From: a virus
Lineage: Duplodnaviria; Caudoviricetes
Length of the DNA: 64,000 nucleotides
Direction: 5' to 3' (one strand)
IMG/VR virus record: IMGVR_UViG_3300030098_006079
Shown one piece after another: positions 1-64,000 of this stretch. The translations under genes and the position numbers were made by a program. The notes beneath the pieces are model-generated. The model saw only the letters and a program-made list of their open reading frames with translations, did not search any database and had not been told where the DNA came from. How positions within the stretch are numbered: the stretch's first letter is position 1; each line of letters begins with the position of its first letter.

Positions 1-1
1 A

Positions 2-241
2 TTGCTTGGTTATAAAGGCCCTGAGTATTATGATACTGGTATCATTTACTGTCCTTATATCCCGGTTATGGTACAGCGATCAATTGATCCTAATTCCTTC
101 TATCCGAAGGTTGGTATGTTGACACGTTATGGTGTTGTTGATCACCTCTTTGGTGCTTCTAACTACTATCATGTTGTTTTCGTACTTGGATTAGGAACCG
201 CAGTCGGTTCTGGTGCTGCTGCATACACACCATTCCAGTAA
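2..241 (+). CDS. 23: Major capsid protein (T4 gp23 family), C-terminal fragment
   Basis: GYKG..YDTGIIYCPYIPV...FYPKVGMLTRYG matches the gp23 C-terminal signature; truncated by window start; followed by a terminator. Confidence 0.9.
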   Translation: MLGYKGPEYYDTGIIYCPYIPVMVQRSIDPNSFYPKVGMLTRYGVVDHLFGASNYYHVVFVLGLGTAVGSGAAAYTPFQ

Positions 242-260
242 TCTTTAAGATTATAAACAT

Positions 261-291
261 AAAGAGCGCCCGAAAGGGCGCTCTTTTTTTT
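261..291. terminator. Rho-independent terminator, probably bidirectional
   Basis: AAAGAGCGCCC-GAAA-GGGCGCTCTTT plus T-tract, between convergent gene 23 and queF. Confidence 0.92.
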
Positions 292-308
292 ATTATGATG
301 AATAAGGA

Positions 309-1226
309 TTATTGTCTCAATGTTTTGATCCACGGAACCGTATGATCCCAAAAGAACTCATCAATCAAATATTCATGAGTAGTTCTAATAGGGTTAATGT
401 CCCAACCACCTCGTCGTACATATAAACATGCTACCATAAGGGACCGCGGCTCAAAAGTATTATTCAATCTAGTAAAAATAGTCTCACAAATCTCTTCATG
501 AAAATGACATTCATCTCTAAAAGAGATAATATACTTTAACAATTCTTTATCAGATGGATGCTTGGTACCTTCAAGAGAGATAAACACATCACCCCAGTCA
601 GGTTGAGAAGTAACACGACAGTTACTCTTAAGTAAGGATGACATTACTCTGTAAGGCTTATTAGTAGAGTTCAAATGCTTTGTCTCTAACAAGCCGGGTG
701 TTTCACTATAAACATTTACATAATAACTCTCTGCATCAATCTCATCAGTATTTTCTAATCTCTTATAGTTCTTATCAGTAAAAGGATTATCATTACTAAA
801 TGTATCGCTTGTAGGAAATACAGTAACTCTTACATCTGTCTGAAGATACTTACTCAAGTCTTTCGAAGCTGTATCTTCTAGATTCTTAATTACCTTATCA
901 AACGTATCTCCCATCTTAGTCATATTGAATGTATTCCAATACAACTTCATAGATTTAGATTCAACGATATACTTACTATCAGAAGGATATACTACTTTAG
1001 CAACCCCGCAAACAGGCACACCATTATTAGTTAATGCTGATATCTCGTAACCATTCCATACATCACAACCAATAAAAGGTAAGCTCTTTTCTTTAATGCC
1101 TAAGTGCTTACGATTACTCGATCGTGGTTCTCTCACTAACAGACTTGCATCATACTCAGATTTATACTGACTAGACTGTCCTAAGTGCTTACTAATATTT
1201 TTATTATCTAGTTTTGACATCTTCAA
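309..1226 (-). CDS. queF: NADPH-dependent preQ0 reductase, bimodular QueF
   Basis: QueF motif VESKSMKLYWNTFN, catalytic LKSNCRVTSQPDWG, FHEEICE and YVRRGGWDINP. Confidence 0.92.
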   Translation of the reverse strand: MKMSKLDNKNISKHLGQSSQYKSEYDASLLVREPRSSNRKHLGIKEKSLPFIGCDVWNGYEISALTNNGVPVCGVAKVVYPSDSKYIVESKSMKLYWNTFNMTKMGDTFDKVIKNLEDTASKDLSKYLQTDVRVTVFPTSDTFSNDNPFTDKNYKRLENTDEIDAESYYVNVYSETPGLLETKHLNSTNKPYRVMSSLLKSNCRVTSQPDWGDVFISLEGTKHPSDKELLKYIISFRDECHFHEEICETIFTRLNNTFEPRSLMVACLYVRRGGWDINPIRTTHEYLIDEFFWDHTVPWIKTLRQ

Positions 1227-1758
1227 TAATCTCTATCATCTTATTATATCTACTCTCTACACTTCCTTCCAGTACATAAATATTAGGATACTTCCCTAAT
1301 ATCAATTCTTCATATAGTTTAATAATTTGACTTCTAAAACTCTCACTCATAGATCTTTCTCCATCATTGATAAGAGGAACATCATAAGGATTAGTATAGA
1401 AGATACAATCATACTTTTCTATATATCTACCTAATGCATAACTAAACATTTTATCTACAAACTCATTTACTTTACCTTGTATTCTAAAATATCTAGTATA
1501 AACAAAACCATCTACTATACAACGATCTAAGATATTGTTCATATCTTTACCGCTATAAGTAAATAAATTTTGAATATGATCAGCAAAAATAGCTAACTGC
1601 GTATCATTATAGTTTGAACCATCGTCGTTAATCTCAAAACCACCACGCCGGATACGTCTTGTAACCTCATCGACTGAGCCCCATGCATTTGACTCTAAGA
1701 ATTCGCGCAACAGAGTAGTTTTACCACTACTCTGTGCGCCTGTAAAAGAAACTAACAT
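1204..1758 (-). CDS. P-loop nucleotide kinase-like protein (AAA_28/NadR-like)
   Basis: N-terminal Walker A FTGAQSSGKTT, ILDRC motif, DGERS lid-like segment. Confidence 0.7.
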   Translation of the reverse strand: MLVSFTGAQSSGKTTLLREFLESNAWGSVDEVTRRIRRGGFEINDDGSNYNDTQLAIFADHIQNLFTYSGKDMNNILDRCIVDGFVYTRYFRIQGKVNEFVDKMFSYALGRYIEKYDCIFYTNPYDVPLINDGERSMSESFRSQIIKLYEELILGKYPNIYVLEGSVESRYNKMIEIIEDVKTR

Positions 1759-2108
1759 TATTTACCCCAGACACCATTATCGACTATCTGAGCGATTTTG
1801 CAATATAAACTTGAATCTTTCCATGCATCTTGAATAGGTTCATTAGCAGCTTCAGCAGTACGTTTCTTAATGACGAGATTAATGAGTCTCTGTACTTTAT
1901 CATTAACACGGAATACTAGTCCAGCTTTAGCAACTAAACGGCCATCCGGTTTAGATAAGTCCTGACCTACAGAAATATTAGTAGGGCCATAGTCGTATTG
2001 CTTATTAATAAATAGCTTGTATTCTTCTTCGAGAAGATCTCTCAACATTGCACATGTCTCAGGATAATCATTCTCTACTTCCGCCTTGATTTCAGTGTAA
2101 TCTTTCAT
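1758..2108 (-). CDS. Nucleotide-modification-associated domain protein (DUF1599/Nmad1-like)
   Basis: KQYDYG...GLVFRVNDKVQRL...D..KD...Y pattern; lies inside the base-modification operon. Confidence 0.7.
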   Translation of the reverse strand: MKDYTEIKAEVENDYPETCAMLRDLLEEEYKLFINKQYDYGPTNISVGQDLSKPDGRLVAKAGLVFRVNDKVQRLINLVIKKRTAEAANEPIQDAWKDSSLYCKIAQIVDNGVWGK

Positions 2109-2670
2109 TTAAAAAATTTATCCAAAGTTTTGTAGATTCAACATGAAGAGCTTTTTCTAGTTCTTCATATGTATTAAAGTTATTATCTATAATTGCATTT
2201 GCAACAATAGGACCATCATCGAGCTCGGGCGTTACCTTATGAATAACGCACCCAGCTCGATCATGTTTTGCTTCCCAAGCTTTTTTCTGAGGGTTAAAGC
2301 CTTTCAATTCTGGATAGATATCAATAGCGCCTGGATGACCATTATAGATGTTTGATGATCTAGTAAAGTCAGGAGGTAATATTCTCAGATACCCGTGCAA
2401 AGTAACAAACACCCCTTTAGCCCAATCATCATTAAGAATAGAATAGTTAAGAGCATCAGCTGCTTTAAGATAATCCATCTCTTTTGGCCATTTAGGTAAT
2501 CGTACAAACGGGAGACCTCCTGTTGACCTCTTATAGATCAATTCAATATTTGTACCTATATCTTCTTGTCTATTAGTAACAATAAGATCAGGCCATCTTT
2601 TGATCTGTTTAGAGATGTTTACAATTTCAGAACCAGTCTGACTATAAAATGCTACCCACTTCATTACCAA
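2092..2670 (-). CDS. PurN-like formyltransferase, probably DpdN-type preQ1 formyltransferase
   Basis: Formyl_trans_N motifs LHGYLRILP, NGHPG, GCVIHKVTPELDDGPIV; located between dpdA-like and queF genes. Confidence 0.8.
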   Translation of the reverse strand: MVMKWVAFYSQTGSEIVNISKQIKRWPDLIVTNRQEDIGTNIELIYKRSTGGLPFVRLPKWPKEMDYLKAADALNYSILNDDWAKGVFVTLHGYLRILPPDFTRSSNIYNGHPGAIDIYPELKGFNPQKKAWEAKHDRAGCVIHKVTPELDDGPIVANAIIDNNFNTYEELEKALHVESTKLWINFLNERLH

Positions 2671-3494
2671 TATCTTCTTTTAATAATTCTTTTGAACTGA
2701 CTTGTATTATACAAAATACGCTCTACTGCATCTTCATCAGGTTGCGCACCTATTAAGTCTGCTAACAGTTGTGATGGTTTATGATCTAGACCGAAGTCTC
2801 CATTATAGGTATAACCTAACAGACCTGCTACAACTGGATTAGATGTATCTAAGCTTCTAATATTATAGATATTATTATCTACATACCATCTAAACTCACT
2901 CGCAAGTGACGCACCTAACAAATGATGAGGTTTATTCCAGTCCCATTCTCCTTCGTCAATTAATCTTTTAACTAGATTCTGTCGTCCAGTGGATTGCCTT
3001 TTCAATTTAGCGTTTTCATCACAAATATGGCTAATGCCTGTAACATGATACATACTAAAATCGAAACTGATAGCGACATAATCCGCATTATTTTTCATAA
3101 AGCGATAACAATCTACTACCTCTGACCAAGTATCGCCTTGAACTGCTCCTATTCTAGCGCCTGGTAATTTACCATAGTTAGCTCGAAAATCTTTAAAATG
3201 ACTTATTGTCGCTGGTCCATTTTCAAGAACATCAGGGACAATATAATAATTAGGTTTAATCTTCTCACACCAAATAGCGTATTTGTCAGCATCAAACGCT
3301 TCTTTTAGTTCAAAGATAGAATTATCTAAGAGAATCTCTCCATTAGGTACTTTAGCTCTATATTTTTCTAGAAACCATTCTTTATATTCTTCTTGTTCTT
3401 CCATTAGATGGACTAAACAATATTGATAATCATTGTATTCTACCGATTCTGGTAGGAGAGCTATAGGAGATTCGTGCGATACCTTAATCGTCAT
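2664..3494 (-). CDS. dpdA: TGT-fold 7-deazaguanine DNA transglycosylase, DpdA-like (DpdA3-type suspected)
   Basis: LLDNSIFE, IVPDV, GAVQG, HHLLG, IRSLDTS motifs of TGT/DpdA barrels; no C-terminal Zn site visible; first gene of the queF operon. Confidence 0.72.
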   Translation of the reverse strand: MTIKVSHESPIALLPESVEYNDYQYCLVHLMEEQEEYKEWFLEKYRAKVPNGEILLDNSIFELKEAFDADKYAIWCEKIKPNYYIVPDVLENGPATISHFKDFRANYGKLPGARIGAVQGDTWSEVVDCYRFMKNNADYVAISFDFSMYHVTGISHICDENAKLKRQSTGRQNLVKRLIDEGEWDWNKPHHLLGASLASEFRWYVDNNIYNIRSLDTSNPVVAGLLGYTYNGDFGLDHKPSQLLADLIGAQPDEDAVERILYNTSQFKRIIKRRYW

Positions 3495-3500
3495 ACTTTT

Positions 3501-3528
3501 ATTATAGTGGTTTCACTATAAAGATCAA
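3501..3528 (-). promoter_or_regulatory. Sigma70-like promoter of the deazaguanine operon with overlapping inverted repeat
   Basis: Minus strand TTGATC-N16-TATAAT; palindrome TATAGTG-GTTT-CACTATA at 3503-3520. Confidence 0.65.
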
Positions 3529-3531
3529 GTA

Positions 3532-3538
3532 ATAAATA
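3532..3538 (+). promoter_or_regulatory. T4-type late promoter core
   Basis: ATAAATA just upstream of the ATG at 3544. Confidence 0.55.
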
Positions 3539-3543
3539 ATTAT

Positions 3544-4860
3544 ATGGCTTTTAGCTTTGATACTCTTGTCAACGATCAAAAACAAGCTGCAGTAGATGTA
3601 GTTGATACTATTACTCCAAGACAAGTCAAACAGATAGGTAATGCATATAAAGAAGGTTTAAATGCATCTCCTAAACAAGTTATTAATGAGACTCTCGAAC
3701 AATTTACAGGCGTTAATCTGAGCCAGGGTGCAGGAGCAGATGGGTTAGGCCAGCAATTAAAAAGTTTTTTTGCTAGTCAAGCTGGTAATCTCGCGTTACA
3801 GCTAGAGCAACAAATTTTAGGTTGTATAAATACTCAAATTAGAGACTTAATGAACAGAGTTCCTGAGCTTGCTTTTGCGTTAGATTTTGAAAATCAGATT
3901 AATCAAATCTTAGGTGACTTTCGAAATAAGTTAGAACAAAAAATCGACGGAGAATTACGTAAGCTCGCATATAAGAAAATTAAAATACAGCAAACCGCTT
4001 TATTTAAACAGCGTATTCGCGCTAAAATAAAAGATATATGCCCTGGAGCAACTCCTGCAAGTGTTGCTGAGGTAAGAGATTTTAACAATAAGATAAAAGG
4101 TTTACTCGAAAAAAGACAGAGTGATAGTGTTGTGCCAGATACTAGCCCTACTATACCAGCAACGAGTATAACAACTAAATCTAAACCCAGTAAACAAGTA
4201 CCGACTGCTGTAGAAGGTCCTAGTGAGAGTCTTAAGAAAATTGTAAGAGAGGATCCAGTAAAGACACGAGAATTTGTTAGTGAGAAAACAGAAGAAGCAA
4301 AAAAAGTAGTAGAAGATACTGCTGTAGAGGAGTTAGATGAAGGGGATGACACAACAATAGAAGCTTTATCTGAAACTGTACCAAAAGAAGAAGTCCGTAA
4401 AAAAACTTGGTCAGCTTATAAAGTTGTAATTGTTAGAGCTAATATATTAAAAGACGGTGGAGTGTCTAACACTGATAATATAAATATTATTTTAGATAAA
4501 GCTGTGCCAGAGATTTTCTCAGAGTTTAAAAACAACATTGATAATGATCGTAAGTGGGATGATTCTCTTTTTGATAAAGAGAAAACCGAGAAAAAGAAGA
4601 ATTTAAGCCTTGGAGATGTTATGGTGTCAAGCTCGGCTGATCTTGTTAGTTATGGTGTAAGTCCTGCTACTGGCTTAAAGACAGCTATGGTGTCTTATAC
4701 GTTTCGTATAAACCATAAAACAGAATCTCGGTTTCTACACACTGCAAAGGTAATGGGAGAAATGTTTCAGGGTATGGGAGAGAGTTATGCTGAGGCAAGC
4801 AAATCGGCTTTAAATCTCTTAGAAAAAACAACAAGAAGAAAAACCTTAATGGAAAGCTAA
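3544..4860 (+). CDS. Hypothetical protein, possibly baseplate-associated
   Basis: 438-aa ORF with late-promoter motif, 9 nt upstream of the gp5-like gene; helical N-terminus and Pro/Thr/Glu-rich linker. Confidence 0.6.
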   Translation: MAFSFDTLVNDQKQAAVDVVDTITPRQVKQIGNAYKEGLNASPKQVINETLEQFTGVNLSQGAGADGLGQQLKSFFASQAGNLALQLEQQILGCINTQIRDLMNRVPELAFALDFENQINQILGDFRNKLEQKIDGELRKLAYKKIKIQQTALFKQRIRAKIKDICPGATPASVAEVRDFNNKIKGLLEKRQSDSVVPDTSPTIPATSITTKSKPSKQVPTAVEGPSESLKKIVREDPVKTREFVSEKTEEAKKVVEDTAVEELDEGDDTTIEALSETVPKEEVRKKTWSAYKVVIVRANILKDGGVSNTDNINIILDKAVPEIFSEFKNNIDNDRKWDDSLFDKEKTEKKKNLSLGDVMVSSSADLVSYGVSPATGLKTAMVSYTFRINHKTESRFLHTAKVMGEMFQGMGESYAEASKSALNLLEKTTRRKTLMES

Positions 4861-4869
4861 GTTTAAACT

Positions 4870-7254
4870 ATGAGTGTATATGTAAATGCAAACCCTGGTT
4901 CAGAACTTCAACCGAGAAAAGAATATTTCGGTAACTATCTTGGTATAGTCGTACAAAATAATGACCCAGATAAAGGCGGTAAGGTAAAAATATGGGTACC
5001 TCATATTTCCCCTACAGTGTATGAAAACTGGGATGAAAAAAATGAAGATAAATCATTTAAGTTTATTGGTAGAAATATCGATAGTGATATTACTGATATT
5101 GTAGAAGATTTAAAAAGAATACTTCCATGGGCTGAGTCTGCTTCTCCTATTATGGGAAGTTCTGCACCTGGTCGCTACAACGCTCACGATCAATTCGCTA
5201 CTATATCTGATACTAATAAACACTCAACTGCCTATCCTAAGTATGAAGAAGAAGGAGATCAACGATATAAATTAAATGATGATGGTATAGGTGAAAAACC
5301 AGCTCGTAAATATGAAGTACATTCTTTAAAGGTACATGATGCGTTCGCAGATAAAAACAAAGTTAACTTTAATAATTTAAATTTATATTCCTATAATTAC
5401 GTACCTTCTTCCTACTCTAATAGTGCAAAAGGTAGTTTTAGTATACCTAATGTAGGTGCACATGTATGGGTTTTCTTTAGTGAAGGGGATCCTAATAACC
5501 CTGTTTACTTTGCTACAACACACGGTACTGATGAATGGAAGTCTATACATAATAACTTTAACTCTCATGGTACAGACTATCCTGGTGCGTATGAAAACAC
5601 GTCTAAAGATTTAGATCCTAACTATAACCATAATACAGAGACGTATAGAAACAAATATGTTATAAATCAAAAAGGCGGTACAATTGAAATAGTAAGTACT
5701 GATAATAAAGAATCATTAAAATTTACACATTACTCTGGTTCGTTTAAAGAGTTTAATAATAAAGTTAATACTGAACTCGCAACAAATAATAACCAAAAAT
5801 TAGTACAAGGGGATGAGTTTTTTACAGTCAATGGTACTAAAAATGATTACGTTGGGAGAGATTATGATCAAATTGTTACCGGGGATTATTATAAGAAGAT
5901 TGGTAATTTAGAATATCAAATACATAAAGAGTGGAGAGATATAATGGAGACAATTGCTGATGCAAAGCAGTTGTTTGAGCAAAAGCGTACCGGAGTAGTT
6001 ACTGACACTAATCCGTTTATTAAAAAGAGTAGTGCTAAACAAACTAAAAGTGGTACTCCAGGGCCCTGCCCATTATGTAAGGAAACAACCACCAGAGATT
6101 TAATTTATGATAATTCATATGCGTTTACAAAAGTAAACCCTAATTATGAATATAAAAAAGGAGTACTTGTGTTTGATCATAGCGGAGAAATTACTTCTGC
6201 TAATTCAAATACAATGAGTAAACTAATAGCTCCAACCACATCGGGTAACTTTTTAGATGGAGGAGCATGTCCTGTGTGCGGTGGATCAGGGGAAAGTCCA
6301 TCAAGTTATAATGGACAATGGGACCCATCAGAAAAAGATACGCTTATTATCACTACACTCCGTGCACAAATCCAAAATGTAATTAATCTCGAAAAACAAT
6401 TAGGTATAGGTGGTAGTGAAATTATTAATGTATCAAAGCATAAGATAGAAAATATAGGTCTTATTTACAACGACTTTCCGTCGGTACGTATTGATGAAGC
6501 TGGTAAAATAGAGAACTATGAAACTAAAGTATTTCCTAAAGGGGTTGTTACAACTAAAAAAGAATCTGCTCTATTAGAGTATGTACATGTTGATGACTTC
6601 CCAGGTGGTGATTTTACTCAAAATATAGGTAACAAATGGAATGTATTAGTTGGTAGTGGTGGTGTATCTATTAAATCTACAGGTGGTGTAGATATTGGAG
6701 GTACTATAACTAACGTCGCGGGTCAGCAAGTTAATATTTCTTCTGAGTATGAAACTAACATTTCATCAAAGAGAGTTAATATCGCTGCTGAAATGCTCAC
6801 CTTACGTAATAAAAATAATAGACAAATTTTAGTTGACGGTAATCTAGGTGTTAATCAAAATGTTGTAATAGGTGGTAGTATGCATGTAGAAGGAGAGTTA
6901 AGTGTTCAGCATATTACTGCTCCTGTTGAGATACAAGAGACTGAACCAGTTGTAGCGTATAGTAAATTACTGACTGGTCTAGCGTTTGAGGCAACTATTA
7001 GCGGACACACTAAAGAAGGAACTGATGGTGCGAAAAATGGAGATTGTACAATAACCTTGAAAACAGATAGTAACGATAATTTAGTTAAAGCATATCCTCA
7101 CACCCATCCGTTCAAGAATGTGCCGCTCAAGTTAATGAAAGACAAAGATGAAGTACGTAAGGTAGGAGCCAAGCAAACAGACTTGCAAGGCCGTTCATCT
7201 GCAATCCCGGTCATACACGAACAAAAAACCGGTGAGACAGGTCCCACCGGTTAA
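4870..7254 (+). CDS. 5: Baseplate hub/central spike protein (gp5/VgrG-like, no lysozyme domain)
   Basis: OB-fold YLGIVVQNNDP..GKVKIWVP and SIPNVGAHVWVFFSEGDPNNPVYF; beta-helix repeats; C-terminal HTH(P) tip motif. Confidence 0.8.
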   Translation: MSVYVNANPGSELQPRKEYFGNYLGIVVQNNDPDKGGKVKIWVPHISPTVYENWDEKNEDKSFKFIGRNIDSDITDIVEDLKRILPWAESASPIMGSSAPGRYNAHDQFATISDTNKHSTAYPKYEEEGDQRYKLNDDGIGEKPARKYEVHSLKVHDAFADKNKVNFNNLNLYSYNYVPSSYSNSAKGSFSIPNVGAHVWVFFSEGDPNNPVYFATTHGTDEWKSIHNNFNSHGTDYPGAYENTSKDLDPNYNHNTETYRNKYVINQKGGTIEIVSTDNKESLKFTHYSGSFKEFNNKVNTELATNNNQKLVQGDEFFTVNGTKNDYVGRDYDQIVTGDYYKKIGNLEYQIHKEWRDIMETIADAKQLFEQKRTGVVTDTNPFIKKSSAKQTKSGTPGPCPLCKETTTRDLIYDNSYAFTKVNPNYEYKKGVLVFDHSGEITSANSNTMSKLIAPTTSGNFLDGGACPVCGGSGESPSSYNGQWDPSEKDTLIITTLRAQIQNVINLEKQLGIGGSEIINVSKHKIENIGLIYNDFPSVRIDEAGKIENYETKVFPKGVVTTKKESALLEYVHVDDFPGGDFTQNIGNKWNVLVGSGGVSIKSTGGVDIGGTITNVAGQQVNISSEYETNISSKRVNIAAEMLTLRNKNNRQILVDGNLGVNQNVVIGGSMHVEGELSVQHITAPVEIQETEPVVAYSKLLTGLAFEATISGHTKEGTDGAKNGDCTITLKTDSNDNLVKAYPHTHPFKNVPLKLMKDKDEVRKVGAKQTDLQGRSSAIPVIHEQKTGETGPTG

Positions 7255-7275
7255 CTAAAATTAATGTAAGTAGTT

Positions 7276-7698
7276 TTAAGCTACCTTAACATCAATTACT
7301 TTAGCTTCTTTACGAGCTTTCCGAGGAATAGTGATACTAAGTACCCCTTCTGAGATAGTAGCATCAAGCTCTGCACAATTCATCTCGTTACTTGGATGAA
7401 ATGAGCGAGTATATGTTTCTTCCTTACTACCAGTCTTAGTAGTAATTGAGCGCTTTGCCTCAACATATACATTATTAGATTCCTCAGAGTAAGTAACTTT
7501 GAGGTTTTCCTTCTTCACACCTGGAAGATCAATTTCAATGCGAGCACCATCTTCACTTTCATTAAAACGAATATTATCGTTTGAGAATGAAGCTGGAGTA
7601 GCAAAATTGTCTCCAAATGCAGTGTTGAATAAGTCAACGACTGGGCTGACTGACCCCGCCCGAGGGTTTGTTGTTAAGTAATTAAATAAGTTAGACAT
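7276..7698 (-). CDS. Small heat-shock protein (Hsp20)
   Basis: Alpha-crystallin motifs IEIDLPGVKKENLKV, ATISEGVLSITIP and C-terminal IDV. Confidence 0.88.
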   Translation of the reverse strand: MSNLFNYLTTNPRAGSVSPVVDLFNTAFGDNFATPASFSNDNIRFNESEDGARIEIDLPGVKKENLKVTYSEESNNVYVEAKRSITTKTGSKEETYTRSFHPSNEMNCAELDATISEGVLSITIPRKARKEAKVIDVKVA

Positions 7699-7706
7699 AA
7701 CGTAAG

Positions 7707-7736
7707 TATTTATACGCTATACCAGAGAAAGTGCAA
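7707..7736 (-). promoter_or_regulatory. Overlapping sigma70-like and late promoters for hsp20
   Basis: Minus strand TTGCAC-N16-TATAAA; the -10 is part of an exact TATAAATA at 7707-7714. Confidence 0.6.
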
Positions 7737-7739
7737 GAA

Positions 7740-7979
7740 TTATCTTATTTGGCGCTCGATCTTCTTTCCGGAGCGAATATTTTGTATAATCATTTTTTTC
7801 GCAACACCTATACGAACAGTAAAGTTAACGGTATCACCAGACATAACAGGAGAGCCTTCAATCTTACCAGGGTATCTATAGTTTTTAACTATATTACCTT
7901 TCAATGTCTCTCTAATTTGTAATTTAACAGAATTACCTTGTTGAGTTGCAATAGCGTAGTATGTCTCGTTTTTGTTCAT
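7740..7979 (-). CDS. Hypothetical protein
   Basis: 79-aa ORF with TAAATA upstream on the minus strand. Confidence 0.6.
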   Translation of the reverse strand: MNKNETYYAIATQQGNSVKLQIRETLKGNIVKNYRYPGKIEGSPVMSGDTVNFTVRIGVAKKMIIQNIRSGKKIERQIR

Positions 7980-8033
7980 TTTAATTATTTAATAATACTG
8001 GTATTAATGTGGTTAATATATTAAATATTTTAT

Positions 8034-9047
8034 ATGGCAACGGTTAAGAAGGCTAGATTATTTCTACGTAGAGGAACTGATACAGATAGAAAAACCTCAG
8101 TTCTGTGTTCTGGTGAGCTCGGTTACTCAACTGATGCATTTAGAGTTTTTATAGGTGATGGTGCTACATTAGGTGGTAACCCAGTTGGTATTACATCTTT
8201 TATGAGCGCGGGTTCTGCGTTTCATACAGATCTTGTTGAAGCATCAGCAGCCGGCTACGCATTCAAAGGTGATTTTGCTTTATTCCCATCTAAAACATAT
8301 CTTAATTTAAATAATACTCAAATTACTCCCCCGACAGGTTTTGCTGTTGCCATGGTATTAACAGGTGAAGATGGAGCTAGTAATGCTCAATCATGGGTTG
8401 CTTTAAACTCAGGCATTCCGTTTGGTAATATTGTTGTAGGTGACGATGAAATCTCAGCTGATAAAATTCACGGTGGTACGTTTTCTGGTGATGTAAATTT
8501 TGAAATGTCATCTGCGACAACTAAGCTTAGTAGTTTATCAGTTTCCCACTTAACAGCTTTTAATGCGACAATTTCTGGTGCTGGTGGTAGCGGTCATAGA
8601 TATGTTTTATCTGACCCAGACGGTAAGCTATGCAACTCAGCTGAGACATATGATATCGGTAATACGGGTATTCAATGGCTTACTCTTTATCACGAAATAA
8701 CAGCGCGAGACCCATCAGCATCTACTGTACCTGGACATAATCAAGATCATGAATATACCTTGCCGGCAGCCGTGCCGTCATCTGCTACATCTGTATTATT
8801 AGCTGGTACTTGGCGAAGAAACGATCGCATGAACCCGCCTGCTATCTTATATGCTGGTGATGTACATGCTCATTTCATTCTCGCCCAAGCATGGGTTGCT
8901 AATGATGAATTAGCGGCAGGAGCGTTCCAATCATGGATACCGATTGGTGCTAATAAAAAAATTAAAATTAAATTTAATGATAAGTGGGCTGGATTAACAG
9001 GCAATTCTACTAGCCAATGGGGTCTAAGTGCTATAGCTTGGATGTAA
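8034..9047 (+). CDS. Virion structural protein with Mtd_N-like N-terminal domain
   Basis: RLFLRRGT....LCSGELGYSTD..RVFIGDG is the Mtd_N/hyaluronidase-N pattern; TAAATA at 8022. Confidence 0.7.
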   Translation: MATVKKARLFLRRGTDTDRKTSVLCSGELGYSTDAFRVFIGDGATLGGNPVGITSFMSAGSAFHTDLVEASAAGYAFKGDFALFPSKTYLNLNNTQITPPTGFAVAMVLTGEDGASNAQSWVALNSGIPFGNIVVGDDEISADKIHGGTFSGDVNFEMSSATTKLSSLSVSHLTAFNATISGAGGSGHRYVLSDPDGKLCNSAETYDIGNTGIQWLTLYHEITARDPSASTVPGHNQDHEYTLPAAVPSSATSVLLAGTWRRNDRMNPPAILYAGDVHAHFILAQAWVANDELAAGAFQSWIPIGANKKIKIKFNDKWAGLTGNSTSQWGLSAIAWM

Positions 9048-9536
9048 TTAGTTTTCCCAAGGAAATACTATCCATTCATCATTATCAAACTCTTTCACTG
9101 TATGGTGAGGCATGAATGTAGATTTAGGTTTGTAATATAATGTAGAATAAACCCATTGATTTTGCTCTGGTCTTTCCCATGTGACTATATTATCTATTTG
9201 TTTAACTTTACGAAGAGTCATTCCAGTATCAGCTAAATCATCTACTATAAGTATTTTCTCTTCATCTCTCAATGTACCGAAGTCTGGAAATGTAACTAGC
9301 TTTACTACATCAGTTTCTGAATGTTCTCCATCTCGAGGTTTATCATCTACATAAGACTTTAAATTTGCGGAAAGCAGTTTATCTACTTTAAGATACTTAG
9401 CTAATAAGGTCGCAGGAATCATACCTCCATTAGCAATTCCAATAATACAGGTAATTTTTTCTTTTGATAAATTATCTGCTAAGGTTTTGCAGTCTTGTTT
9501 TATATCATCCCAGGTCAAATAAGTTTTATTAGGCAT
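9048..9536 (-). CDS. Type I purine phosphoribosyltransferase (Gpt-like)
   Basis: IGIANGGMIPA, PRPP loop ILIVDDLADTGMT, C-terminal WIVFPWE. Confidence 0.88.
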   Translation of the reverse strand: MPNKTYLTWDDIKQDCKTLADNLSKEKITCIIGIANGGMIPATLLAKYLKVDKLLSANLKSYVDDKPRDGEHSETDVVKLVTFPDFGTLRDEEKILIVDDLADTGMTLRKVKQIDNIVTWERPEQNQWVYSTLYYKPKSTFMPHHTVKEFDNDEWIVFPWEN

Positions 9537-9698
9537 TTACAATGTAACTTCTTTTCCTATATATTTTACCAATTGTTTCAAATTTTCAAGGGCCTTTTCT
9601 TTTTCCGATACGTTCATTTTTTTAGCTTCTTTATACAGTCTAAGAATTAAGTCTGGAGTGACAATATGTTTCTCTTTTATAGCGGAGCTATTTTTCAT
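9537..9698 (-). CDS. Small hypothetical protein (53 aa, absent from ORF track)
   Basis: MKNSSAIKEKHIVTPDLILRLYKEAK...; stop codon abuts the PRTase ATG. Confidence 0.55.
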   Translation of the reverse strand: MKNSSAIKEKHIVTPDLILRLYKEAKKMNVSEKEKALENLKQLVKYIGKEVTL

Positions 9699-9767
9699 AT
9701 AAATATTTACACAACTCTTTCTAACATCAATCTGTAAAAACAGTTGTTTTTTGTTAAATAATTAATA

Positions 9768-12700
9768 ATGTCAATGTCAGTCTATAGTGAAGTCGTCGCG
9801 GAATCTGCTTTTGGATATCATAGAGATCGTGTTTTAGATACTCTACAAAATCCAGATTTAGATTTACCTTATAATTTAGATACTATAAAGATTAGTCATA
9901 ACGACTTTGCTGTTTCTGATGTATATAACGACAGTATAAAAAAATTATATAGTAACTATTTGTTTTTAATTGCTAATGCAGAAATTACTACTAATATTTC
10001 TCCTTTAACATCGAATATTGGTTATGTAAAATATGATGCAAATAATGCTGCCACTAAAGTTGCTATTACTACAGCGCCTCAAGACGGTACTGGAACAAGT
10101 AATTTGTCTGGTACCGTAGAAACGTTTGTAACAAACAAAATTGACAGTAGTAATAAATTAGTATTCTTTAATTATAGTATCTCAGACAATAATGTGTTTG
10201 AAGCTAACTATGACTTAACAAATCTTTCTACCTCAATTAATGATAGGTTTGTAGAGTTTAATAAAACATTTACGTTTAATAATGTTGTGAGTGTTGATTC
10301 TATCGGCTCAACATTATTTGTTTTAGATAAAGGATTAAACACTGTATTTAAATTCGATGTAACTGGTTTATTAGCTGATGATCCAGCTCTAAAAAGAACG
10401 AGTTATACTGATACAGAACATCCTGGTAGGTTTTTGTTAAAGACAATTGGTGGTCAAGGTACATCTCAAACTAAAAATAAATTATCCAACCCGAGTAGTT
10501 TATCAGTTTATAAAGATAGAATTTATATATTAGATAATGGTAATAATAGTGTTAAAGTTTTTGATTTAGATTTTAATTTTTTACATGAATTATCCAGCCC
10601 TGAATTGTTTAATAATCCTAATTTTGGTGAACCTGTCTCAATTGTAGTAAGTAAGAAGTTTAATACTTTAGATATACCATGGGGTTACATTTTAACAAGT
10701 AGAGGAAATATTTTAGAGTATGATGTAAGAGAGAATAGGTATGGTGTTGTTCATTCACCATATGATATATATGATACAAGATTACAAACTCTATCCTCTT
10801 ATAATGAAACAAGTAGTTGGAAGAAAATTATTAATTCTAAGTCTGACGATAATATACTTTATATAGCTAATGACAAAGAAATATATAAATTTTATAAAAC
10901 TAATTTTAACTTACCAGTTAGTGTACTAAATTTACGTAAAGCAAATATTAGTATGAATAACGATAGTTCTGGTCAGCGTATTTTGTCTTTTGATAATACT
11001 TTATATGATGGCGCTGATTATTTAGCTATAACAACAGTTTTAAATAAAGATAATAGTAAGACTCAAACATATGTAGTAATGGATAAAAACATTCCTACAA
11101 AACTATATAATGAAAGTTTTTATACTAATTACTTCTCTTTATCAGATATATTAATTTTACCGCAAGAGATTGTTAACAATATTACATTTAACAAAACTAC
11201 AAAAAAACTTTTATATAATCATTATTCTTTATTTGAAAATATTAATAAAAAAGTTTATAGTTATTATCAAGATGTAAGTGGTTATGCTATTGTTCCTACA
11301 TTATGTACTGTAACAGGAAAAGACTTTACAAAGCCAACTAGTTTTGATGATACACCGAATTTGTATATTGGTATTAATGAACCTATTTTAACTGATGTAA
11401 TAAATAGACCATTAGAAATTTTGTATGATCAACAAAAAGATATATTTAATACATTAAAAGAAGAGAGTCTTAATAATAACCCTCCGTCAAACATACCGTC
11501 TCAGTTACCTGGTAGATATGAAAACGCTTTGAATGTTCTTACTTTAACAGCAACCCAGGCTTCAGTTGCAGCTGGTGAGAGTGTACAGATTGGAGTTGTA
11601 AGAACCAACGCATTGAGCTTATCAAGTAATTGTTCGTTTAAATTTTGGACTACGCTAGGTACCGCTGCGAAAAAAGATTTAGAGTATATAGACGAGGAAA
11701 ATCCAAGTATACTTGAATTTGAGCGCGGTGAAACTGAAATTACATTCCCGCTAGGTACTTTTAAAGAATTTAATAGTACTGAAAAAACATTCTCAGTATA
11801 CATTGAACAAGATGTAAATTGTGTTATTGATTATAATTATCAAAAACTTGATGTTACGATTACACCAATTGAAGATATGTACTCCGTTAGTGTGTCAACT
11901 TCGTTTGTTAATATGAAGGAAGGACAAAATAATCGCGTAGGTTTCGTCCGTCATAATGTAAATGGAGACTATAAAGAGCGGACTGGTATATTAGTTGAAA
12001 TTGATACTGATTTAAGTGATTCTGTATATATACCAAATATTGCTTCTGTTGATACGCACACAATTATCACTGGTTCAACATCTCAACAAGACATGCCTGG
12101 TGTTCCAGGTGGTACAGATCTGTTTATGGCATCTGCAGCTGAAATAAAAGACACAGGAACAATTTGGTTTAATGAGGGAGTAAGTTCAGTAGTGTTTGAT
12201 ATTAGTGCTGTGAATGATTTATCTCAAAATACAGGTAGTAAAAAGTTAGATATAGTTATAAAAAATCCAACTGTTGGATCTAATATATCTCCTCTTGAAA
12301 AAAGAGATTATATTGACCCGAGTAGAACATCTGTATTTATTGGTGATGCGGAACCGAAACCTATATTTTTAAATTTAACAAGTATAGCGCCATTATATTC
12401 AGCTCATGACGCACCGTTTGTAGTACCTGACGTAAACAGCGGAACTATTACAAACATGGTGAGTAATGTTAATATATGGGAAGCTTTAGTTATGAGCACG
12501 GCTGAGAGTAACACAAATGCATTTTCTGCTGTTTCAGCTTCTCATCCAATTAGTGCTTGTTTTACAGTTAATGCTCCTTTATCTGTTATATCAGTATCAG
12601 CTTTATCTGGCGCGTTAGATTTTGCACCACCAAGCAATGCAGAAGGACAGTTTGTATATACTAATAATAGAATAGATATTATTATTGAAGAGGGTGCTGC

Positions 12701-13490
12701 TGTTGTAGGTAAAGGTGGTCGAGGAGGTCATGGTTGGTTATGGGAGTCAGGAAGCGATTTTGCTTTTAACGGTACTGATGATATTTCAATATATAATCAG
12801 CGTATCGGTGAAGATGGTGGTCCTGCTATTGGTAATTTTGATACTTATTTTGATAACTTTACTATTACAAATGCTGGTTCTGTTATAGGTGGAGCTGGTG
12901 GAGGTGCTCCTGGTCATGTTGGTTTAAGTGCTTCTGTTATGCATCACGTTTCTGCTTTATCAGCTGGTAGTGGTGGTGGAGGTGGAGCGGGTATACATGT
13001 AAGTAATGCTGGTTTAGGTGGTTTGGCTGCGGTTGGAGAATCTACACAAAATTCTTTATATACGTTTAGTTTTCGTAGAGATGGTTTCCCTGGCGGTGTT
13101 AACGTTGGTGGTGAGGGTGGTGGTCATCATGACGCAGGAGGTACAAATCATACATACCCATTTGTACCTATACGAGTACTACCTGGTAGTAATTCAACTA
13201 CAGATATTGGAGACGGTACAGGTACACCAGCTAACTTACATATTAATGTAACTAAATATCCTGTCTTGTGTGGTAAAAACGGTGGTAATATTGGAGAAGC
13301 GGGTGGTACAGATACCAGCGCAGTTGAACCAGATCAAACACCCGCTACAGGTACGAGCTTTAGTACAGTGTCAGATGAGTTTGCAGAAAGAACTGGTGGT
13401 CTTGCTGGTAAACTTATGGATACTTCAAAACAGGTCACATATAGAGGGTCGGGACATAAAAAGGGTGACGAAACTAATATAGTAGAATAA
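9768..13490 (+). CDS. Large virion adhesin: NHL-like propeller, Calx-beta-like repeats, gp38-like glycine-rich C-terminus
   Basis: LSNPSSLSVYKDRIYILDNGNNSVKVFD (NHL); LEFERGETEITF and IWFNEGVSSVVF (Calx-beta); VGKGGRGG...ITNAGSVIGGAGGG...GSGGGGGAG; TAAATA at 9755. Confidence 0.7.
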   Translation: MSMSVYSEVVAESAFGYHRDRVLDTLQNPDLDLPYNLDTIKISHNDFAVSDVYNDSIKKLYSNYLFLIANAEITTNISPLTSNIGYVKYDANNAATKVAITTAPQDGTGTSNLSGTVETFVTNKIDSSNKLVFFNYSISDNNVFEANYDLTNLSTSINDRFVEFNKTFTFNNVVSVDSIGSTLFVLDKGLNTVFKFDVTGLLADDPALKRTSYTDTEHPGRFLLKTIGGQGTSQTKNKLSNPSSLSVYKDRIYILDNGNNSVKVFDLDFNFLHELSSPELFNNPNFGEPVSIVVSKKFNTLDIPWGYILTSRGNILEYDVRENRYGVVHSPYDIYDTRLQTLSSYNETSSWKKIINSKSDDNILYIANDKEIYKFYKTNFNLPVSVLNLRKANISMNNDSSGQRILSFDNTLYDGADYLAITTVLNKDNSKTQTYVVMDKNIPTKLYNESFYTNYFSLSDILILPQEIVNNITFNKTTKKLLYNHYSLFENINKKVYSYYQDVSGYAIVPTLCTVTGKDFTKPTSFDDTPNLYIGINEPILTDVINRPLEILYDQQKDIFNTLKEESLNNNPPSNIPSQLPGRYENALNVLTLTATQASVAAGESVQIGVVRTNALSLSSNCSFKFWTTLGTAAKKDLEYIDEENPSILEFERGETEITFPLGTFKEFNSTEKTFSVYIEQDVNCVIDYNYQKLDVTITPIEDMYSVSVSTSFVNMKEGQNNRVGFVRHNVNGDYKERTGILVEIDTDLSDSVYIPNIASVDTHTIITGSTSQQDMPGVPGGTDLFMASAAEIKDTGTIWFNEGVSSVVFDISAVNDLSQNTGSKKLDIVIKNPTVGSNISPLEKRDYIDPSRTSVFIGDAEPKPIFLNLTSIAPLYSAHDAPFVVPDVNSGTITNMVSNVNIWEALVMSTAESNTNAFSAVSASHPISACFTVNAPLSVISVSALSGALDFAPPSNAEGQFVYTNNRIDIIIEEGAAVVGKGGRGGHGWLWESGSDFAFNGTDDISIYNQRIGEDGGPAIGNFDTYFDNFTITNAGSVIGGAGGGAPGHVGLSASVMHHVSALSAGSGGGGGAGIHVSNAGLGGLAAVGESTQNSLYTFSFRRDGFPGGVNVGGEGGGHHDAGGTNHTYPFVPIRVLPGSNSTTDIGDGTGTPANLHINVTKYPVLCGKNGGNIGEAGGTDTSAVEPDQTPATGTSFSTVSDEFAERTGGLAGKLMDTSKQVTYRGSGHKKGDETNIVE

Positions 13491-13529
13491 CTACTTGATC
13501 TCTAAAGTTTTACTATATAAGTATAGTTA

Positions 13530-15911
13530 ATGAAGTTCAGTAAACAAGCACAATCTGCTTTAGCAATTTCTAAAAGTTACGCAGAAGAATACAAATGTAG
13601 GTATGCAGGTACTGAACATTTACTCTTAGGTTTAATAGAGTGTGACGATGAATTCTTAAAAGAAACTTTCGAACGCTTAGAGGTTGATTTTATAGATTTA
13701 AAAGATGTTGTTGTTAGTATTTGTCAATTAGAAGAAAACAATAAACTTTTTAAATTAGATGCTGGTCCAAATTTTACCCCTCGTGTATTACGTATTATAG
13801 ATTTTGCAAAAGGTTTAGCTGAGAAGCTTTCAAAAAACAATGTAGATGTAATACATTTATTTTTATCTTTACTTTATGAAAATGATGGTGTTGCGACTTC
13901 TATTTTATCAGAATATGGATTAAATTTTAATAATGTTAAAACAGTTATACAAAAAGAAATAGGTAATTTTGATAATGAAACTAAAATTCAATCTTTATCT
14001 ATACCTGAAAGTCTCGAACCTTTTTTTAACGACCTTACATATCTAGCTGCAAAAAATGAACTACAACATACTTTTTCTCGTGACGCAGAATTTGATAAAA
14101 TATATTTAGTGCTTGGTAAGAAGCATAATACAAATATTATTATTAGTGGTGAGCCTGGTGTTGGAAAAAGGTCTGTAGTTTATGAACTCGCAAAACGTAT
14201 TACAAAAAAACTCACCCCACCTCATTTACAGAACAAAAAAATTCTTGAATTAAAATTAAAAACTCTTATTAGCGGAACAAAATTTAGAGGAGATTTTGAA
14301 TCAAGAATTGATACTCTTCATGAATATCTAAAAAAGAATAATGATATTATTTTATTTATTAATGATATAGCTCTTATTACTAGACTTGAAGGTACAACAA
14401 ATATAGAAGAATATTTTAGTGAACTGTTTAATAGAGATGATATTAATTTTATTGGTACGTGTACAGCAGATGACTATAAAAAATATATTGATGATATTAC
14501 TACTATAAGTTCTAACTTTGAAAATATTATAGTTAAACAAACAAGCAATAAAGAGACGAAAGAGATTTTAAACACTATGATACCTACATATGAGAAATAT
14601 CATAATGTTAAATTTGAGCGCGATATTATAGATAATGTTATAGATTTATCTAGCCGATATATTGTAGATAAAAGTCAACCTTCCTGTGCATTAGATCTAC
14701 TAGATGAGTGTGGCTCATATATTAAAAACCAAATAGGTAGTACATCAGAACAATTGGTACAGTTACAACAAAAAATAGATAAATTAAATGAACAAAAGCT
14801 TGAAGCAGTAAAATCTTATGATTTCGAAACTGGTCTTAAATTATTAAGAAGAGAGACTACATTATCTAATAAGTTAAAAAAGGAACTCACTGACCGTAAG
14901 CAAGTTGAATTTGATAAAATTATAACTCGCTCGATAGTTAATAGAATTGTGAGTACTAAAACTGGTATACCACTATCAGATATATCAGGAAGTAGCTTAC
15001 CTGACTTAAATAAAGTCCAGAAAAAATTAACCGACAAATATGTATCTCAGAAAAAAGCTATCGATTCTATACTGTATCATTTTAAGAGAGTTAAAACTGG
15101 ATTACAAGACCCAAATAGGCCACTTGGATCATTTCTATTTATAGGGCCTACTGGTGTAGGTAAAACATATTTATGTGAGCTTATTTCTGAATACTTTTTT
15201 TATAATAAACAAAACTTTTTAAAAATAGATATGTCAGAATATATGGAACCTCATTCAGTTAGTAAATTGATTGGGTCTCCTCCAGGTTATGTTGGTTATG
15301 GTGATAGGTCTGTTTTATGCGATTTTATTAAAAACACTCCATACAGTTTAATATTACTTGATGAAATTGAAAAGGCTCATCCAGATGTTGTTAATATATT
15401 TCTACAAGTTTTAGATAAAGGTGAATTAACTGATAGTGTAGGTAGAAAAATAAATTTAAAAAATTGTATTATAGTATTTACTAGTAATATTGGTGCTGAT
15501 TTATTTGATAAAAACGCAATTGGTTTTGGTAGTTCGGCTATTAGTTCTATGGATTTAGAAAACTCGTTACAGAAATTTTTTAAACCTGAGTTTTTAAATA
15601 GATTATCTGAAATTATTAGATTTGAGCATTTAGATCAAGATGACATATATAATTTAGTTGATATCGAAACAAAAAAATTCGTTGCAAAATTACAGCAAAG
15701 TAACAATATTTTGTTTGTGTTAGATGATGATGCGCGTGAGTACATAGCTGAACAAGGATATAGCCGCAAATATGGAGCTCGATTCCTTAAGAGGTTTTTC
15801 GAGAAACATATTGAAACAGAAATAGCGACTCATATTATCCGAAGTAAAACTAAGCTCAAAAAAATCACTTGCAATTACTCCTCTAATAAGTTAATATTTA
15901 CCACATGCTGA
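13530..15911 (+). CDS. clpC: ClpC-like AAA+ chaperone/unfoldase
   Basis: Two Clp_N repeats, degenerate D1, UVR-like coiled coil, intact D2 (GPTGVGKT, DEIEKAHPDV), ClpP-docking IGF loop. Confidence 0.88.
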   Translation: MKFSKQAQSALAISKSYAEEYKCRYAGTEHLLLGLIECDDEFLKETFERLEVDFIDLKDVVVSICQLEENNKLFKLDAGPNFTPRVLRIIDFAKGLAEKLSKNNVDVIHLFLSLLYENDGVATSILSEYGLNFNNVKTVIQKEIGNFDNETKIQSLSIPESLEPFFNDLTYLAAKNELQHTFSRDAEFDKIYLVLGKKHNTNIIISGEPGVGKRSVVYELAKRITKKLTPPHLQNKKILELKLKTLISGTKFRGDFESRIDTLHEYLKKNNDIILFINDIALITRLEGTTNIEEYFSELFNRDDINFIGTCTADDYKKYIDDITTISSNFENIIVKQTSNKETKEILNTMIPTYEKYHNVKFERDIIDNVIDLSSRYIVDKSQPSCALDLLDECGSYIKNQIGSTSEQLVQLQQKIDKLNEQKLEAVKSYDFETGLKLLRRETTLSNKLKKELTDRKQVEFDKIITRSIVNRIVSTKTGIPLSDISGSSLPDLNKVQKKLTDKYVSQKKAIDSILYHFKRVKTGLQDPNRPLGSFLFIGPTGVGKTYLCELISEYFFYNKQNFLKIDMSEYMEPHSVSKLIGSPPGYVGYGDRSVLCDFIKNTPYSLILLDEIEKAHPDVVNIFLQVLDKGELTDSVGRKINLKNCIIVFTSNIGADLFDKNAIGFGSSAISSMDLENSLQKFFKPEFLNRLSEIIRFEHLDQDDIYNLVDIETKKFVAKLQQSNNILFVLDDDAREYIAEQGYSRKYGARFLKRFFEKHIETEIATHIIRSKTKLKKITCNYSSNKLIFTTC

Positions 15912-16129
15912 TGCATTCATATAAATTATTAGTTAAGGATATTTATACGAACGAGAAGAGAGAGATTGAATATTCTTCTCCAAATAAAGACCCACGCCTT
16001 GTACATAAAGAAGGTCTTAAAAAAATTCGTTATGAAGAAGATATCGAAAAAGTATATACAAACGCTAACGCAAAAGAAACTACTTTTAATCGCTTAGTAT
16101 ATGATAAACGGAAAGGATTTTTAGACTAA
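15905..16129 (+). CDS. Hypothetical protein
   Basis: 74-aa ORF coupled to clpC. Confidence 0.55.
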   Translation: MLMHSYKLLVKDIYTNEKREIEYSSPNKDPRLVHKEGLKKIRYEEDIEKVYTNANAKETTFNRLVYDKRKGFLD

Positions 16130-16335
16130 TGAGTAATACAAACACAGAAATTCTTGAAGCATTAGTTGCTATTTACGTAGCAGAAGAAAAAACTGCAGGA
16201 GCAAATTTAAATAATTATTTAAACAACGCAGCAGGTATTGGAGAACATCCAGACATTGTTGCAGAAGCTAAAAAATTAGTAGAAAAAATAGGTGCTGCGC
16301 GAGCTAATCGAGAGCTTGTTAAATCTATGCTATAA
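16129..16335 (+). CDS. Small conserved-type phage protein (GIGEHPD motif)
   Basis: 68 aa, AAGIGEHPDIVAE; start overlaps the previous stop. Confidence 0.65.
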   Translation: MSNTNTEILEALVAIYVAEEKTAGANLNNYLNNAAGIGEHPDIVAEAKKLVEKIGAARANRELVKSML

Positions 16336-16363
16336 GATTCCCCCTTGCAATGTTAGTAGACCT

Positions 16364-16386
16364 AAGCGCCTTCGGGCGCTTTTTTT
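16364..16386 (+). terminator. Rho-independent terminator
   Basis: AAGCGCC-TTCG-GGCGCTT plus T-tract. Confidence 0.9.
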
Positions 16387-16393
16387 ATAAATA
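16386..16393 (+). promoter_or_regulatory. T4 late promoter
   Basis: Exact TATAAATA 5 nt before the ATG at 16399. Confidence 0.7.
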
Positions 16394-16398
16394 ATTAT

Positions 16399-16827
16399 AT
16401 GATACCTGCAGAAATTATGACGATGTTCGGGGGATCTATCGTAGGGTTCTTTTTTAAGATAGTTGCCAAGCGAGCTGAAAACGAACAAAAGCGTTTTGAA
16501 ATGCTCATGAAAGAAAAGGAAGCTGCTGATGCCTCTGCAGATAAAGCTGTACAGCGTGTTAGTGTAGATGCGGGCAAGTGGGTTCGACGTATAATTGTTA
16601 TTAGTGTTTTGTTTGGAGTTATTCTAGCTCCATTCGTAATAACATTCTTCAATCATCCTATAGTAGTAGAAGAAATGATAACTAAAAAGGTACTATGGGG
16701 ATTGTTAGGGACTAAGACCGAACCTGTGTTTGTCGAGATTGAGGGATACTTGTTAGTACCTGAGATTCGACAAGCTTTGACTGCTATTATTGGTTTCTAT
16801 TTTGGGCAAGCAACCGTAAAACGTTAA
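16399..16827 (+). CDS. Membrane protein, holin-like
   Basis: Hydrophobic segments at the N-terminus, middle and C-terminus (ALTAIIGFYFG); late promoter. Confidence 0.55.
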   Translation: MIPAEIMTMFGGSIVGFFFKIVAKRAENEQKRFEMLMKEKEAADASADKAVQRVSVDAGKWVRRIIVISVLFGVILAPFVITFFNHPIVVEEMITKKVLWGLLGTKTEPVFVEIEGYLLVPEIRQALTAIIGFYFGQATVKR

Positions 16828-16829
16828 AC

Positions 16830-16857
16830 TTGATATTCGTAAATAATTAATTAAAAT
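16830..16857 (+). promoter_or_regulatory. Sigma70-like promoter of nrdAB
   Basis: TTGATA-N16-TAAAAT. Confidence 0.55.
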
Positions 16858-16868
16858 AATTATTACGA

Positions 16869-19118
16869 ATGAATGTAGTTAAACGCGATGGAAGAACGGA
16901 AGAATTTGACGCTAACAAGATCCACGAGGTGTTGTTTTGGGCTACAAAGGACATTAAGGGGGTCAGTGTCAGCGATATCGAAATTAATGCAAAGCTGCAA
17001 GTGTTTGATGGTATTAAGTCTTTTAATATACATCAATTATTAATTCAATCTGCTGCAGATCTTATTTCAGAAGATAATCCCAACTATCAAATAGTTGCGG
17101 CGAACTTACTCAATTATTATTTACGAAAACAAGTCTTCGGGGTTTCGGATAATATGCCTTCCTTACTTGATGTTATTAAAAAGAATATTAAGATCGGGGT
17201 ATATGATCCAGAACTACTAGAACAGTATACCGAAGATGAACTTGATCAGTTAGATAACTATATTAAGCATAATAGAGACTATCTTTTTGTATATGCTGGG
17301 CTCCAGCAATTAGTAGACAAATACTTATTAAAAGATAGGCAATCCAATAAGGTGTATGAGACACCACAATATATGTATATGCTTATCTCAATGGTTCTAT
17401 TTAGTGATCAGAACAAAGATGTACGTTTACGTAAGATTAAAGCCTTTTACAATGACACAAGTACATTTAAAACCTCTTTGCCTACACCTGTTATGTGTGG
17501 TGTCCGTACTCCATCACGTCAATACAGTTCGTGCACACTGATAGATGTAGGCGATTCTTTACCTTCTATATTTCATTCTAATACAGCTGTAGGTTATTAT
17601 ACAGCTAATAGAGCTGGTATTGGTTTGAATATGGGAAGAGTTCGTGCTGTAGGTTCTAAGATAAGAAATGGTGAAGTAGTACATACTGGAGTTATTCCGT
17701 TTCTTAAAATGTTTGAATCTACTACAAAATGTTGTACACAGAATGGAGTACGTGGTGGTTCATCTACAACACACTTTCCTTTCTGGCATAAGGAGATTCA
17801 GGAAATCTTAGTACTAAAAAATAATAGAGGTACTGATGATAATAGAGTTCGTAAAATGGATTACTCAATTCAATTTAATAAGCTTTTTTACAAGCGCTTT
17901 ATTGAGGATAAATCTATTACTCTGTTTAGCCCTCATGATGTTCCTGATCTGTACGACGCGTTTGTTGCTGGTTCAGATTCTTTTTATGAATTATATGAAC
18001 AGTATGAATCATCTAGAAAGGTTTCGAAGACGAAAATATCTGCTCGTAAGTTGTTTATGCAGTTTTGTCAAGAACGTATAGAAACTGGTAGGATGTATGT
18101 AATGAATATGGATCATGTTAATGATCATAGTTCATTTCTTGATAGTGTTACTATGTCTAACCTATGTCAGGAAATTACATTACCTACTACTCCTATAGAA
18201 CATATAGACGATGAAGAAACTGGTGAGATAGCTCTGTGTGTTCTCTCAGCTATTAACGTTGGTTCTATTAATAAATTAGATCAATTAGAAAAGATATGTG
18301 ATAATATAGTAACCGCTTTAGATTACATTATTGAGAATCAATTATATCCAGTTAGCGCTGCTCTCAATATGAAAAAGCGTCGAAGTATTGGAGTAGGTAT
18401 TACTAACTTCGCATACTACTTAGCGAAGAATGGAGTTTCATACGAGGATAAAGAGGCTCTTAAAGTTACAGATGAATTAGCGGAAGCTATTCAATACTAT
18501 CTGCTTAAAGCATCTAATAATCTTGCGAAAGAAAGAGGTAAGTGTGAGTGGTTTGATCGTACGAAATATAGTAAAGGTATATTACCAATTGATACTTACT
18601 GTAAAGAAGTAGATAATATTGTTAAAAGAAAATATACATACGATTGGGAAAAGCTTCGGAAAGATATTAAGGAGTATGGTTTAAGAAATAGTACTCTTAC
18701 GGCTCTAATGCCTTGTGAGAGTTCTTCCTTGGTGACTAACTCTACAAACGGTATTGAGCCTCCTAGAAGTTTAGTAACCGTCAAGAAATCTAAGCAGGGA
18801 CTTATCCCGCAGGTAGTTCCTGAGATACAAAAACTCAAGAACAAATATAGTCTTGCGTATGAAATGTCTGACAACAAGGGATATATAAACATTTGCGGAG
18901 TATTGCAAAAATATTTTGATCAAGCTATATCTGCAAATCATTATTACAATTTTAGTAAGTATGAAGAGAACAATCTCCCGCTTTCGGTTGTAGCTAAGGA
19001 TATCCTATATTCCTATAAGGTTGGTCTGAAAACATTATATTATGCTAATACTGATGATGGTAAAACTGATAATGCTCCTGAAGAAAGTGATTGCCCTGGC
19101 GGTGCATGTAAGCTATAA
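16869..19118 (+). CDS. nrdA: Class Ia ribonucleotide reductase alpha subunit with ATP cone
   Basis: VVKRDG ATP cone, SSCTL, SNLCQEI, ALCVLSAIN, C-terminal CPGGACKL; no intein. Confidence 0.97.
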   Translation: MNVVKRDGRTEEFDANKIHEVLFWATKDIKGVSVSDIEINAKLQVFDGIKSFNIHQLLIQSAADLISEDNPNYQIVAANLLNYYLRKQVFGVSDNMPSLLDVIKKNIKIGVYDPELLEQYTEDELDQLDNYIKHNRDYLFVYAGLQQLVDKYLLKDRQSNKVYETPQYMYMLISMVLFSDQNKDVRLRKIKAFYNDTSTFKTSLPTPVMCGVRTPSRQYSSCTLIDVGDSLPSIFHSNTAVGYYTANRAGIGLNMGRVRAVGSKIRNGEVVHTGVIPFLKMFESTTKCCTQNGVRGGSSTTHFPFWHKEIQEILVLKNNRGTDDNRVRKMDYSIQFNKLFYKRFIEDKSITLFSPHDVPDLYDAFVAGSDSFYELYEQYESSRKVSKTKISARKLFMQFCQERIETGRMYVMNMDHVNDHSSFLDSVTMSNLCQEITLPTTPIEHIDDEETGEIALCVLSAINVGSINKLDQLEKICDNIVTALDYIIENQLYPVSAALNMKKRRSIGVGITNFAYYLAKNGVSYEDKEALKVTDELAEAIQYYLLKASNNLAKERGKCEWFDRTKYSKGILPIDTYCKEVDNIVKRKYTYDWEKLRKDIKEYGLRNSTLTALMPCESSSLVTNSTNGIEPPRSLVTVKKSKQGLIPQVVPEIQKLKNKYSLAYEMSDNKGYINICGVLQKYFDQAISANHYYNFSKYEENNLPLSVVAKDILYSYKVGLKTLYYANTDDGKTDNAPEESDCPGGACKL

Positions 19119-19127
19119 TAAGAACAG

Positions 19128-20201
19128 ATGAAGAGTATTATTAATAAAGATAATGTCGACACCACTAAGCAGCCGCTGTTTTTTGGTGCTGGGTTAAATT
19201 TGCAGAGATACGATAAGTATCGCTACAAGAAAATCTATGACTTATTTCTCCAGCAATTAAGTTTCTTTTGGAGACCAGAGGAAGTAGATTTATCTGGTAA
19301 AGAGAAAAACGATTATGAAACTCTTACGGATCATCAAAAGTTTATCTTTACCAAGAACCTTGGTTATCAGATTCTTTTAGATTCTGTTCAAAGTAGAGGT
19401 ATCAGTCATCTATTAGAAGATTGTAGTAATCCAGAATTTGAAGCCTTTGCAAAGACTTGGGAGTTTTTTGAGACGTTACATAGTTACTCTTATACATATA
19501 TTATTAAGAATGTCTATCCGAATCCTTCAGAAGTATTTGATAATATCTTATCTGATCCAGAAATTATTAAACGAACAACGTCTGTTACGAAATATTATGA
19601 TGATCTAATTGAAACTATTCCTAATGAATCGGTTGATGATAGGAAGAAGAAACTTTATTTAACTTTAGTTAGTATTAATATTTTAGAGGGTATTAGATTT
19701 TATGTTTCGTTTGCATGTTCATATTGTTTTGCTCAGAATAAAACAATGGAAGGTAACGCAAAGATTATTTCATTAATTAATCGTGACGAGAATCTTCATT
19801 TAGCTTCTACTCAAAACCTATTGAAATATTTACGAGATAATGAAGAGGAAGGATTCCAGCATATTGTAGAGCAATGTCGACCTATAGTTAAGACAATGTT
19901 TGAAGATGCTGCTAAAGAAGAGATGGAATGGGCTAGATACCTTTTTAAAGATGGTTCTATGTTAGGTCTTAATGATGAGATCTTAATTCAATATATGAAG
20001 CATTTATGTAATCGTAGAACTAAAGCAGTTGGTGTTGAAAATGTATTTGAAGATACTCCTAATCCTATTCAATGGATTAAAAACTGGACTGAAAGTAAAC
20101 ACGTACAGGTCGCTCCTCAAGAGACACAGATAGAAACCTATAAGGTAGGTTCATTCAAACAAGACACGTCAGAGACAGATTTTTCTGACTTTAATTTTTA
20201 G
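19128..20201 (+). CDS. nrdB: Class Ia ribonucleotide reductase beta subunit
   Basis: FFWRPEEV, ETLHSYSY, LEGIRFYVSF, RDENLH, VAPQE. Confidence 0.97.
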   Translation: MKSIINKDNVDTTKQPLFFGAGLNLQRYDKYRYKKIYDLFLQQLSFFWRPEEVDLSGKEKNDYETLTDHQKFIFTKNLGYQILLDSVQSRGISHLLEDCSNPEFEAFAKTWEFFETLHSYSYTYIIKNVYPNPSEVFDNILSDPEIIKRTTSVTKYYDDLIETIPNESVDDRKKKLYLTLVSINILEGIRFYVSFACSYCFAQNKTMEGNAKIISLINRDENLHLASTQNLLKYLRDNEEEGFQHIVEQCRPIVKTMFEDAAKEEMEWARYLFKDGSMLGLNDEILIQYMKHLCNRRTKAVGVENVFEDTPNPIQWIKNWTESKHVQVAPQETQIETYKVGSFKQDTSETDFSDFNF

Positions 20202-20574
20202 TACTCTTTGAACCATTAAATCTGGTTAGGTCAAGCTGCTGTAGAGGTTTTTCTATTTTAAGCTTGGCTAACCATTCATTTTGTACTACTAATTTACTAC
20301 CACCGACGATTTTACCTTCATGGACATCATATATAAAAAAGACAGTCTTTACAATACCTACTCTTATAATTCGAGCTGGTTTTCCGTCCACGAAGACAAC
20401 ATCATCAGTTTTATAATCTCCTCCAACAAATACAAATAAAGATGCTGCTAGTTTTTTTATACTAGATTGAAAAAGTAATATTACTAAACCAGCAACAAAC
20501 AACCAACCGTAATCTCCGATTAGATTTTTTGCCATGTTCTCTAGATGTTGTGGTTGAATTCCTGTTGACTCCAT
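20191..20574 (-). CDS. Small membrane protein with MscS-like beta domain
   Basis: N-terminal TM helix then YKTDDVVFVDGKPARIIRVG. Confidence 0.55.
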   Translation of the reverse strand: MESTGIQPQHLENMAKNLIGDYGWLFVAGLVILLFQSSIKKLAASLFVFVGGDYKTDDVVFVDGKPARIIRVGIVKTVFFIYDVHEGKIVGGSKLVVQNEWLAKLKIEKPLQQLDLTRFNGSKSTKN

Positions 20575-20610
20575 ATAATTATTTAATTACGTTTGACATA
20601 AATAATTAAG

Positions 20611-20898
20611 ATGAAGAAAATATTTAACATCATTAAGGAATATAAGAAAGAGATCGGAGGTTTACTTCGACATGCTGCTACTATAGCTGGAGGTGTTTTA
20701 ATCGCTAAAGGTTCTCTTACTACTGATAGTTTCCATTTGATTTTAGGTGCTTCTACAAGTATAATCGGTACAGGTTGGTCGTTTGCTAATAAGATTTCTC
20801 AAAGAAAAGAAGTCAAAGTTGCTTTATCTACGGACCCAGTGACCGGTGATGTTACTCGTAAATTTAACGAGGAAACAAAAACTTGGGAAAGCGCTTAA
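20611..20898 (+). CDS. Putative two-TM holin (Pam3 gp28-like)
   Basis: GGLLRHAATIAGGVLIAKG...IIGTGWS; ATAAATA at 20598. Confidence 0.6.
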   Translation: MKKIFNIIKEYKKEIGGLLRHAATIAGGVLIAKGSLTTDSFHLILGASTSIIGTGWSFANKISQRKEVKVALSTDPVTGDVTRKFNEETKTWESA

Positions 20899-20901
20899 GA
20901 T

Positions 20902-21253
20902 AATGCATACAGGTTATCTTTATATTATAAGCAATAGATCTTGGCCTGGGTGGATAAAGGTAGGAACTACTAAGAATCTAAAAACTCGTCTGCAAACTTA
21001 TCAGACGGGTTCTCCTTTTCGAGATTATGAGATTTTATATTCTATAAAGCATCCAGATTACCTGAAAGCAGAAAAGAATATAAAAATACAAATGGCTCAT
21101 TTTGCTAAACAGATAAAAAATGAGTGGTATGAAGTAGATATAGAAATCGCTAAAGTTAGATTATCAGAACAATTAGACAATTACTTTTATGGTGAATGTG
21201 ATTATGAAGAAAAATATGATCACATACCAGTAAGAGATTTTATTTATAAATAA
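20902..21253 (+). CDS. GIY-YIG-like protein (T5orf172 family)
   Basis: GYLYII...IKVGTT....RL..YQTGSP...AE......EWY; start re-called at MHTGY. Confidence 0.75.
21245..21252 (+). promoter_or_regulatory. T4 late promoter
   Basis: Exact TATAAATA before the lysozyme gene. Confidence 0.7.
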
Positions 21254-21258
21254 TTATA

Positions 21259-22080
21259 ATGACATTTGATCAATTAAATGAAGCAAATGAGATTATTTTG
21301 CAAGAAGGACCTTTTGCGAAGGCTCTTGCAGCATTAGGTATTTTAGGAGCTACCTTAGGTAGTCCGGGCGAAGTACAAGCCAAAATGCCTACTCCAATAA
21401 CTCAAGCCATTAAACAAGATCAATCTTATTACGATTATATTGCGCCGAGTGAAGGTAAAGGTAAAGCTGGTCGCCCCGGGTACGCGTACAAAGACCACAA
21501 AGGTTACTTAACCGTTGGAGTAGGCCATCTTGTTTTACGTAACGACAAAGCCTTACAACAAGTAGCGGGAAGAGATTATAATAGCGTTATAAGAGGTCGT
21601 GTACCGTTATCTGATAGACAAATGGAAGCTTTATTTAATATAGACGTACAAGCAAAAATTGCTGCTGCCAGACGAGCATTACCAGCATTTGACTCCTACC
21701 CGCAGTACTTACGTAATGCTATTGTAGATGGTTTCTTTAGAGGAGATTTATCAGGAAGTAAAAATACTTTAGGTTTAATGAATAAAGGCCAATGGAAAGC
21801 AGCCGCAAAAGAATATCTCAATCATGCTGGTTATAGAACTTCAAAAGAAGAAGGAACAGGTGTAGCTGGTAGGATGGAACGTAATGCAGCTGTGTTTGCT
21901 ACTTATGGTGGTGGTTCATCTCCCCAACAACCAGTAAAGACCGACTTCTATACAGTTAAGTCTGGAGATACATTAAGTAAGATATCTAAAATGACAGGTA
22001 AGTCAATTAAAGATATAATGCAGAAGAATAGAATTACCAACCCGAATAAGATTAGTGTTGGTCAAAAGTTATCTATTTAG
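21259..22080 (+). CDS. T4-type lysozyme (GH24-like) with C-terminal LysM
   Basis: SEG...YKDHKGYLTVGVGH (E-D-T triad pattern); YTVKSGDTLSKIS...NRITNPNKISVGQKL. Confidence 0.85.
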   Translation: MTFDQLNEANEIILQEGPFAKALAALGILGATLGSPGEVQAKMPTPITQAIKQDQSYYDYIAPSEGKGKAGRPGYAYKDHKGYLTVGVGHLVLRNDKALQQVAGRDYNSVIRGRVPLSDRQMEALFNIDVQAKIAAARRALPAFDSYPQYLRNAIVDGFFRGDLSGSKNTLGLMNKGQWKAAAKEYLNHAGYRTSKEEGTGVAGRMERNAAVFATYGGGSSPQQPVKTDFYTVKSGDTLSKISKMTGKSIKDIMQKNRITNPNKISVGQKLSI

Positions 22081-22498
22081 CGCCTCGTTCTTGCCAATTG
22101 TAAGATTTTTCATCCGTTGTTATCGGACCACCTTTTGCCCATGTATGACAAGCTCTCGCACTGTGACATTTAAAGTGATGCATCCAACAGTAACCTAATC
22201 TACCATCGTCATCAGATGTTTCTCCAGGCATACAAGCATCCATTCTAGGAGAAATATCAAACGCTACACAGTTTCCGCACAGAGATGCTCTTGCAGCCCT
22301 TTCGGTTGTCTTCCAGTACCTAGCGATTCTTTTCCAATAATTACCGGGCTCACTTACATTTAATGGTCCGTAATTATAATCTCGTATTGTTGCATCTCTA
22401 TTCTTAGTGTTTAATGCTAGGTCTTGAGTTGCCGCTGGACAATCCATTCCAGCTTTTTCTAGTATTGTTTGTATTAATGATTCGAATAGTTTTGTCAT
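22073..22498 (-). CDS. Cys/His-rich metal-binding protein (HiPIP-like spacing)
   Basis: LCGNCVAF...GYCWMHHFKCHSARACHTW. Confidence 0.6.
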   Translation of the reverse strand: MTKLFESLIQTILEKAGMDCPAATQDLALNTKNRDATIRDYNYGPLNVSEPGNYWKRIARYWKTTERAARASLCGNCVAFDISPRMDACMPGETSDDDGRLGYCWMHHFKCHSARACHTWAKGGPITTDEKSYNWQERGAK

Positions 22499-22499
22499 T

Positions 22500-22895
22500 T
22501 TACCAGTCCTTACACGCTTGATATCTGGCCGTACCTGGTTTAGCAGAACTACATTTATGTCTTGCTCTAAAGCTTTTCCTTCTTTTAGTATTTGCCTTAC
22601 CAGATACTTTCACACCTTTTTGACCCCAATGTATTCTCTTATAACCTTTACCGTCAGGGTTCTTAACACACTTCATCCACTTCTTACCTTTCGCAGTACT
22701 ACTAGCTTTCTTAGTAGACTTAGTACATCTTGCTGCTTCATCAATATCTTCTTTAGAAATCTTAGCAGCTTGCTTCTTCATCTGCTTTCTATACTTTGGA
22801 TCATTCTTCCATTTACTAGAAACTTTACCCTTCTTTTTAGCTTTGTTAATATTATCCCAAAGACCTTCGTATAGTTTATCGAATTCTGGTGTCAT
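22500..22895 (-). CDS. Basic hypothetical virion protein
   Basis: Very K/R-rich; RRKSFRARHKC...ARYQACKDW. Confidence 0.65.
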   Translation of the reverse strand: MTPEFDKLYEGLWDNINKAKKKGKVSSKWKNDPKYRKQMKKQAAKISKEDIDEAARCTKSTKKASSTAKGKKWMKCVKNPDGKGYKRIHWGQKGVKVSGKANTKRRKSFRARHKCSSAKPGTARYQACKDW

Positions 22896-22899
22896 ATCG

Positions 22900-22911
22900 T
22901 ATAAATATTTA
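22900..22911. promoter_or_regulatory. Back-to-back late promoters
   Basis: TATAAATA on + (22900-22907) overlapping TAAATA on - (22906-22911) between divergent genes. Confidence 0.6.
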
Positions 22912-22912
22912 T

Positions 22913-23263
22913 ATGGAAACTACTAAAAAATTAGATAGTTACTTAAATGAATTGCATTGTCATTGTGACGGTAAGTCTCATGGTAAGAAGAAAAAGAAAA
23001 AAGTAAACGAAGATAATGCTGAACCTGATGGTGCAGGTATGGCTAAAACTGATTTATTTCATCTAGCTAACACATCTAAAGAACTACATGATATGTTAGA
23101 TGATGAATATCCATTAGATGATTGGATGGAAGCTAAATTAACAAAAGCAGCTGATTATGTTAAGTCTGTATATCAATCTGTTGCATACGATATAAAGGGT
23201 GAAGGGGAAGAAACTACAAACGAACATACTACAATTTATATTACTACTCCTGATGCCAAATAA
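22913..23263 (+). CDS. Hypothetical head-associated-type protein
   Basis: GMAKTDL...DDWMEAKLTKAADYVKSV; start re-called at METTK. Confidence 0.6.
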   Translation: METTKKLDSYLNELHCHCDGKSHGKKKKKKVNEDNAEPDGAGMAKTDLFHLANTSKELHDMLDDEYPLDDWMEAKLTKAADYVKSVYQSVAYDIKGEGEETTNEHTTIYITTPDAK

Positions 23264-24119
23264 TTTTAAAACATATTTCGAAGAAAATAATTATTATAAT
23301 GATACTCTTCATCCTGATTTTTGGGATGAATTTGAGTTTAAAGAGGATATACTTAAGCCAATTTTAAAAATTGTTGACGACTTCGTACAGGACGATGATC
23401 ATATTTCTGCTGAGATGATAGAAGATATACAGTTAACTGGCTCATTAGCCAATTATAACTATTCAGAGTACTCTGATTTAGATGTACATATACTTTTAGA
23501 CTTTGCTGATATTAATAAAGATGAAGATTTAGTAAAGCGTGCGTTAGATGGAAAGAGATTTATTTGGAACCTTAGACATGATATAAAATTTAATGGCCAT
23601 GAAGTTGAGTTATATTTTCAAGATATTCATGAACCTCATGTGGCTTCCGGTCTATTTAGTTTATCTGGCAATAGATGGATTAAAAAGCCTAAATACGAAA
23701 AACCGGAAGTAGATCACGAGGACGTAGTAAAAAAAGCTGAGTCGTTTAAAAAAGAGCTTGATCTCTTAGCTGATGCATTAGATAATATTAGCGACGAGAA
23801 AGAATTTAGTCTTATTAATAGACGTGCAAAGAAGCTTAAAGATAAGATTATGAAGATGCGTAGAGAAGGTCTCGCTAGTAAAGGAGAGTTTTCTGTTGAG
23901 AATCTCGCATTTAAAAATTTACGTAATGATCAGACTATAGCTAGATTAAATGATCTAATTATTAAGTCATATGATCTTATGTATTCAAAAGAAGAGTTAA
24001 AAGAGAAGGTTGGTTTAGAAGAATGGGAAAAAGCTATGTTGAGTGCTTTAGGTACCAAAAACGATAAAAACGCTCAACATCAAAAAGAAAAACCAAAAAG
24101 ATATCCTATAGGTATATGA
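23253..24119 (+). CDS. Pol-beta-superfamily nucleotidyltransferase
   Basis: LTGSLANYNYSEYSDLDVH (GS-x10-DxD) and HEVELY; start re-called at MPNNFKTYFEE. Confidence 0.78.
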   Translation: MPNNFKTYFEENNYYNDTLHPDFWDEFEFKEDILKPILKIVDDFVQDDDHISAEMIEDIQLTGSLANYNYSEYSDLDVHILLDFADINKDEDLVKRALDGKRFIWNLRHDIKFNGHEVELYFQDIHEPHVASGLFSLSGNRWIKKPKYEKPEVDHEDVVKKAESFKKELDLLADALDNISDEKEFSLINRRAKKLKDKIMKMRREGLASKGEFSVENLAFKNLRNDQTIARLNDLIIKSYDLMYSKEELKEKVGLEEWEKAMLSALGTKNDKNAQHQKEKPKRYPIGI

Positions 24120-25183
24120 AAACATATAAACAATATTTTAAAGAGAATTATATTAAGTTTATTGATCCTGATACTGGTAAAGAAGTAAAGCGTAGAGTAT
24201 CAGATACTTTTATTAATAGTATTTTAAAAAAGAAATCTGACAAGTTCGACTCTGCGTCGTATTTAAAAAAGATTAGAGATCATGGAGTAAAAACTGGAGC
24301 ATTTGATAAGGGAGAAAATATTGACTCTAGAGATGTTGTTGCATTTTTTGACTTTATAAAAGAGGCAGTACCTCGCAATCAACTACATAATTTTTTAAAA
24401 GAATTACCAAGAAAAGATTTACAAGCTCGTTTTAAAGAGGAGCTTTCTAGGTCTAAAAAATTTAGCTTTTTAGATGTTTTAGATACTACGTGTGACCCGT
24501 CTTGCAAATTCGCTGATGCATTAGCAAGTAATCCAGTTGTACTTAAAATTAGACCAGCGTCTGATAGATATAAGACTCGTGGTGCAGCTGGTCCTGGTGA
24601 AGCATTTTTAGCTTTTATGTTTTCTGGTAGAAAACCATCTGGGGCTGGAGACTTAGAATTAGACGATATGATTGTTGAGTTAAAAGCCAATGGTGGTCGA
24701 ATAGCTAAAGACTTAGATTTTCGAGGCCAAGGAAGATTATTAAGAAGTTTTTATCCAGGTATTAAGAGTACGACACAAGAAGCCTTACCTTTAATTTTAC
24801 GTCATTTTAATCAATCAGAGACGGATTTAAGTATGTTAGATTTTCTATCTGCAGTTTCTGGAGTACCATCTGGTTTAGACGATCTTGATATTAAATATTT
24901 TGCCAAGAGACCGATATATGATCTCAAAAAATACCCTACATACAGAGAGTTAATACAATTGTTAGGACCAATACAAATGAAAAATTACTTCACTAAAATC
25001 GCTGACTTTAATACAATTGCTATATTTGATAATGATATAATTATAGGTTTTAGTAGAGATATTTTACAGCAAAAAACCTCAGTTCAAATACAAAAAGAGT
25101 TTGCAAATAGTGGTGTTATAATAGGAGCAAAACCAGCAGGTGGAAGTGCATATGATGCATCAGGGTTTACAATTAATGTATGA
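24116..25183 (+). CDS. Hypothetical protein with possible PD-(D/E)xK nuclease core
   Basis: GPGEAFL...GAGDLELDDMIVELKANGG; leader MKTYKQYFKE. Confidence 0.55.
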   Translation: MKTYKQYFKENYIKFIDPDTGKEVKRRVSDTFINSILKKKSDKFDSASYLKKIRDHGVKTGAFDKGENIDSRDVVAFFDFIKEAVPRNQLHNFLKELPRKDLQARFKEELSRSKKFSFLDVLDTTCDPSCKFADALASNPVVLKIRPASDRYKTRGAAGPGEAFLAFMFSGRKPSGAGDLELDDMIVELKANGGRIAKDLDFRGQGRLLRSFYPGIKSTTQEALPLILRHFNQSETDLSMLDFLSAVSGVPSGLDDLDIKYFAKRPIYDLKKYPTYRELIQLLGPIQMKNYFTKIADFNTIAIFDNDIIIGFSRDILQQKTSVQIQKEFANSGVIIGAKPAGGSAYDASGFTINV

Positions 25184-25395
25184 ACGCAATCGGATTATAT
25201 GATACAATGGTAATGGGTTATAGGGTTAAAGTACAACCTTATAAAATTACTATATTCGATGAAGACGGTTCAATTGAGGGTACTCAAATACCTAATAAGT
25301 TAGTAAGATATATTATACATGAAGGTTTTTGCGATGCTTGGCTTACAGAGAGCATGGCTATAAAGGTTAACGTTTATAGGATTAAAGATATATGA
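25180..25395 (+). CDS. Hypothetical protein
   Basis: 71-aa ORF with 4-nt overlaps on both sides. Confidence 0.6.
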   Translation: MNAIGLYDTMVMGYRVKVQPYKITIFDEDGSIEGTQIPNKLVRYIIHEGFCDAWLTESMAIKVNVYRIKDI

Positions 25396-26438
25396 TAACA
25401 TACAAAGAATATTTTTTATTTAATGAAGGTGGTGCAGGAGGTCATATGCAGCATCCTTTTGATGTTGATTCAGTAAACTCTGGTCAAGATCTAATAGATT
25501 TTTTTAATAGAGCGCACGATAGTTTAAGTAACAATCCTGGATCATTAAAAATAGATGGCGTTAATGCTTCTATAAAATTTATAGGTAATGAATTCGCTTT
25601 AGATAGAGGAAGTAATAAACCAATAGACGTTGAAGGTATTACTATATCAAGATTAGGTGAAAGGTTTCCTGAAGGTCATGGAATGATTAAAGTTGGTACT
25701 GAAGTGCTTTCGTTTTTTAACGACGCGTTAGGTAACATACAACAAGAATTACAATCATTAGGCATATTAGATAACCCGAATGTGCTTTTTAATTTAGAAT
25801 ATGTTGATGGTAGTACTAATGTTCTAGAATATGATGAAAAATTTATCGCTATACATGGTTTATTAGAAATGTATCAAGCTACACCTCGTAGACGTGCTTC
25901 GAAAGAAATTAATTATAATCCTGAGGTAATGCAATCGTTGATAGAAAAATTAAACCAAGCTGGAACATTTAAGGTTTTCGGATCTGTTGACGTAGGTGTC
26001 GGAGAAAGGCCTAATTATGAAGCGGTATTAGCTCAAAACGTAGAAATACCATATGAACAATCTAGTAATGAAGTTAAACCGTTAAAGCAATGGTTGCAAG
26101 AGTTAAACTTACCTAAGAGAGTCAAGTTAAAGAGGCTAGATGGTACACCGAGAGAAGCAATAAGCAAAGCAAACTACATGGATATTATCTTACAGCAAGT
26201 ACCTGTTGATACATTATATGAGAACCCAGACGAACAAAGAGCTGCTATTGATGGAGCTATTGTTTATCATGCAACAAGATTTTTAGGTAAAGCCTTACTC
26301 GAAACTCTCGATTCACCAATGGGTCGTGTCGACTCTCATGAAGGAGTTGTTATAAGAGATCCGAGAATTGATGTACGCCCGGTAAAAATTACAGGTGACT
26401 TTATCATTCAAGGTTTACAAAGTACATTCCGTAAATAG
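25392..26438 (+). CDS. Ligase/capping-enzyme-fold protein (DUF6267-like)
   Basis: GHMQHPFD, LKIDGVNA (KxDG), HEGVVIRD, VKITGDF. Confidence 0.6.
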   Translation: MITYKEYFLFNEGGAGGHMQHPFDVDSVNSGQDLIDFFNRAHDSLSNNPGSLKIDGVNASIKFIGNEFALDRGSNKPIDVEGITISRLGERFPEGHGMIKVGTEVLSFFNDALGNIQQELQSLGILDNPNVLFNLEYVDGSTNVLEYDEKFIAIHGLLEMYQATPRRRASKEINYNPEVMQSLIEKLNQAGTFKVFGSVDVGVGERPNYEAVLAQNVEIPYEQSSNEVKPLKQWLQELNLPKRVKLKRLDGTPREAISKANYMDIILQQVPVDTLYENPDEQRAAIDGAIVYHATRFLGKALLETLDSPMGRVDSHEGVVIRDPRIDVRPVKITGDFIIQGLQSTFRK

Positions 26439-26475
26439 TGGTTTCCTAAATTAATTCTGTAAATAATCCTACAGG

Positions 26476-27060
26476 ATGACTATCGTTTTTAATTTATTTG
26501 ATTCCTCTTATAGTGGTAGTTTTTTAAGCTCATGGGTTAATTTAACTTCTTATCTAAATAAGACTGGTATTTATTATTATGTGTCTCAACACTCAAGCTG
26601 TAATGCTTTTTATGCTAAGCAGATGTGTTTAGGAGGTAACGTATTAGCTGGTCCTAAACAAAAGCCATATCAAAACAAAATTAATTATGACGTATTAGTT
26701 TTTCTAAGCAATAAAATTACATTTACTTCTACTACGTTTATTAAAACATTAGATAAATTTATGGAAAGTGATCATAAATTTTTATCAGGTATGTTCGAAG
26801 GTAGGTATAAAGCTAAAAATGAAGACGATAATTATATTATAGCTGATTTTTTAGACTTTGATTTAGTCTTTATTAAAAAAGGAATATTTGAGCAACTTAC
26901 ATATCCTTGGTTTAAGCCACATGTAAGCAAGAATAAAATAGAACAACAATACATAGATATTGATATATGTAATAGAATAAAAGAACAAAATATAGATTTA
27001 CTTATAGATAAAAATATAGAATTAAATGAAAGTAATTTTAATTTCGTAAAAATAAAATGA
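26476..27060 (+). CDS. Degenerate GT-A (GT2-like) glycosyltransferase paralogue
   Basis: Colinear with 27057 (LFIKKGIFEQLTYPWF vs LFKKGIFEQLQYPWF) but lacks DDD; TAAATA at 26460. Confidence 0.6.
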   Translation: MTIVFNLFDSSYSGSFLSSWVNLTSYLNKTGIYYYVSQHSSCNAFYAKQMCLGGNVLAGPKQKPYQNKINYDVLVFLSNKITFTSTTFIKTLDKFMESDHKFLSGMFEGRYKAKNEDDNYIIADFLDFDLVFIKKGIFEQLTYPWFKPHVSKNKIEQQYIDIDICNRIKEQNIDLLIDKNIELNESNFNFVKIK

Positions 27061-27713
27061 ATAAGACTATTATTATATGTTGTCCTGGACAGTCATTTAC
27101 AGGTAAGTTTTTAACATCTCTTACATATTTGATTAGACATTTACATAGTAAAGGGTTTAAAGTTTTATTTAGTACAACATTTTCTCGTAACATATATGAA
27201 GTACGTAACAAATGTCTTATGGGTGACCCTAGTAATGGTCCTGATCAACAGTTATTTAACGGTCAAGATTATGATTACATATTATGGCTAGATGATGATA
27301 TTATTTTTACTCCAGAAGATTTTGAAAAGTTATATAAAGAGGATAAAGATGTTATATCAGGTTTGTATTTAATGGCTAATGGAACTCAGTTCGCTGCTGT
27401 TGAAGTGTGGGACGAAGAATTTTTCAAAGAAAACGGGACGTTTGAATTTCTTAATAAACAAGATATATCTCATAGGTTATTACCGTTTAGTGTTGAGTAT
27501 GTTGGTTTTGGATTTTTATTATTTAAAAAAGGAATCTTTGAGCAATTACAATATCCATGGTTTGAGCCTACATTTTTAGAGATAAAAGATTGTATTGATT
27601 TTTCTATGGAGGACGTAACTCTTTGTATAAAATTGCGCAAATTAAATATCGACGTTTATGTACATCCAGATGTTGTTGTAGGTCATCAAAAGGAAGTTGA
27701 GTTAAAAATATGA
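27057..27713 (+). CDS. GT-A (GT2-like) glycosyltransferase
   Basis: YILWLDDDIIF (DxD), VGFGFLL, MEDVTLC, VVGHQK. Confidence 0.75.
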   Translation: MNKTIIICCPGQSFTGKFLTSLTYLIRHLHSKGFKVLFSTTFSRNIYEVRNKCLMGDPSNGPDQQLFNGQDYDYILWLDDDIIFTPEDFEKLYKEDKDVISGLYLMANGTQFAAVEVWDEEFFKENGTFEFLNKQDISHRLLPFSVEYVGFGFLLFKKGIFEQLQYPWFEPTFLEIKDCIDFSMEDVTLCIKLRKLNIDVYVHPDVVVGHQKEVELKI

Positions 27714-28099
27714 ACGCTGAAACACCAGAAGAATTCTGGTATCAAAATATAGCTAAATATAGTACACCACCAGAACCTAAACAATCATTTCCGTCTAATG
27801 TTGTTGTAGAACAACTTACAAAAACTAAGAAATCTGAAATATGCATATTTGAAGGTTATTTAAAGAATGGAGATAGTATACTTCTTACATATCCGCGTAA
27901 TGCTTCTCTAGATGGTACCATAGTTGTAAAGAATTTTATTGGTATGGGAGTAGGGAAATGTGATTATGACGCTCAAATACACGTTGTTGTTTATGATTTA
28001 GATTATCATAAACCTATGACTGATGAATTCTTTCTTTCTCTACTGCAAGATAGTTATGGTTGGGAAATTAAAGACTATGGGGATTTATCTATATACTAG
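27710..28099 (+). CDS. Hypothetical protein
   Basis: 129-aa ORF coupled to the GT gene. Confidence 0.6.
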   Translation: MNAETPEEFWYQNIAKYSTPPEPKQSFPSNVVVEQLTKTKKSEICIFEGYLKNGDSILLTYPRNASLDGTIVVKNFIGMGVGKCDYDAQIHVVVYDLDYHKPMTDEFFLSLLQDSYGWEIKDYGDLSIY

Positions 28100-28102
28100 A
28101 CC

Positions 28103-28109
28103 ATAAATA
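28103..28109 (+). promoter_or_regulatory. Late promoter core
   Basis: ATAAATA before 28116. Confidence 0.6.
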
Positions 28110-28115
28110 ATTAAT

Positions 28116-30056
28116 ATGGCTAGCAAAGATTTCATAGTAAAAAACGGTCTAAGGATAGGAGGTTCATCAGGGACCGGAGGCTTAACAGCCAGTAACGCGA
28201 GTTTTTTAACCAGTCTTAGCGCTGCAGGTATATGCGGTGCTGCAGGAACTGGTTTTGCTACCGGAGCAACTATAGCCCTCGCAGGAGATGTAACTGGTTC
28301 AGTCGACTTAGATACCTTAGGTGGTACTAAAACAATTACAGCGACGATTGCTGCTGATAGTGTTGCTTTAGGTACTGATACTACAGGTAGTTATGTTCAG
28401 TCTTTTGGAGTCAATACTACGTATCAAACACTAACCGGTACTATTGGTACAGGAGAAGGAGCTGACGTAACAGGGTTAGGTTTGTCTGCAACCGGTGTAC
28501 ATGCTGGTTCATATGGTAGTAGTACTGCTATTCCAACAATCACAGTCTTATCTGATGGTCGAATATCCTCTATTAATACAGCTGCTATATCTACAGATTT
28601 AACTATTGCTGCAGATAGCGGTAGTAATGATACAGTATCAATTGGTACTGATACATTAACATTTGCTGGTACATCTAATGAAATCGAAACTACAGTTAGC
28701 GATAATCAGATACAGATTGGTTTACCTAACAATGTCACATTAGGTGGAGATCTACGATTAAATGGTAATTCTATTAATGATAGTAGTGACACAACTGCTA
28801 TACAATTCGATGGTTCTGGTAATACAGAAATTTGTGGTAACTTAACAGTACAAGGAACTCACACTACTCTTAACACATCTGTTACATCTACTACCACAGC
28901 TACAGAGAATAACTTTGTTATTACATCTACAGATACAGGTGCGGACGCAGCTCCAGATTTAAAATTATATCGTAATAGTTCCAGTCCTGCTGATAATGAT
29001 AGAATTGGTAACATTATTTTCACAGGCAGAAATGATAATACACAAGATGTAGATTATGGACAGATTGTAACTCGGATTACTGATGCGTCGGATAGTTCAG
29101 AAGATGCCTATTTAACATTTAAAACAATGGCAGCAGGTACTCTTTCAGATCGACTTACTATTAATAGTGGGTTGGTAGGTATTGGTACTACTGCACCAGG
29201 CCATACATTATCTGTTGCAGGTACTATTAGTGCTTCAGGTGTTATTTATGGTGATGCATTTAACTCCGCGTCAGGTGGATCTACTATAGATTTTAAAGAT
29301 GATGTATTACAACATGGCGCGTTAAGTGTTACAGGCGCTATAAGTGGTAATAGTTCTCTTACTATAAATGGTGATTCTACACTCGGTAATGCATCTGGAG
29401 ATACAATAACTCTTAACGGTGCAACAATAAATATACCAAATGTTGCTGCTGGTACAGATAATACAGTAGTAATATATAACGGGTCAACACTGTTAACTGA
29501 TGAGATTGATTCAAGGGTATGGGGTAGTACATTAATAGATGGTACAGGTAACGCTAATAGAATCGCTAAATTTACTGATGGAGATACAATTGCTGATTCT
29601 TCTATAACAGATGATGGTAATGCTATTATAATTGGTACATCAACAGGTACAACAGCTAATGCTTTTTCAGTATCTGCTACTGCAACAGCAGGTTCTATAC
29701 AGTTTAATAATAATAGAACAGCATATCATTCTGTAAGTTCTACAATTGCTAACTCTGCATCTGGTACTTTAATACGTATTCCTAAAGCTGATTATAGGAC
29801 TAGTAAAATAGTTATATCCGCTAAAGGTACATCTGCATGTACATGTCATGCAGAAGCTACAGAGCTGCTTATTGTACATGATGGTGCAAACGCGGCGTTT
29901 TCAACTGAATTTGCTATTGTACGTACTGGAGATCAAGTCGGTACATATTGTGCAGAAGTTATTGGTGGAGATGTTGAGCTTAGAGCGACAAACGAACTAG
30001 GTGGAAGTGCAACTGCCACATTTGTTGCATCAGTACATCATCTTGGAGAACTATAA
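28116..30056 (+). CDS. Tail fibre/virion structural protein
   Basis: G/S/T/A-rich fibre composition, VGIGTT repeat, modules shared with the 30142 and 43422 proteins. Confidence 0.78.
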   Translation: MASKDFIVKNGLRIGGSSGTGGLTASNASFLTSLSAAGICGAAGTGFATGATIALAGDVTGSVDLDTLGGTKTITATIAADSVALGTDTTGSYVQSFGVNTTYQTLTGTIGTGEGADVTGLGLSATGVHAGSYGSSTAIPTITVLSDGRISSINTAAISTDLTIAADSGSNDTVSIGTDTLTFAGTSNEIETTVSDNQIQIGLPNNVTLGGDLRLNGNSINDSSDTTAIQFDGSGNTEICGNLTVQGTHTTLNTSVTSTTTATENNFVITSTDTGADAAPDLKLYRNSSSPADNDRIGNIIFTGRNDNTQDVDYGQIVTRITDASDSSEDAYLTFKTMAAGTLSDRLTINSGLVGIGTTAPGHTLSVAGTISASGVIYGDAFNSASGGSTIDFKDDVLQHGALSVTGAISGNSSLTINGDSTLGNASGDTITLNGATINIPNVAAGTDNTVVIYNGSTLLTDEIDSRVWGSTLIDGTGNANRIAKFTDGDTIADSSITDDGNAIIIGTSTGTTANAFSVSATATAGSIQFNNNRTAYHSVSSTIANSASGTLIRIPKADYRTSKIVISAKGTSACTCHAEATELLIVHDGANAAFSTEFAIVRTGDQVGTYCAEVIGGDVELRATNELGGSATATFVASVHHLGEL

Positions 30057-30082
30057 CATTAATATTAATTTATATGTATTTC

Positions 30083-30107
30083 AAAAGGGCCTTCGGGCCC
30101 TTTTTTT
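30083..30107 (+). terminator. Rho-independent terminator
   Basis: AAAAGGGCC-TTCG-GGCCC plus T7; TAAATA follows at 30110. Confidence 0.9.
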
Positions 30108-30141
30108 ATTAAATAATTACGTAAGTGGATAGTGGAAACTT

Positions 30142-33100
30142 ATGGCAACTAAAAATTTCTTTGTAAACGACGGGCTGAAAGTCAAAGGCAATACGTTACT
30201 TAACGGTAATACGTATACTGATGGAGCTTCAGCGAAACTACATGTTAAGTCAGCTCCTAACGGTACAGGTGCTAACCTAGCGAATGTTAACGGAATCCTA
30301 GTTGAGAATAGCGGTACAGGTAACACCAACTATGCTCTCAAACTCGCTTCAGGCTCCGGAAATATCTTTAATGTAAGTAACGCAGGTAACGTAGGTATTG
30401 GTGTAACTGATGCTAGTTCTATACTTCATATTGTCGGTCCTGGTACTCATCCTACGTCACTTGCTCACTTTGATACTCAATCTATTGCCCGTTTTGAAGC
30501 TGATAGTAGTAATGCCGTAAGTTTATATATTACAGAAGGTGCTGATGGATCTTATTTACAGGTCACAGATGGCACAACAGATTCAAGTACAGCTAAAGAT
30601 TTAAACTTACAACCATTCGGTGGTTGTGTTGGTATAGGTACAACTAATCCAGGTAAGAGTTTACATGTATATACTTCTGATGATATTATAAGTAAGTTTT
30701 CTAGTTCAGATGCTGGTGGTAGAATACTAATTAATGACTCTACTACCAATGCTTATATTAATGCATCTAATGGAGTTGCTTCATTAGGTCAGTGTAATGG
30801 ACTAAACAATAGTAATCTTAATATATTAAGCGCTGGACAAGTTGGTATAGGTACTACAAGTCCTGGTAATCTTTTAGAATTATATAGCTCAGCACCTGTA
30901 TTATCAATTAAGGATGGAGGGGCATATGGAACGAATGCTACCTCCTATATAGATTTTAAAGATAGTTCTTCAGTAATGTCAAGAGTAGGTGTTGCTGGTG
31001 TCGCTGGTACATTAGATGTTGATAATTTAAAAGCAAATAGTATTAGACTTCGTACTAATGGTAGTACTCAAGTTACAGTTACTAGCGCTGGTAATGTCGG
31101 TATAGGTACAACTGACCCGAATTACAGCTTAGACGTTACTTCGTCAGGTAGTCAGACTATAAGAGTAAAGTCTACAGATAATCATGCAGCTGTTAGAATT
31201 GATAGGCCATCAGATAGCTATGATAGTAATTTAATGTTTCAAACAAACGGAACTACTAAATGGCGATTAGGTCAAGGCGTAGTTACGGCAGGTGATAATT
31301 ATTTAGCTATATATGATGACATTAATGATGCTGGTCATACCACGTTTAAGGCTGGTGGTAGTGTTGGTATAGGAACAGCTGAACCAAATGAGAAGCTTAC
31401 AGTCTCAGGTAATATTAGTGCAAGTGGTATAGTATATGCTGATGCATTTAATTCAGTAACAGGCGGTACTGCAATAGATTTTAATGACAATATTGACTTA
31501 GCAGGTAATCTTACATTGAGTGGTTATGTTAGCGCTAATGGTGGTTATTGTAGTGATGAAAATGCTAATGCTAAGTTCGGTACATGTGCGTTAAACGGTC
31601 TAACAACAGGTCTGTATAACGTCGCAATAGGTACAAGCGCTCTGCGTTCAAATACTAGCGGTTGTGATAACGCTAGTGTAGGTCAAGATGCTCTATATGC
31701 TAATACAACCGGTTGCAAAAATGTAGCGTTAGGTCGAGCTGCGTTAAGGTATAATACGACTGGTAAATGGAATTCAGCAGTTGGACATACAGCTTTGTTT
31801 TGTACTACAACTGGTTGTAAAAATACTGCTAGCGGTGCATATGCTTTGCATTGTAATACAACTGGTATGGAAAACGCAGGGCATGGTTATGCTGCATTAC
31901 TTTGTAACACAACAGCTAATTATAACACTGCAGTTGGTGCTTGTTCTTTATATGCTAATACTACCGGTGCTAATAATACTGCAGTTGGTTTTAAGTCTTT
32001 AGTAACTAACACAACAGGTTGTAGAAATACAGCTAGTGGTAACTATTCTTTAAACTTTAACACAACAGGCTTTAATAATACTGCTCATGGTTTTCAAGCT
32101 TTACTTAATAATACAACTGCGAAAGGTAATACTTCTACAGGTTATTATTCTTTAAGAGCTAACACAACAGGTTGTCATAATACTGCTAGTGGTTATTACG
32201 CTTTGTACAGTAATACAACAGCTCATTATAACACAGCAGTTGGTGCGTGTGCTTTATTTGCTAACACAACAGCTGATTACAATACAGCATTTGGTTCTCA
32301 ATCGTTAAAAGCTAACACAACCGGTGGAGGTAACTTAGCACTTGGTTATGCTGCTTTAACAAATAACACAACAGCTAGTTATAACACTGCAGTTGGTTAT
32401 GCTGCTTTATTTGATAACACAACAGGTGGTTTGAATACTGCAGTAGGTAGACAAGCATTAGAAAATAATACAACCGGTGGTAAAAACACCGCTAGTGGTT
32501 ACTTCGCTTTAGGTTCTAATACAACTGGTTCTTGTAATGATGCTTTCGGTTGGAACGCTTTATTAACTAACACTACTGGTGGTTATAATACAGCGATGGG
32601 TCTTTGGGCCTTAAAACTTAACACTACTGGCTGTAAAAATGCCTCTGTAGGTTCACATTCTTTACAATCTAACACAGAGGGTTGTGTTAATACAGCAATA
32701 GGTTATCAATCTTTACAAGCTAACACAACCGCGTCTTATAATACAGCAGTCGGTAGTTGTGCCTTGTTTGATAATACAACTGGTCATTCAAATACTGCAA
32801 GTGGATTCTATTCATTAGCTAACAATACTACTGGTTGTAAAAACGTTGCTGCGGGTGCATGGTCGTTGGGTAAAAATACGTCTGGTTGCTCTAATACTGC
32901 TAGTGGATATACCTCGTTGTGGGAGAATACAACAGGTTATGGTAATGCAGCGCATGGTACGAAGTCTCTTTGTAAAAATACTACAGGTTATAGTAATATT
33001 GCTGTAGGTTCTCAAGCTCTTACAACTAACACAACTGGTCATTCAAATACTGCTAGTGGTTACTTCGCTTTAAAATGTAACACAACAGGTGGTAAAAACA

Positions 33101-36100
33101 CAGCAGTAGGTTTATGTGCTTTACATTCTAATACTACAGCTGAATACAATACTGGTATTGGTTGGCGGGCTTTACTAACTAACACAACTGGTTGTAGAAA
33201 TACTGCTACTGGTATGTATGCTTTAACCAATAACTCAACAGGTGGTTGTAATACTGCTAGTGGTAGTTATTCGTTATATGCTAATACATGTGGTAGTTGG
33301 AACGCAGCAGTTGGTTATAAGGCTCTAAAATCTAATACAACAGCTAGTTTTAATACAGCAGTTGGTACATGTTCTTTACATTCTAATATATCTGGTTCTC
33401 GTGGTACCGCAGTCGGTTATCTGGCAGCAGTAAATAACACTTGTGGTCATCATACTACTGCAATAGGTAATCAAGTTTTATATTCTAATACAACAGGTCA
33501 TAGTAATACTGGTAGTGGTAGTTATGCTTTGTACAAAAACACAACTGGTGCATGTAACCAGGCATATGGTACTCTTTCCTTGTATCATAATACTACTGGT
33601 TGTTTAAACTCGGGTTTTGGTAGATCTACTTTATGTTCCAACACAACAGGTAGTTTCAACACCGCGATAGGATCCTGCGCTTTACCTAAAAATACTACTG
33701 CTTCTGATAATGTTGCTGTTGGTTATGCAGCGTTAAAAGTTAATATAATAGGCGCCAGAAATACAGCAGTTGGTAACTGTGCTTTATGTGCTAATGTATG
33801 TGGCAACGGTAACGCAGCATTTGGTCATAAAGCTATGAGAGATACCACAAGCGGTATTTATAATACTGCCAGCGGTGCATTTTCATTACATAATAACACA
33901 ACAGGTTCAACTAATGCTGCTCATGGTAATCTTGCTTTGTACAGTAACACAACAGGAGCTAATAATACTGCAAGTGGTACAAAGTCGTTATATGATAATA
34001 CAACTGGTTGTCTGAATACTGCAATTGGTTATGAGACTTTGTATGAGAATACAACATCTAATTATAATACTGCAGTTGGTGCATGTTCTTTATATGCTAA
34101 TACAACAGGAGCTAGTTTAGTCGCAGTTGGTTATAACGCTTTAAAATCAAGCACATGCGCTAATTGTAGTACAGCAGTTGGTCATCAAGCATTAATGGAT
34201 CAAACTACAGGAGGTGGTAATACTGCGGTAGGTCAAGCAGCAGGTGAAAATGTTACTACAGGTGTAGCGAATGTTATTGTAGGTGTGAAAGCTCTTTGTA
34301 CAGCAACAGTAGCTCATTATAATACAGCTATAGGTTATCAAGCACAAAGACAAACTACTACCGGGCATTGTAATATTGCAATTGGTTATAATAGCTTACT
34401 TAATAACACAACTGCTTGTAATAATGTTGGAGTTGGTTTAGATGCTCTATACACGGGTACAACTGGTAGTCACAATACTGCTATAGGTACAAGAACATTA
34501 TATGCTAATACCACCGGCTCTAAAAATGTAGCCTTAGGTTTTAGAACTTTGTGTTCTAACACTGAAGGTTTAAACAATGTTGCTTTAGGTGCGTTTGTTC
34601 TAGATGCAAACACTACAGGTCGTTGTAATACCGCTAGTGGTTATGCAGCAATGTATAATAACACAACGGGTTGTCGTAATACTGCAGTCGGTGATTGTGC
34701 TCTACATGATAATACAACTGGTCACGATAATGTTGCTATTGGTAGACACGCTTTAGTTAACAGCACAACAGCTGGTGCTAACACAGCAGTAGGTTCATGC
34801 GCATTACTTAGTAATACCACAGGAGCATCTCTTGTAGGTATTGGTTATCTAGCACTTGCAGCTAATACTACAGGAATTAGAAATACAGCTTTAGGAGTAT
34901 ATTCTCAAAGATATACTAGTACAGGCAACTTTAATACCTCTAGTGGTTATATGTCGTTGTGCTCTAACTCTACTGGTTGTAACAATACAGCTTTTGGTGA
35001 TCTAGCTTTAAGAACTAATACAACAGCTAGTTATGCTACTGCAGTAGGTGGCTGCGCTTTACATAGTAACACTACAGGGTCATATAATACCGCTGTTGGT
35101 TTTCATGCTGCATCCTCTAATACAACAGCATTTGGTCAAACAGCTATAGGTTACCATGCATTAATTTGTAACCAGACTGGTTGCCGTAATACTGCTTTAG
35201 GTGTTTTCGCATTGTGTTGTAACGTATCTGGTTGTGATAATACAGCAAGTGGTGTATATGCTCTATATAAAAATACAGGGTCAAATAACTCTGCATATGG
35301 TTTCGCATCATTAATAACTAACAGCTCTGGTGAGTATAACACAGCAGTTGGTGGTTGTTCTTTATATGCTAATACTACTTCTTGTAACAATACTGGTATT
35401 GGTTGGATGTCCTTAAAGAGTAATACAACCGGAGCTAGTAATACAGGAGTAGGAGCTAATACATTACAGAGCAATACTACTGGTGGTAATAATGTTGCTA
35501 TAGGTGACTGTGCTTTACTTTGCAATACAACTGGTGGTCACAATATTGGTATTGGTCATGGTGCTTTATGTGATGCAACGACAGCGGGTGGTAATGTTGC
35601 GATCGGTGGTGTTGCTATGGAGAACACTACAACAGGAGAATATAATATTGCTCAAGGTAAGTATGCTCTTAATGCTAATACAACAGGTTGTCGAAATGTA
35701 GGTTTAGGTTACGCCGCTTTAATTGCTAACACAACTGCTAGTAAAAATACCGCGGTTGGTACTTGTGCTATGTATGATACCTCAACAGGTATTCTTAATA
35801 CTGCAGTTGGAAATGAAACTTTAGTAAACAACACTACAGGAAGCTACAGTACAGCAGTTGGTGCTTGTGCTTTGAAGACTAATACTACCTCTAGTTATAA
35901 CGACGCTTTTGGTATGGGTGCGTTGTGTACTAATAACGGTGGTACCCATAATGTAGCGGTAGGTGGTGTTGCTTTACGATTTAATACTACTGGTTGCAGA
36001 AACACAGCAAGTGGTCATTACGTGATGGGTAAGAACACTACAGGTTGTATGAATGTAGCTTACGGTTATTATGCATTAGTATGTAATACAACAGCTAATA

Positions 36101-39100
36101 GTAATACAGCGGTTGGTGCATGTTCTTTATATGCTAATACAACAGGTGCTAATAATACTGCTAGTGGTTATAGATCTTTAGCAAATAATACAACAGGTAG
36201 TGATAACACCGCCGTTGGGTGGTCTGCTATAAAGTCTAATACAACAGGTAGTCATAATGCTGCATTAGGTTATCAAAGTATGCAAGCTACCACAACAGGC
36301 CATTCGAATGCTGCGATTGGTAAACAAACTTTATATGCTAATACATGCGGACAAAGAAACACAGCAAGTGGTTATAGAGCTTTATTTAATAACACTTCCG
36401 GTTCTGGTTCTGTCGCACTTGGTGCATGTGCTTTATGTGGTAATACAACTGCTGGTAATAATATTGCTATAGGTAGAGGTGCTATGAGAAACAATACTAC
36501 TGGTAGTATTAATAGTGCAAGTGGTTATAAATCCTTGTACGCTAACACAACCGGTACACACAATGCCGTTCATGGTTATGAAGCTATGTGTAAGAATACA
36601 ACCGGTGGTTATAATACTGCAATCGGTACATGCGCTTTATTTAATAATACTGGTAATGATAATGTTGCATTAGGATATGCTGCTGGTATTAATAATACTT
36701 CGGGTTGTAATAATGTATTTTTAGGAACAAACTCTTGTGCATGTGATGCTACTTTATGTAATGTTGTTGCTATTGGTAAGTCAGCAGTTGCAACAGCTAC
36801 TAATCAAATCGCATTAGGTGGCTCGAGTCATACAGTAGACTTAGCTGCTTGTAAGTTAACAATTGGTGGTAGCGGTGGTACTGCAGGTTATGTAATGTGT
36901 ACTGATGGTTCTGGTAATGTTGGTTGGACGTCAATCGCTGGTGCTTCTGGAGGTGTTACTTGTGTTGCTACAGCCAATACTCATGTTGGCGATGGTTCAA
37001 TGTCTAATGTAGTTGCTCTTTCAGCTGTACATAACACAGCATATGGTTATCAATCTTTAAAAGAGCTAACATGCGGAGATTATAATACAGCCATTGGGTC
37101 ATGTTCTTTAGGTAAAACAACTACTGGGCTTAGAAATACAGCAAGTGGTTATGCAGCTTTATGGAAAAATACAACTGGTTGTGAAAATACAGCGAGTGGT
37201 ATATATGCTTTAATGAACAATACAACTGCTTCAGAGAATACAGCAGTTGGTAATAGAGCGCTTCTCACTAATAGTACAGGTTGTGCTAATACAGCAGTTG
37301 GTTCAAGCGCTCTTAGAGTCAATACAACAGGTTTAAGACATACGGCGTTTGGTGTAGAGGCTTTAAAGAACAATACAACAGGTAGCTATAATAATGCTCA
37401 AGGTTATGGTGCTCTGTTTACTAACACAACAGGTCAAACCAACGATGCATTTGGTTATGCTGCTCTGTACGCTAATACAACTGGAGGATGTAATGCCGCA
37501 TTTGGTCATGCACCCTTAGCTAAGAATACAACTGGTAATCAAAACACTGCTGTTGGTAATCTTGCTTTATGCTCTAATACAACTGGTAATTATAGTACAG
37601 CGGTAGGTACAAAATCATTATATACAAACACAACTGGTAACAACCAAGCATTTGGTTCATTTTCATTAAAGAAAAACACAACTGGTACTCTTAATAATGC
37701 ATTTGGTTATGCAGCAATGGAAGAGAATACAACAGGTGATTGTAATACTGCAATGGGTCATGCTGTATTAAACAAAAATACAACAGGTTGTAATAATACT
37801 GCCCTTGGCGTACAAGCTTTATACTGTAATACAACAGGTTGTAATAATACTGCAATTGGACGTTCGGCCTTAGAATGTCACACTTCAGGTAAGAATAATA
37901 CAGCCATGGGAACCTGGGCTTTATATAAAACTACAACCGGGCAAAGAAACATTGCTATAGGTAATAGTTCTTTAGAAAAAAATACATGTGGTTGTTGGAA
38001 TGTTGCAATCGGTTCTCGTTCTTTATATTGTAACACAACAGCTTGTGGTAACACAGCAGTCGGTGGTTGTACTTTACACACTAATTCAACAGGAACTCAG
38101 AACACAGCAAGTGGTTATGTAGCTTTAGCAAAAAACACAACTGGCGCTAATAACACAGCTAGTGGTTATAGTGCCTTACAAAAAAATACAACTGGTCATT
38201 CAAATACTGCAGCTGGTTCATGCGCATTACTTAATAACACAACTGGTTGTTTTAATAATGCTTTCGGTAAGAGAGCCTTACGATCTAACACAACAGGTAA
38301 TCATAATCTTGCTATAGGTAATGATGCTCTTTATGGAAACACAACAGGTAATTATAATACTGCTAGTGGTTATTATGCATTAGGACTTGGAGCAGCTGGT
38401 TGTGAAAATGCCGCGTTTGGTTATAAAGCAGGTATGGGTGTTAATGGTGGTAAGCATAACACTGCTGTTGGTTACGAAGCCTTATTAGCTACAGGAACAA
38501 AATGTCTTAATACTGCTATTGGTCATAAGTCTCTGACATCCCTCACAACTGGCTGTAATAATACTGGTGTTGGTTATGGTTCATTATGTAATGCTACAAC
38601 TGCTTGTGATAATACTGCGCTAGGATATGGAGCGTTTGGTGCTCTTACAACTGGTTGTAGAAACGTAGCTGTCGGTCATGGTGCTGGTAATGCAACTACC
38701 ACCGGAGCGTGCAACTTCTTTGGTGGTCATGGTGCTGGGGAGGACAACACTACCGGTCATAGTAATGTAGCAATTGGCAGACAAGCTATGAATAAAAATA
38801 CAACTGCTGCTTATAATACAGTAGTTGGTGCATGTGCTCTTTTCTGTAATACGACAACTGGTATGGCGATGGAAGCATTTGGTTTTCGAGCACTACATAG
38901 TAACACAACAGGTTCTTGTAATACGGGTATAGGTTTTTGTGCTTTATATAGTAATACAAGCGGTTGTTTTAATACCGCGAGTGGTTACAGATCGCTAGCA
39001 ACTAACACTACAGGATGTAACAACGCGTCATATGGTTCATTTACTTTAGCGGCTAATGAATGTGGTTGTTATAATACAGCAATTGGCTTTAACTCGATGA

Positions 39101-42100
39101 AGTGTAATGCATCGGGTAATCAAAACACCGCGAGTGGCTCGTATTCTTTAATGTGTACCTCCTCTGGTAATTATAATACAGCTTTTGGTTATTCAGCTGC
39201 CCTTAACAATACTACTGGAGGATTTAATACTGCAGTAGGTAGAACGTCGCTGTATAATAATACAACAGGTATTGCTAACACAGCTATAGGTATGGAAGCA
39301 TTGTACTGTAATACAACTGCTTCTTATAATGTAGCAGTAGGTTATTGCACATTAAGGACTAATAGTACTGGAGCTAAGAATACTGCCGTTGGTCAAAGCG
39401 CATTAAAATCTAGTACAACTTCCAACTACAACGCCGCATTTGGTTATCAAACATTATTCTCTAATACAACTGGTATTCAAAATACTGCAAGTGGTTCATA
39501 TTCAATGTATGATAATACTACAGGTAGTTATAATGTTGCGTATGGTCTGAATTCATTAGCTAATAACATTACAGGTTGTGCTAATACAGCTATTGGTAAC
39601 AAGACTTTAGAGACTAATACTGCTGGTCATCGTAACGTTGCAATAGGTTGTCTCGCAGGTACGACTATGACTGGTAGTGATAATACTTTCATTGGTACTG
39701 AAGCAGGAAGATATACGACATCTAGTAAGTGTCATGTAGCGATAGGTCGTAACGCAATGAGACATAATTCGACTGGTTGTCGTAATAATGTTATTGGTGC
39801 TTGGGCTTTATATAGAAACACTACAGGAACAAATAATACTGCTAGCGGTTATTATTCTCTTAATTGTAATACAACTGGTAGTAATAATAATGCTGTAGGT
39901 TTGTTTGCTTTACAATGTAGCTGTACAGCTAGTAATAATAACGCAGTAGGTTATGCAGCTTTAATGAAAAATAACGCTGCAGATAATAATGCGTTTGGCT
40001 ACGGTGCTCTACAATATAATACAACTGGTACAAAGAACACCGCTATGGGTTGTCGAGTTATGAATACTAATACAGTTGGTTCTTGTAATACAGCAATGGG
40101 TAGTGAAGCTCTATTTTATAATGAATGTGGTATTTTTAATTCGGCGTTTGGTATAGCTGGTATGTCTTCAAATACAACAGGTTGTCATAATGTTGCAGTT
40201 GGTGGTTGTGCTTTAGCTGGTAACACTACAGCGAATGATAATGTTGCAGTTGGCTTTAAAACGTTATTAGTTTCAACAACTGGTTGTGAAAACGTTGCAA
40301 TTGGTCAGCGCACATTGTGTAGTAATACTACCGGATCAACAAACACAGCTGTCGGTCAACAAGCTCTCGTAAAAAATACTACAGCTCACGACAATACAGC
40401 TGTTGGTAAGAGTAGTATGCATGACAATACAACAGGTACTCTTAATACTGCAGTAGGTAGAAACTCTCTAAATTCTAATACAACAGCTTCTTATAACACA
40501 GCAATTGGTGGTTGTGCGTTATTGACTAATACTACTGGTGCTGCTAATACAGCAAATGGTTTTCGTGCACTAGCATCTAACACTACTGCTTCAGAGAATA
40601 CTGCAAGTGGTTATGCTGCTATGCAATTAAACACAACTGGTTGTGAAAATAGTGCATTTGGTAGAAAAGCAATGTGCTGCAATACAACAGGATTTAATAA
40701 TACAGCAGTTGGAGTAGTTGCGTTAGCTAATAACTCTACCGGTTGTTATAATACTGCAGTAGGTAATAGGGCGATGCTCCTTACTACGTCTAGCTTAAAT
40801 ACAGCAGTTGGTTATGTTGCTTTATGTAAAAATACAACTGGTAATAGTCAGGTCGCTGTTGGAGCATGTGCTTTACATACTAATACAACAGGAGGTGATA
40901 ATGTTGCAATTGGTGTAGAGTCGCTAAGATTTAACACCACCGGTGCTAGTAATGTAGTAGTTGGTAAAGATGCTGCACAATGTAATACGACGGCTAATAA
41001 TAATGTAGCAATAGGTTTGAAAGCTAATGCGCTTAATAAAACCGGATTCGGTAACGTAAGTGTAGGTGCCTGCGCAGCGTATAATTCCATATGTGGTAAA
41101 AACACTGCTATTGGTACAAGTGCTTTAGTTACTAATACAACCGGTGTTTGTAATGTAGTAGTTGGTTGGGATGCAGGTTATAGCACTACTACTGGTGGGT
41201 ACAACGTATTCATGGGCTCAAGAGCTGGTTTTAGTAATACTACAGGTGCTTCAAATACATTTATTGGTAAGGATTCTGGTTACTATACAACAACTGCTAG
41301 TCATAACACTGCTGTTGGTAATGGATCTCTTCTTGTTAACTCAACTGGTAGTTATAATACTGCAAGTGGTAGTTATGCTATGTATGCAACCACAACTGGG
41401 GCACAAAATACAGCGACGGGTTATGCAGCTATGTATTGTAATACAACTGGTAATTACAACGTCGCCGTCGGTCAGAGTTCCATGTACAAAAATGTATCCG
41501 GTAGTTGGAATACAGCGTTAGGTTTTGACAGCATGTCCTGCAACGTAGGTGGTTGTTATAACACAGCGTTAGGTAGAAAAGCAATGTGCTGCAATACATA
41601 TGGTAACTGTAACGCCGCAGGCGGTAATCATGCTTTAAGCTCTAACACAACTGGTTGTGAGAATGTAGCATTTGGTTATGCACCGATGTTGAACAATACA
41701 ACAGGTAAGTGGAATACTGCAATGGGTAGTTTTTCTTTATATAATAACACAACTGCTTGTTACAACACATCGGTTGGTAGACAATCTCTTTTTAGTACTA
41801 CAACAGGTAAACAAAATACAGCTATAGGTAATAGATCTTTATATAGTAACACAACAGCTAGTTATAATACAGGTCTTGGAGATCATGCTGGTTTTGGTAT
41901 TACAAGCGGTACAAGAAACACTACTGTAGGTCATGCGTCGATGCAATGTACATCTACTGGTGATGATAACGTTGCAGTAGGTCATTATTCCTTACATTGT
42001 AACACAACAGCTAACCAGAACGTTGCAGTCGGTGCTTGTACATTAATGAACAACTTAACAGGATCTAATAATACTGCAGTTGGTCATGGTGCTTTACATT

Positions 42101-43338
42101 CTAATACTACCGCGGCTAATAACGTTGCTGTAGGTCAATGCGCTTTGAGAAATAACTGCTGTAGTGGTGCAAAAGAAAATGTCGCGGTAGGTGCAACAGC
42201 TTTGCTTGCTAACTGTTCTGGTTGTAGAAATAATGCTCTTGGTACATCCGCTTTACAATGTAATACAAGCGGTGTTAGAAACCAAGCATTTGGTGGTTGG
42301 GCGTTACGTAGAAATACAACAGGTAGTAACAATACTGCTAGTGGTTATTATTCTCTTAATTGTAATACTGGTGGTAGTCAGAATACAGCTTATGGACATT
42401 ATACTCTTAGAAGTAATGTTACTGGAAATTGTAACACTGCGATGGGTTCATGTGCTGGTTGTGGTACGACAACAGGATCCGTGGTAGCAATAGGCGCTGC
42501 GGCTCTTAAAGACAATACAAGCGGAGTTAACTTGGCGGTCGGTTATTGTGCTGCTGGTAGAACCACCTCAGGTGGTCAGAATACTGTTGTGGGTACTCGC
42601 GCCATGGAATTGAATACAACTGGTGGTTGTAACACAGTAATGGGTGACCACGCCATGCATTATAATACAGGTAATTATAATACAGCCATGGGTCGTTTAG
42701 CTGGTTATTGTAGCATTGGTACAGAAAACGTTTATATAGGTTATAAAACTGCATGTATATCTACTAGCGCTAATTACAACACATTTGTTGGATCAGGAGC
42801 TGCTGCTAATAATACTGTTGGAGATTGTCATACTAGTCTTGGAGCAGGTACAGGACCAACTGCTTGTAACTTAACTAACACTATTTCAATTGGTTACAAT
42901 GTAACGGTTGCAGCTAACAACTATACATGCATTGGTAACAGTGCAACGGTCTGCTCAGTTGTCCCGAACATTTCTACTAACTGCTTTACGACTGGTGCGT
43001 TCATGGAAAGTAACCTCAGCTCCTTTGAGATAAAGGGCAATCCTACAGGAACGGTATTGATATGGAAAGATGGTAAAGCTATACCTTGTGAAGAAGAATA
43101 CGATGTAACAGTATTAGGTGTAGCTGCAGATAATAATGAATCTCCTATTATAATTGGAGCAGAGCCAGTGTTAGTAACTGGACCAATTAACGAAGGAGAC
43201 TTTATTGTTACATCTGACAAGAGAGGACATGGAAAGAAAGGATTTAGTAACAACTTGTTTGGTAAAGTTATTGCTCAGGCATTAGAGTCTGGAGATGGTG
43301 ATAGCTATACTATCAAGGCTATGATTAGGAAAATGTAA
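30142..43338 (+). CDS. Giant 4398-aa tail fibre/adhesin with 17-aa repeats and chaperone-like C-terminus
   Basis: VGIGTT repeats, two long arrays of NTTGxxNTAxGxxALxx, C-terminal VLGVA...PVLVTGPINEGDFIVTS...GKVIAQALE domain. Confidence 0.88.
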   Translation: MATKNFFVNDGLKVKGNTLLNGNTYTDGASAKLHVKSAPNGTGANLANVNGILVENSGTGNTNYALKLASGSGNIFNVSNAGNVGIGVTDASSILHIVGPGTHPTSLAHFDTQSIARFEADSSNAVSLYITEGADGSYLQVTDGTTDSSTAKDLNLQPFGGCVGIGTTNPGKSLHVYTSDDIISKFSSSDAGGRILINDSTTNAYINASNGVASLGQCNGLNNSNLNILSAGQVGIGTTSPGNLLELYSSAPVLSIKDGGAYGTNATSYIDFKDSSSVMSRVGVAGVAGTLDVDNLKANSIRLRTNGSTQVTVTSAGNVGIGTTDPNYSLDVTSSGSQTIRVKSTDNHAAVRIDRPSDSYDSNLMFQTNGTTKWRLGQGVVTAGDNYLAIYDDINDAGHTTFKAGGSVGIGTAEPNEKLTVSGNISASGIVYADAFNSVTGGTAIDFNDNIDLAGNLTLSGYVSANGGYCSDENANAKFGTCALNGLTTGLYNVAIGTSALRSNTSGCDNASVGQDALYANTTGCKNVALGRAALRYNTTGKWNSAVGHTALFCTTTGCKNTASGAYALHCNTTGMENAGHGYAALLCNTTANYNTAVGACSLYANTTGANNTAVGFKSLVTNTTGCRNTASGNYSLNFNTTGFNNTAHGFQALLNNTTAKGNTSTGYYSLRANTTGCHNTASGYYALYSNTTAHYNTAVGACALFANTTADYNTAFGSQSLKANTTGGGNLALGYAALTNNTTASYNTAVGYAALFDNTTGGLNTAVGRQALENNTTGGKNTASGYFALGSNTTGSCNDAFGWNALLTNTTGGYNTAMGLWALKLNTTGCKNASVGSHSLQSNTEGCVNTAIGYQSLQANTTASYNTAVGSCALFDNTTGHSNTASGFYSLANNTTGCKNVAAGAWSLGKNTSGCSNTASGYTSLWENTTGYGNAAHGTKSLCKNTTGYSNIAVGSQALTTNTTGHSNTASGYFALKCNTTGGKNTAVGLCALHSNTTAEYNTGIGWRALLTNTTGCRNTATGMYALTNNSTGGCNTASGSYSLYANTCGSWNAAVGYKALKSNTTASFNTAVGTCSLHSNISGSRGTAVGYLAAVNNTCGHHTTAIGNQVLYSNTTGHSNTGSGSYALYKNTTGACNQAYGTLSLYHNTTGCLNSGFGRSTLCSNTTGSFNTAIGSCALPKNTTASDNVAVGYAALKVNIIGARNTAVGNCALCANVCGNGNAAFGHKAMRDTTSGIYNTASGAFSLHNNTTGSTNAAHGNLALYSNTTGANNTASGTKSLYDNTTGCLNTAIGYETLYENTTSNYNTAVGACSLYANTTGASLVAVGYNALKSSTCANCSTAVGHQALMDQTTGGGNTAVGQAAGENVTTGVANVIVGVKALCTATVAHYNTAIGYQAQRQTTTGHCNIAIGYNSLLNNTTACNNVGVGLDALYTGTTGSHNTAIGTRTLYANTTGSKNVALGFRTLCSNTEGLNNVALGAFVLDANTTGRCNTASGYAAMYNNTTGCRNTAVGDCALHDNTTGHDNVAIGRHALVNSTTAGANTAVGSCALLSNTTGASLVGIGYLALAANTTGIRNTALGVYSQRYTSTGNFNTSSGYMSLCSNSTGCNNTAFGDLALRTNTTASYATAVGGCALHSNTTGSYNTAVGFHAASSNTTAFGQTAIGYHALICNQTGCRNTALGVFALCCNVSGCDNTASGVYALYKNTGSNNSAYGFASLITNSSGEYNTAVGGCSLYANTTSCNNTGIGWMSLKSNTTGASNTGVGANTLQSNTTGGNNVAIGDCALLCNTTGGHNIGIGHGALCDATTAGGNVAIGGVAMENTTTGEYNIAQGKYALNANTTGCRNVGLGYAALIANTTASKNTAVGTCAMYDTSTGILNTAVGNETLVNNTTGSYSTAVGACALKTNTTSSYNDAFGMGALCTNNGGTHNVAVGGVALRFNTTGCRNTASGHYVMGKNTTGCMNVAYGYYALVCNTTANSNTAVGACSLYANTTGANNTASGYRSLANNTTGSDNTAVGWSAIKSNTTGSHNAALGYQSMQATTTGHSNAAIGKQTLYANTCGQRNTASGYRALFNNTSGSGSVALGACALCGNTTAGNNIAIGRGAMRNNTTGSINSASGYKSLYANTTGTHNAVHGYEAMCKNTTGGYNTAIGTCALFNNTGNDNVALGYAAGINNTSGCNNVFLGTNSCACDATLCNVVAIGKSAVATATNQIALGGSSHTVDLAACKLTIGGSGGTAGYVMCTDGSGNVGWTSIAGASGGVTCVATANTHVGDGSMSNVVALSAVHNTAYGYQSLKELTCGDYNTAIGSCSLGKTTTGLRNTASGYAALWKNTTGCENTASGIYALMNNTTASENTAVGNRALLTNSTGCANTAVGSSALRVNTTGLRHTAFGVEALKNNTTGSYNNAQGYGALFTNTTGQTNDAFGYAALYANTTGGCNAAFGHAPLAKNTTGNQNTAVGNLALCSNTTGNYSTAVGTKSLYTNTTGNNQAFGSFSLKKNTTGTLNNAFGYAAMEENTTGDCNTAMGHAVLNKNTTGCNNTALGVQALYCNTTGCNNTAIGRSALECHTSGKNNTAMGTWALYKTTTGQRNIAIGNSSLEKNTCGCWNVAIGSRSLYCNTTACGNTAVGGCTLHTNSTGTQNTASGYVALAKNTTGANNTASGYSALQKNTTGHSNTAAGSCALLNNTTGCFNNAFGKRALRSNTTGNHNLAIGNDALYGNTTGNYNTASGYYALGLGAAGCENAAFGYKAGMGVNGGKHNTAVGYEALLATGTKCLNTAIGHKSLTSLTTGCNNTGVGYGSLCNATTACDNTALGYGAFGALTTGCRNVAVGHGAGNATTTGACNFFGGHGAGEDNTTGHSNVAIGRQAMNKNTTAAYNTVVGACALFCNTTTGMAMEAFGFRALHSNTTGSCNTGIGFCALYSNTSGCFNTASGYRSLATNTTGCNNASYGSFTLAANECGCYNTAIGFNSMKCNASGNQNTASGSYSLMCTSSGNYNTAFGYSAALNNTTGGFNTAVGRTSLYNNTTGIANTAIGMEALYCNTTASYNVAVGYCTLRTNSTGAKNTAVGQSALKSSTTSNYNAAFGYQTLFSNTTGIQNTASGSYSMYDNTTGSYNVAYGLNSLANNITGCANTAIGNKTLETNTAGHRNVAIGCLAGTTMTGSDNTFIGTEAGRYTTSSKCHVAIGRNAMRHNSTGCRNNVIGAWALYRNTTGTNNTASGYYSLNCNTTGSNNNAVGLFALQCSCTASNNNAVGYAALMKNNAADNNAFGYGALQYNTTGTKNTAMGCRVMNTNTVGSCNTAMGSEALFYNECGIFNSAFGIAGMSSNTTGCHNVAVGGCALAGNTTANDNVAVGFKTLLVSTTGCENVAIGQRTLCSNTTGSTNTAVGQQALVKNTTAHDNTAVGKSSMHDNTTGTLNTAVGRNSLNSNTTASYNTAIGGCALLTNTTGAANTANGFRALASNTTASENTASGYAAMQLNTTGCENSAFGRKAMCCNTTGFNNTAVGVVALANNSTGCYNTAVGNRAMLLTTSSLNTAVGYVALCKNTTGNSQVAVGACALHTNTTGGDNVAIGVESLRFNTTGASNVVVGKDAAQCNTTANNNVAIGLKANALNKTGFGNVSVGACAAYNSICGKNTAIGTSALVTNTTGVCNVVVGWDAGYSTTTGGYNVFMGSRAGFSNTTGASNTFIGKDSGYYTTTASHNTAVGNGSLLVNSTGSYNTASGSYAMYATTTGAQNTATGYAAMYCNTTGNYNVAVGQSSMYKNVSGSWNTALGFDSMSCNVGGCYNTALGRKAMCCNTYGNCNAAGGNHALSSNTTGCENVAFGYAPMLNNTTGKWNTAMGSFSLYNNTTACYNTSVGRQSLFSTTTGKQNTAIGNRSLYSNTTASYNTGLGDHAGFGITSGTRNTTVGHASMQCTSTGDDNVAVGHYSLHCNTTANQNVAVGACTLMNNLTGSNNTAVGHGALHSNTTAANNVAVGQCALRNNCCSGAKENVAVGATALLANCSGCRNNALGTSALQCNTSGVRNQAFGGWALRRNTTGSNNTASGYYSLNCNTGGSQNTAYGHYTLRSNVTGNCNTAMGSCAGCGTTTGSVVAIGAAALKDNTSGVNLAVGYCAAGRTTSGGQNTVVGTRAMELNTTGGCNTVMGDHAMHYNTGNYNTAMGRLAGYCSIGTENVYIGYKTACISTSANYNTFVGSGAAANNTVGDCHTSLGAGTGPTACNLTNTISIGYNVTVAANNYTCIGNSATVCSVVPNISTNCFTTGAFMESNLSSFEIKGNPTGTVLIWKDGKAIPCEEEYDVTVLGVAADNNESPIIIGAEPVLVTGPINEGDFIVTSDKRGHGKKGFSNNLFGKVIAQALESGDGDSYTIKAMIRKM
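31560..36720 (+). repeat. Coding tandem repeat array 1, 51-nt/17-aa period (about 100 units)
   Basis: e.g. NTTGCKNVALGRAALRY-NTTGKWNSAVGHTALFC; codons diverged; boundaries approximate. Confidence 0.85.
37030..42900 (+). repeat. Coding tandem repeat array 2, same 17-aa period (about 115 units)
   Basis: Same consensus after a non-repeat hinge; boundaries approximate. Confidence 0.85.
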
Positions 43339-43403
43339 CTAGAGATCTCGAGAAAAATTTTTTTGCAAAACTCGGGGAGATTTTACATTAAGGGGTTTAA
43401 AAA

Positions 43404-43410
43404 ATAAATA
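43404..43410 (+). promoter_or_regulatory. Late promoter core
   Basis: ATAAATA before 43422. Confidence 0.55.
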
Positions 43411-43421
43411 ATTAAAGTTAT

Positions 43422-46400
43422 ATGGCGAAAATTGTTATAACTAACGGTACTATTCACTCAGATGATGATTTTAACTTAACATCTGGATCGGATGCGAATA
43501 CACGTAATAACTTCCGGATATGTAAGCAAAAAGATTCACATACCCGATTACGTTCATTATCATCCTTTAGAATAAAAACGCACGATTTACTCAATACTGG
43601 TAATGCAGAGATTTGTGGAAATCTTACTGTACATGGTACCTGTACTGTTCTTAATACTACCTTATGTTTAACAGATACAACTGCGACTGATAACTTTACT
43701 CTTGTATCTACTGATGCGGGTGCGTCTGCTGCTCCTGATTTTAAACTGTATAGAAACTCAGCCAGCCCAGCTAATAACGATTCTTTAGGCCATATTAAAT
43801 TTAGTGGTAAGGATGCTGCCGGCAATGAAACTGAGTATGCAAGTATAAAGGGTTGTATCCAATCTGTTGGTTCTGGTAGTGAGTGTGGCGCAATGTTAGG
43901 TAATGTTGTTATTAATGGGTCATCAACTGATATAATCAGAGTTGATTATGCAGGTTTGTGGACTCAAAACAACAAAAATTTGTATCTTAATGGAAGTGGT
44001 CAACTTCGAAATTACGGGGCTTGTTTAAGACTATCTACAGGAGGAGGAGACTATAAAATAACATTCGAGCCAGACTCTACTGTTAAAATGTGTTTACATG
44101 GAGGAGAGTTAACAGTTTGTAATAAAGTTTATACACCAATATTAAGAGCTACTGCTTGTACATTTTATGGTGCTTGTGGTTCTAGTAAATTATCCTCTGA
44201 TGGAGATAATATGCGCCATACTACACAGTATGGTTGTATTAATTTTGGTCCAGGTAATGCTAGTTATGCTCATATAACAACTGATAGAAGTCAATTTTAT
44301 TTTAATAAACAGCTTGTAGTCGATTCTGGCGTTGTAATGTCTTACAATGAAGATCTTAAACTTTCACGTGCTGGTAATAGTGTAAATGCTATTTATATAT
44401 GTAGCGCTCTAACAACTAGTTGTAATCCAACTAAACTATTTTCACAACAAGGACATACCATACCGCAGACTGGTAATGCTGTGTGTTGGTTGAAATTTGG
44501 ATCTTTATGTATACCGCAACACGGTTATAAGATGCGCATGAAAGTTGTTGCGAGTAATGGTTACGGTTCTAGTACAACTGACACTACTCAAGAAACAACA
44601 CTTTTATTTCAAACTGCAAACACCGGTGAAGCTAGTTCCGGTTCAAGTGTGTGTGCGTGTGTACATTCATTTATAGAAGGTAGTACGAAACGTGAATCAG
44701 ATGCTCCTTACTGTTTTATTGTACACGAAGTTAATTCCGCATTATTTGAAATATTTGGTAAATTTAACACTTATACAGGAACCGGTAGTTATTATACAAT
44801 AGAATCTGGACCTACTACATGTTGGATTGCATGTAACTCTTTTGTAGATCCTGATTCTTGTTCAGGTTCTTGTATAGTATCTATACCTAATAGAGGTACT
44901 ATATTTTGTACATCTTCCTCTACTACATGTATATGTGGTTCTGCTATTGTTCAGGGCGATATATGCATGAATAACAATTCGCGTGGTTATAAATTAGGTA
45001 CTGATACCGGTGGTTCTGGTAGTAGAGCTTTTCTAGCATTAGATTCTGACGGTTCTGATGGTATTGGAGCTGGTTCTGATTATTTCTTCGTTGCTAATGA
45101 TGGTTCTGATACCAGATTTTATAATGAAGGCCCGGAACATATAAGACTATGTGGTAGTTCGTGTGTTGCTTTTTGTAAACCGATAGCAGTTCACTGTTGC
45201 GCAAGAATAGCTACTATTAGAAACTTTACCAATACTACATACATGTGTCTTTGTGGTGGTTGTTGTTTGATAGGTGGTATACAGTTTAAAGACTGTCAAG
45301 GTTGTGACCGTGGCTGGGTGTATCATGATGGTGCTGCTAATTTTGGTTTATTATCATGTGCTGGATCTTGGGCTATTAAAATAACAGGTACTAGTAATAT
45401 ACAAAGCTCTTACACTCATTGTTTTTCCGGAAATATTGGTCTTGCTGGTGGATCTGCTAGTCGGGTGTGTATAGCTGGTAAGCGCGCTATAGAAGGTAAT
45501 AGTTGTATATTATCTTTAGGAGAAGATTGGGATTGTATATGTTTACGAGCTACTTGTACATATTCTACAGGAAACATATGTACTACTGCATGTTTACAAT
45601 CATCTGTGGTTTGTTCTACAGGTTGTGTAAAAACTCCGTTGATACAAGCGCAAGGCGGTGGAAGTTGTTTTGGTGCGCCTGCAGGTTGCGATGACTGGGA
45701 ATGTAGTCCTATTAGCATTAGAGAAAGAGGAGCAGTTTCTTCTAATCAAAGTCATGATTGTTATGCTCCTAACTTAAACTTTCATTGGGCTGGTAGAGTT
45801 TCAAACTCTTTGTATATGGCGGCGAACGGTCACTTAAAGTTTGGTTCTTATAATAGCAGCGGTTGTCCTGATGGTCCGAACGGTGTTTTCTGGGCTGGTA
45901 CTCTGTGTGGTAATACTTGTGTAAAATCTCCTATTGTTTGTGGTACAACATGTTTAGCTACTAATGTTATTTCTAGTAGTGGTAGTGCACCATCTGATTA
46001 CGGTGCATTGGCGATTGAAGGAGCCAAAGGAGGTTATGGTGGTGTTCATTTCTGTGGGTATACATTTATGGCAGCATCAGATTGCGGTGGCGGTGGTATT
46101 TATAACGATACTCACAATCAATGGGCTATATGGAATGGTGCAAATGCTGCTACTTACATTTATCATGCTGGTAATGCGAAATTACATACTATCACCAATG
46201 GTGTACGAGTATGCAAAGAATCAAACGCCGGGTATATAGACATTTGCCCATCAGGTGGTTGGGGTCATCTTATAACTAGTAACAATTGTTTCTACATGAA
46301 CGTACCATTGATGGTCAATGGAGGTAGTATTGGTTCTTATGACGAAGATTTAACGCTACAAAGAGGTTATTCCCTTACTGCTGCTGAAAGTATAAAGATT

Positions 46401-47147
46401 ACATCAGGTACTACTCATATATGTCAGCTTACAAAAGTTCATGGTTGTATATGCGCTACCTCTAACATTCAAACTGCAGGTAAGATTCATATTTGTTCTG
46501 CTCATAATTGTCTTCATATGGCGTCTATCTGTGATGCCACGAACTATAACTTTACCATATGCTCAATGTATAATTGGGCTTGCTCTCTCCGTATTACAAA
46601 CAGGGGCGTACCCATATTAAAGGTATGCTCTGGAAATTGTATTACTTCACTATGGGGTAATAATACCGAAAGGATTTGCCTTCATCCTACGGGTACAAAA
46701 ATAGTTGGAGATTTATGCGTTACAGGTCAGGTTTGTGCAGATGGTATGGAGGGAGATACTCTCACAAGCCAGACTGTATGTACAGGTACTATTTGTTTTA
46801 ATACTAGTTGTGTAACAGGGTTGGATGCGGTATATGATGTGTATGTTTCAGCTAACCCAAATTGTGGTGGTTCAACACTATATAGAGATATAGTACATAT
46901 GTCAGTATATGTTACCACAGGTTGGAGTGGTTCAGCAGTGACTAAGTACATTAACCACGTAAATAATTTTGTTAGAGGAGCTGTACATGGTTCTGGCGCC
47001 GGTTCGGTAACTGCCGTTCCTAAATTATTAGTCGGAACAACAGGTTGTGAGTGTTATGCTGCTGCTTGTGCGACTTGTTTGCAAATTCAAGTAGCGGGTG
47101 GGTCAAATAAATATGACACGTGTGTGAAAATTAAAAGAGTTTTATAA
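43422..47147 (+). CDS. Cysteine-rich tail fibre protein
   Basis: Shares the APDFKLYRNSASPA module with 28116; fibre-type beta segments; very high Cys. Confidence 0.8.
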   Translation: MAKIVITNGTIHSDDDFNLTSGSDANTRNNFRICKQKDSHTRLRSLSSFRIKTHDLLNTGNAEICGNLTVHGTCTVLNTTLCLTDTTATDNFTLVSTDAGASAAPDFKLYRNSASPANNDSLGHIKFSGKDAAGNETEYASIKGCIQSVGSGSECGAMLGNVVINGSSTDIIRVDYAGLWTQNNKNLYLNGSGQLRNYGACLRLSTGGGDYKITFEPDSTVKMCLHGGELTVCNKVYTPILRATACTFYGACGSSKLSSDGDNMRHTTQYGCINFGPGNASYAHITTDRSQFYFNKQLVVDSGVVMSYNEDLKLSRAGNSVNAIYICSALTTSCNPTKLFSQQGHTIPQTGNAVCWLKFGSLCIPQHGYKMRMKVVASNGYGSSTTDTTQETTLLFQTANTGEASSGSSVCACVHSFIEGSTKRESDAPYCFIVHEVNSALFEIFGKFNTYTGTGSYYTIESGPTTCWIACNSFVDPDSCSGSCIVSIPNRGTIFCTSSSTTCICGSAIVQGDICMNNNSRGYKLGTDTGGSGSRAFLALDSDGSDGIGAGSDYFFVANDGSDTRFYNEGPEHIRLCGSSCVAFCKPIAVHCCARIATIRNFTNTTYMCLCGGCCLIGGIQFKDCQGCDRGWVYHDGAANFGLLSCAGSWAIKITGTSNIQSSYTHCFSGNIGLAGGSASRVCIAGKRAIEGNSCILSLGEDWDCICLRATCTYSTGNICTTACLQSSVVCSTGCVKTPLIQAQGGGSCFGAPAGCDDWECSPISIRERGAVSSNQSHDCYAPNLNFHWAGRVSNSLYMAANGHLKFGSYNSSGCPDGPNGVFWAGTLCGNTCVKSPIVCGTTCLATNVISSSGSAPSDYGALAIEGAKGGYGGVHFCGYTFMAASDCGGGGIYNDTHNQWAIWNGANAATYIYHAGNAKLHTITNGVRVCKESNAGYIDICPSGGWGHLITSNNCFYMNVPLMVNGGSIGSYDEDLTLQRGYSLTAAESIKITSGTTHICQLTKVHGCICATSNIQTAGKIHICSAHNCLHMASICDATNYNFTICSMYNWACSLRITNRGVPILKVCSGNCITSLWGNNTERICLHPTGTKIVGDLCVTGQVCADGMEGDTLTSQTVCTGTICFNTSCVTGLDAVYDVYVSANPNCGGSTLYRDIVHMSVYVTTGWSGSAVTKYINHVNNFVRGAVHGSGAGSVTAVPKLLVGTTGCECYAAACATCLQIQVAGGSNKYDTCVKIKRVL

Positions 47148-47153
47148 AATACT

Positions 47154-50100
47154 ATGGGATTATTAAGTCAACAATACGGAAAACTAGTCGAGCTTACTGC
47201 AGGAAGTACTTTATGTACCCCTACTATTCGCGCGAATGCGGATAACGGTAGTGGGTGTGTACGGTTTGGTAATATATGTGTGGGTTCCGAAAACCTGTAC
47301 AACACAATACAGAGTTGCACTAACCTCCACTTTCGCGCAGCGGGTAACTGTCCTATTATTGTAGGAGACTCTGGCTCTACTCATACTAAAATCTGTAATG
47401 CAGTATGTTCTCCTATACTTTGTGGTACAACATGTCTATCTACCGCGCAAGTCATTGGTACAAAAGTTTCTGTTGGTTCTCTTAATACGAATTATGATCT
47501 TTACAATAATGGTACGAGTTATTTAAATGGTCATGTCACAATAGATGATAGTTTAGCCATTACAGGCGCGAAGATAATGAAAACTGGTGGTTATAATAAA
47601 CCAGGTATTCAAATGTGCGGTACAGGAAATTATAGTTTTTGCGACCTAAACGTTTTTCTTAAAAATACAGGTGCTGCTAACTCTGCTATATTCTCTGATT
47701 ATGAACCACATGGAGAGTGGGGATTATTTCATGATAATAATGATGACGCATTTTATATTACTGCAGGGTCATCATGTCATAATGTAGGCAGTTTTAATAT
47801 GAAAAACTGCGCTGGTACAGTTAGAACAGCGTACATTAAACAAAAATTTGTTCAAGGTAATGGTAATGCGGAGATCGGAGGGAGTCTTTCTGTAAGCCCT
47901 GATTGTTCAAATAATTATAATGGTATGGCGATTGGTTGTACTTATACTAATATTGGTGGTTGGCACACTCAGCTTAGTATGTATGGAGGCTCTCATGCAG
48001 TTGCAAGATGGAATCATGGCGCTGGTACAGATGGGGCTAATAACTCTCGGCATAACTGTATATATGCACACGTAGACAATCCATTTGTAATCTGTAGTTC
48101 TGGTAATATTAGGTTAAAACCCGGTACTGGTACGACAGTTTCGTGTGGTATGTTTTGCGCCGGTTGTGTATGTGGTGTTACTTGCGTATATTCAAATTGT
48201 GTATACGCCAACAAACTTCAGGCTGATACATGTGTTGTAACTGGTGATTTGTGTTTAACCGAAGACTATAGTGGAGACATGTCTAACGGAATACAGTTAG
48301 GTCGTAGTATTGGTATACCGCAGGCAGCATGGGGAGAGTCTGGTGTGAAAACCGGTAGAATTGAGATTGGGTTACCAACTAAAGATGGTGAAGGAGGTAG
48401 TAGTCATTTAGGTATGATTCATATGACTGTTGATGTATATGAATACGACGGTAATGATGTCTCGACTTTTATTATCGGTGGTCACAACTGGAGTTGTCGT
48501 TGGTACAATTGCGGTGCTCATATCACGGGAGGCTGCACAAACAAAACTATAAAATTAGCCTATCATGCTTGTGGTGGTACTTGTAACGGAAGGTATGTTG
48601 TTCTAATTGGAGAGTGTGATAGCTCTTGGAACTATGGTTCGGTACATGTGAGAAGAATTAATAACGGACTGTATTACAATGGTAATATGGATATGGGTAC
48701 TCCTATGTATGTTAAGAGAGTTACTTGCTCTGATAGTTATTATAATTGTACTACTAGTGATTTAAGATCAGATTCAAAAAGTATGGCAGCATACCAATAC
48801 GCTACGACCTGTGTTCACACTCCTAGGGTTTGTGCTACTACTTGTGTAAGGTCGTCTTATTTATACTCTACAGGTAATATATGTGGTACTGAAATTTGCT
48901 CTGGTTCGTGGTTTAGAAATGCTAATTCAGGTCAAGGGTTGTATAATTCAGCTACAGGGTTTCATTTTTATTCCACAGCAGCAAATATTGTTCGGATTTA
49001 TGGTGCTAGCGCTGATAATATCGGTCTACAAGGATATAGTTGTGGTGCTGCTCGTGGTTGTTTAAATTGGAATTGTTATAATCAACTCAATGTGTACGAC
49101 TCTGGTGGTAATGTTAGATTTTTAATAAACTCTAATACTGATATTAGACTGTGTAATACAACCTGTTTACATTGTAATATATATGTTGGTGGCCGAATAT
49201 TTGCTTGTACCCAGAGCGAAAGTCTCAACTTTAAAGGAGCTCGTGGTTGTTTTACTAATGAGTATATGCACCTATACAATAAAGTAGGTATAGGTCATCC
49301 ATCTGGCTGGGGGTGTGGTGAAACAAATACTCCTGATAAAGGACTTTCTACATATGGTAAAGCATGTATAGGTTATGGTGTATCTGCTTCGACTGATACA
49401 TTGAAGGTTGCAGGAGGAGTTTCAACTCTCGGTGCAAAAGCTTTATATAGTGAGAGTTATGCAAATTCTTTTTATCCTGATGCGGTTGGTACATGGAACC
49501 TTAAATCTGCATCTGGTCAGACTCACAGTAGCTTAAGATTTAGACGAGGGGATGGGAATATTGATGGTTATGTATATTCAAGTACAGGTGGGTATATAGG
49601 TTTTCTTGATTCAGCATCTTATTGGGCGTATGGTCATCAAACTAACGCGTGTCATTGGTGGAATATAAGCAATACTACGCATATGAAACTGTGTGGTAAT
49701 TGTCTTTGTCATTGTCATACTATATGTGCTCAACATTGTTTACGCGCTGATAAAGTAGAAGGCGTTTCGTGCGTGCAAAGTTGTAGATATCAACATCATT
49801 GGCGCACTATAGCTATAGGAGGAGATTATGATAAGTTCTATCCTATTGGATTTACTGTGAAAGGTGGTAATAACTCTGAAGATATATTAGAAATAGCTCA
49901 ACCTAGTGTTCACGCTCCGACCACTAGTTGCGGTGCTATGTATCTTAAATTAGGTGTTAATATTACAGGTTGGGGTCATATTAGTAATCATTATATAGTA
50001 CACAAGTATGCAACTGGTGGTACTAATTCATTAGTATCCAAGGTTAGAGCAATCGACCATTCAACATGTAGAGTTGGTGTATGGTTACGAGGTGGTCTCA

Positions 50101-51941
50101 CTTATTACTATAGATCTAGAGAAGGTACTATTGCTTGTAATATTACTGGTGGTACTACTGCGAGTTGTTTATCCTACGATAATGCAAATAACGCTTATGA
50201 TGTATCCGTACAGTATACTAGCTCTGTAGAGGATAACAATTTTGGTAATACAGGTGGTTGTAATGCTGGAAATGCTTATTTAACTCACCATAGTAGTCTA
50301 GGTACAAGTGTAGTTCTAACTACCGATAACTTACAACAGGCTTTGTGTTGTGGGTGTTGTACAAACACAGTTTGTTTAGGAAATTGTGGTGTTATAAAAA
50401 ATACAAACTTTACTACAGGGGTTGTTTGTGGTAATGATTGTGTAAGAGGTGGTAAGTTATGCTCTTCTGCATGGATATGCGCCAACACAGAAATATATCT
50501 CACTAATTGGGTAAGATTTAATACAGCGAATAAAGGTCTTTATTGGGCTGGTGCATGTCAGACACATCTTTACCCGGCGCAATCTAATTCAACTTTGTAT
50601 TTGAGATCGTGTCACTCTAATACTAGTTTAGCAATAACTACAAGCAACAATACTACTATACGTGGTTATCTTTATGGTGACTCGAGTAATAACTTTGGTT
50701 TCTTAGACTCTGATGGACAATGGGCTATAAGACACCTAGGTAATAATTGCACTGAATTTAGAATAGACAATGGAATAAAAGCAACTATATTCTCTTCATG
50801 TTTTTGTAGTAATAATGTTATATGCGCTGCTACATGTGTACATAGCGCAAAAATTTGCGGTACTCATTACGGAGATGGATCTAACTTAACTGGTGTTGGT
50901 GGTGGTTACTGTACTTGTTGTAATACCACAATAAAAACTGGCGGTACAGATTGTGGTAATATATATTTAGGTAAAGATGTGTTCGCTTGTGGTGTTGCTC
51001 AGGGTAAAACAACAGGGCATTTTAGGAACGTTGCTATAGGTGATTTTGCAATGGGTGCTCTTGGGTGTGACCCACATAGTAACGTAGTTATTGGATATAG
51101 CGCCGGCTCAACTGCTGGAACAACTTGTTGTCGAGGCTGTAACGGCTATTGTTATAATGTATACATAGGTCGTAATGCTGGGGACGGTACTTTTAATGGA
51201 TCAATCGGTGGTACCTCTAATACCGGTTCATGTAATGTGTTTGTTGGAGCATATACTGGCGGTGGTCCGCATAATGGGAAAAATAATGTTCTTATTGGAA
51301 CTAACTCTGGTTACAATATGCAGTGCGGCGCGTCTTGTAATTTGTTTTTAGGTCATGGATCTGGCGGTCATGTAACTACTGGTTGTAAGTGTGTTGTAAT
51401 TGGTTATGGTAGTGGTCAGTGTTACGACAACGCATCAATTTGCGCTGCGTGTACTCATGTAGCAACGTTAAATAAAAGCTCTGGTTCTTTTATTATTCCG
51501 CATCCTGATCCAGCAAAAACAGCGACAACTGACTTACGACATAGTTATGTCGAATCTCCTACGAGAGGTGATAATATTTATAGATGGCAAGTGGATGTTA
51601 CTAATTGTTGTAACGTTATTACGTTGCCAAGCTATTATCAATTTTTAAATGAAAATGATATGGTATGGGTATCACCTGTAGAGCATTTCGGTTCAGCATA
51701 TGGCAAAGTCACAGAAGATCAATGTTGTGCAATTATATGTACAAATGCTGACGGTAAATATAATGTTTTATTAGTAGGTACAAGATGTGACTGTATGGCT
51801 TTAAATCATTGGAAGGGTGTTGAACCACCAATGGAGAGTACATCTCCAGCACTTAGCGCTATTACTGAAGAAAATCCTAATGGGCCAGATTTTCCTCGTA
51901 GATTTGTATGTAATGTCAGAAAGCCAATGTCTGAATGGTAA
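47154..51941 (+). CDS. Cysteine-rich tail fibre protein with chaperone-like C-terminal domain
   Basis: Fibre modules, NVxIGxxAG repeats near the end, then FIIPHPDP...LRHSYVESP...VWVSP domain. Confidence 0.8.
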   Translation: MGLLSQQYGKLVELTAGSTLCTPTIRANADNGSGCVRFGNICVGSENLYNTIQSCTNLHFRAAGNCPIIVGDSGSTHTKICNAVCSPILCGTTCLSTAQVIGTKVSVGSLNTNYDLYNNGTSYLNGHVTIDDSLAITGAKIMKTGGYNKPGIQMCGTGNYSFCDLNVFLKNTGAANSAIFSDYEPHGEWGLFHDNNDDAFYITAGSSCHNVGSFNMKNCAGTVRTAYIKQKFVQGNGNAEIGGSLSVSPDCSNNYNGMAIGCTYTNIGGWHTQLSMYGGSHAVARWNHGAGTDGANNSRHNCIYAHVDNPFVICSSGNIRLKPGTGTTVSCGMFCAGCVCGVTCVYSNCVYANKLQADTCVVTGDLCLTEDYSGDMSNGIQLGRSIGIPQAAWGESGVKTGRIEIGLPTKDGEGGSSHLGMIHMTVDVYEYDGNDVSTFIIGGHNWSCRWYNCGAHITGGCTNKTIKLAYHACGGTCNGRYVVLIGECDSSWNYGSVHVRRINNGLYYNGNMDMGTPMYVKRVTCSDSYYNCTTSDLRSDSKSMAAYQYATTCVHTPRVCATTCVRSSYLYSTGNICGTEICSGSWFRNANSGQGLYNSATGFHFYSTAANIVRIYGASADNIGLQGYSCGAARGCLNWNCYNQLNVYDSGGNVRFLINSNTDIRLCNTTCLHCNIYVGGRIFACTQSESLNFKGARGCFTNEYMHLYNKVGIGHPSGWGCGETNTPDKGLSTYGKACIGYGVSASTDTLKVAGGVSTLGAKALYSESYANSFYPDAVGTWNLKSASGQTHSSLRFRRGDGNIDGYVYSSTGGYIGFLDSASYWAYGHQTNACHWWNISNTTHMKLCGNCLCHCHTICAQHCLRADKVEGVSCVQSCRYQHHWRTIAIGGDYDKFYPIGFTVKGGNNSEDILEIAQPSVHAPTTSCGAMYLKLGVNITGWGHISNHYIVHKYATGGTNSLVSKVRAIDHSTCRVGVWLRGGLTYYYRSREGTIACNITGGTTASCLSYDNANNAYDVSVQYTSSVEDNNFGNTGGCNAGNAYLTHHSSLGTSVVLTTDNLQQALCCGCCTNTVCLGNCGVIKNTNFTTGVVCGNDCVRGGKLCSSAWICANTEIYLTNWVRFNTANKGLYWAGACQTHLYPAQSNSTLYLRSCHSNTSLAITTSNNTTIRGYLYGDSSNNFGFLDSDGQWAIRHLGNNCTEFRIDNGIKATIFSSCFCSNNVICAATCVHSAKICGTHYGDGSNLTGVGGGYCTCCNTTIKTGGTDCGNIYLGKDVFACGVAQGKTTGHFRNVAIGDFAMGALGCDPHSNVVIGYSAGSTAGTTCCRGCNGYCYNVYIGRNAGDGTFNGSIGGTSNTGSCNVFVGAYTGGGPHNGKNNVLIGTNSGYNMQCGASCNLFLGHGSGGHVTTGCKCVVIGYGSGQCYDNASICAACTHVATLNKSSGSFIIPHPDPAKTATTDLRHSYVESPTRGDNIYRWQVDVTNCCNVITLPSYYQFLNENDMVWVSPVEHFGSAYGKVTEDQCCAIICTNADGKYNVLLVGTRCDCMALNHWKGVEPPMESTSPALSAITEENPNGPDFPRRFVCNVRKPMSEW

Positions 51942-51944
51942 TAC

Positions 51945-51972
51945 TTGAATTTTATCTATAACTAGATAAATT
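51945..51972 (+). promoter_or_regulatory. Sigma70-like promoter for the GT9/sulfotransferase pair
   Basis: TTGAAT-N16-TAAATT. Confidence 0.45.
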
Positions 51973-51977
51973 TTTAC

Positions 51978-53045
51978 GTGGACAAACATATTATCTTTCA
52001 CGTAGAAGGCGGTATCGGTAAGAACATTATGGCTACGGCCGTAGCTGAAGCTATATCAAAAGCACATCCTGATAGAAAATTAATCGTAGTAGCTGCATGG
52101 GCAGCAGTATGGGTAAATAATCCTCATATTGAACGTTTTTATATGCTGGGCGCTACTCCATACTTTTTTGAAGATTTTATTAAAGGTAAAGATACTTGGA
52201 TCTTTAAGTCTGAACCATACCACCATCATGACTTTTTAAACGGTAAGAGATACCTTGCAGATATTTGGTGTGAGCAACTAGGCGTACCATACAACGGAGA
52301 ATTACCCACAATAGTTCTATCTAAAAATGAGAAAGATAATATGGATAGAAAGCTCCGTGGTTTTGGTAAGCCTATATTTGCTCTACAAACTAACGGAGGT
52401 GGTCCACAAGACTACCCAGTATCATGGGTAAGAGATGTACCTCTATCTAATCTTAAAGAAGTACTAAACGAAGTTAATAAAGAATATAAGATTATTCATA
52501 TTAGGAGGAAAGATCAGTTAGAGATTAAAGGTATTGATTATATCGAAACTCCAAATGTAAGAGACCTATTTGCTCTTGTAGAATATTCTCATAACAGATT
52601 ATTAATTGATAGCTTTGCTCAACACGCAGCAGTTGCATTAGATAGACCATCTACTGTATTATGGCCTATTGATAACGTTAAGACATTAGGTTATCCTGAT
52701 TTTCATAACAATATTGTATCTAATGCTGATACTCGTAAAGTACATTTAATTGATAGTTACTTAGGTGCTCATCCGATCAATGGAGAGTTCTTACATGAGT
52801 GTCCATTTGATAATGACAATATATTTGAATCCCAACCAATCTTCGACAGTCTCGAAGAATTAGAAGAGAAAGAATTTTACGAAGCTCCTGCAGGGGTGAG
52901 AGTAAGTAACAAGCAAGAGAAGAACTTATTTGATACCGCTAAGCCGTTACCTCCAGAGCCTATGTTAGCTCAAATGAACAATCCATTCCCTCCTGCACCA
53001 GGTAAACGTACTAATAGACAAAAACCTAAGAAACGTAGAAAGTAA
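51978..53045 (+). CDS. GT-B glycosyltransferase, GT9 (heptosyltransferase)-like
   Basis: EGGIGKNIMATAV...HPDRKLIVV and LLIDSFAQHAAVALDRPSTVLW parallel GT9 motifs; GTG start. Confidence 0.75.
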   Translation: MDKHIIFHVEGGIGKNIMATAVAEAISKAHPDRKLIVVAAWAAVWVNNPHIERFYMLGATPYFFEDFIKGKDTWIFKSEPYHHHDFLNGKRYLADIWCEQLGVPYNGELPTIVLSKNEKDNMDRKLRGFGKPIFALQTNGGGPQDYPVSWVRDVPLSNLKEVLNEVNKEYKIIHIRRKDQLEIKGIDYIETPNVRDLFALVEYSHNRLLIDSFAQHAAVALDRPSTVLWPIDNVKTLGYPDFHNNIVSNADTRKVHLIDSYLGAHPINGEFLHECPFDNDNIFESQPIFDSLEELEEKEFYEAPAGVRVSNKQEKNLFDTAKPLPPEPMLAQMNNPFPPAPGKRTNRQKPKKRRK

Positions 53046-53863
53046 TGTCAACAATCTTTTTTCAGTCCTCTATGCCGAGGGCAGGTAGTACATTATTACA
53101 AAATGTACTTGCTCAAAATCCTGACATATATGCTACACCTACCTCAGGTGTATTAGAGTTAACATTCGCGGCTCGTCATATGTTTAACGAATCTAATGAG
53201 TTTAAAGCTCAAGACTCTAAAACTATGGAGGAAGGTCTTATTGGTTTCCTCAATGAAGGTATACATGGTTGGTATGATAATATTACTGACAAACCATATG
53301 TAGTGGATAAGAGTAGAGGTTGGGGTATACATTATGACTTCTTAGATGCTTTCTTAGAATATGAACCTAAGATTATCTGTATGGTAAGAGATCTTAGACA
53401 GATTATTGCCTCTATGGAAAAGAAATTTAGAGAGAATCCTCTCGACCATGACCCTATAGTTAATTGGTCAGAAATGTCGGGCACAACTGTTGAGAAAAGA
53501 GCGGACGTATGGTTACAAACACAGCCTGTAGGCTTAGCATTAGAGCGTTTTGGTGAGATAATTAAACGCGGGTGGGATAAACATATGTTGTTTGTAAAGT
53601 TTGAGGACTTCACAAAGTATCCAGATGAAGAAATGGATAGGATATATGACTATCTAGAACTTGATTCTTATACTGGACACGACTTCAATAAGGTAGAACA
53701 GACTACAAAAGAAGATGACACCATATACGGAATATACGGTGATCATAAAATTAATCCTGTAGTAAGCGAGTTACCACAGGATTATATCGACGTACTTGGT
53801 GTTAAAACTTGCGACCATATAAAAGATGTCGGTCAGTTTTATTTCAAGTATTTTAATTATTAA
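53045..53863 (+). CDS. PAPS-dependent sulfotransferase
   Basis: 5'-PSB loop SMPRAGSTLL, 3'-PB motif MVRDLRQIIAS, VKFEDF. Confidence 0.85.
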   Translation: MSTIFFQSSMPRAGSTLLQNVLAQNPDIYATPTSGVLELTFAARHMFNESNEFKAQDSKTMEEGLIGFLNEGIHGWYDNITDKPYVVDKSRGWGIHYDFLDAFLEYEPKIICMVRDLRQIIASMEKKFRENPLDHDPIVNWSEMSGTTVEKRADVWLQTQPVGLALERFGEIIKRGWDKHMLFVKFEDFTKYPDEEMDRIYDYLELDSYTGHDFNKVEQTTKEDDTIYGIYGDHKINPVVSELPQDYIDVLGVKTCDHIKDVGQFYFKYFNY

Positions 53864-54144
53864 GCAGCGCTGTTAGACTGATAATAAGTCCTACCCTCTG
53901 TAATAGCGGTATTGAACTTACTCTTCTGAGCTGTTGTAGCAGTTCCAGTAAACCAATCTTTATCCATCATAAGTTCGATGTGTCGATAGTTTCTGTCTGC
54001 ATCATCAGCTTTCTCAGCTGTAGTTTGTCCTGCTACTGCTTCTGTATTATCTACGATATTATCAATAACTGTAACAGAATCTAACGCGGCTGTTACTGCT
54101 GCCTGCGCTTCCGTCGAATTTGCTGTTGGATCACCTTCTGGCAT
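53860..54144 (-). CDS. Small fibre-associated hypothetical protein
   Basis: 94 aa, A/T/D-rich, RNYRHIELM; TAAATA upstream on the minus strand. Confidence 0.65.
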   Translation of the reverse strand: MPEGDPTANSTEAQAAVTAALDSVTVIDNIVDNTEAVAGQTTAEKADDADRNYRHIELMMDKDWFTGTATTAQKSKFNTAITEGRTYYQSNSAA

Positions 54145-54182
54145 GTAAGTATTTAATCAAAGTTGACTAAATTCCACATAGG

Positions 54183-54190
54183 TATAAATA
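54183..54190 (+). promoter_or_regulatory. T4 late promoter
   Basis: Exact TATAAATA before 54200. Confidence 0.7.
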
Positions 54191-54199
54191 ATTTTCGTT

Positions 54200-54445
54200 A
54201 TGGATCCGATACAAGCATTAGATATGTTAAATCAGGTTGTAAAAGGTATCAAGCTACCTTACAATGAACACGTCTTACTTGAAAGATCTGTAGATGTTCT
54301 TAAAGACGCACTACAAAGTGGTGGTGGTCAAGAACCTGCAGAGCTTCTAGACACAGATGAACCTGTTGTACTAGAAGATGAAGCCCCTAAAGCAACGAAG
54401 GCGAAGGCTAAAACCCCTCGTCGTGGCGGAAGGAGGAAGAAGTAG
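54200..54445 (+). CDS. Small hypothetical protein (paralogue of 54447)
   Basis: QALDML...LPYNEHVLLE; basic tail. Confidence 0.65.
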   Translation: MDPIQALDMLNQVVKGIKLPYNEHVLLERSVDVLKDALQSGGGQEPAELLDTDEPVVLEDEAPKATKAKAKTPRRGGRRKK

Positions 54446-54446
54446 T

Positions 54447-54680
54447 ATGGCGAACATTAGTCAAGGTACCAAAGCACCCGCTGAAGCCCAAGCACAACCT
54501 CAGCAAGAAGGTGGGCAAGAGATTAATCTAGATGAGCTCAGTACTGAGCAAGCATTTGGGTTTATTACAAGCGCTGTAAGATCACAGCCGTTCACATATA
54601 TGGAGCATGTTCAATTAGAGCAAGCTAGAGCGGCAGTAGGAACAGCAATTGGACTCACTCAACCCGCTGGACAAGTTTAA
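54447..54680 (+). CDS. Small hypothetical protein (paralogue of 54200)
   Basis: QAFGFI...FTYMEHVQLE; start re-called at MANIS. Confidence 0.65.
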   Translation: MANISQGTKAPAEAQAQPQQEGGQEINLDELSTEQAFGFITSAVRSQPFTYMEHVQLEQARAAVGTAIGLTQPAGQV

Positions 54681-54702
54681 CATAGATTAAACATAATAAA
54701 TC

Positions 54703-54727
54703 AAAGGCTCCGAAAGGAGTCTTTTTT
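54703..54727. terminator. Rho-independent terminator between convergent genes
   Basis: AAAGGCTCC-GAAA-GGAGTCTTT plus T-tract. Confidence 0.88.
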
Positions 54728-55716
54728 TATGCTTCTTGATAAATTTCACTCGCTTCAAACTCAGTCATAAATGTTTTGATATCGAGTCTAGACTTATCCA
54801 TATTTTTAAGATATAGATGAGTCTCTTTTATTAGCTCAATATCATTTATTTTTTTATTAGCAGTCTCTAGCGAGTTATAATAGAAGGGATAATCTTCCCC
54901 TAGGTATTGTACTACAGCTGGGTGACAATTAACTAGAAGTGGAATGTTTCTTGATATACAATCAGTAACACCATTATTAGCGCTTGTGTCTATTAGATAT
55001 AAGAAACCAATTGTGTCAGTCATAAACTTATCAAACTCTTTATTCTCTAAATGCTTATGTACTATAACATTACCTTTAATTTGTTCACCAGTATACTCTT
55101 GCTTACGCTTAAACTCTTTCATTTGCTCATCATATATTTGATGTGCATAAGGTAATCTGCCTAACAAAACATTCTTAGGCATTTGAGTATCTAACAGCCA
55201 ATACTTTTCAAAGTCTCTCAACCAGTAACCTAAACAAGTAACTTGAGGTTTCGCTAAGAACGCATTCAAATTAAATTCATCTACATCTAATGGTGTTGGG
55301 TGTAGTAAATTTTCTACTAAAATATGATCAAATCCGTATTGTGTAAAAATGTATCTTATATGATCTTCTAAATCATCTGATAAGGTGAATATACCTTTAC
55401 AGTTTCGCATAGCTAATACAAACGGTAACCGGGCACACATATTAATAGGTGTTTGTTTGATGTCAAACGGTTTTGGTATAATCATTGGATTGTGAATAAA
55501 ACCAATCCAATCTTTTTTATGGTGAGGGAGTACTTGAGGCTTGTCGTTGTTAAAGCAATAGTCCCAATCAAACGTTCTTTCTATAAATTCATCTATTAGT
55601 ATATCTGCGTTATCATTATGGTATCGTTTTACCATACACGCATTGACCCAATTCCAGCCCGCTCGATGTATTTCTTCTTTAAATGTTTTTTTCCTTAGAA
55701 AGTTAAATTGCTTCAC
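54727..55716 (-). CDS. GT-B-like glycosyltransferase-related protein
   Basis: WIGFIHNP, KGIFTLS, LLHPT, DTSANNGVTDCISRNIPLLVN.HPAVVQYLGEDYPFYY. Confidence 0.55.
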   Translation of the reverse strand: MKQFNFLRKKTFKEEIHRAGWNWVNACMVKRYHNDNADILIDEFIERTFDWDYCFNNDKPQVLPHHKKDWIGFIHNPMIIPKPFDIKQTPINMCARLPFVLAMRNCKGIFTLSDDLEDHIRYIFTQYGFDHILVENLLHPTPLDVDEFNLNAFLAKPQVTCLGYWLRDFEKYWLLDTQMPKNVLLGRLPYAHQIYDEQMKEFKRKQEYTGEQIKGNVIVHKHLENKEFDKFMTDTIGFLYLIDTSANNGVTDCISRNIPLLVNCHPAVVQYLGEDYPFYYNSLETANKKINDIELIKETHLYLKNMDKSRLDIKTFMTEFEASEIYQEA

Positions 55717-56105
55717 AATAACTCTTTATCGCGTCTTACACAATAATATGTATCTTTTTTTGTTTTATTAACAAGTGAACAATTATAATATAAACGCTCG
55801 ATTTTCTTCCACACTGCAGTACTATTTTCGTTGAGTAGATGAGAAGATCTAAATTCAGTAGCGCCAAGATCTAAACATTTTGATATTGTAGCAGTATAAA
55901 ATTGGAAGCCAAGATTTAATCCATGCAGCGCTGCATGTACATCAGAGTTAGTAACTGTAAATATTCTCCGACCATCTATTTTTTCAATATCTCCTTTTAG
56001 CTCTCCTTGTTCTTTTCCGCCTATTATTTCTATCAATTTTGATTCAAATGTCTGGTCATGTAGTTCGACATAAACTTCAAACTTAATTGTGGCTTGAATT
56101 ATCAT
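55713..56105 (-). CDS. GNAT-like protein
   Basis: VTNSDVHAALHGLNLGFQFY...NENSTAVWKK resembles GNAT motifs A and B. Confidence 0.45.
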   Translation of the reverse strand: MIIQATIKFEVYVELHDQTFESKLIEIIGGKEQGELKGDIEKIDGRRIFTVTNSDVHAALHGLNLGFQFYTATISKCLDLGATEFRSSHLLNENSTAVWKKIERLYYNCSLVNKTKKDTYYCVRRDKELL

Positions 56106-56121
56106 CGGCTGATACTAAAAT
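56094..56121 (+). promoter_or_regulatory. Sigma70-like promoter
   Basis: TTGAAT-N16-TAAAAT before 56128. Confidence 0.55.
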
Positions 56122-56127
56122 TATTTA

Positions 56128-56358
56128 ATGATTCATTCCGACATACTCAACTCTTTATCTGACGAAGAAAAGGCTATGCTATTAGCTTGTGTCAATCACC
56201 ATACAGGCAAAGAGTATGATTATCCAGACTTGCAATATTTTAGGAGAAATGTTTTTAAAGAAATCCTGCAAAGCTATTACAAGATTATAAACGAGAAGTT
56301 TAAACCAGAATATAAAAAAATGGTTGATAATATTAACACAGCATTTAAATCATTATAA
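56128..56358 (+). CDS. Hypothetical protein
   Basis: 76-aa ORF with its own promoter. Confidence 0.6.
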   Translation: MIHSDILNSLSDEEKAMLLACVNHHTGKEYDYPDLQYFRRNVFKEILQSYYKIINEKFKPEYKKMVDNINTAFKSL

Positions 56359-56873
56359 TGGCTTTTAGATTATTTGTTCTATTGGTATTATTGTTGTGTG
56401 GGTGTCAATCTAGTGATATTAATCAAGGTAAGGTTATACATCATGATGATTATAAACATTATTATGTTGTAAAAGAAGAAGGCCCAGATAAGGATATAGG
56501 TGAAAAGGTTGATACTGTTGCAGATAAAATAAAGAAGGTATTTAAAAAAGATCCTCCTGTTAAGTCAGCTACACCTACTAAGCCTAAAACAATTACCACA
56601 AATAAACCTAAAGCTGTTAAACCTATACAATTACCGAAAAGAAGAGTTAGAGAAGTTCAAGAAGTAACTAAACTACCTATTATTGTAGATGATACCAAAC
56701 TTATGCCTATGACAGAAGAGCAAGTTGAGATAGTTGATCTAAAGAATAATTTTGTTACTTCTGTTGCATATATTCAAGCAATTTTTATATTAGGGTTAGC
56801 TGGTTTTATATTTTATATCTATCATAAGAATAAAAAGAAGAAAATAGTTTCCGACAAAGTGTTGAAATTATAA
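56358..56873 (+). CDS. Lipoprotein with C-terminal TM helix
   Basis: Signal peptide with LLCGC lipobox, P/K-rich middle, C-terminal hydrophobic helix then KNKKKK. Confidence 0.65.
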   Translation: MAFRLFVLLVLLLCGCQSSDINQGKVIHHDDYKHYYVVKEEGPDKDIGEKVDTVADKIKKVFKKDPPVKSATPTKPKTITTNKPKAVKPIQLPKRRVREVQEVTKLPIIVDDTKLMPMTEEQVEIVDLKNNFVTSVAYIQAIFILGLAGFIFYIYHKNKKKKIVSDKVLKL

Positions 56874-56899
56874 CCTAACTTTATCAATAAGAATATTAT

Positions 56900-57058
56900 A
56901 TGACCTACCTTGATCTTTTAGAGAAACTTCAAGCCTTAGACGAAGACCAGCTAGAACAAGACGTTGAAGTAGTTGGCGACTGTATTAGAGATGAATATTA
57001 CGACATCGATGTCCGGTTAGATGATGATGGATACACTGTCCAGATAAGCCTCACCTAA
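56900..57058 (+). CDS. Small acidic hypothetical protein (52 aa, absent from ORF track)
   Basis: MTYLDLLEKLQALDEDQLEQDVEVV... Confidence 0.55.
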   Translation: MTYLDLLEKLQALDEDQLEQDVEVVGDCIRDEYYDIDVRLDDDGYTVQISLT

Positions 57059-57062
57059 GTTC

Positions 57063-57090
57063 TTGCATACCTCTGCAGATAAATTATTAT
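57063..57090 (+). promoter_or_regulatory. Sigma70-like promoter
   Basis: TTGCAT-N16-TATTAT. Confidence 0.55.
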
Positions 57091-57324
57091 ATGCGTATGA
57101 ATGAATTCGAGTCCCTTGATGATATGTTAAATTATGTTTCTGATAATGCAGACACAATTCTTAAAAATGTTGATTACGACTCAGATGATCCAGAAGGTAT
57201 GAAAAAAGCACTAGAAATAAAAGCAATGCAAGAATTGCTAGATGAAATGGTTGCCGAAGGTTTGCTTAAAATCGTTGGTAAGAATGAGAATGGTGATGAT
57301 CTGTATCAATGCGCTGACGAATAA
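57091..57324 (+). CDS. Acidic hypothetical protein
   Basis: 77-aa ORF, first of a coupled run. Confidence 0.6.
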   Translation: MRMNEFESLDDMLNYVSDNADTILKNVDYDSDDPEGMKKALEIKAMQELLDEMVAEGLLKIVGKNENGDDLYQCADE

Positions 57325-57560
57325 TGTACGTTGAATCTATTCTAATAAAAGATAAAGAACAACTCATCCCATTTGTAAATCTAATAAATGAAATTTGCGC
57401 GACGGGGCTAATAGAAGATGAATACGTTAGTGATTGGATAACTACTCATCACAACTTCTTAAATAAAACCCCTTTGGAAGAGTTTAATGATAATGGTATG
57501 GATAGAGTTTTAGATTTATTATCCCTAATTCATCTCGATGAAGCAGATGTAATTGATTAA
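57324..57560 (+). CDS. MbcA/ParS/Xre (DUF2384)-like antitoxin C-terminal domain protein
   Basis: VSDWITTHHNFLNKTPLE..NDNGMDRVLDLL. Confidence 0.55.
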   Translation: MYVESILIKDKEQLIPFVNLINEICATGLIEDEYVSDWITTHHNFLNKTPLEEFNDNGMDRVLDLLSLIHLDEADVID

Positions 57561-57561
57561 T

Positions 57562-57987
57562 ATGGAAGTAGAAACGTTAAATAAAACATGGTTCGTAGAT
57601 GTAGATGGAACAATCCTACATCATCACACAAATGATAGCTTGGATAAACTTATCGAGGAGTATGGAGAAGATAGTTTTAAATATGAACAGCCTATTGTTA
57701 GTGCTGTAGAGTTTTTTCAAGATCTACCGGAAACAGATATCATTGTTATTGCAACTGCTCGCGAAAAGAGACACACCGATCATACATTAAATGTATTAGA
57801 ATATATTGGTATGCCTTTTGATCAATGGATATTCGAGTTAGGTGCTGGTCCTAGAGTTGTGGTAAACGACATCAAACCACCGGGCGCGGCTGGCAATAAA
57901 AGAGCTCTCAAGACAGCTTACGGAATTAATCTAGATCGAGATGGAGGAATTACATCAAAGCATCGTGCGATTGCAGCAAAAATTTAA
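57562..57987 (+). CDS. HAD-superfamily phosphatase-like protein
   Basis: [10 protein letters not shown] (DxDGT), IATAR, VVVND; in-frame ATGs at 57553 and 57562. Confidence 0.75.
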
Positions 57988-57988
57988 A

Positions 57989-59170
57989 ATGGTAACAAAA
58001 ATAGGAACCCCGTTTACGAAGACTTCTACTTTAGTAATGCTATGTGGAAGTGGAGAGTTAGGTAAAGAAGTTGTAATTGAATTGCAGCGTTTAGGTGCTG
58101 AAGTAGTTGCAGTAGACTCATATGAGAACGCTCCAGCGCATCAAGTAGCAGATCATTCGGCTGTTATTGATATGCTCGACGAAAAACAATTGAGGGATGT
58201 CATCGTTAAATACAATCCTAATATTATTGTTCCAGAGATTGAAGCTATTGCTACAAATGTCCTGAAAGAAGCAGAAGAATGTGATCGTACAGTCATACCA
58301 AATGCTAGAGCAGTTCAACTTACTATGAACCGAGAAGGTATTCGGTCTCTTGTAGCTGAAGAGCTAGGTTTAAAGACTTCTAATTATAAATTCGCTTCTA
58401 CTAAAGAAGAGTTCACCGCAGCTGTTGAAGAAATCTCTTTACCTTGTGTAGTTAAGCCTATTATGTCTTCTAGCGGTAAAGGACAGAGTGTAATTAGATC
58501 GTTTGACGATGTACATACTGCCTGGGAATACGCTCAAACTGGAGGTCGAGCTGGAGCTGGTCGAGTTATTGTAGAAGAGTTTATTGAATTTGATTATGAA
58601 ATTACTTTACTCACAGTAAAGCATAACGACGGTATCTCTTTTTGTGAACCTATCGGGCATGAGCAAGTAGATGGAGATTATATTAAATCCTGGCAACCTC
58701 ATCCAATGTCTGGTACCGCGAGACAAAAAGCTGAAGATATTGCTAGAAGCGTAGTAAGCAATCTTGGTGGGTATGGTGTGTTTGGAGTAGAGTTATTTGT
58801 AAAGGGTGATGAAGTTTATTTTTCTGAAGTATCTCCACGCCCACATGATACTGGTTTAGTGACTATGATCTCTCAAGATCTATCAGAATTTGCTCTACAT
58901 GCAAGAGCTATATTAGGTTTACCAATCCCTAATATTCTACAGCTAGGTTTTGGAGCATCTCATGTTATTAAGCTAGAAGGTAAGAGTGATAATGTAACAT
59001 TCTCTGGCTTCGACGGTTTAAAAGAAACAGGTACTCAAGTGAGACTGTTTGGAAAACCTGGAGTAAATGGTTCGCGTCGTATGGGTGTTGCTTTAGCAAT
59101 TGATAATGGTTTAGGATATGCAAAAGAAAAAGCCGAACGAGTCGCACTCAGCGTTAAGTCCGAATTGTAA
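57989..59170 (+). CDS. purT: Formate-dependent GAR transformylase (ATP-grasp)
   Basis: [51 protein letters not shown]; start re-called at MVTKIG. Confidence 0.95.
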
Positions 59171-59353
59171 GATTATAGCAATTACTTGGAAAGACGAGAG
59201 ATGGTCTGCATCCCTAAAAGAGCTACAAGAAATAAACAAGCTGCTAAGAAAAAACGGCGAGCTAAAACGACCATCTCTCTTTCGTCGAATTATCAATATG
59301 ATATCCTCCCTGAAGAAGTAGATGGTCAAGATTATTTCGTATGGTTTTGGTAG

Positions 59354-59381
59354 TTGCTATATTCTCTAGAATCCTTATTAT
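59354..59381 (+). promoter_or_regulatory. Sigma70-like promoter
   Basis: TTGCTA-N16-TATTAT before 59389. Confidence 0.55.
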
Positions 59382-59388
59382 TTAAACA

Positions 59389-59832
59389 ATGACTTGGTAC
59401 GCAAATTCAGAAGGCCGACACGGAGCAAATGGTCGTAAAGGAGATCAAGGTGAAAAACTAGTAGAAGAATATTTTCTGCATAATAGTATAACTTATGAAC
59501 ATAAAACTGATATTGAAAGTCAAGTCCATAAAAAGATTGACTTTAGTGTTGGAGATAGAACCATTGATGTAAAGAACAATGTTTATAAAGGTTGGCATTG
59601 TGTCGAAGTAGGTAAGAAAAATGGATCTCCAGGTTGGTTATTTACATCGAGTGCTGATAGTATTTACGCAGTAGATTATGAGAACAAAAACATCTACTCA
59701 TATGATCTACTTGAGATGCGTAATCATATTAACGTAATTCGATGGGAGAAGAAGTCAGCTAAAATTACGAAGAATGGAGATCAAGTTATTTGGGTTAGCG
59801 TAAATGAACCTTTCTTTACTAAGCTACAATAG
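59389..59832 (+). CDS. PD-(D/E)xK nuclease-fold protein
   Basis: GDQGEKLV...KIDFSVGDRTIDVK. Confidence 0.6.
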   Translation: MTWYANSEGRHGANGRKGDQGEKLVEEYFLHNSITYEHKTDIESQVHKKIDFSVGDRTIDVKNNVYKGWHCVEVGKKNGSPGWLFTSSADSIYAVDYENKNIYSYDLLEMRNHINVIRWEKKSAKITKNGDQVIWVSVNEPFFTKLQ

Positions 59833-59833
59833 A

Positions 59834-59920
59834 GCCAGTGTGGTGAAATTGGCAAACACAACAGACTTAAAATCTGTCGCCCTTTTGGGCTTGTCGGTTC
59901 GAGTCCGACCACTGGTACCA
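59834..59920 (+). tRNA. tRNA-Leu(TAA), CCA encoded
   Basis: GCCAGTG/CACTGGT acceptor, ACAGA-CTTAAAA-TCTGT anticodon arm, long variable arm, GTTCGAG T-loop. Confidence 0.95.
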
Positions 59921-59924
59921 TTTT

Positions 59925-60014
59925 ATGACAAAGAAACAATTAGTAGGAGTTTGGATATTAATACTATTAATAGTGATACTTAATTGCGTACTAGCAGCAA
60001 AGTATTTAGTATAA
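59925..60014 (+). CDS. 29-aa single-TM peptide
   Basis: MTKKQLVGVWILILLIVILNCVLAAKYLV. Confidence 0.4.
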   Translation: MTKKQLVGVWILILLIVILNCVLAAKYLV

Positions 60015-60023
60015 CAAATAATT

Positions 60024-60968
60024 ATGGAACTAGTAACAATATGGATGGCGATAGGCTTCTTTCTAGCAGCTTATTCGGTAATAGCAAACGATTCAGTACA
60101 AACACTCGGAACTTGGATAGCATCTAATAACGAGAAGTTTAAATGGACTACAATGTGGGCTGGAGCCTCTATTGTCCTTCTATTCACTCTGTGGTATGGT
60201 TGGGCAGTTAATGGAGGAGATATCTCATATGGTAGGTTAACTAAGATACCTTTTGTAGATATACAATGGTATCATGCATTAGCACCAGCAATACTAGTAT
60301 TACTTACTCGTATAGGTGTGCCTGTTAGTACTTCATTTTTAGTATTATCGGCATTCGCTTCTACGGTTGTATTAGAGAAGATGCTTTTAAAATCTATTGC
60401 TGGTTATGCAGTAGCTGCAGTAGCTGCTTATTCTATTTGGCTTGTGTTGTCTAAGCTTCTTGATGAGAGTAAAGATGTTAACATTAAACATGAAACATTT
60501 TGGAGAGTAGCTCAATGGGCTACAACTGGCTTTTTATGGTTTACTTGGCTGTCTCATGATATGGCTAACATTGCAGTATTTCTACCTAGAGAAGTACCCG
60601 CTGATCTAATGATCCTTATTTCCATTATCTTTGTAGCAGGGTTAGCATTTATGTTCAAAGAGAAGGGTGGTAAGATTCAAGAGATTGTTCTTAACAAAAG
60701 CAGTACGAAGTTTATTAGGTCAGCTTGTATTATTGATACAGTTTATTGGATCATATTATTCATCTTTAAAGAAATTAATAATATACCGATGAGTACTACA
60801 TGGGTGTTTGTTGGTTTGTTGACTGGAAGAGAGTTAGCGATTGCAGCTGCATCTAAAAAGAGAAAAGCAAAACAAGTCTTTCCTCTTGTAGCAAAAGACT
60901 TCGGTAGAATGATGATTGGTTTATGCGCATCCGTAGTTGTAGTTATTGTTGTGCATCATTTGAAATAA
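60024..60968 (+). CDS. PiT/PHO4-related phosphate (or sulfate) permease
   Basis: Multi-TM with duplicated signatures IANDSVQ..PVSTS and SHDMAN..PMSTT. Confidence 0.7.
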   Translation: MELVTIWMAIGFFLAAYSVIANDSVQTLGTWIASNNEKFKWTTMWAGASIVLLFTLWYGWAVNGGDISYGRLTKIPFVDIQWYHALAPAILVLLTRIGVPVSTSFLVLSAFASTVVLEKMLLKSIAGYAVAAVAAYSIWLVLSKLLDESKDVNIKHETFWRVAQWATTGFLWFTWLSHDMANIAVFLPREVPADLMILISIIFVAGLAFMFKEKGGKIQEIVLNKSSTKFIRSACIIDTVYWIILFIFKEINNIPMSTTWVFVGLLTGRELAIAAASKKRKAKQVFPLVAKDFGRMMIGLCASVVVVIVVHHLK

Positions 60969-60993
60969 AAGACAACGTACATAATTAATTAAA

Positions 60994-61365
60994 ATGAAAG
61001 TAAGACATAAGAGATATGGAGCTGTAACAAATAAAAATTGGGGTAATGTTATTAAGATTGTTGATAATGAAGAAAATAATTACAGCGGTAGAATTATAAA
61101 TTTGAATCAAAATCAAATGACCTCTACTCATTTTCATTCTAAGAAACATAAAACAATATATGTCTTGCAAGGTACTCTTACAATTGAAATTATTGAACCT
61201 ACAAACGGAGAAACTATTTCATTTGATGTAGACTCGGAAGAGTGTTTTGATATTGAACAAAATGTTGCGCATCGTTTAATGGCTAAAGATGGTGGAGTTA
61301 CCGCCATTGAAATTAGTACTTTTCATCATGATGAAGATGTATACAGAGTATCTCCTGCACTGTAA
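60994..61365 (+). CDS. Cupin-fold protein
   Basis: TSTHFHSKKHKTIYVLQG and IEQNVAHRL. Confidence 0.8.
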   Translation: MKVRHKRYGAVTNKNWGNVIKIVDNEENNYSGRIINLNQNQMTSTHFHSKKHKTIYVLQGTLTIEIIEPTNGETISFDVDSEECFDIEQNVAHRLMAKDGGVTAIEISTFHHDEDVYRVSPAL

Positions 61366-61370
61366 TACAG

Positions 61371-61446
61371 GCCAGTTTAGCTCAGTTGGTAGAGCACTCG
61401 ATTTGTAATCGAACGGTCGTCAGTTCGAATCTGACAACTGGCTCCA
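61371..61446 (+). tRNA. tRNA-Thr(TGT), CCA encoded
   Basis: GCCAGTT/AACTGGC acceptor, GCTC/GAGC D-stem, TTTGTAA anticodon loop, GTCAG-TTCGAAT-CTGAC T-arm. Confidence 0.93.
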
Positions 61447-61465
61447 TTAAATAATTAAAATTAAT

Positions 61466-61780
61466 ATGGAAGTATTGTTACCGTATTCTTTTGGTGTTGT
61501 GTTTGGTTGCTTCTTTATGTGGTCCTGGTTTAAGTGTCGAAAAAAACCAGCCATACCAAACCTCACCCATGTTGGTCACACATCGAAATTAAAACAGTTA
61601 TGGCTAATATGGTGCCGAACTGTTGATCATCGGATAGGTAAAACAGATGATGATGAGCCTCAAATACCTATCTTATCCCTAGAACAAGCTAACGTTAGTT
61701 TAATATTCCGCACGACTATTATCCTAATTAATGTTATAACTTGTATTTTTATTGTAGCTAATATAATACACAAATGGTAA
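61466..61780 (+). CDS. Small membrane protein
   Basis: Terminal hydrophobic segments; W..W...IG...RTTII..N...IVANIIHKW; TAAATA at 61448. Confidence 0.6.
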   Translation: MEVLLPYSFGVVFGCFFMWSWFKCRKKPAIPNLTHVGHTSKLKQLWLIWCRTVDHRIGKTDDDEPQIPILSLEQANVSLIFRTTIILINVITCIFIVANIIHKW

Positions 61781-61786
61781 AAATTT

Positions 61787-61924
61787 ATGGCAAAGAAAAC
61801 TAATCCTACTAAACTAAGATTAAATGAAAAGAAAAGAATGAATGGTCGCCATTCTAAAAATAAAACTAGCAACCAAAAGAGCTCTAAACTTTATGTAAAG
61901 AAATATAGAGGGCAAGGGCGTTAA
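61787..61924 (+). CDS. 45-aa basic protein (absent from ORF track)
   Basis: MAKKTNP...KLYVKKYRGQGR. Confidence 0.6.
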   Translation: MAKKTNPTKLRLNEKKRMNGRHSKNKTSNQKSSKLYVKKYRGQGR

Positions 61925-61926
61925 TA

Positions 61927-62127
61927 ATGATAACCCGTCATAATCAAAAGCATATGAAAGTAAAACCAGTAGAAGAACTAAGACAATATGTAATCGAAAA
62001 GATGAGATCCGCAGACGATACATCTCTCGTTTGTAAAGCATATGAATCCTTATCCGGAAACATTGTAACAGATGAAGCTGAAGTCGAAGGAACTGGAGAG
62101 GATTGGGTTTATGTTTACGAGTCATAG
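61927..62127 (+). CDS. Hypothetical protein
   Basis: 66-aa ORF. Confidence 0.5.
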   Translation: MITRHNQKHMKVKPVEELRQYVIEKMRSADDTSLVCKAYESLSGNIVTDEAEVEGTGEDWVYVYES

Positions 62128-62139
62128 TCGAGTTTAGAC

Positions 62140-62167
62140 TTGACTAGCTCTCTGGCTACGCTATAAT
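62140..62167 (+). promoter_or_regulatory. Sigma70-like promoter
   Basis: TTGACT-N16-TATAAT. Confidence 0.7.
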
Positions 62168-62183
62168 CTTGGTGTTGTCAGAG

Positions 62184-63107
62184 ATGAAACTAAACATAAA
62201 CAAAACTAAGTTCGAAAAGATATCGAATATCGATGTCCCTGATATCTTTTACAATCGTCTAAAGTCTGGAATCGACGTAGTAGATAATGCTTTTGGTGAT
62301 GGGTTTCTCCCTTCTAGCACTGTTGTTATGAGCGGGGAACCTGGCACCGGTAAGACTACATTCCTGTTACAAGTACTCGAGGAGCTCGCCATTCGGAAAT
62401 ACAATGTAGGTTATGTTTCTGGAGAAGAATGCATAGAGCTGCTTAAGGTCAATTGTGACCGGATTGGTGTCAAGAATGTTCTGGCTTGTAATGAGACTAA
62501 CCTCAACTCCATCCTCAAACATATCCCGAGCTTCGATGCATTAGTCATAGATAGCTTCCAGTCACTGAATACAAACAAGCGCGGCTTGGCTCATGAGAAA
62601 GAATGTGTCGAGAAGATTTGCGCTGCAGCTAAGAAGCATCAGACTACTGTATTCATTATCTCTCATATTACTAAGACTGGTAAGATGAAGGGTAGTACGT
62701 TGTTGCCTCACTCTGTGGATGTGGTGTGTCATTTGACTCGTCATGATGACTTCGACGAGATGGAAGATAAGTCAGTGGTGCTAAATATTACTAAGAATAG
62801 ATTCGGCCCTACATTAGTTCGAGAGCTAAACTTCACTGCGCGCGGTTATGATTGGACTACAGTCAAGGAAGTAAAAGCAGAGAATACAGCAGCACCGAAG
62901 AGTCAGCGTATCAAGTCTGAGACAACTACGATCAAGCAACTTGCAGAAAAGATTAAGGATGGTAAGTTTAGCATTGACGAAGTGACCAAGAAGATCAAAA
63001 ACAAACCTCGCGCATATTATGTGTTGAAAAAACTTCGGGATGATGGTATAATTGTTGAAGCTAATAAAGCTGGTAAGAGTAAGACTCACTACACATTCAA
63101 GAAGTAA
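62184..63107 (+). CDS. RadA/Sms-like RecA-fold ATPase with C-terminal winged-helix-like domain
   Basis: GEPGTGKTT, YVSGEE, LVIDSFQ, KNRFGP; no N-terminal C4 Zn finger or Lon-like domain. Confidence 0.8.
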   Translation: MKLNINKTKFEKISNIDVPDIFYNRLKSGIDVVDNAFGDGFLPSSTVVMSGEPGTGKTTFLLQVLEELAIRKYNVGYVSGEECIELLKVNCDRIGVKNVLACNETNLNSILKHIPSFDALVIDSFQSLNTNKRGLAHEKECVEKICAAAKKHQTTVFIISHITKTGKMKGSTLLPHSVDVVCHLTRHDDFDEMEDKSVVLNITKNRFGPTLVRELNFTARGYDWTTVKEVKAENTAAPKSQRIKSETTTIKQLAEKIKDGKFSIDEVTKKIKNKPRAYYVLKKLRDDGIIVEANKAGKSKTHYTFKK

Positions 63108-63550
63108 TGCAAACGTTTCTACCATATAACAATTTCTATCAGAGTGCAAAAGTACTAGACCAGAAGCGTCTAGGGAAGCAGAGAGTAGAAGTACTTCAAT
63201 TGCTTAACTCTATCAAAGCATCGAAAGAAGATAGACCGTATAGAGGTTGGAAGAATCATCCATGTCGCAATATGTGGTACCTCAAAGGTAAACATGACTA
63301 CGCTAACGCATTAGTCTACTACGGCCAAGCAGTATGTAAAGCTTGGAAAGAGCGCGGGTATAAAGATACTTGCTATGAGAAAATATCTGCTCTTTATGAT
63401 CATTCGAAAAAGTTAGTATTTCCTCCGTGGTTAGGTGTTCATAAACTTCATGAGTCCCATCGTAGTATGTTGACTCAGAAAGATAGTAGCTGGTACAGAA
63501 AGTTATGGCCTTCTACTCCAGATAATCTAGAATATTACTGGCCCGTATGA
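63107..63550 (+). CDS. Pyrimidine-dimer DNA glycosylase (DenV/endonuclease V-like)
   Basis: MQTFLPY...LDQKRLGKQRVE...GWKNHP...HESHRSML. Confidence 0.82.
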   Translation: MQTFLPYNNFYQSAKVLDQKRLGKQRVEVLQLLNSIKASKEDRPYRGWKNHPCRNMWYLKGKHDYANALVYYGQAVCKAWKERGYKDTCYEKISALYDHSKKLVFPPWLGVHKLHESHRSMLTQKDSSWYRKLWPSTPDNLEYYWPV

Positions 63551-63558
63551 TAAAGAAT

Positions 63559-63715
63559 TTAAAAGTCGGTGAGTGTAACGCCTCCATAGCCTCCTCTCGA
63601 ATCTAGATACAGAGATGCGATGTTATACCGCAATGGACAAGGATGGTAAGACATCTTACACTTGATAACCAACTAGAGGGTTATCGTATCGCAGGTGGCG
63701 CTGCGACGACTTTAA
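63559..63715 (+). ncRNA. Candidate structured non-coding RNA
   Basis: GC-richer intergenic stretch without a credible ORF; nested helices and loop-loop complementarity (see findings). Strand inferred from context. Confidence 0.5.
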
Positions 63716-63745
63716 TTTATGTTAATAATAAACGTTACAGGAATA

Positions 63746-64000
63746 ATGAAAGTATTAATACGTGTTGCAATAATAGGTAGTTTAGCTTATTTTGCTGGGT
63801 ATGCGGTAGGTGCACCAATGACACCTTCTCCAACTATACAAAAATACAATGGCTTATTCATGCCAATATCAGAAAAAAAACCTCATTTATTTTATTTTTT
63901 AATGAGAGGAGAGGTCGTCGTTGGAGATGACAAAAAAATTCAACTAGATGATGATGCATTTATTCAAGCAGTTAAAGAAACAGAAGGTCATAAAATATAT
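63746..64000 (+). CDS. Exported/membrane protein, truncated by window end
   Basis: MKVLIRVAIIGSLAYFAGYAVGA signal-like N-terminus; frame open to the end. Confidence 0.55.
   Translation, partial: MKVLIRVAIIGSLAYFAGYAVGAPMTPSPTIQKYNGLFMPISEKKPHLFYFLMRGEVVVGDDKKIQLDDDAFIQAVKETEGHKIY

Follow-up and report, generated by a model that had tools for sequence, protein, structure and literature searches.

Three adjacent fibre genes in a 64,000-nt stretch of viral DNA (the window), together spanning positions 30142–51941, encode proteins that are extremely rich in cysteine (3.9, 6.9 and 6.7%, against 0–2.3% in the other ORFs counted in the window), and they are part of a module that recurs, joining Cys-bearing fibres to a GT9-like GT-B transferase and, in most cases, a sulfotransferase. 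The best explanation of the three genes is that they encode the distal, exposed tail-fibre parts of an uncultured marine T4-like phage, in which Cys has replaced variable, apparently surface positions that are Ser, Thr, Asn, Asp or Lys in Cys-poor relatives. The pairing of fibre and transferase suggests that the fibre surface carries a covalent chemistry not described before; our preferred reading, to which we give a probability of roughly 0.35, is that the fibre thiols are acceptor sites for the neighbouring transferases. Disulfide-linked phage tails are already known in print (PMC9942802, PMC13419713); what is new here is the GT9-like fold of the downstream gene and its association with Cys-bearing fibres.

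The cysteine-rich fibre genes

The features discussed below are as follows.

28116–30056, + strand: Cys-poor fibre protein, 646 aa, 0.77% Cys; carries the paralogous module and serves as internal control
30142–31548, + strand: first 469 aa of the giant fibre, with 2 Cys; presumably the proximal part used for attachment
31567–42816 (ends approximate), + strand: 17-aa repeats of the giant fibre, ~220 copies, Cys ~4%; PHROG virion structural/tail spike families
43422–47147, + strand: 1241-aa fibre protein, 85 Cys; residues 43–191 match cyanophage tail fibres
47154–51941, + strand: 1595-aa fibre protein, 106 Cys; CxxxC enriched, z = 4.3
51471–51833, + strand: conserved C-terminal domain of the 1595-aa fibre, used to gather 79 IMG/VR loci
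51978–53045, + strand: GT9-like protein (predicted GT-B fold), 355 aa, 36 nt past the last fibre gene
53045–53863, + strand: predicted sulfotransferase, 272 aa; Pfam Sulfotransfer_3, E = 1e-13; overlaps the stop of the GT9-like gene

Counted on the translated ORFs, the giant fibre (30142–43338, 4398 aa) holds 173 Cys (3.93%), and the 1241-aa and 1595-aa proteins reach 6.85 and 6.65%, compared with 0–2.29% in the other 20 ORFs counted in the window. The first-pass annotation had reported this enrichment from hand counts, and these were reproduced: 17 Cys in 130 aa at 45237–45626, 2 in the first 465 aa of the giant protein, 5 in the 1240 aa of the ORF at 9768, 5 in the 646-aa protein and roughly one Cys per 17-aa repeat. 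The distal ~6,800 fibre residues carry 360 Cys, and the N-terminal parts are Cys-poor. A module shared by the 646-aa and 1241-aa proteins, also pointed out earlier, is a real paralogue (51% identity over 96 aa), with His, Val, Thr and Asp of the former standing opposite Cys of the latter. Ser and Thr, too, are very abundant in the fibres. By inspection, their N-termini have no signal peptide, so the fibres would meet cytoplasmic enzymes.

In-frame (frame 1) TGY codons occur at 4.3–6.8 per 100 codons in the Cys-rich parts versus 0.4–0.8 in the Cys-poor fibre parts, while frames 2 and 3 and the third-position composition are alike between the two. TGY is thus enriched solely in the reading frame, which argues for selection on the protein rather than a compositional effect. 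Cys stands at 5–8% in over 40 clusters of metagenomic homologues, with identities as low as 34%; individual positions turn over among them and the overall content is conserved. Both observations support the selection for Cys that had been proposed. Within the 1241-aa family, Cys conservation is 81%, above the average residue (other residue types 62–85%), with 52 invariant Cys columns.

Among IMG/VR fibres sharing the C-terminal domain, Cys content forms a continuum from 0 to 7.4% and exceeds 2% in 39 of 60; Cys-free members of the same domain have Thr, Gly, Lys or Glu opposite the cysteines. Marine metagenomes contain the window stretch in nine or more runs, drawn from at least three studies. 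No cultured phage with matching fibre Cys content was found. Similar Cys content, which the first-pass annotation had said would count against its claim, is therefore common among uncultured homologues, and that half of its own objection stands; the trait is rare in the wider repeat family and was not found in cultured phages. Among uncultured relatives the window phage is not unique in it.

Arrangement of the cysteines

The giant fibre is built on the unit N-T-A-x-G-x-x-A-L-x-x-N-T-T-G-x-x and matches the 17-aa N-T-A-x-G fibre/tailspike repeat family (phrog_23837, 6002 and 4636) at E = 2e-159 to 9e-105. The repeat profiles are matched by 44,131 representatives at E <= 0.001, and the median Cys content of this wider family is 0.17%. 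Residues 1–1200 and the last 499 residues of the giant protein match no Pfam family, including YadA-head (PF05658) and Peptidase_S74. PF13884 is present in several homologues.

Cys occupies almost exclusively the variable phases 7, 10, 11, 16 and 17 of the repeat, phase 16 being Cys in 41 of 153 clean units; the favoured positions 5, 13 and 17 given earlier agree with these after a register shift of 11. Cys-poor relatives hold Ser, Asn, Gln or Tyr at the same phases (n = 121), and the cysteines are probably solvent-exposed. Among 164 units in clean register, 65 have no Cys, 80 have one, 16 have two and 3 have three. The Cys ladders envisaged in the first-pass annotation did not emerge: consecutive repeats have Cys at the same phase no more often than chance predicts, and at phases 6/7 such pairs are avoided (0 observed versus 3.7 expected). 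Neighbouring Cys pairs show no excess over ~50 tests, same-corner pairs being at or below chance and cross-corner pairs at z <= 2.1.

CxxxC and Cys spacings of 7 and 11 residues are enriched, CxxxC here representing pairs on strands and not long CXXX runs; no NCBIfam model of CXXX-repeat radical-SAM targets (TIGR04114-type) matches the fibres. In the 1241-aa and 1595-aa proteins the residues next to Cys are Ile, Val or Leu, a pattern of beta-strands, and dense patches with CC and CxC runs occur. A structure model of one Cys-rich part has a pLDDT of 31.

The downstream transferase-like genes

In an AF2 model (pLDDT 82.5, pTM 0.81), the 355-aa protein folds like a GT-B protein with two Rossmann domains, closest to solved GT9 structures: the best Foldseek matches, all at probability 1.0, are 3TOV (E = 1e-10, TM 0.56), 1PSW (E = 9e-9), TibC (chains at E ~1e-6, TM 0.48) and WaaC. 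No family in Pfam (E <= 0.001, Glyco_transf_9 included) or NCBIfam (E <= 0.1) matches it, nor did its family profile match PDB sequences. The GT9 C-terminal sugar-nucleotide motif was taken as D-S/T-G-x-x-H...A-A-L-x-R-P; hhalign sets I-D-S-F-A-Q-H-A-A-V-A-L-D-R-P on the WaaC/WaaF motif at low probability (E = 0.12 and 0.026, single comparisons), which would give the common pattern D-S/T-x-x-x-H...A-L-D/N-R-P, and D211, S212 and H216 are invariant in the GT9-like family. In an alignment by eye, G14-K15 lies opposite the N-terminal G-D of WaaC/WaaF, and both residues are invariant in 33 sequences. The Asp of this G-D is presumably Asp13, the catalytic base of WaaC. A thiolate acceptor would have less need of a base, and the apparent Asp-to-Lys swap is compatible with Cys as acceptor; the missing Asp, as read from the sequence, could also mean that the protein is not an enzyme. 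The next gene is predicted to encode a PAPS-type sulfotransferase (Sulfotransfer_3, 52.4 bits, cut-off 27; Sulfotransfer_1, 44 bits, cut-off 22).

Among non-redundant IMG/VR fibres, a GT9-like homologue lies within 10 kb downstream of 31 of the 33 with at least 1% Cys, versus 1 of the 12 with less than 1% (Fisher p = 9e-8). Of the two exceptions, L052 (6.3% Cys) carries the gene at another place in its record, whereas no GT9-like gene occurs in a 201-kb record that is 100% complete and encodes a Cys-poor fibre. The sulfotransferase homologue accompanies 23/33 and 1/12 of the same two groups and is present in 32 of the related IMG/VR loci. Fibre and GT9-like gene adjoin, as in the window, in L001, L003, L009 and L091 and in the 31 IMG/VR loci. 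A search started from the GT9-like gene instead gave 59 IMG/VR loci, of which 45 have an ORF that is 400 aa or longer and has a Cys content of 2% or higher.

Genomes of different backbones share the pairing: it occurs in the T4-like window phage, in another phage whose tape measure is 2556 aa long, and on a 363-kb contig that encodes a family-B DNA polymerase. On this contig the GT9-like gene is directly 5' of three otherwise unrelated ORFs with 4.4–5.5% Cys, a layout shared by L091. High Cys is seen in proteins that are unrelated but share a genome, while the proteins encoded around them lack it. In a tree of the short C-terminal domain, the well-supported branches force only one change of state, and the co-occurrence could reflect shared ancestry or shared hosts.

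Possible function of the fibre thiols

We propose that the fibres would fold in the reducing cytoplasm with their thiols free, that the GT9-like enzyme would use these thiols as acceptors for an S-linked sugar, and that the sulfotransferase would then sulfate the sugar or the protein. On leaving the cell, the virion would thereby expose fibre surfaces that are capped, chemically stable and negatively charged instead of reactive thiols. Of the four uses of Cys put forward in the first-pass annotation, acceptor sites for transferases gain most, through the GT9-like fold and the co-occurrence with Cys-bearing fibres; disulfide armour and metal loading fare less well, as set out below. On this proposal the GT9-like enzyme would act on the fibres with Cys rather than Ser or Thr as acceptor, and the sulfotransferase would take part. 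In favour of the proposal as a whole, the GT9-like gene tracks Cys-bearing fibres across backbones, usually along with the sulfotransferase gene. Also in its favour are the regular, dispersed spacing with no neighbour pair enriched, the variable positions that other residues occupy in Cys-poor relatives, the invariant GK at the GD position (by eye), and two further null results. There is no paired gain or loss of Cys, a co-varying partner being found for 25% of variable Cys columns versus 34–42% for most control residues (Tyr 19%), and even Cys counts are not favoured (24 of 46 proteins).

Several observations weaken the acceptor reading. Ser and Thr, the ordinary acceptors of TibC/AAH-type enzymes, are abundant in the fibres; the CC and CxC patches resemble knots or metal sites more than glycosylation sites; the GT9 assignment comes from the fold; one locus with fibres of 3.0–3.5% Cys has no GT9-like homologue within 10 kb; and shared ancestry or hosts, with one forced change on the tree, may account for the co-occurrence. 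Glycosylation of cysteine is not known for any GT9 enzyme, nor for other GT-B enzymes of bacteria or phages, and the known glycocin S-glycosyltransferases are GT-A. The fuller proposition, that several aquatic phage lineages use surface-Cys fibres, a GT9-derived transferase (Asp to Lys) and a sulfotransferase to coat their receptor-binding fibres with S-linked sulfated sugars, we regard as doubtful; if true, it would be a new viral protein modification pathway and the first GT-B cysteine glycosyltransferase outside eukaryotes.

Disulfide cross-linking is the main alternative, and we would tentatively place it a little behind. Thiols reduced during assembly would oxidize in seawater after lysis, and the resulting inter-chain or inter-fibre bonds would stiffen and protect the fibres; the transferases would decorate Ser/Thr independently, as part of an "extracellular hardening package". 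The enriched CxxxC, the 7- and 11-residue spacings and the strand-like flanks speak for such bonds. Against them, cysteines separated by four positions on a single strand lie too far from each other to bond. Disulfides have the highest prior for any Cys-rich extracellular protein, and the above-average conservation in the 1241-aa family agrees with them, as do the phage precedents Pam3 (PMC9942802) and Jabs (preprint, PMC13419713). The giant fibre nevertheless has no excess of nearby Cys, partners co-vary less often than for most controls, parity is unbiased and the same C-terminal domain exists with zero Cys. No match to the Erv1/ALR oxidase PF04777 was found in four related IMG/VR records (48–90% complete), though control genomes were equally silent; the window's remaining ORFs contain neither a thioredoxin-type nor a CxxxCxxC radical-SAM motif. 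The link to the GT9-like gene is left unexplained. Symmetric inter-chain disulfides are possibly compatible with the lack of pairing signals, and the disulfide armour suggested earlier is likewise possible, with no positive support from spacing, covariation or parity.

It is unlikely that reactive free thiols are themselves the working surface, whether for thiol–disulfide exchange with a host envelope protein or for scavenging photochemical oxidants in sunlit water. Single, dispersed cysteines at variable positions with no pairing signal would suit this, as would the occurrence in marine metagenomes, but free thiols oxidize fast at seawater pH, hundreds of them would risk aggregation, and the transferases have no place in it. 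Very unlikely, too, is metal binding, in which the fibre would take up Fe, Zn, Cu or Cd through Cys together with His, like the iron-binding fibre tips of T4 and the "Ferrojan horse". The latter idea has been applied to the tail fibre of a marine Alteromonas phage (PMC11705849). His is raised in the 1241-aa and 1595-aa proteins (2.7–3.3% versus 1.4–1.6% in Cys-poor fibres), and one Cys/His-dense patch lies at about residues 846–878 of the latter; yet there is no surplus of His around Cys (z = 0.1, 0.1 and -0.8), and Cys is mostly isolated rather than in groups of two to four and turns over freely, so that the metal loading proposed earlier found no support. Least likely of all is that the thiols have no function and that Cys content, tolerated but not selected, merely hitch-hikes as a lineage trait in a single pool of recombining fibre modules, for although the content is continuous, single sites are replaceable and the Cys/GT9-like association is not established as phylogenetically independent, related fibres are nearly Cys-free, Thr to Cys takes two base changes, the enrichment is frame-specific, high content persists across distant clusters, and it marks unrelated proteins of the same genomes but not their neighbours.

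Relation to known systems

The glycocin S-glycosyltransferases SunS, ThuS and GccA establish Cys as a sugar acceptor, and these enzymes act on small peptides. Mycobacteriophage glycans are O-linked, on capsid and tail-tube proteins. Neither system has Cys-enriched fibres or a sulfotransferase. In mycobacteriophages, phage-encoded transferases decorate virion proteins (Freeman et al. 2023, PMC10527164).

Cyanophage Pam3 and mycobacteriophage Jabs show Cys chemistry on tail fibres or whole virions assembled in the cytoplasm. In Pam3, disulfides join the fibres to the baseplate: each fibre chain has one Cys in its N-terminal helix, which docks onto Cys-rich wedge loops (PMC9942802). The Jabs virion is reported to contain ~1,700 disulfides (preprint, PMC13419713). 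Here, in contrast to Pam3, the N-terminal parts are Cys-poor and the distal cysteines have no pairing signature.

The closest folds to the 355-aa protein are the LPS heptosyltransferases WaaC/WaaF and the Veillonella GT9 structure 3TOV. The phage protein differs from WaaC/WaaF in having no Pfam GT9 match and, by eye, an invariant Lys opposite the Asp of GD, and its gene lies in the late fibre operon of a lytic-type phage, not in an LPS core cluster.

In the E. coli pairs TibC/TibA and AAH/AIDA-I, an autotransporter heptosyltransferase goes with a beta-helical adhesin. TibC, which modifies Ser, has an iron-binding Cys cluster, and enzymes of this kind assemble as dodecamers. The phage protein, with only 2 Cys, lacks this cluster and has no sequence-level match to TibC, and the presence of its gene tracks Cys, not Ser/Thr. 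The likeness is in the arrangement, a GT9-like GT-B enzyme encoded beside a long repeat adhesin, and by analogy the cytoplasmic action of TibC or AAH on the adjacent adhesin would apply to the phage pair.

Cysteine enrichment of the fibre proteins

The window is part of the ~200-kb genome of an uncultured marine T4-like phage, for which a set of 50,697 phage genomes contains no near-identical record. NrdA identity is 59% to the proteins of the Pelagibacter myophages HTVC008M and Mosig and 57-58% to those of cyanomyoviruses. Four fibre-like genes lie consecutively on the + strand and are followed by two candidate enzyme genes; a baseplate-hub-like protein (no match by tblastn against cultured phages), a Lon-like protease, a ribonucleotide reductase and an endolysin-like protein are encoded nearby.

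Genes of the fibre block and the adjoining candidate enzymes
28116-30056, + strand, fibre-like ORF, Cys-poor, 646 aa, 5 Cys (0.77%)
30142-43338, + strand, giant fibre, 4398 aa, 173 Cys (3.93%)
43422-47147, + strand, fibre, 1241 aa, 85 Cys (6.85%)
47154-51941, + strand, fibre, 1595 aa, 106 Cys (6.65%)
51978-53045, + strand, GT9-like gene, 355 aa, starting 36 nt after the last fibre gene
53045-53863, + strand, sulfotransferase, Sulfotransfer_3 (E = 1e-13), overlapping the GT9-like gene by one base

The 19 remaining ORFs counted in the window contain 0-2.3% Cys. All hand counts of the first-pass annotation were reproduced, for example 17 Cys in 130 residues at 45237-45626 and two Cys in the first 465 residues of the giant fibre. 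In frame, TGT and TGC occur at 4.3-6.8 per 100 codons in the Cys-rich parts and at 0.4-0.8 where the fibres are Cys-poor; the two kinds of region do not differ in the two remaining frames or in base composition at third positions. An identical 1595-aa protein is present in ENA, Logan and Tara assemblies, and at least nine marine metagenome runs from at least three studies contain half or more of the sampled DNA words of this fibre. The enrichment is therefore due neither to mutational or compositional bias, since the TGY excess is confined to the reading frame, nor to faulty assembly, since independent records contain the same protein and DNA. Selection for many Cys acts at the protein level in the distal parts of the fibres, as that annotation had supposed, and the observation is real and stronger than first stated.

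Three other features of the window were recorded. Just 5' of the fibre genes, a 218-aa ORF (27057-27713) has a faint GT2 match below the cut-off (E = 1e-3), with no homologue in the related IMG/VR loci. A denV-like pyrimidine-dimer DNA glycosylase (E = 5e-20) is encoded at 63107-63550, and two tRNA genes, Leu(TAA) and Thr(TGT), lie at 59834-59920 and 61371-61446, respectively.

Placement of cysteines along the fibres

The giant fibre begins with a Cys-poor N-terminal part of ~470 residues, after which a 17-residue repeat (N-T-A-x-G-x-x-A-L-x-x-N-T-T-G-x-x; autocorrelation 0.42 at lag 17) occurs ~220 times. PHROG families annotated as virion structural protein and tail spike match this repeat, and PDB sequence searches with it gave no match, even at E = 10. 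Its conserved columns are devoid of Cys, which occur at the variable phases 7, 10, 11, 16 and 17; these are the positions 5, 13 and 17 named previously, counted in another register. At phase 16, 27% of units have Cys. Of 164 in-register units, 80 carry a single Cys, 65 lack Cys, 16 carry two and three carry three, and the distribution over the repeats is more regular than random. Rung-to-rung ladders, as initially envisaged, were rejected because the spacing tests gave no neighbour excess: Cys at the same corner of adjacent repeats are at chance level or avoided (phases 6/7: 0 observed versus 3.7 expected). Cross-corner pairs in the giant fibre at offsets 0-3 did not exceed z = 2.1 in ~50 tests.

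The 1241-aa fibre has only residues 43-191 in common with cyanophage tail fibres, the 1595-aa fibre has no match by tblastn against cultured phages, and neither belongs to a family in Pfam, PHROGs or NCBIfam. The AF2 model of residues 540-960 of the former, built from nine homologues, had a pLDDT of 31, which is too low to use. In both proteins the Cys are flanked by Ile, Val and Leu at -1, +1 and +5, as on β-strands, CxxxC is enriched (z = 4.3 in the 1595-aa fibre and 2.2 in the 1241-aa fibre) and the motif C-G-T-T-C-V-x-S-P-I-V-C-G-T-T-C recurs. Nine members of the 1241-aa family have Cys contents of 5.8-6.9%, with 52 Cys columns invariant and 71 variable; identity at Cys is 81% (62-85% for other residue types), and the replacements are Tyr, Ala, Asn, Thr, Gly, Arg, Ser and Lys. 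Cys content is thus conserved more than Cys position. Co-varying partners were found for 25% of the variable Cys columns, compared with 34-42% for most control residues and 19% for Tyr, and Cys counts show no parity bias, being even in 24 of 46 Cys-rich proteins.

In the C-terminal domain of the 1595-aa fibre (51471-51833), N-C and Q-C-C-L-V-I-C-S-N in Cys-rich members correspond to D-G and Q-T-T-L-T-V-T-A-N in Cys-free members, with Cys replacing alternating Thr along the strand; the fold of the domain is thus independent of Cys. Two Cys four residues apart on a strand are too distant to bond. The Cys features described here are unlike classical intrachain disulfides or metal sites and fit independent surface sites.

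A CXXX radical-SAM system was also considered and rejected, given no NCBIfam match and no CxxxCxxC motif in the other window ORFs, as was export by signal peptide, none being seen on inspection of the N-termini of the fibre proteins. Asp plus Glu account for 3.3% of the giant fibre, 6.1-6.7% of the two smaller Cys-rich fibres and 9.6-11.3% of the Cys-poor fibre-like proteins, and within the N-terminal module Cys aligns with Asp more often than with any other residue; this pattern, based on few positions, would fit a negatively charged Cys modification.

Distribution of Cys-rich fibres

Homologues of the two smaller fibres in a collection of 5.8 billion proteins, in clusters drawn from ENA, JGI, Logan and Tara, are all Cys-rich (>40 clusters, 5-8% Cys, down to 34% identity). 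A chimaeric 1741-aa protein that has only its two ends in common with them contains 3.8% Cys, and proteins sharing a single module contain 0-0.8%, apart from one group of four at 2.0%. The 17-residue repeat family has 44,131 representatives (E ≤ 0.001), of which the best 150 have a median Cys content of 0.17%; 121 of these lie below 0.5% and 11 above 2%. The 11 carry Cys at the same variable phases, where the Cys-poor majority have Ser, Asn, Gln, Tyr or Ala. Alignment of the C-terminal domain yielded 79 IMG/VR loci, and a scan of IMG/VR for exact relatives of the 1595-aa protein gave no match. The 60 fibre ORFs that bear this domain and are 400 aa or longer form a continuum from 0 to 7.4% Cys (15 above 4%, 24 at 2-4%, seven at 1-2% and 14 below 1%).

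From these counts in close relatives, the repeat family and the C-terminal domain family, high-Cys fibres are frequent in the uncultured aquatic virus pool, rare in the wider families and absent from the cultured phages searched. The earlier premise that such a Cys content would be uncommon in homologous fibres accordingly holds for the wider families and fails for the aquatic pool: these fibres are not unique to the window phage and mark a wide uncultured group.

High-scoring Cys-poor repeat members also lie in bacterial chromosomes (loci L093 and L094), beside tRNA synthetase, RuvA and outer-membrane proteins, and the repeat is common to cellular adhesins and phage fibres. P0209 and P0211, intended as Cys-poor controls, are bacterial chromosomal genes and were left out.

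The GT9-like protein and its co-occurrence with Cys-bearing fibres

The 355-aa protein has no Pfam or NCBIfam family but 612 metagenomic homologue clusters. Its model, built from 33 homologues, is confident (pLDDT 82.5) and predicts a GT9-like fold, the best structural matches being 3TOV (E = 1e-10, TM 0.56), WaaF (1PSW), TibC, which is an adhesin heptosyltransferase, and WaaC. An invariant D-S-x-x-x-H...A-L-D-R-P aligns, in a weak profile alignment, with the sugar-nucleotide motif of WaaC/WaaF, whereas the N-terminal G-D of these heptosyltransferases corresponds by eye to an invariant G-K in the family. The change of Asp to Lys suggests an altered mechanism or acceptor, or a loss of catalysis.

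For non-redundant IMG/VR fibres with sufficient flanking sequence, a GT9-like homologue was scored in the 10 kb downstream: 31 of the 33 with at least 1% Cys have one, compared with one of the 12 below 1% (Fisher p = 9e-8). One of the two Cys-bearing exceptions has the gene ~16 kb upstream in its record, and the gene is lacking from a 201-kb record that is complete and has a Cys-poor fibre. The sulfotransferase, which usually adjoins the GT9-like gene in these loci, has homologues near 23 of the 33 and one of the 12. Both genes thus co-occur strongly with Cys-bearing fibres. Conversely, 45 of 59 non-redundant IMG/VR loci with a GT9-like gene, some on contigs of 260-385 kb, also encode an ORF (≥400 aa) whose Cys content is 2% or more; the GT9-negative background gave p = 0.02 from a small, partly incomplete set.

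The association recurs on other backbones. In a phage with a 2556-aa tape measure, the upstream fibre has 0.2-0.3% Cys and the last fibre 5.1-6.6%, followed by the GT9-like gene. On a 363-kb contig (L009:4593-15346), a 37% identical GT9-like gene stands directly 5' of three ORFs with 5.5, 4.9 and 4.4% Cys, which have the generic repeat alone in common with the window fibres. Its relative L091 (2521-13581) has the same layout, with the gene directly before consecutive fibre-like ORFs; in the two loci GT9-like identity to the window is 37-39% and two or three fibre-like ORFs have 4.2-5.5% Cys. One locus is a counter-example, with fibres of 3.0-3.5% Cys and no GT9-like gene within 10 kb. In a short domain tree the best topology needs six changes for each trait (Cys state and GT9 presence), and by eye about five sister contrasts agree and none is opposed; however, supported branches force only one change per trait, so the association may reflect shared ancestry.

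The 363-kb JGI/NCBI contig encodes a family-B DNA polymerase only ~25% identical to that of any cultured phage, an SNF2 helicase and GIY-YIG endonucleases, and may come from either a jumbo phage or a giant virus. The IMG/VR contigs L110 (262 kb) and L132 (385 kb) encode ORFs of 1618 and 1686 aa with 7.8 and 8.2% Cys, the highest values met, within 10 kb of a GT9-like gene. The closest public record with the module is the unannotated single-virus genome Marine virus AG-345-L05 (L006; MH319754.1, Kyanoviridae), which has a 36% identical GT9-like homologue, a distant sulfotransferase and moderately Cys-rich fibre-like ORFs (1650 aa, 2.85%). In a near relative of 119 kb (L012/L095; IMGVR_UViG_3300017912_003441), the GT9-like gene, the sulfotransferase and the following small genes are 93-98% identical to those of the window, but the C-terminal domain of the last fibre just 64%; fibre modules are swapped faster than the enzymes paired with them.

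Discussion

We tentatively favour, at a probability of about 0.35, the reading in which the thiols are acceptor sites for the neighbouring transferases, because no other reading accounts for the gene association and the site pattern together. The variable repeat positions would be solvent-exposed, the transferase would act on the fibres and Cys would be its acceptor. Listed third among the uses first proposed, this is now a testable hypothesis. The region 57553-61365 of the window, 3' of the fibre block, encodes a PurT-like ATP-grasp enzyme (E = 6e-59), an ORF with weak resemblance to HAD phosphatases and a small cupin that resembles sugar isomerases. The three may supply precursors for a fibre decoration, or they may belong to unrelated nucleotide metabolism.

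Disulfide cross-linking after lysis is only slightly less likely, having a high prior and published precedents. In the two smaller fibres the dense CC/CxC patches may well form disulfides, even under a scenario in which the dispersed Cys are modified. Erv1/ALR gave no match in four related records, and control genomes were equally silent. Free reactive thiols are improbable. Metal binding is quite unlikely: Cys do not cluster with His, and Cys-His motifs were rejected on this ground. A tolerated hitch-hiking trait is less likely still.

Tail fibres set host range and particle survival. As related fibres are almost Cys-free, a recurrent content of 4-8% implies a surface chemistry undescribed in phage biology, and this switch is met in numerous virus contigs from the ocean and other aquatic habitats. 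If the thiols serve as acceptors for enzymes, both the type of virion decoration and the enzyme activity would be new, with a bearing on phage decay, grazing and adsorption at sea and on the engineering of stable glyco-conjugates. Under either the acceptor or the disulfide reading, the module (a fibre fragment and two small enzymes) is tractable in E. coli.

The first-pass annotation knew of no phage system like this. Our literature searches likewise found no description of Cys-studded fibres of this kind, but disulfide-linked tails and virions have already been published, namely the tail fibres of cyanophage Pam3 (PMC9942802) and the Jabs virion with ~1,700 disulfides (preprint, PMC13419713). 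Cysteine chemistry on phage tails is already known, and it is doubtful that the module is a new modification system. If the thiols form disulfides, the redox-dependent tail assembly of Pam3 and Jabs would extend to abundant marine myoviruses.

Follow-up and report, generated by a model that had tools for sequence, protein, structure and literature searches.

A GT9-like glycosyltransferase and a PAPS sulfotransferase form a candidate fibre-modification cassette in a marine T4-like phage

Organization of the fibre locus

The window analysed here is a 64,000-nucleotide (64-kb) stretch of DNA from an uncultured marine T4-like phage. It carries a series of large fibre genes on the + strand, and every ORF that an earlier note on this DNA had named is present where it had been placed. 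By composition, the fibre proteins are rich in Ser, Thr, Asn and Gly and contain 4–7% Cys. The exception is a 646-amino-acid fibre-like protein (28116–30056, + strand), which is Cys-poor and rich in Thr, Ser, Gly and Ala, and which has one segment 50% identical to a stretch of the relative L004. The giant fibre protein of 4398 amino acids (30142–43338, + strand) has an N-terminal region (residues 52–460) that matches proteins annotated as tail-fibre or virion proteins in cyanophages and pelagiphages, with E values down to 2e-11. There follow ~3,800 residues of repeats with an autocorrelation period of 17, corresponding to some 220 copies if unbroken, whose logo gives the consensus N-T-A-x-G-x-x-[AS]-L-x-x-N-T-T-G-x-x. 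This protein has 227 NxS/T sites, compared to about 130 expected.

Two further fibre genes complete the series. One encodes a Cys-rich (6.8%) fibre-like protein of 1241 amino acids (43422–47147, + strand), recognized by its composition and by the large upstream ORFs in relatives that it partially matches. The last fibre protein (1595 amino acids, 6.6% Cys; 47154–51941, + strand) ends in a domain (residues 1341–1595) that recurs in relatives at 36–56% identity (tblastn). A jackhmmer search over the ORFs of the loci located this domain in 15 of them, including the window. In the 14 related loci it is carried C-terminally by a large fibre-like ORF that precedes the GT9-like gene described below. 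With the exception of L066, where the distance is 4.2 kb, the domain-bearing ORF is the nearest large ORF and stops 26–800 nt short of the GT9-like gene. The matches of the giant fibre to tail-fibre and virion proteins, together with a Peptidase_S74 domain in the neighbour gene of L001, predict that the fibre genes encode virion-type proteins.

A gap of 36 nt separates the end of the last fibre gene (51941) from the GTG start codon, at 51978, of the GT9-like gene (51978–53045, + strand). The 3ˊ end of this gene overlaps by 1 nt the ATG of a sulfotransferase gene (53045–53863, + strand), so that the two are translationally coupled, as the earlier note had described. Three small ORFs are found downstream. 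The first (94 amino acids; 53860–54144, − strand) is 64% identical in the close relatives L004 and L005 and has no family match, and the other two (81 and about 84–100 amino acids; 54200–54445 and 54378–54680, + strand) are also conserved in L004 and L005. A TATAAATA box is located within this region at 54183–54190, although the motif is not enriched in the window. A terminator-like hairpin with a 9-bp stem, a GAAA loop and a T-run (54703–54724, no strand assigned) marks the convergent junction with two minus-strand genes that overlap each other by 4 nt (54727–55716 and 55713–56105). No terminator-like site was found on the + strand before position 54703, and no late-promoter box was found in the 36-nt gap. 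The gap, the overlap and the scan for terminators and promoters predict that the GT9-like and sulfotransferase genes are transcribed by readthrough from the fibre operon, and the pair is best explained as a late, fibre-coupled modification cassette.

Features of the two cassette proteins

The GT9-like protein is 355 amino acids long, and its AF2 model (pLDDT 85.7) consists of a GT-B core of ~300 amino acids and a disordered, Pro-rich, basic tail. Comparison of this model with the GT9 structures WaaF, WaaC, TibC and 3TOV yields VIA Z scores of 18–22, whereas every other GT-B structure scores 11.2 or less, and Foldseek matches to GT9 structures have E values of 2e-11 to 1e-5. The protein is thus modelled with the GT9 heptosyltransferase fold specifically, not with a generic GT-B fold. 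At the level of sequence it has no match in Pfam or NCBIfam and is not a member of the TibC/Aah family, and the phage family to which it belongs, with 612 homologues, goes undetected by Pfam PF01075 and the NCBIfam models.

Conservation within this family is concentrated at the GT9 donor site. Eleven residues (G11, G12, G14, K15, G140, G141, R152, D153, D211, S212 and H216) are invariant in 72 aligned sequences that are only 38–54% identical to the window protein. The donor-site motif is retained as D-S-x3-H (D211/S212/H216), which aligns with the donor motif of WaaC and WaaF, and as G-G...S-W-x-R-D-x-P. By register, the invariant Lys in a P-loop-like G-G-x-G-K sequence stands where GT9 enzymes have their catalytic Asp (D13 in WaaC/WaaF, D110 in TibC), and the canonical Asp therefore appears to be replaced in the phage family. 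With such a loop at this position, the chemistry may differ from that of other GT9 enzymes, or a phosphorylated molecule may serve as the acceptor.

The second cassette protein is a PAPS-type sulfotransferase of 272 amino acids, as the earlier note had proposed, with matches above the cut-off to Pfam Sulfotransfer_3 (1.1e-13) and Sulfotransfer_1 (2.4e-11). It also matches phrog_27463 (4e-43) and is 58% identical to its orthologue in L009. Both PAPS-binding motifs are retained: across 45 sulfotransferase sequences, the 5ˊ-PSB motif P11-R12-x-G14-S15-T16 and residues R115/S123 show a conservation of at least 93%. The top NCBIfam match is the sugar sulfotransferase NoeE (2e-8), but a score of 33 against a cut-off of 500 bits indicates that the protein is not a NoeE orthologue. 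Direct sulfation of protein is also possible, given that its N-terminal part weakly matches protein tyrosine sulfotransferase (E 0.04).

Recurrence of the cassette behind fibre genes

The comparative set comprises 90 loci related to the GT9-like gene of the window, grouped into sequence clusters that are below 80% identity. Fibre linkage was scored when the GT9-like gene is preceded, within 1.7 kb, by the end of a fibre-like ORF that is rich in Ser, Thr, Asn and Gly and encodes 500 or more amino acids. Such an ORF is present in 60 of 81 loci; the same test applied to other ORFs of these loci gave 152 of 635. The earlier note had proposed a neighbourhood analysis, and linkage to fibre genes in relatives was indeed found, in 35 of 43 clusters. 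Alone or with the sulfotransferase, the GT9-like gene lies directly behind or between large Ser/Thr/Asn/Gly-rich fibre genes in most related lineages, and in one clade it lies between them. A sulfotransferase gene is immediately downstream in 53 of 88 loci and in 31 of 44 clusters; on the GT9-like tree these fall into several clades, a distribution that requires at least 4–7 changes. The predicted pair recurs behind fibre genes across dozens of aquatic phage lineages. Many of the loci share common ancestry, and the conserved gene order is thus partly inheritance. A literature search found no publication on a fibre cassette of this type.

Genes for the likely donors are also found nearby. An APS-kinase homologue is present in 37 of the 53 sulfotransferase-bearing loci, and five loci carry genes for ADP-L-glycero-D-manno-heptose synthesis covering all five steps, except that L023 is without a phosphatase match. 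In four of these (L009, L010, L015 and L023), the genes form a run encoding APS kinase, a cupin, a HAD phosphatase (no match in L023) and three heptose enzymes, which match heptose-1-P adenylyltransferase (2e-25), heptose-7-P kinase (8e-40) and ADP-heptose 6-epimerase (3e-52). In L020, the heptose genes are upstream of the fibre gene and APS kinase is elsewhere on the contig. The proposed tie between the transferase pair and the fibre genes is strongly supported by neighbourhood linkage, APS kinase and ADP-heptose genes. It is from gene order alone that we infer the fibres themselves to be the acceptor.

Relationship to known systems

TibC and Aah are bacterial autotransporter heptosyltransferases (BAHTs) that act on the adhesins TibA and AIDA-I (PDB 4RAP, 4RB4). 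The phage protein shares their GT9 GT-B fold, aligning to TibC residues 95–391 with a Z score of 19. In both cases a soluble cytoplasmic enzyme is encoded beside a very long, short-period, Ser/Thr-rich repeat protein destined for a surface, and the pathway genes of phage relatives imply the same ADP-heptose donor. However, the N-terminal ~95 residues of TibC have no counterpart in the phage protein, which is also without any Pfam or NCBIfam match and has the invariant Lys where the catalytic Asp is expected. Its partner is a fibre with 17-amino-acid repeats rather than an autotransporter with 19-amino-acid repeats, and its gene is coupled to a sulfotransferase gene, an arrangement that we know of in no BAHT system.

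The LPS core enzymes WaaC and WaaF (GT9, PF01075) are among the best structural matches (Z 18–20) and have in common with the phage protein the C-terminal D-[ST]-x-x-x-H donor motif and a glycine-rich start of the C-domain. They differ in that the Pfam model misses the phage family, the N-terminal catalytic G-D is G-K in the phage protein, and their genes reside in an LPS core operon instead of a fibre context. The sulfotransferase resembles NodH and NoeE, the latter its best named family match, in its PAPS-binding motifs, even though it falls far under the NoeE cut-off. NoeE sulfates Nod-factor fucose, and in nod clusters NodPQ is paired with NodH; the APS kinase adjoining the sulfotransferase in phage relatives is comparable to this CysC/NodQ supply of PAPS.

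We know of no sulfation or heptose pathway in mycobacteriophage virion glycosylation. Phage-encoded glycosyltransferases adjoining structural genes have nevertheless been described to decorate the virion proteins of mycobacteriophages (Freeman et al. 2023, PMC10527164, as cited in PMC12619734). The targets in that account are the C-termini of capsid and tail-tube proteins of actinobacteriophages, whereas the fibre target proposed here is deduced from genes.

Possible functions of the cassette

On the strength of the fibre, sulfotransferase, APS-kinase and ADP-heptose linkages across related loci, heptosylation and sulfation of the fibres is the best reading of the cassette, and one that we hold with slightly better than even confidence. 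Because the pair recurs behind fibres and some relatives carry genes for making both donors, these phages probably coat their own fibres with a sulfated sugar. The GT9-like enzyme would move heptose from ADP-heptose to Ser/Thr residues of the fibre in the infected cytoplasm, before assembly, analogous to the action of TibC/Aah on the repeats of adjacently encoded adhesins. Each 17-amino-acid repeat of the 4398-amino-acid fibre would present an N-T-T-G turn as a target. The sulfotransferase would next sulfate the added sugar with PAPS as the donor, as NoeE does, and the fibre would thereby acquire an anionic glycan coat. Such a coat may serve receptor mimicry, protease shielding or binding, the purposes put forward in the earlier note.

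Alternatively, the enzymes might modify a glycan that is not part of the virion, of the host or otherwise, such as that of the LPS core, the capsule or the S-layer, altering the surface of the infected cell such that other phages are excluded or progeny are kept from sticking to debris. In that case, the location behind fibres would be due simply to late timing or to a mobile host-range module. To our knowledge, all characterised GT9 enzymes outside the TibC/Aah group act on LPS, and WaaC and WaaF match the phage model well. In addition, a phosphorylated acceptor could fit the G-G-x-G-K loop, and cultured cyanophages such as S-SKS1 have sulfotransferases without an evident fibre context. We nonetheless regard this as unlikely, because the fibre-adjacent position is held in 35 of 43 clusters though the fibres and downstream genes vary, neither enzyme matches a membrane-associated family in Pfam and NCBIfam scans, and a remodelled surface would presumably have little time to matter when the genes of a lytic T4-like phage are expressed late.

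The invariance of the donor-site residues G140, G141, R152, D153, D211, S212 and H216 in 72 sequences speaks against a non-enzymatic protein, for example a fibre assembly factor or virion component built on a GT-B scaffold, with the sulfotransferase as an independent auxiliary gene. The repeated operon-mates (sulfotransferase, APS kinase and ADP-heptose genes) would also be superfluous for a chaperone. This makes a structural role quite improbable, even though the canonical catalytic Asp is apparently missing, a GT9-fold structural subunit of chloroplast NDH is matched (7wff, 9grx, 7f9o), chaperone genes typically come after fibre genes, and tail genes follow the GT9-like gene in the nearest sulfotransferase-less relatives. 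Modification of DNA (glycosyl or sulfo hypermodification) or of a small molecule to give a sulfated metabolite is the least probable of these options, and very much so. T-even GT-B enzymes glucosylate DNA and viral glycosyltransferases hypermodify it, according to work cited in PMC12619734, and the P-loop-like motif could bind phosphate. However, the fold match is specific to GT9 rather than to DNA glucosyltransferases, the cassette lies within the late structural module apart from replication and DNA-modification genes, and its genomic linkage runs to fibre genes.

Additional glycan-related genes in the window

Judged by position only, the other transferases encoded nearby, a GT-A pair and a GT4-like/GNAT-like pair, may extend or acetylate the glycan. 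The GT-A pair said by the earlier note to flank the other side of the locus exists as two paralogues (26476–27713) that are 26% identical (E 4e-21), but their GT-A identity is weak. Paralogue 1 (194 amino acids; 26476–27060, + strand) has no family or PDB match and is probably inactive, since its DxD position reads S-N-K. Paralogue 2 (218 amino acids; 27057–27713, + strand) has a D-D-D motif, a sub-threshold match to Pfam Glycos_transf_2 (1.2e-3) and weak PDB matches to the viral GT-A A197 and a glycosyltransferase.

The pair of genes beyond the hairpin has the orientation and overlap reported earlier. The larger (54727–55716, − strand) encodes a GT4-like GT-B glycosyltransferase of 329 amino acids, whose AF2 model (pLDDT 92.1) has GT4-type matches at Z 18–21, with SenB, HepE, PimA and BshA at 20–21, and Glyco_trans_1_2 is matched weakly by 6 of its 28 homologues. 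The identity of the GNAT-like protein coupled to it (130 amino acids; 55713–56105, − strand) is weakly supported, including by an atlas lead. The top four PDB matches of its profile (the uncharacterised YjdJ, YqjY and two named N-acetyltransferases; E 0.07–0.9) cover the G-x-G-x-G motif region, and PF00583 is matched by 4 of 24 homologues. The pair is kept in L094 at 42% identity. In one 56%-identical relative it adjoins a different fibre/GT operon, and in one 36%-identical relative the GT-B gene sits among early genes. The pair is confined to close relatives and lies outside the conserved cassette, so that acylation is not supported as part of the system, and the tie of the GT4-like GT-B to the cassette is positional only.

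The donors in the window phage would be host-derived or encoded outside the window. Consistent with the absence of PAPS and sugar-nucleotide synthesis genes reported earlier, tblastn with the enzymes of a relative and family scans, which covered part of the small ORFs, detected neither an APS kinase nor any gene of the heptose pathway in the window other than a cupin. This protein (123 amino acids; 60994–61365, + strand) is 28% identical to the cupin of L009 (E 7e-9), and among the loci a cupin is restricted to those with heptose genes. Weak matches to WbuC-cupin and lyxose/mannose-isomerase make it a possible candidate for a sugar-phosphate isomerase.

A two-gene cassette behind the last fibre gene

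The last fibre gene (47154-51941) ends at a stop codon at 51941, and after a gap of 36 nt a GTG at 51978 opens a 355-aa ORF (51978-53045, plus strand) whose own stop codon overlaps the ATG of a 272-aa ORF (53045-53863, plus strand). This agrees with the placement in the earlier note of a coupled GT9-like and sulfotransferase gene pair (hereafter the cassette) directly after the fibres. Within the gap, positions 51951-51970 form a perfect 8-bp AT-rich inverted repeat (TTTATCTA / TAGATAAA) with a 4-nt loop. T4-type late boxes (TATAAATA) are not enriched across the window, and none precedes the GT9-like gene.

The window derives from a marine T4-like myovirus. Its GC content is ~35%, and it encodes a gp5-type baseplate hub, a class Ia ribonucleotide reductase and a ClpB-like ATPase. 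Its NrdA protein shares 57-59% identity with the pelagimyophage and cyanomyovirus proteins. Searches against GenBank phages returned no match, either at the DNA level with the whole stretch or by tblastn with the last fibre protein and the baseplate hub.

The fibre region (28116-51941) consists of four co-directional ORFs encoding proteins of 646, 4398, 1241 and 1595 aa, all rich in Ser, Thr, Asn and Gly, with 4-7% Cys in the last three. The 4398-aa protein (30142-43338) is matched in its N-terminal part by cyanophage and pelagiphage proteins annotated as tail-fibre or virion proteins, and the remaining sequence is an extended array of 17-residue repeats with the consensus N-T-A-x-G-x-x-[AS]-L-x-x-N-T-T-G-x-x. 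These repeats are very regular between residues ~420 and ~4250 and carry roughly one Cys each, at or close to position 16; the protein contains 227 NxS/T sites where ~130 are expected. Fibre genes of 12 related loci also encode repeats of this type. The 1595-aa fibre ends in a Cys-rich C-terminal domain of 255 aa (window 51174-51938) that belongs to no Pfam family. In 14 other loci, a large fibre-like ORF upstream of the GT9-like gene has a C-terminus with 36-56% identity to this domain; in all of them except L066, it is the large ORF nearest to the GT9-like gene. The domain could be a receptor-binding tip, a chaperone domain or a docking site for the enzyme. Neither this domain nor the 17-aa repeat was retained as a universal partner of the enzyme, each being confined to a subset of loci (15 and 13, respectively). 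A complex prediction for the GT9-like core (residues 1-300) with the fibre C-terminal domain (residues 1341-1595) scored 0.00, which gives no verdict either way.

A divergent GT9-fold family

The 355-aa protein has no match in Pfam, NCBIfam (E up to 1) or the PDB, whether by sequence or by profile. Matches to PF01075 were seen in two of 31 homologues at E ~0.06, and a PF01075 scan of four phage records carrying the gene failed to detect the family. A structural model built on the 31 homologues (pLDDT 85.7) is nevertheless close to every solved GT9 protein, with VIA Z values of 18-22 (3TOV, 21.9; WaaF, 20.4; TibC, 19.2; WaaC, 18-18.4) against at most 11.2 for all other GT-B families, and Foldseek comparison with GT9 structures gave an E value of 2e-11. 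The GT9-like assignment is therefore upheld at the level of the predicted structure, as a GT-B fold closest to solved GT9 enzymes.

The C-terminal donor-site motif D211-S212-x3-H216 is conserved in all of 72 sequences and aligns with 'DTGLSH' of Escherichia coli WaaC and 'DSGLMH' of WaaF. Alignments to these single sequences by hhalign are statistically weak (E 0.1 for WaaC and 0.019 for WaaF) and serve for the motif register alone. At what appears to be the position of the GT9 catalytic Asp (D13 in WaaC and WaaF, D110 in TibC), the phage family carries an invariant lysine, K15, in the sequence G-G-x-G-K. This correspondence comes from the register of the structural alignments (model residue 3 onward against WaaC residue 1 onward, model residue 1 onward against TibC residue 95 onward), and the invariance of K15 from sequence conservation. 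The replacement may reflect a different mechanism or a phosphate-bearing acceptor; loss of activity is less likely because the donor site is invariant. The G-G-x-G-K stretch (residues 11-16, window 52008-52025) follows strand 1, resembles a P-loop and appears to occupy the place of the GT9 G-D, and it accounts for the weak Pfam matches of several homologues to P-loop NTPase families. Residues ~320-355 (window 52935-53042) form a disordered Pro-rich tail ending in a Lys/Arg run, which is found in the closest relatives only; in the next clade a Pro/Gln-rich tail takes its place, and 290-aa forms are tailless.

The closest parallel to the proposed function lies in the bacterial protein heptosyltransferases TibC and Aah, although the phage protein, lacking any NCBIfam match, is not a member of that family by sequence. 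Its model aligns only to TibC residues 95-391, such that the N-terminal ~95 residues of TibC are absent. The iron-binding cysteines of that N-terminal extension have no counterpart, since the phage family contains no Cys cluster and only one near-invariant cysteine (C98).

Homologues in metagenomes number 612, all unannotated, and their clusters in the Atlas are almost wholly viral. At least 288 viral contigs were confirmed among the first 600 pattern matches listed. Structural neighbours in BFVD include proteins of uncultured phages that were automatically named RfaF, GT9 or Aah/TibC; annotation pipelines have therefore noticed the fold, which is otherwise unstudied. In the portions of the literature that our search covered, the precedent for glycosylation of phage virions was confined to the capsid and tail tube of mycobacteriophages (Freeman et al. 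2023, PMC10527164, as cited in PMC12619734). The search yielded no account of fibre-linked genes of the GT9 or sulfotransferase type and no description of the cassette.

The adjacent PAPS sulfotransferase

The second gene of the cassette had been read as a PAPS sulfotransferase, and this reading is well founded. The 272-aa protein exceeds the Pfam cut-offs for both PF13469 (52.4 bits, cut-off 27) and PF00685 (44 bits, cut-off 22), and it contains both the 5'-phosphosulfate loop (P-x-x-G-S/T-T) and the 3'-phosphate motif (R...S). Among 45 orthologues, residues P11, R12, S15, T16, R115 and S123 are fully conserved and G14 is conserved in 93%. Among named relatives, the sugar sulfotransferase NoeE ranks first. 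The cultured cyanophage S-SKS1 has a sulfotransferase homologue (29% identity), but this lacks an evident fibre context, so the phage does not offer an obvious test system.

Linkage to fibre genes across related loci

The earlier note had proposed a neighbourhood analysis, and this established genomic linkage to fibres in relatives. Ninety loci carrying a homologue of the GT9-like gene (10 from exact-protein look-ups and 80 from IMG/VR) were analysed by tblastn and ORF calling. A fibre-like ORF was counted when it spanned 500 aa or more, had a combined Ser, Thr, Asn and Gly content of 38% or higher, and ended on the same strand within 1.7 kb upstream of the GT9-like gene. Such an ORF was present in 60 of the 81 loci with enough upstream DNA, usually 26-450 nt away, and in 35 of 43 clusters formed at <80% identity. 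By comparison, 152 of 635 other ORFs from these fibre-centred loci had such an ORF upstream. In a clade of jumbo phages, the GT9-like gene lies between repeat-fibre genes. The genes for TibC and Aah likewise sit beside a repeat-rich protein, their adhesins TibA and AIDA-I, and by analogy the phage enzyme might act on its neighbouring fibre.

Of 88 loci, 53 (31 of 44 clusters) have, directly after the GT9-like gene, a sulfotransferase gene whose product is 47-59% identical to that of the window. Mapping this adjacency onto a maximum-likelihood tree of the GT9-like proteins requires at least 4-7 changes, and it is therefore not one inherited accident. Two relatives at ~84% identity (L004 and L005) preserve the whole arrangement of the window, including a convergent gene pair described below. 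The next clade, at ~50% identity, has the GT9-like gene behind fibres and then tail genes, without the sulfotransferase. A conserved ORF of 113-121 aa lies between the fibre and GT9-like genes in L009 (9617-9958), L007 (5721-6086) and ~17 other related loci. It is absent from the window and gave no match in a family search, and it could encode a fibre chaperone.

Genes for donor supply

An APS-kinase homologue is present in 37 loci. In most of these, the sulfotransferase gene is followed by genes for the APS kinase, a small nucleotidyltransferase-fold protein and a DUF2061 protein (the last two of 128 and 70 aa in the set found at L009 11702-15310 and in 34 other loci). The best matches of the 128-aa protein are to NMN adenylyltransferase (3e-10). 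One might speculate that it replaces ATP sulfurylase, which would complete PAPS synthesis.

The operons of four relatives (L009/L010, L015 and L023) add a cupin and a HAD phosphatase, the latter without a match in L023, along with proteins whose best NCBIfam matches, all below curated cut-offs, are heptose-1-phosphate adenylyltransferase (2e-25), heptose-7-phosphate kinase (8e-40) and ADP-heptose 6-epimerase (3e-52). Together these proteins would constitute a complete ADP-heptose route; the L009 cassette, from fresh water, would supply its own donors. In a fifth relative, L020, the same heptose genes are located just upstream of the fibre gene and the APS kinase is elsewhere on the contig. The presence of pathway genes within the cassette of the four and nearby in L020 lends indirect support to ADP-heptose as the donor of the GT9-like enzyme.

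Scans of four relatives' records with TIGR02198 and PF01583 gave mixed results. One complete jumbo phage has a PfkB-type kinase below cut-off, ~20-28 kb from the GT9-like gene; a second record has a strong APS kinase far from that gene; the L020 record has both kinases; and a 67%-complete record from the window's own clade yielded nothing with either model. In the heptose-pathway loci, the cupin occupies the place expected for the isomerase GmhA, with weak matches to WbuC-cupin, mannose-6-phosphate isomerase and lyxose/mannose isomerase, and it may be a non-orthologous sedoheptulose-7-phosphate isomerase. The window was previously thought to lack donor-synthesis genes. By tblastn with a relative's enzymes and by family scans, this is correct but for one gene, a cupin at 60994-61365 that is homologous to the cupin travelling only with heptose genes. 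It is 28% identical to the heptose-locus cupin at L009 12117-12518 and lies 8 kb downstream of the cassette.

Proposed function and alternatives

Gene order, coupling and the donor pathways make late cytoplasmic modification of fibre proteins the most likely role for the cassette. Heptose would be transferred from ADP-heptose onto Ser/Thr of the fibre repeats, after which the sugar would receive sulfate from PAPS. The observed fold, motifs and linkages are the fixed points of this scheme; the acceptor, the succession of the two steps and the donor, which is taken from 44%-identical relatives, are provisional. More broadly, we tentatively propose, at somewhat short of even odds, that many aquatic tailed phages, ranging from ~100-kb myoviruses to 350-kb jumbo phages, have a self-contained pathway for coating their tail fibres with sulfated heptose. 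It would use a divergent family of GT9 fold in which Lys replaces the catalytic Asp, a sulfotransferase dedicated to this role and, for hosts unable to provide the donors, the phage's own synthesis of ADP-heptose and PAPS.

The enzymes might instead act on glycans of the host envelope, but their persistent placement at fibre genes makes this unlikely, and the same placement renders modification of DNA or of small molecules very improbable. A non-catalytic GT9-like protein, serving as a fibre chaperone or in a structural role, is a reading to which we give little credence given the invariant donor site and the accompanying donor-pathway genes; it ranks between the other two.

Tail fibres determine the cells that a phage can infect. 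If fibre modification by the cassette is correct, a sulfated virion glycoprotein would be known for the first time from a phage, and the modification would be a newly recognised determinant of host range or of particle survival in water. An anionic glycan covalently attached to fibres would alter the understanding of receptor binding, protease resistance and the stickiness of particles in seawater, and host range would not be predictable from fibre sequence alone. The cassette is abundant and brings entire pathways for donor synthesis (ADP-heptose, APS kinase) into phage genomes, where the usual interpretation of such genes is as 'auxiliary metabolic genes' that act on host metabolism. The model is simple to test with three or four genes and one repeat fragment, and would probe protein heptosylation beyond the autotransporters of enterobacteria.

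Other transferases and cargo genes

Beyond the cassette there are three small ORFs, a hairpin (54703-54724) and then two convergent genes on the minus strand. The first (54727-55716), previously called GT-B-like, encodes a protein with a predicted GT4-type fold (pLDDT 92; Z 20-21 to SenB, HepE, PimA and BshA), in keeping with that call. The protein itself has no Pfam match, and six of 28 homologues match Glyco_trans_1_2 at 1e-4 or weaker. The second gene (55713-56105) encodes a 130-aa protein, also with no Pfam match of its own, for which four of 24 homologues match PF00583 (best 5.6e-5). Its profile has four top matches in the PDB at E 0.07-0.9, three of which we take to be GNAT-fold proteins. 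These signals are consistent with the GNAT-like designation proposed earlier, but they are weak.

The two genes form a conserved unit, with 42% and 56% identity in the related locus L094, where the pair again faces the end of an operon, in this case one with LamG-fibre and GT1 genes. The earlier note had also placed a GT-A pair at the other flank of the fibre locus. The ORFs at 26476-27060 and 27057-27713 are indeed paralogues, the second with a DDD motif and a sub-threshold GT2 match, but the GT-A assignment is weak. The first has S-N-K where the second has D-D-D (the place of DxD), which suggests an active/inactive pair. Membership of the GT4-like/GNAT-like pair in the system is only a possibility, because the pair is absent from the 80 IMG/VR loci and a 36%-identical GT-B homologue sits among early genes; membership of the weak GT-A pair is likewise only possible.

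Other cargo of the window includes a full-length ClpB-like AAA+ protein (13530-15911), a PurT-like ATP-grasp enzyme (57941-59170) and a KaiC/DnaB-like ATPase followed by a pyrimidine-dimer glycosylase (62169-63550). The close relative L005 carries a gene for a phosphate-selective porin (Porin_O_P) at 10792-11991.

What the first reader, a model, noticed from the sequence alone, without database searches (positions are those of the whole stretch)
63559..63715. Candidate novel structured RNA with kissing loops and an alternative fold
Pairings seen: AAAGTCG 63562-68/CGACTTT 63707-13; GTAACGCC 63575-82/GGCGCTGC 63697-704; TCCATAGC 63583-90/GCAATGGA 63630-37; CTCT 63594-97/AGAG 63611-14; AGGATG 63640-45/CATCTT 63652-57; GATAACC 63664-70/GGTTATC 63679-85. 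Two hairpin loops are complementary (TCTAG 63602-06 with CTAGA 63673-77). A competing hairpin, TCGCAG 63689-94/CTGCGA 63701-06, excludes the second helix. It is GC-richer than its flanks, has no ORF, and matches no tRNA, ribozyme or riboswitch I recognise.
Basis: partly seen in the sequence, partly recalled or inferred. Interest (0 to 1): 0.7.

Follow-up and report, generated by a model that had tools for sequence, protein, structure and literature searches.

The report
New folded RNA in marine phages
The flagged stretch is a real gene for a roughly 150-base folded non-coding RNA that matches no catalogued RNA family; a group of uncultured ocean T4-like phages keeps it almost unchanged while the genes around it are swapped, and its job is still unknown.

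Summary
The element (window 63562-63713, + strand) is real.

- **Distribution:** I found it in about 45 marine metagenome and virome contigs, giving 24 distinct sequences. There is one copy per phage.
- **Position:** It always lies between co-directional genes, 2-4 kb downstream of phage tRNA genes.
- **Conservation:** Its core is more conserved (92.8% pairwise) than the adjacent denV-like gene (85.2%; third codon positions 75.6%). It is 97.7% identical between two phages whose neighbouring protein is only 47% identical.
- **Structure:** Compensatory changes support four hairpins (P5, P7, P8, and more weakly P6). About 100 G-U cells fit only the + strand, so selection acts on an RNA.
Helix 2 fails the comparative test.
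- **Kissing loops:** The loop complementarity (UCUAG/CUAGA) is present and invariant, but that means it cannot be tested by covariation.
- **Known families:** No Rfam family, tRNA, tmRNA, RNase P RNA or T4 rnaC/rnaD matches.

My best reading is a stand-alone stable small RNA, cut out of a polycistronic transcript like the neighbouring tRNAs, and a positional analogue of T4 RNAs C and D. Function is unknown. The scan has noted other uncatalogued RNAs in marine T4-like phages, but not this one on other DNA.

The parts
63562..63713 (+). The structured RNA element. Homology limits are about 63552-63718, including the A/U-rich flanks.
   Evidence: CM R1 scores 160-195 bits in about 45 contigs. The alignment of 24 distinct sequences is A5.
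63562..63568 (+). P1 5' strand (AAAGUCG). It pairs with 63707-63713.
   Evidence: The core GUCG/CGAC is invariant, with one U-A to U-G change. The outer A-U pairs are kept in 9-22 of 24 sequences.
63569..63581 (+). P2 candidate hairpin (GUG/CGC, or GGUG/CGCC) with a 7-nt loop whose two central bases vary freely (GU, AC, GC, AU).
   Evidence: The stem is invariant and variation is confined to the loop centre. An alternative is that CGCC pairs with GGCG in the P8 loop.
63583..63637 (+). P3 domain. UCCAU (63583-87) pairs with AUGGA (63633-37) and encloses P4 and P5.
   Evidence: Three pairs are invariant and two are broken in 2-7 of 24 sequences. Support is weak.
63596..63614 (+). P4 hairpin (CUC/GAG) with a 13-nt loop holding the 8-nt palindrome AUCUAGAU (63601-63608). 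UCUAG (63602-06) is complementary to the P7 loop.
   Evidence: The loop core is invariant in all 24 sequences. The stem shows U-A to U-G. The self-duplex energy is -9.4 kcal/mol.
63617..63631 (+). P5 variable hairpin (GCGA.../...CCGC). Its length and loop differ between phages.
   Evidence: The fourth pair occurs as A-U, G-C and G-U in A5, plus U-A in the A4 register, and as an A.C mismatch in the window. The first pair is G-C or G-U.
63640..63657 (+). P6 hairpin (AGGAUG / CAUCUU) with loop GUAAGA. An alternative 5-bp hairpin, GUAAG/CUUAC, is also possible.
   Evidence: It is 100% paired, with two pairs switching between A-U and G-U. The loop and the 3' strand are invariant.
63664..63685 (+). 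P7 hairpin (GAUAACC / GGUUAUC) with loop AACUAGAG.
   Evidence: The first pair occurs as G-C, G-U and A-U. The fifth is A-U or G-U and the seventh is C-G or U-G. It is 99.4% paired.
63689..63706 (+). P8 hairpin (UCGCAG / CUGCGA) with loop GUGGCG.
   Evidence: Two compensatory pairs: G-C to A-U, and C-G to U-G to U-A. It is 100% paired.
63707..63713 (+). P1 3' strand (CGACUUU). It is contiguous with the P8 3' strand.
63107..63550 (+). Upstream gene: pyrimidine-dimer DNA glycosylase (denV-like). Its stop codon lies 11 nt before P1.
   Evidence: Pfam PF03013, E = 5.5e-20.
63748..64000 (+). Start of the downstream gene, encoding a signal-peptide-like N-terminus. Relatives are 248-276-aa LRR proteins.
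61371..61446 (+). tRNA-Thr (UGU), same strand, 2.1 kb upstream. It starts 6 nt after the stop codon of the preceding ORF.
59834..59920 (+). tRNA-Leu (UAA), same strand. It starts 2 nt after the stop codon of the preceding ORF.

Best explanation
The element is a gene for a previously uncatalogued structured non-coding RNA of about 150 nt, carried in one copy by a clade of uncultured marine T4-like phages.

Shown:
- It is conserved more strongly than the coding DNA next to it.
- Several of its hairpins are kept by compensatory changes.
- Selection acts on the + strand transcript.

Inferred:
- Like the tRNA genes 2-4 kb upstream, which also abut the stop codons of the preceding ORFs, it has no recognisable promoter or terminator of its own.
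- It is transcribed as part of a polycistronic early or middle message and cut out by host RNases at the A/U-rich flanks.
- The P1 helix, stacked on P8 or P2, protects the ends.
- The excised stable RNA then acts in trans. Its four invariant loops (AAUCUAGAUA, GUAAGA, AACUAGAG, GUGGCG) and junctions contact a conserved partner such as a host or phage protein, an RNA, or another copy of itself.

It is thus a positional and probably functional analogue of the T4 stable RNAs C and D, whose function is also unknown.
For: Homologues and copy number:
- Homologues score 160-195 bits with the model built from three sequences. There are 24 distinct sequences.
- Nine of these were collected only through the neighbouring protein, and all four loops are still invariant in them.
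- There is one copy per phage contig.

Conservation:
- RNA core pairwise identity is 92.8%, against 85.2% for the adjacent CDS (third positions 75.6%, first and second positions 90.1%).
- The L001 and L030 cores are 97.7% identical, while the neighbouring protein is 47% identical.

Structure:
- 96.5% of cells are paired, against at most 53% for slid controls.
- There are 18 double-change cells, against 8.6 +/- 2.8 in shuffles (1 of 500 reach the observed value).
- The covariation score is reached by 0 of 500 shuffles.
- About 100 G-U cells would be A.C mismatches on the other strand.

Context:
- At least three different upstream genes and at least four different downstream genes flank the element.
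- Similarity between the window and L001 ends exactly at the element's 3' edge.
- The tRNAs lie on the same strand and abut ORF stop codons.
- In T4, tRNAs, rnaD, rnaC and denV lie within 8 kb on one strand.

Expression:
- Contigs from two RNA libraries, filed under two studies, overlap the element. One spans all of it and one ends at 63563.
Against: - No transcript ends are known. The RNA-library contigs are at depth 2-3 and could be DNA carry-over.
- One contig (X19) bridges the denV-like gene and the 5' half of the element. A second (X20) spans the whole element and runs on into 68 nt that do not match the window's downstream sequence. So unprocessed read-through RNA exists if these contigs are RNA.
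- The family is narrow. All members are about 90% or more alike in the core, so only about five independent compensatory events support the fold.
- P1-P4 rest on invariant or weakly supported pairs.
- Thermodynamic ensembles give low probability to P2, P3 and P4.
- No partner has been identified. Ro/TROVE and RtcB were not found in two incomplete phage contigs.
- The next start codon always follows within 8-35 nt, which would also suit a cis-acting role.
Confidence: 0.5

Rival explanations
1. RNA-processing element. Either a new self-cleaving ribozyme or a dedicated RNase (P/E) recognition module that separates the upstream and downstream cistrons. The conserved loops and the possible loop-loop and CGCC/GGCG contacts would form the active fold.
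For: - It sits tightly between co-directional genes, as many phage self-cleaving ribozymes and the tRNAs here do.
- It has highly conserved unpaired nucleotides plus possible tertiary pairings.
- One RNA-library contig ends at 63563, at the 5' edge of P1.
Against: - It shows no likeness to hammerhead, twister, twister-sister, pistol, hatchet, hairpin or HDV-like models, even at E<=10.
- Contigs from two RNA libraries run across the 5' edge uncut.
- At 150 nt it is larger than most self-cleaving classes.
Confidence: 0.15
2. Cis-regulatory leader (a riboswitch, or a protein- or temperature-responsive element) that controls translation of whatever gene follows. The P1 3' strand lies 8-35 nt from the start codon.
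For: - It is always directly upstream of a start codon that has an A/U-rich, SD-less leader.
- It has a multi-helix junction closed by P1, as in many aptamers.
Against: - The downstream genes are unrelated: a 66-aa ORF, an LRR protein, the 'MGMFD' 188-aa protein and small secreted proteins. There is therefore no common regulated function.
- No expression platform is evident (no terminator).
- P1 does not occlude the start region.
Confidence: 0.12
3. Self-assembling RNA. The 8-nt palindrome in the P4 loop, and the CUAG of the P7 loop, pair between molecules to build dimers or rings. This would be a small analogue of phi29 pRNA or of the ROOL/GOLLD cages.
For: - The palindrome AUCUAGAU is invariant in all 24 sequences while neighbouring loop positions vary.
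- The self-duplex energy is -9.4 kcal/mol, against -5.2 for the intramolecular L4-L7 pairing.
- ROOL and GOLLD are phage RNAs near tRNA islands that multimerise through kissing loops.
Against: - Invariance gives no covariation test.
- Palindromes of this length arise in 3.4% of shuffled loops.
- The RNA is 4-5 times smaller than ROOL or GOLLD.
- No packaging-motor context like that of pRNA is present.
Confidence: 0.1
4. DNA-level element: a recombination hotspot, cassette boundary or replication origin rather than an RNA.
For: Gene content changes exactly at both edges of the element.
Against: - About 100 G-U cells and the G-U intermediates of compensatory changes would be A.C mismatches in the complementary strand or in a cruciform.
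- Loops are conserved as strongly as stems.
Confidence: 0.05
5. A short protein-coding gene.
For: A 59-aa ORF spans the element in L001. Gene callers extended a 90-aa ORF into it in several contigs.
Against: - In the window the same frame stops after 19 codons.
- Indels of 1-7 nt in P5 break the frame.
- 3'-half substitutions are mostly non-synonymous and occur as paired changes in stems.
Confidence: 0.02

Closest known systems
Phage T4 small stable RNAs C and D (rnaC, 139 nt; rnaD, 119 nt; 'species 1 and 2 RNA')
   Same: - They are phage-encoded, non-coding and 120-150 nt long.
- They lie on the same strand as, and next to, the phage tRNA genes, in the genome region that also holds denV.
- They have no promoter of their own and are released from a precursor (my own knowledge of T4).
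- Their function is unknown.
   Different: - There is no sequence or structure likeness: model R1 gives no hit above noise on the T4 region.
- T4 rnaC ends in a canonical tRNA-like T-arm (GGUUCGAAUCC), which this RNA lacks.
ROOL and GOLLD RNAs (large ornate phage/prophage RNAs, Rfam)
   Same: - They are encoded by phages, often near tRNA islands.
- Their function is unknown.
- Conserved loops make kissing contacts (bioRxiv 10.1101/2024.12.08.627333).
   Different: - They are 500-800+ nt, against 150 nt here.
- There is no Rfam match.
- Multimerisation here is only a possibility raised by a palindromic loop.
phi29 pRNA (Rfam RF00044)
   Different: - There is no match to the Rfam model.
- pRNA belongs to small protein-primed podoviruses and is part of the packaging motor. 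This phage is a large T4-like myovirus, and the RNA lies among early-type genes.
Other uncatalogued small RNAs of marine T4-like phages noted earlier in this scan (e1-5337139, e1-5379407)
   Same: They are single-copy, covariation-supported, Rfam-negative RNAs in uncultured marine T4-like phages, and some lie beside tRNA or tmRNA genes (AI notes that I did not check).
   Different: A look-up with this sequence found only this stretch, so they are different families.

Membership tests
Any Rfam 15 family (4227 models, including riboswitches, self-cleaving ribozymes, pRNA, Y RNA, SRP, 6S, RNase P, GOLLD/ROOL, IMES and manA) | Covariance-model score at or above the family's gathering score | tested here: not met
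   The only gathering-level hits in the window are two tRNAs elsewhere. At E<=10 the 501-nt region gives only a 15-bit DUF3577 match against a cut-off of 42.6. The 174-nt element alone gives none.
tRNA / tmRNA | Cloverleaf with T-loop, or tRNA-like domain with tag ORF, detectable by ARAGORN or RF00005 | tested here: not met
   ARAGORN and Rfam find only tRNA-Leu and tRNA-Thr elsewhere in the window. No T-loop consensus is present in the element.
T4 rnaC / rnaD | Sequence or structure homology to the T4 genes | tested here: not met
   cmsearch with R1, filters off, on T4 68-76 kb gives nothing at rnaC or rnaD beyond one 2-bit, 16-nt match on the opposite strand inside rnaC (E 9.4), which is noise. 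The folds differ.
T4 rnaC / rnaD | Small non-coding RNA gene co-oriented with and near the phage tRNA cluster | tested here: met
   tRNA-Leu and tRNA-Thr lie 2-4 kb upstream on the same strand in the window and in L001, L089, L091 and L096. The T4 layout is shown.
Bacterial RNase P RNA (RF00010) | Collinear conserved regions CR-I to CR-V with the P4 helix | tested here: not met
   Short shared words (AAAGUC, CUCCAUAG, GUAACGCC, GGUAAGA) with three RNase P RNAs are, on most measures, no more than shuffles give (one count against L104 was reached by 10 of 500 shuffles), and they are not in the right order or structural register. There is no CM hit either way.
Riboswitch / cis-regulatory leader | Consistent association with functionally related downstream genes, and an expression platform | tested here: not met
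   At least four unrelated downstream genes follow the element. No terminator-like site is present.
Self-cleaving ribozyme | Site-specific self-scission | not testable with these tools
   The only evidence is one low-depth RNA-library contig ending at 63563, while others cross that site.
Y RNA (YrlA type) | Ro (TROVE) protein encoded in the same genome, usually adjacent, and a tRNA-like module | tested here: inconclusive
   No TROVE or RtcB match in the two incomplete phage contigs (59% and 32% complete). There is no Rfam YrlA hit.
Kissing-loop or self-assembling RNAs (pRNA, ROOL, GOLLD) | Loop-loop pairing kept by covariation or shown by structure | tested here: inconclusive
   Both loops are invariant in 24 sequences, so there is no covariation to test. 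The chance rate is 2% for the pair and 21% for any loop pair.

The most novel reading that the evidence does not exclude
The RNA is a miniature self-assembling phage RNA. Its invariant palindromic loop (AUCUAGAU) and the CUAG-bearing P7 loop would join copies into dimers or closed rings. That would make it a 150-nt counterpart of the ROOL/GOLLD nanocages or of phi29 pRNA, made by T4-like phages next to their tRNA genes. An alternative of equal novelty is that it is a new class of self-cleaving ribozyme.
Probability: 0.12. Interest if true: 0.8.

Novelty: new variant of a known kind. Interest (0 to 1): 0.5.

Why it matters
Phage-encoded stable RNAs other than tRNAs are among the least understood parts of phage genomes. 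T4 RNAs C and D have had no known function for fifty years, and ROOL and GOLLD only recently turned out to form RNA cages.

This RNA is small enough for direct biochemistry and structure work. It is under stronger constraint than the repair gene beside it, and it recurs in ocean samples from many studies. It therefore gives a tractable new family in which to ask what such RNAs do during infection.

The caveats are that it is confined to one clade of uncultured phages, its host is unknown, and similar uncatalogued RNAs are turning up repeatedly in marine T4-like phages. Its existence is therefore not in itself surprising.

Tried and rejected
- **Nucleotide search of phage records.** A distant blastn of 63400-63900 against 50,697 phage records gave no match.
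- **Exact and degenerate scans of IMG/VR.** Five patterns found only the same two contigs. The two extra hits of the loops-only pattern (L108, L109) were not confirmed by the model.
- **Scan of species genomes.** It gave two hits (Burkholderiales and Acidobacteriota MAGs), neither confirmed by the model. No host-encoded copy was found.
- **Model search of related loci.** A search of 77 loci around relatives of the two flanking proteins gave only chance matches inside coding sequence. denV-like genes at 93% identity in a LysM context, and at 75% or less, have no gap and no RNA.
- **RNase P likeness.** I recalled several shared words, tested them against E. coli rnpB and two other RNase P RNAs, and found them mostly not above shuffles and not collinear.
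- **T4 rnaC/rnaD homology.** None was found.
- **Helix from the MFE fold.** The MFE helix GAGUGUA/UACACUU of the window is broken by two uncompensated changes in most homologues.
- **Other possible likenesses.** I considered a T-box-like UGGN bulge, a CsrA site (ACARGGAUG in P6, where the GGA is lost in L089/L093), an anti-SD CCUCC (the phage hardly uses SD sequences), and hairpin, hammerhead and HDV-like cores. None has support and none was tested further.
- **Promoter and terminator scan.** It found nothing convincing at the element. The upstream AUAAAGAAUUUA resembles the phage's frequent ATAAATAATTA motif but is absent in L030 and L089.
- **RNA-library contigs.** The parts of the stretch without cover, and the low shares of words in the four RNA runs, say nothing about expression level.
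- **Paralogy of the 66-aa ORFs.** There is no likeness between the 66-aa ORF downstream of the element and the one upstream of the ATPase.
- **Supplementary data of the viral csRNA survey (PMC10690425).** The files are not held, so I could not check whether the survey lists this RNA. Sequence strings of the RNA occur in no paper of the library.

Full report
**1. The observation**

I read 63000-64000.

- The stretch lies between a denV-like pyrimidine-dimer glycosylase gene (63107-63550, Pfam PF03013) and an ORF starting at 63748.
- Folding energy is modestly better than shuffles on both strands (z = -2.45 and -2.78).
- Rfam 15 gives nothing at the gathering scores. At E<=10 it gives only a 15-bit chance hit.
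- ARAGORN finds only tRNA-Leu (59834) and tRNA-Thr (61371), upstream on the same strand.
- G+C is 0.45, slightly above the flanks but not unusual for the window.
- Short ORFs overlap the element, so 'no ORF' is not literally true.

**2. Homologues**

No whole genome is held for the window.

- The denV-like protein led to 28 viral loci. Only L001 (protein 98% identical) has the element.
- An exact 22-mer found a second IMG/VR contig, L030.
- The three copies share sharp limits and a nearly identical core, but have a completely different small central hairpin.
- One degenerate pattern built on three loops found 15 more copies in marine metagenomes. All were confirmed at 160-185 bits by a covariance model built from the first three.
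- That pattern fixed three loops, so I also collected copies without using the RNA sequence. Relatives of the denV-like protein were looked up in public assemblies. All 31 loci from the protein clusters at 86% identity or more have the RNA, which adds nine new distinct sequences.
- In total there are about 45 contigs and 24 distinct sequences (alignment A5), with one copy per phage contig.
- The window's DNA is held by marine runs from 13 studies.
- Lineages whose denV-like gene sits in another context (93% cluster, LysM neighbour), or is 75% identical or less, have no intergenic gap and no RNA.
- Loci around relatives of the downstream 'MGMFD' protein also lack it.
- No copy was found in 50,697 phage records or in species genomes.

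**3. Constraint**

- Among 11 loci with the same upstream gene, the RNA core is 92.8% identical pairwise. The last 240 nt of the gene are 85.2% identical (third positions 75.6%, first and second positions 90.1%).
- L001 and L030 share 97.7% of the core, while the protein encoded just downstream is 47% identical.
- Gene content changes at both edges. Upstream genes are denV-like, the KaiC-like ATPase directly, or a secreted HMA-like protein. Downstream genes are a 66-aa ORF, an LRR protein, small secreted proteins, or the 188-195-aa 'MGMFD' protein.
- Window-to-L001 similarity (92%) stops exactly at the element's 3' end.
- The element is therefore a conserved island between exchangeable cassettes.

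**4. Structure**

On A5, my model (P1-P8 plus the loop-loop pairing) has 96.5% of cells paired, against 31-53% when partners are slid. It has 18 double-change cells against 8.6 +/- 2.8 in shuffles (1 of 500), and a covariation score reached by 0 of 500 shuffles (similar on A4).

| Helix | Evidence (unless stated) |
|---|---|
| P8 | G-C to A-U; C-G via U-G to U-A |
| P7 | First pair G-C, G-U, A-U; two further pairs switch to wobble |
| P5 | Variable length; fourth pair A-U, G-C, G-U (plus U-A in the A4 register), and an A.C mismatch in the window |
| P6 | Always paired, but only through A-U/G-U switches |
| P1 | Core invariant (one U-A to U-G) |
| P2, P4 | Invariant or wobble only |
| P3 | Three invariant pairs, the rest partly broken |

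- Thermodynamic ensembles favour P1, P5, P7 and P8, and are undecided for the 5' domain.
- About 100 of 1100 cells are G-U. These would be A.C on the other strand, so the selected molecule is the + strand RNA, co-oriented with all neighbouring genes.
Its helix 2 fails: pair 16-151 is unpaired in 9 of 15 sequences, and one position is never paired.
Only CGCC/GGCG (-11 kcal/mol with its neighbours) could survive as a pseudoknot with the P8 loop. It is invariant and competes with P2.
- The helix that dominates the window's MFE (GAGUGUA/UACACUU) is not conserved.

**5. Loops**

AAUCUAGAUA (P4), GUAAGA (P6), AACUAGAG (P7) and GUGGCG (P8) are invariant in all 24 sequences, including the nine ascertained through the protein.

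- UCUAG/CUAGA can pair (-5.2 kcal/mol). Complementarity of at least 5 nt arises in 2% of shuffles for this pair and in 21% for any pair of loops.
- The P4 loop holds an 8-nt palindrome (self-duplex -9.4 kcal/mol), so intermolecular pairing is at least as plausible as the intramolecular kiss.
- None of this can be tested by covariation.

**6. Not coding**

- In L001 a 59-aa ORF spans the element. In the window the same frame stops after 19 codons.
- P5 indels are 1-7 nt.
- Changes in the 3' half are mostly non-synonymous and come as paired stem changes.

**7. Context and expression**

- Earlier notes of this scan call the phage a divergent marine T4-like phage with deazaguanine DNA (AI notes that I did not check). 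PHROG hits (baseplate hub, RNR, Lon-like protease) fit a large myovirus.
- Only 5 of 41 genes have an SD-like sequence, as in phages of Bacteroidota.
- The tRNA genes start 2 and 6 nt after ORF stops, and the RNA's P1 starts 11 nt after the denV-like stop. No promoter or terminator is evident. All are therefore probably cut from polycistronic transcripts (inference).
- In T4, tRNAs, rnaD, rnaC and denV lie on one strand within 8 kb. This RNA is thus a positional analogue of T4 RNAs C and D, but it is not homologous to them.
- Four marine metatranscriptome runs hold low-depth contigs in the stretch, and three of them reach the element. One covers the whole element and runs on downstream, one bridges the denV-like gene and the 5' half, and one ends at 63563. 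This is weak evidence of transcription and does not define ends.

**8. What it is not**

- RNase P-like words that I noticed are mostly not above shuffles and are not collinear.
- There is no Ro/TROVE or RtcB gene in two incomplete relatives.
- There is no literature hit for its sequence.
- I could not check the 10,006 candidate viral RNAs of Fremin et al. (PMC10690425), because their supplement is not held. With only two IMG/VR copies, the RNA is unlikely to have been found by that survey.

**9. Verdict**

This is a real structured RNA of a new family, confined to one clade of uncultured marine T4-like phages.

| Reading | Odds |
|---|---|
| Processed, trans-acting stable RNA | about 0.5 |
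| Processing element or ribozyme | 0.15 |
| Cis-regulatory leader | 0.12 |
| Self-assembling RNA | 0.1 |
| DNA-level element | 0.05 |
| Small protein-coding gene | 0.02 |

The alternative fold does not, and the kissing loops remain open.

The scan has reported other uncatalogued RNAs in marine T4-like phages but not this family, so interest is moderate.

Noticed in passing
window, upstream of many starts (e.g. 16399, 20611, 21259, 28116, 43422, 3544): A motif close to ATAAATAATTA (containing the T4 late-promoter-like TATAAATA or CATAAATA) lies 2-8 nt before many start codons. Only 5 of 41 genes have an SD-like sequence. This suggests very short or absent leaders and a Bacteroidota-like host.
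   Followed up: partly
window 59832-59834 and 61365-61371: Both tRNA genes start 2 and 6 nt after the stop codon of the preceding ORF, so tRNAs, ORFs and the new RNA appear to share transcripts.
   Followed up: no
window 63105-63109 and 63546-63550; L090, L095 (upstream flanks): The denV-like gene is present or absent as a precise cassette. Its start overlaps the stop of the ATPase gene (TAATG). In contigs without it, the ATPase stop is followed by the same ATGATAAAGAATTTAAAA leader as after denV.
   Followed up: partly
L119-L126 (e.g. L119:1737-2009): Public gene calls extend the downstream 66-aa ORF to 90 aa by starting at the AUG inside the P6 hairpin of the RNA. This is an annotation artefact that hides the RNA.
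   Followed up: partly
L030:3323-3712 (- strand): In L030 and L097 the gene upstream of the RNA encodes a 129-aa protein with a signal-peptide-like start and a weak heavy-metal-associated (CxxC) domain match. This is unusual cargo for a phage.
   Followed up: no
window 63646-63659: The invariant P6 region can form a mutually exclusive 5-bp hairpin (GUAAG / CUUAC, loop ACAU). All positions are invariant, so the choice between the two hairpins is open.
   Followed up: partly
window 62169-63107: A 312-aa KaiC/DnaB_C-like P-loop ATPase with a lysine-rich C-terminal tail is conserved just upstream of the denV-RNA locus in all related contigs. Its role is unknown.
   Followed up: no
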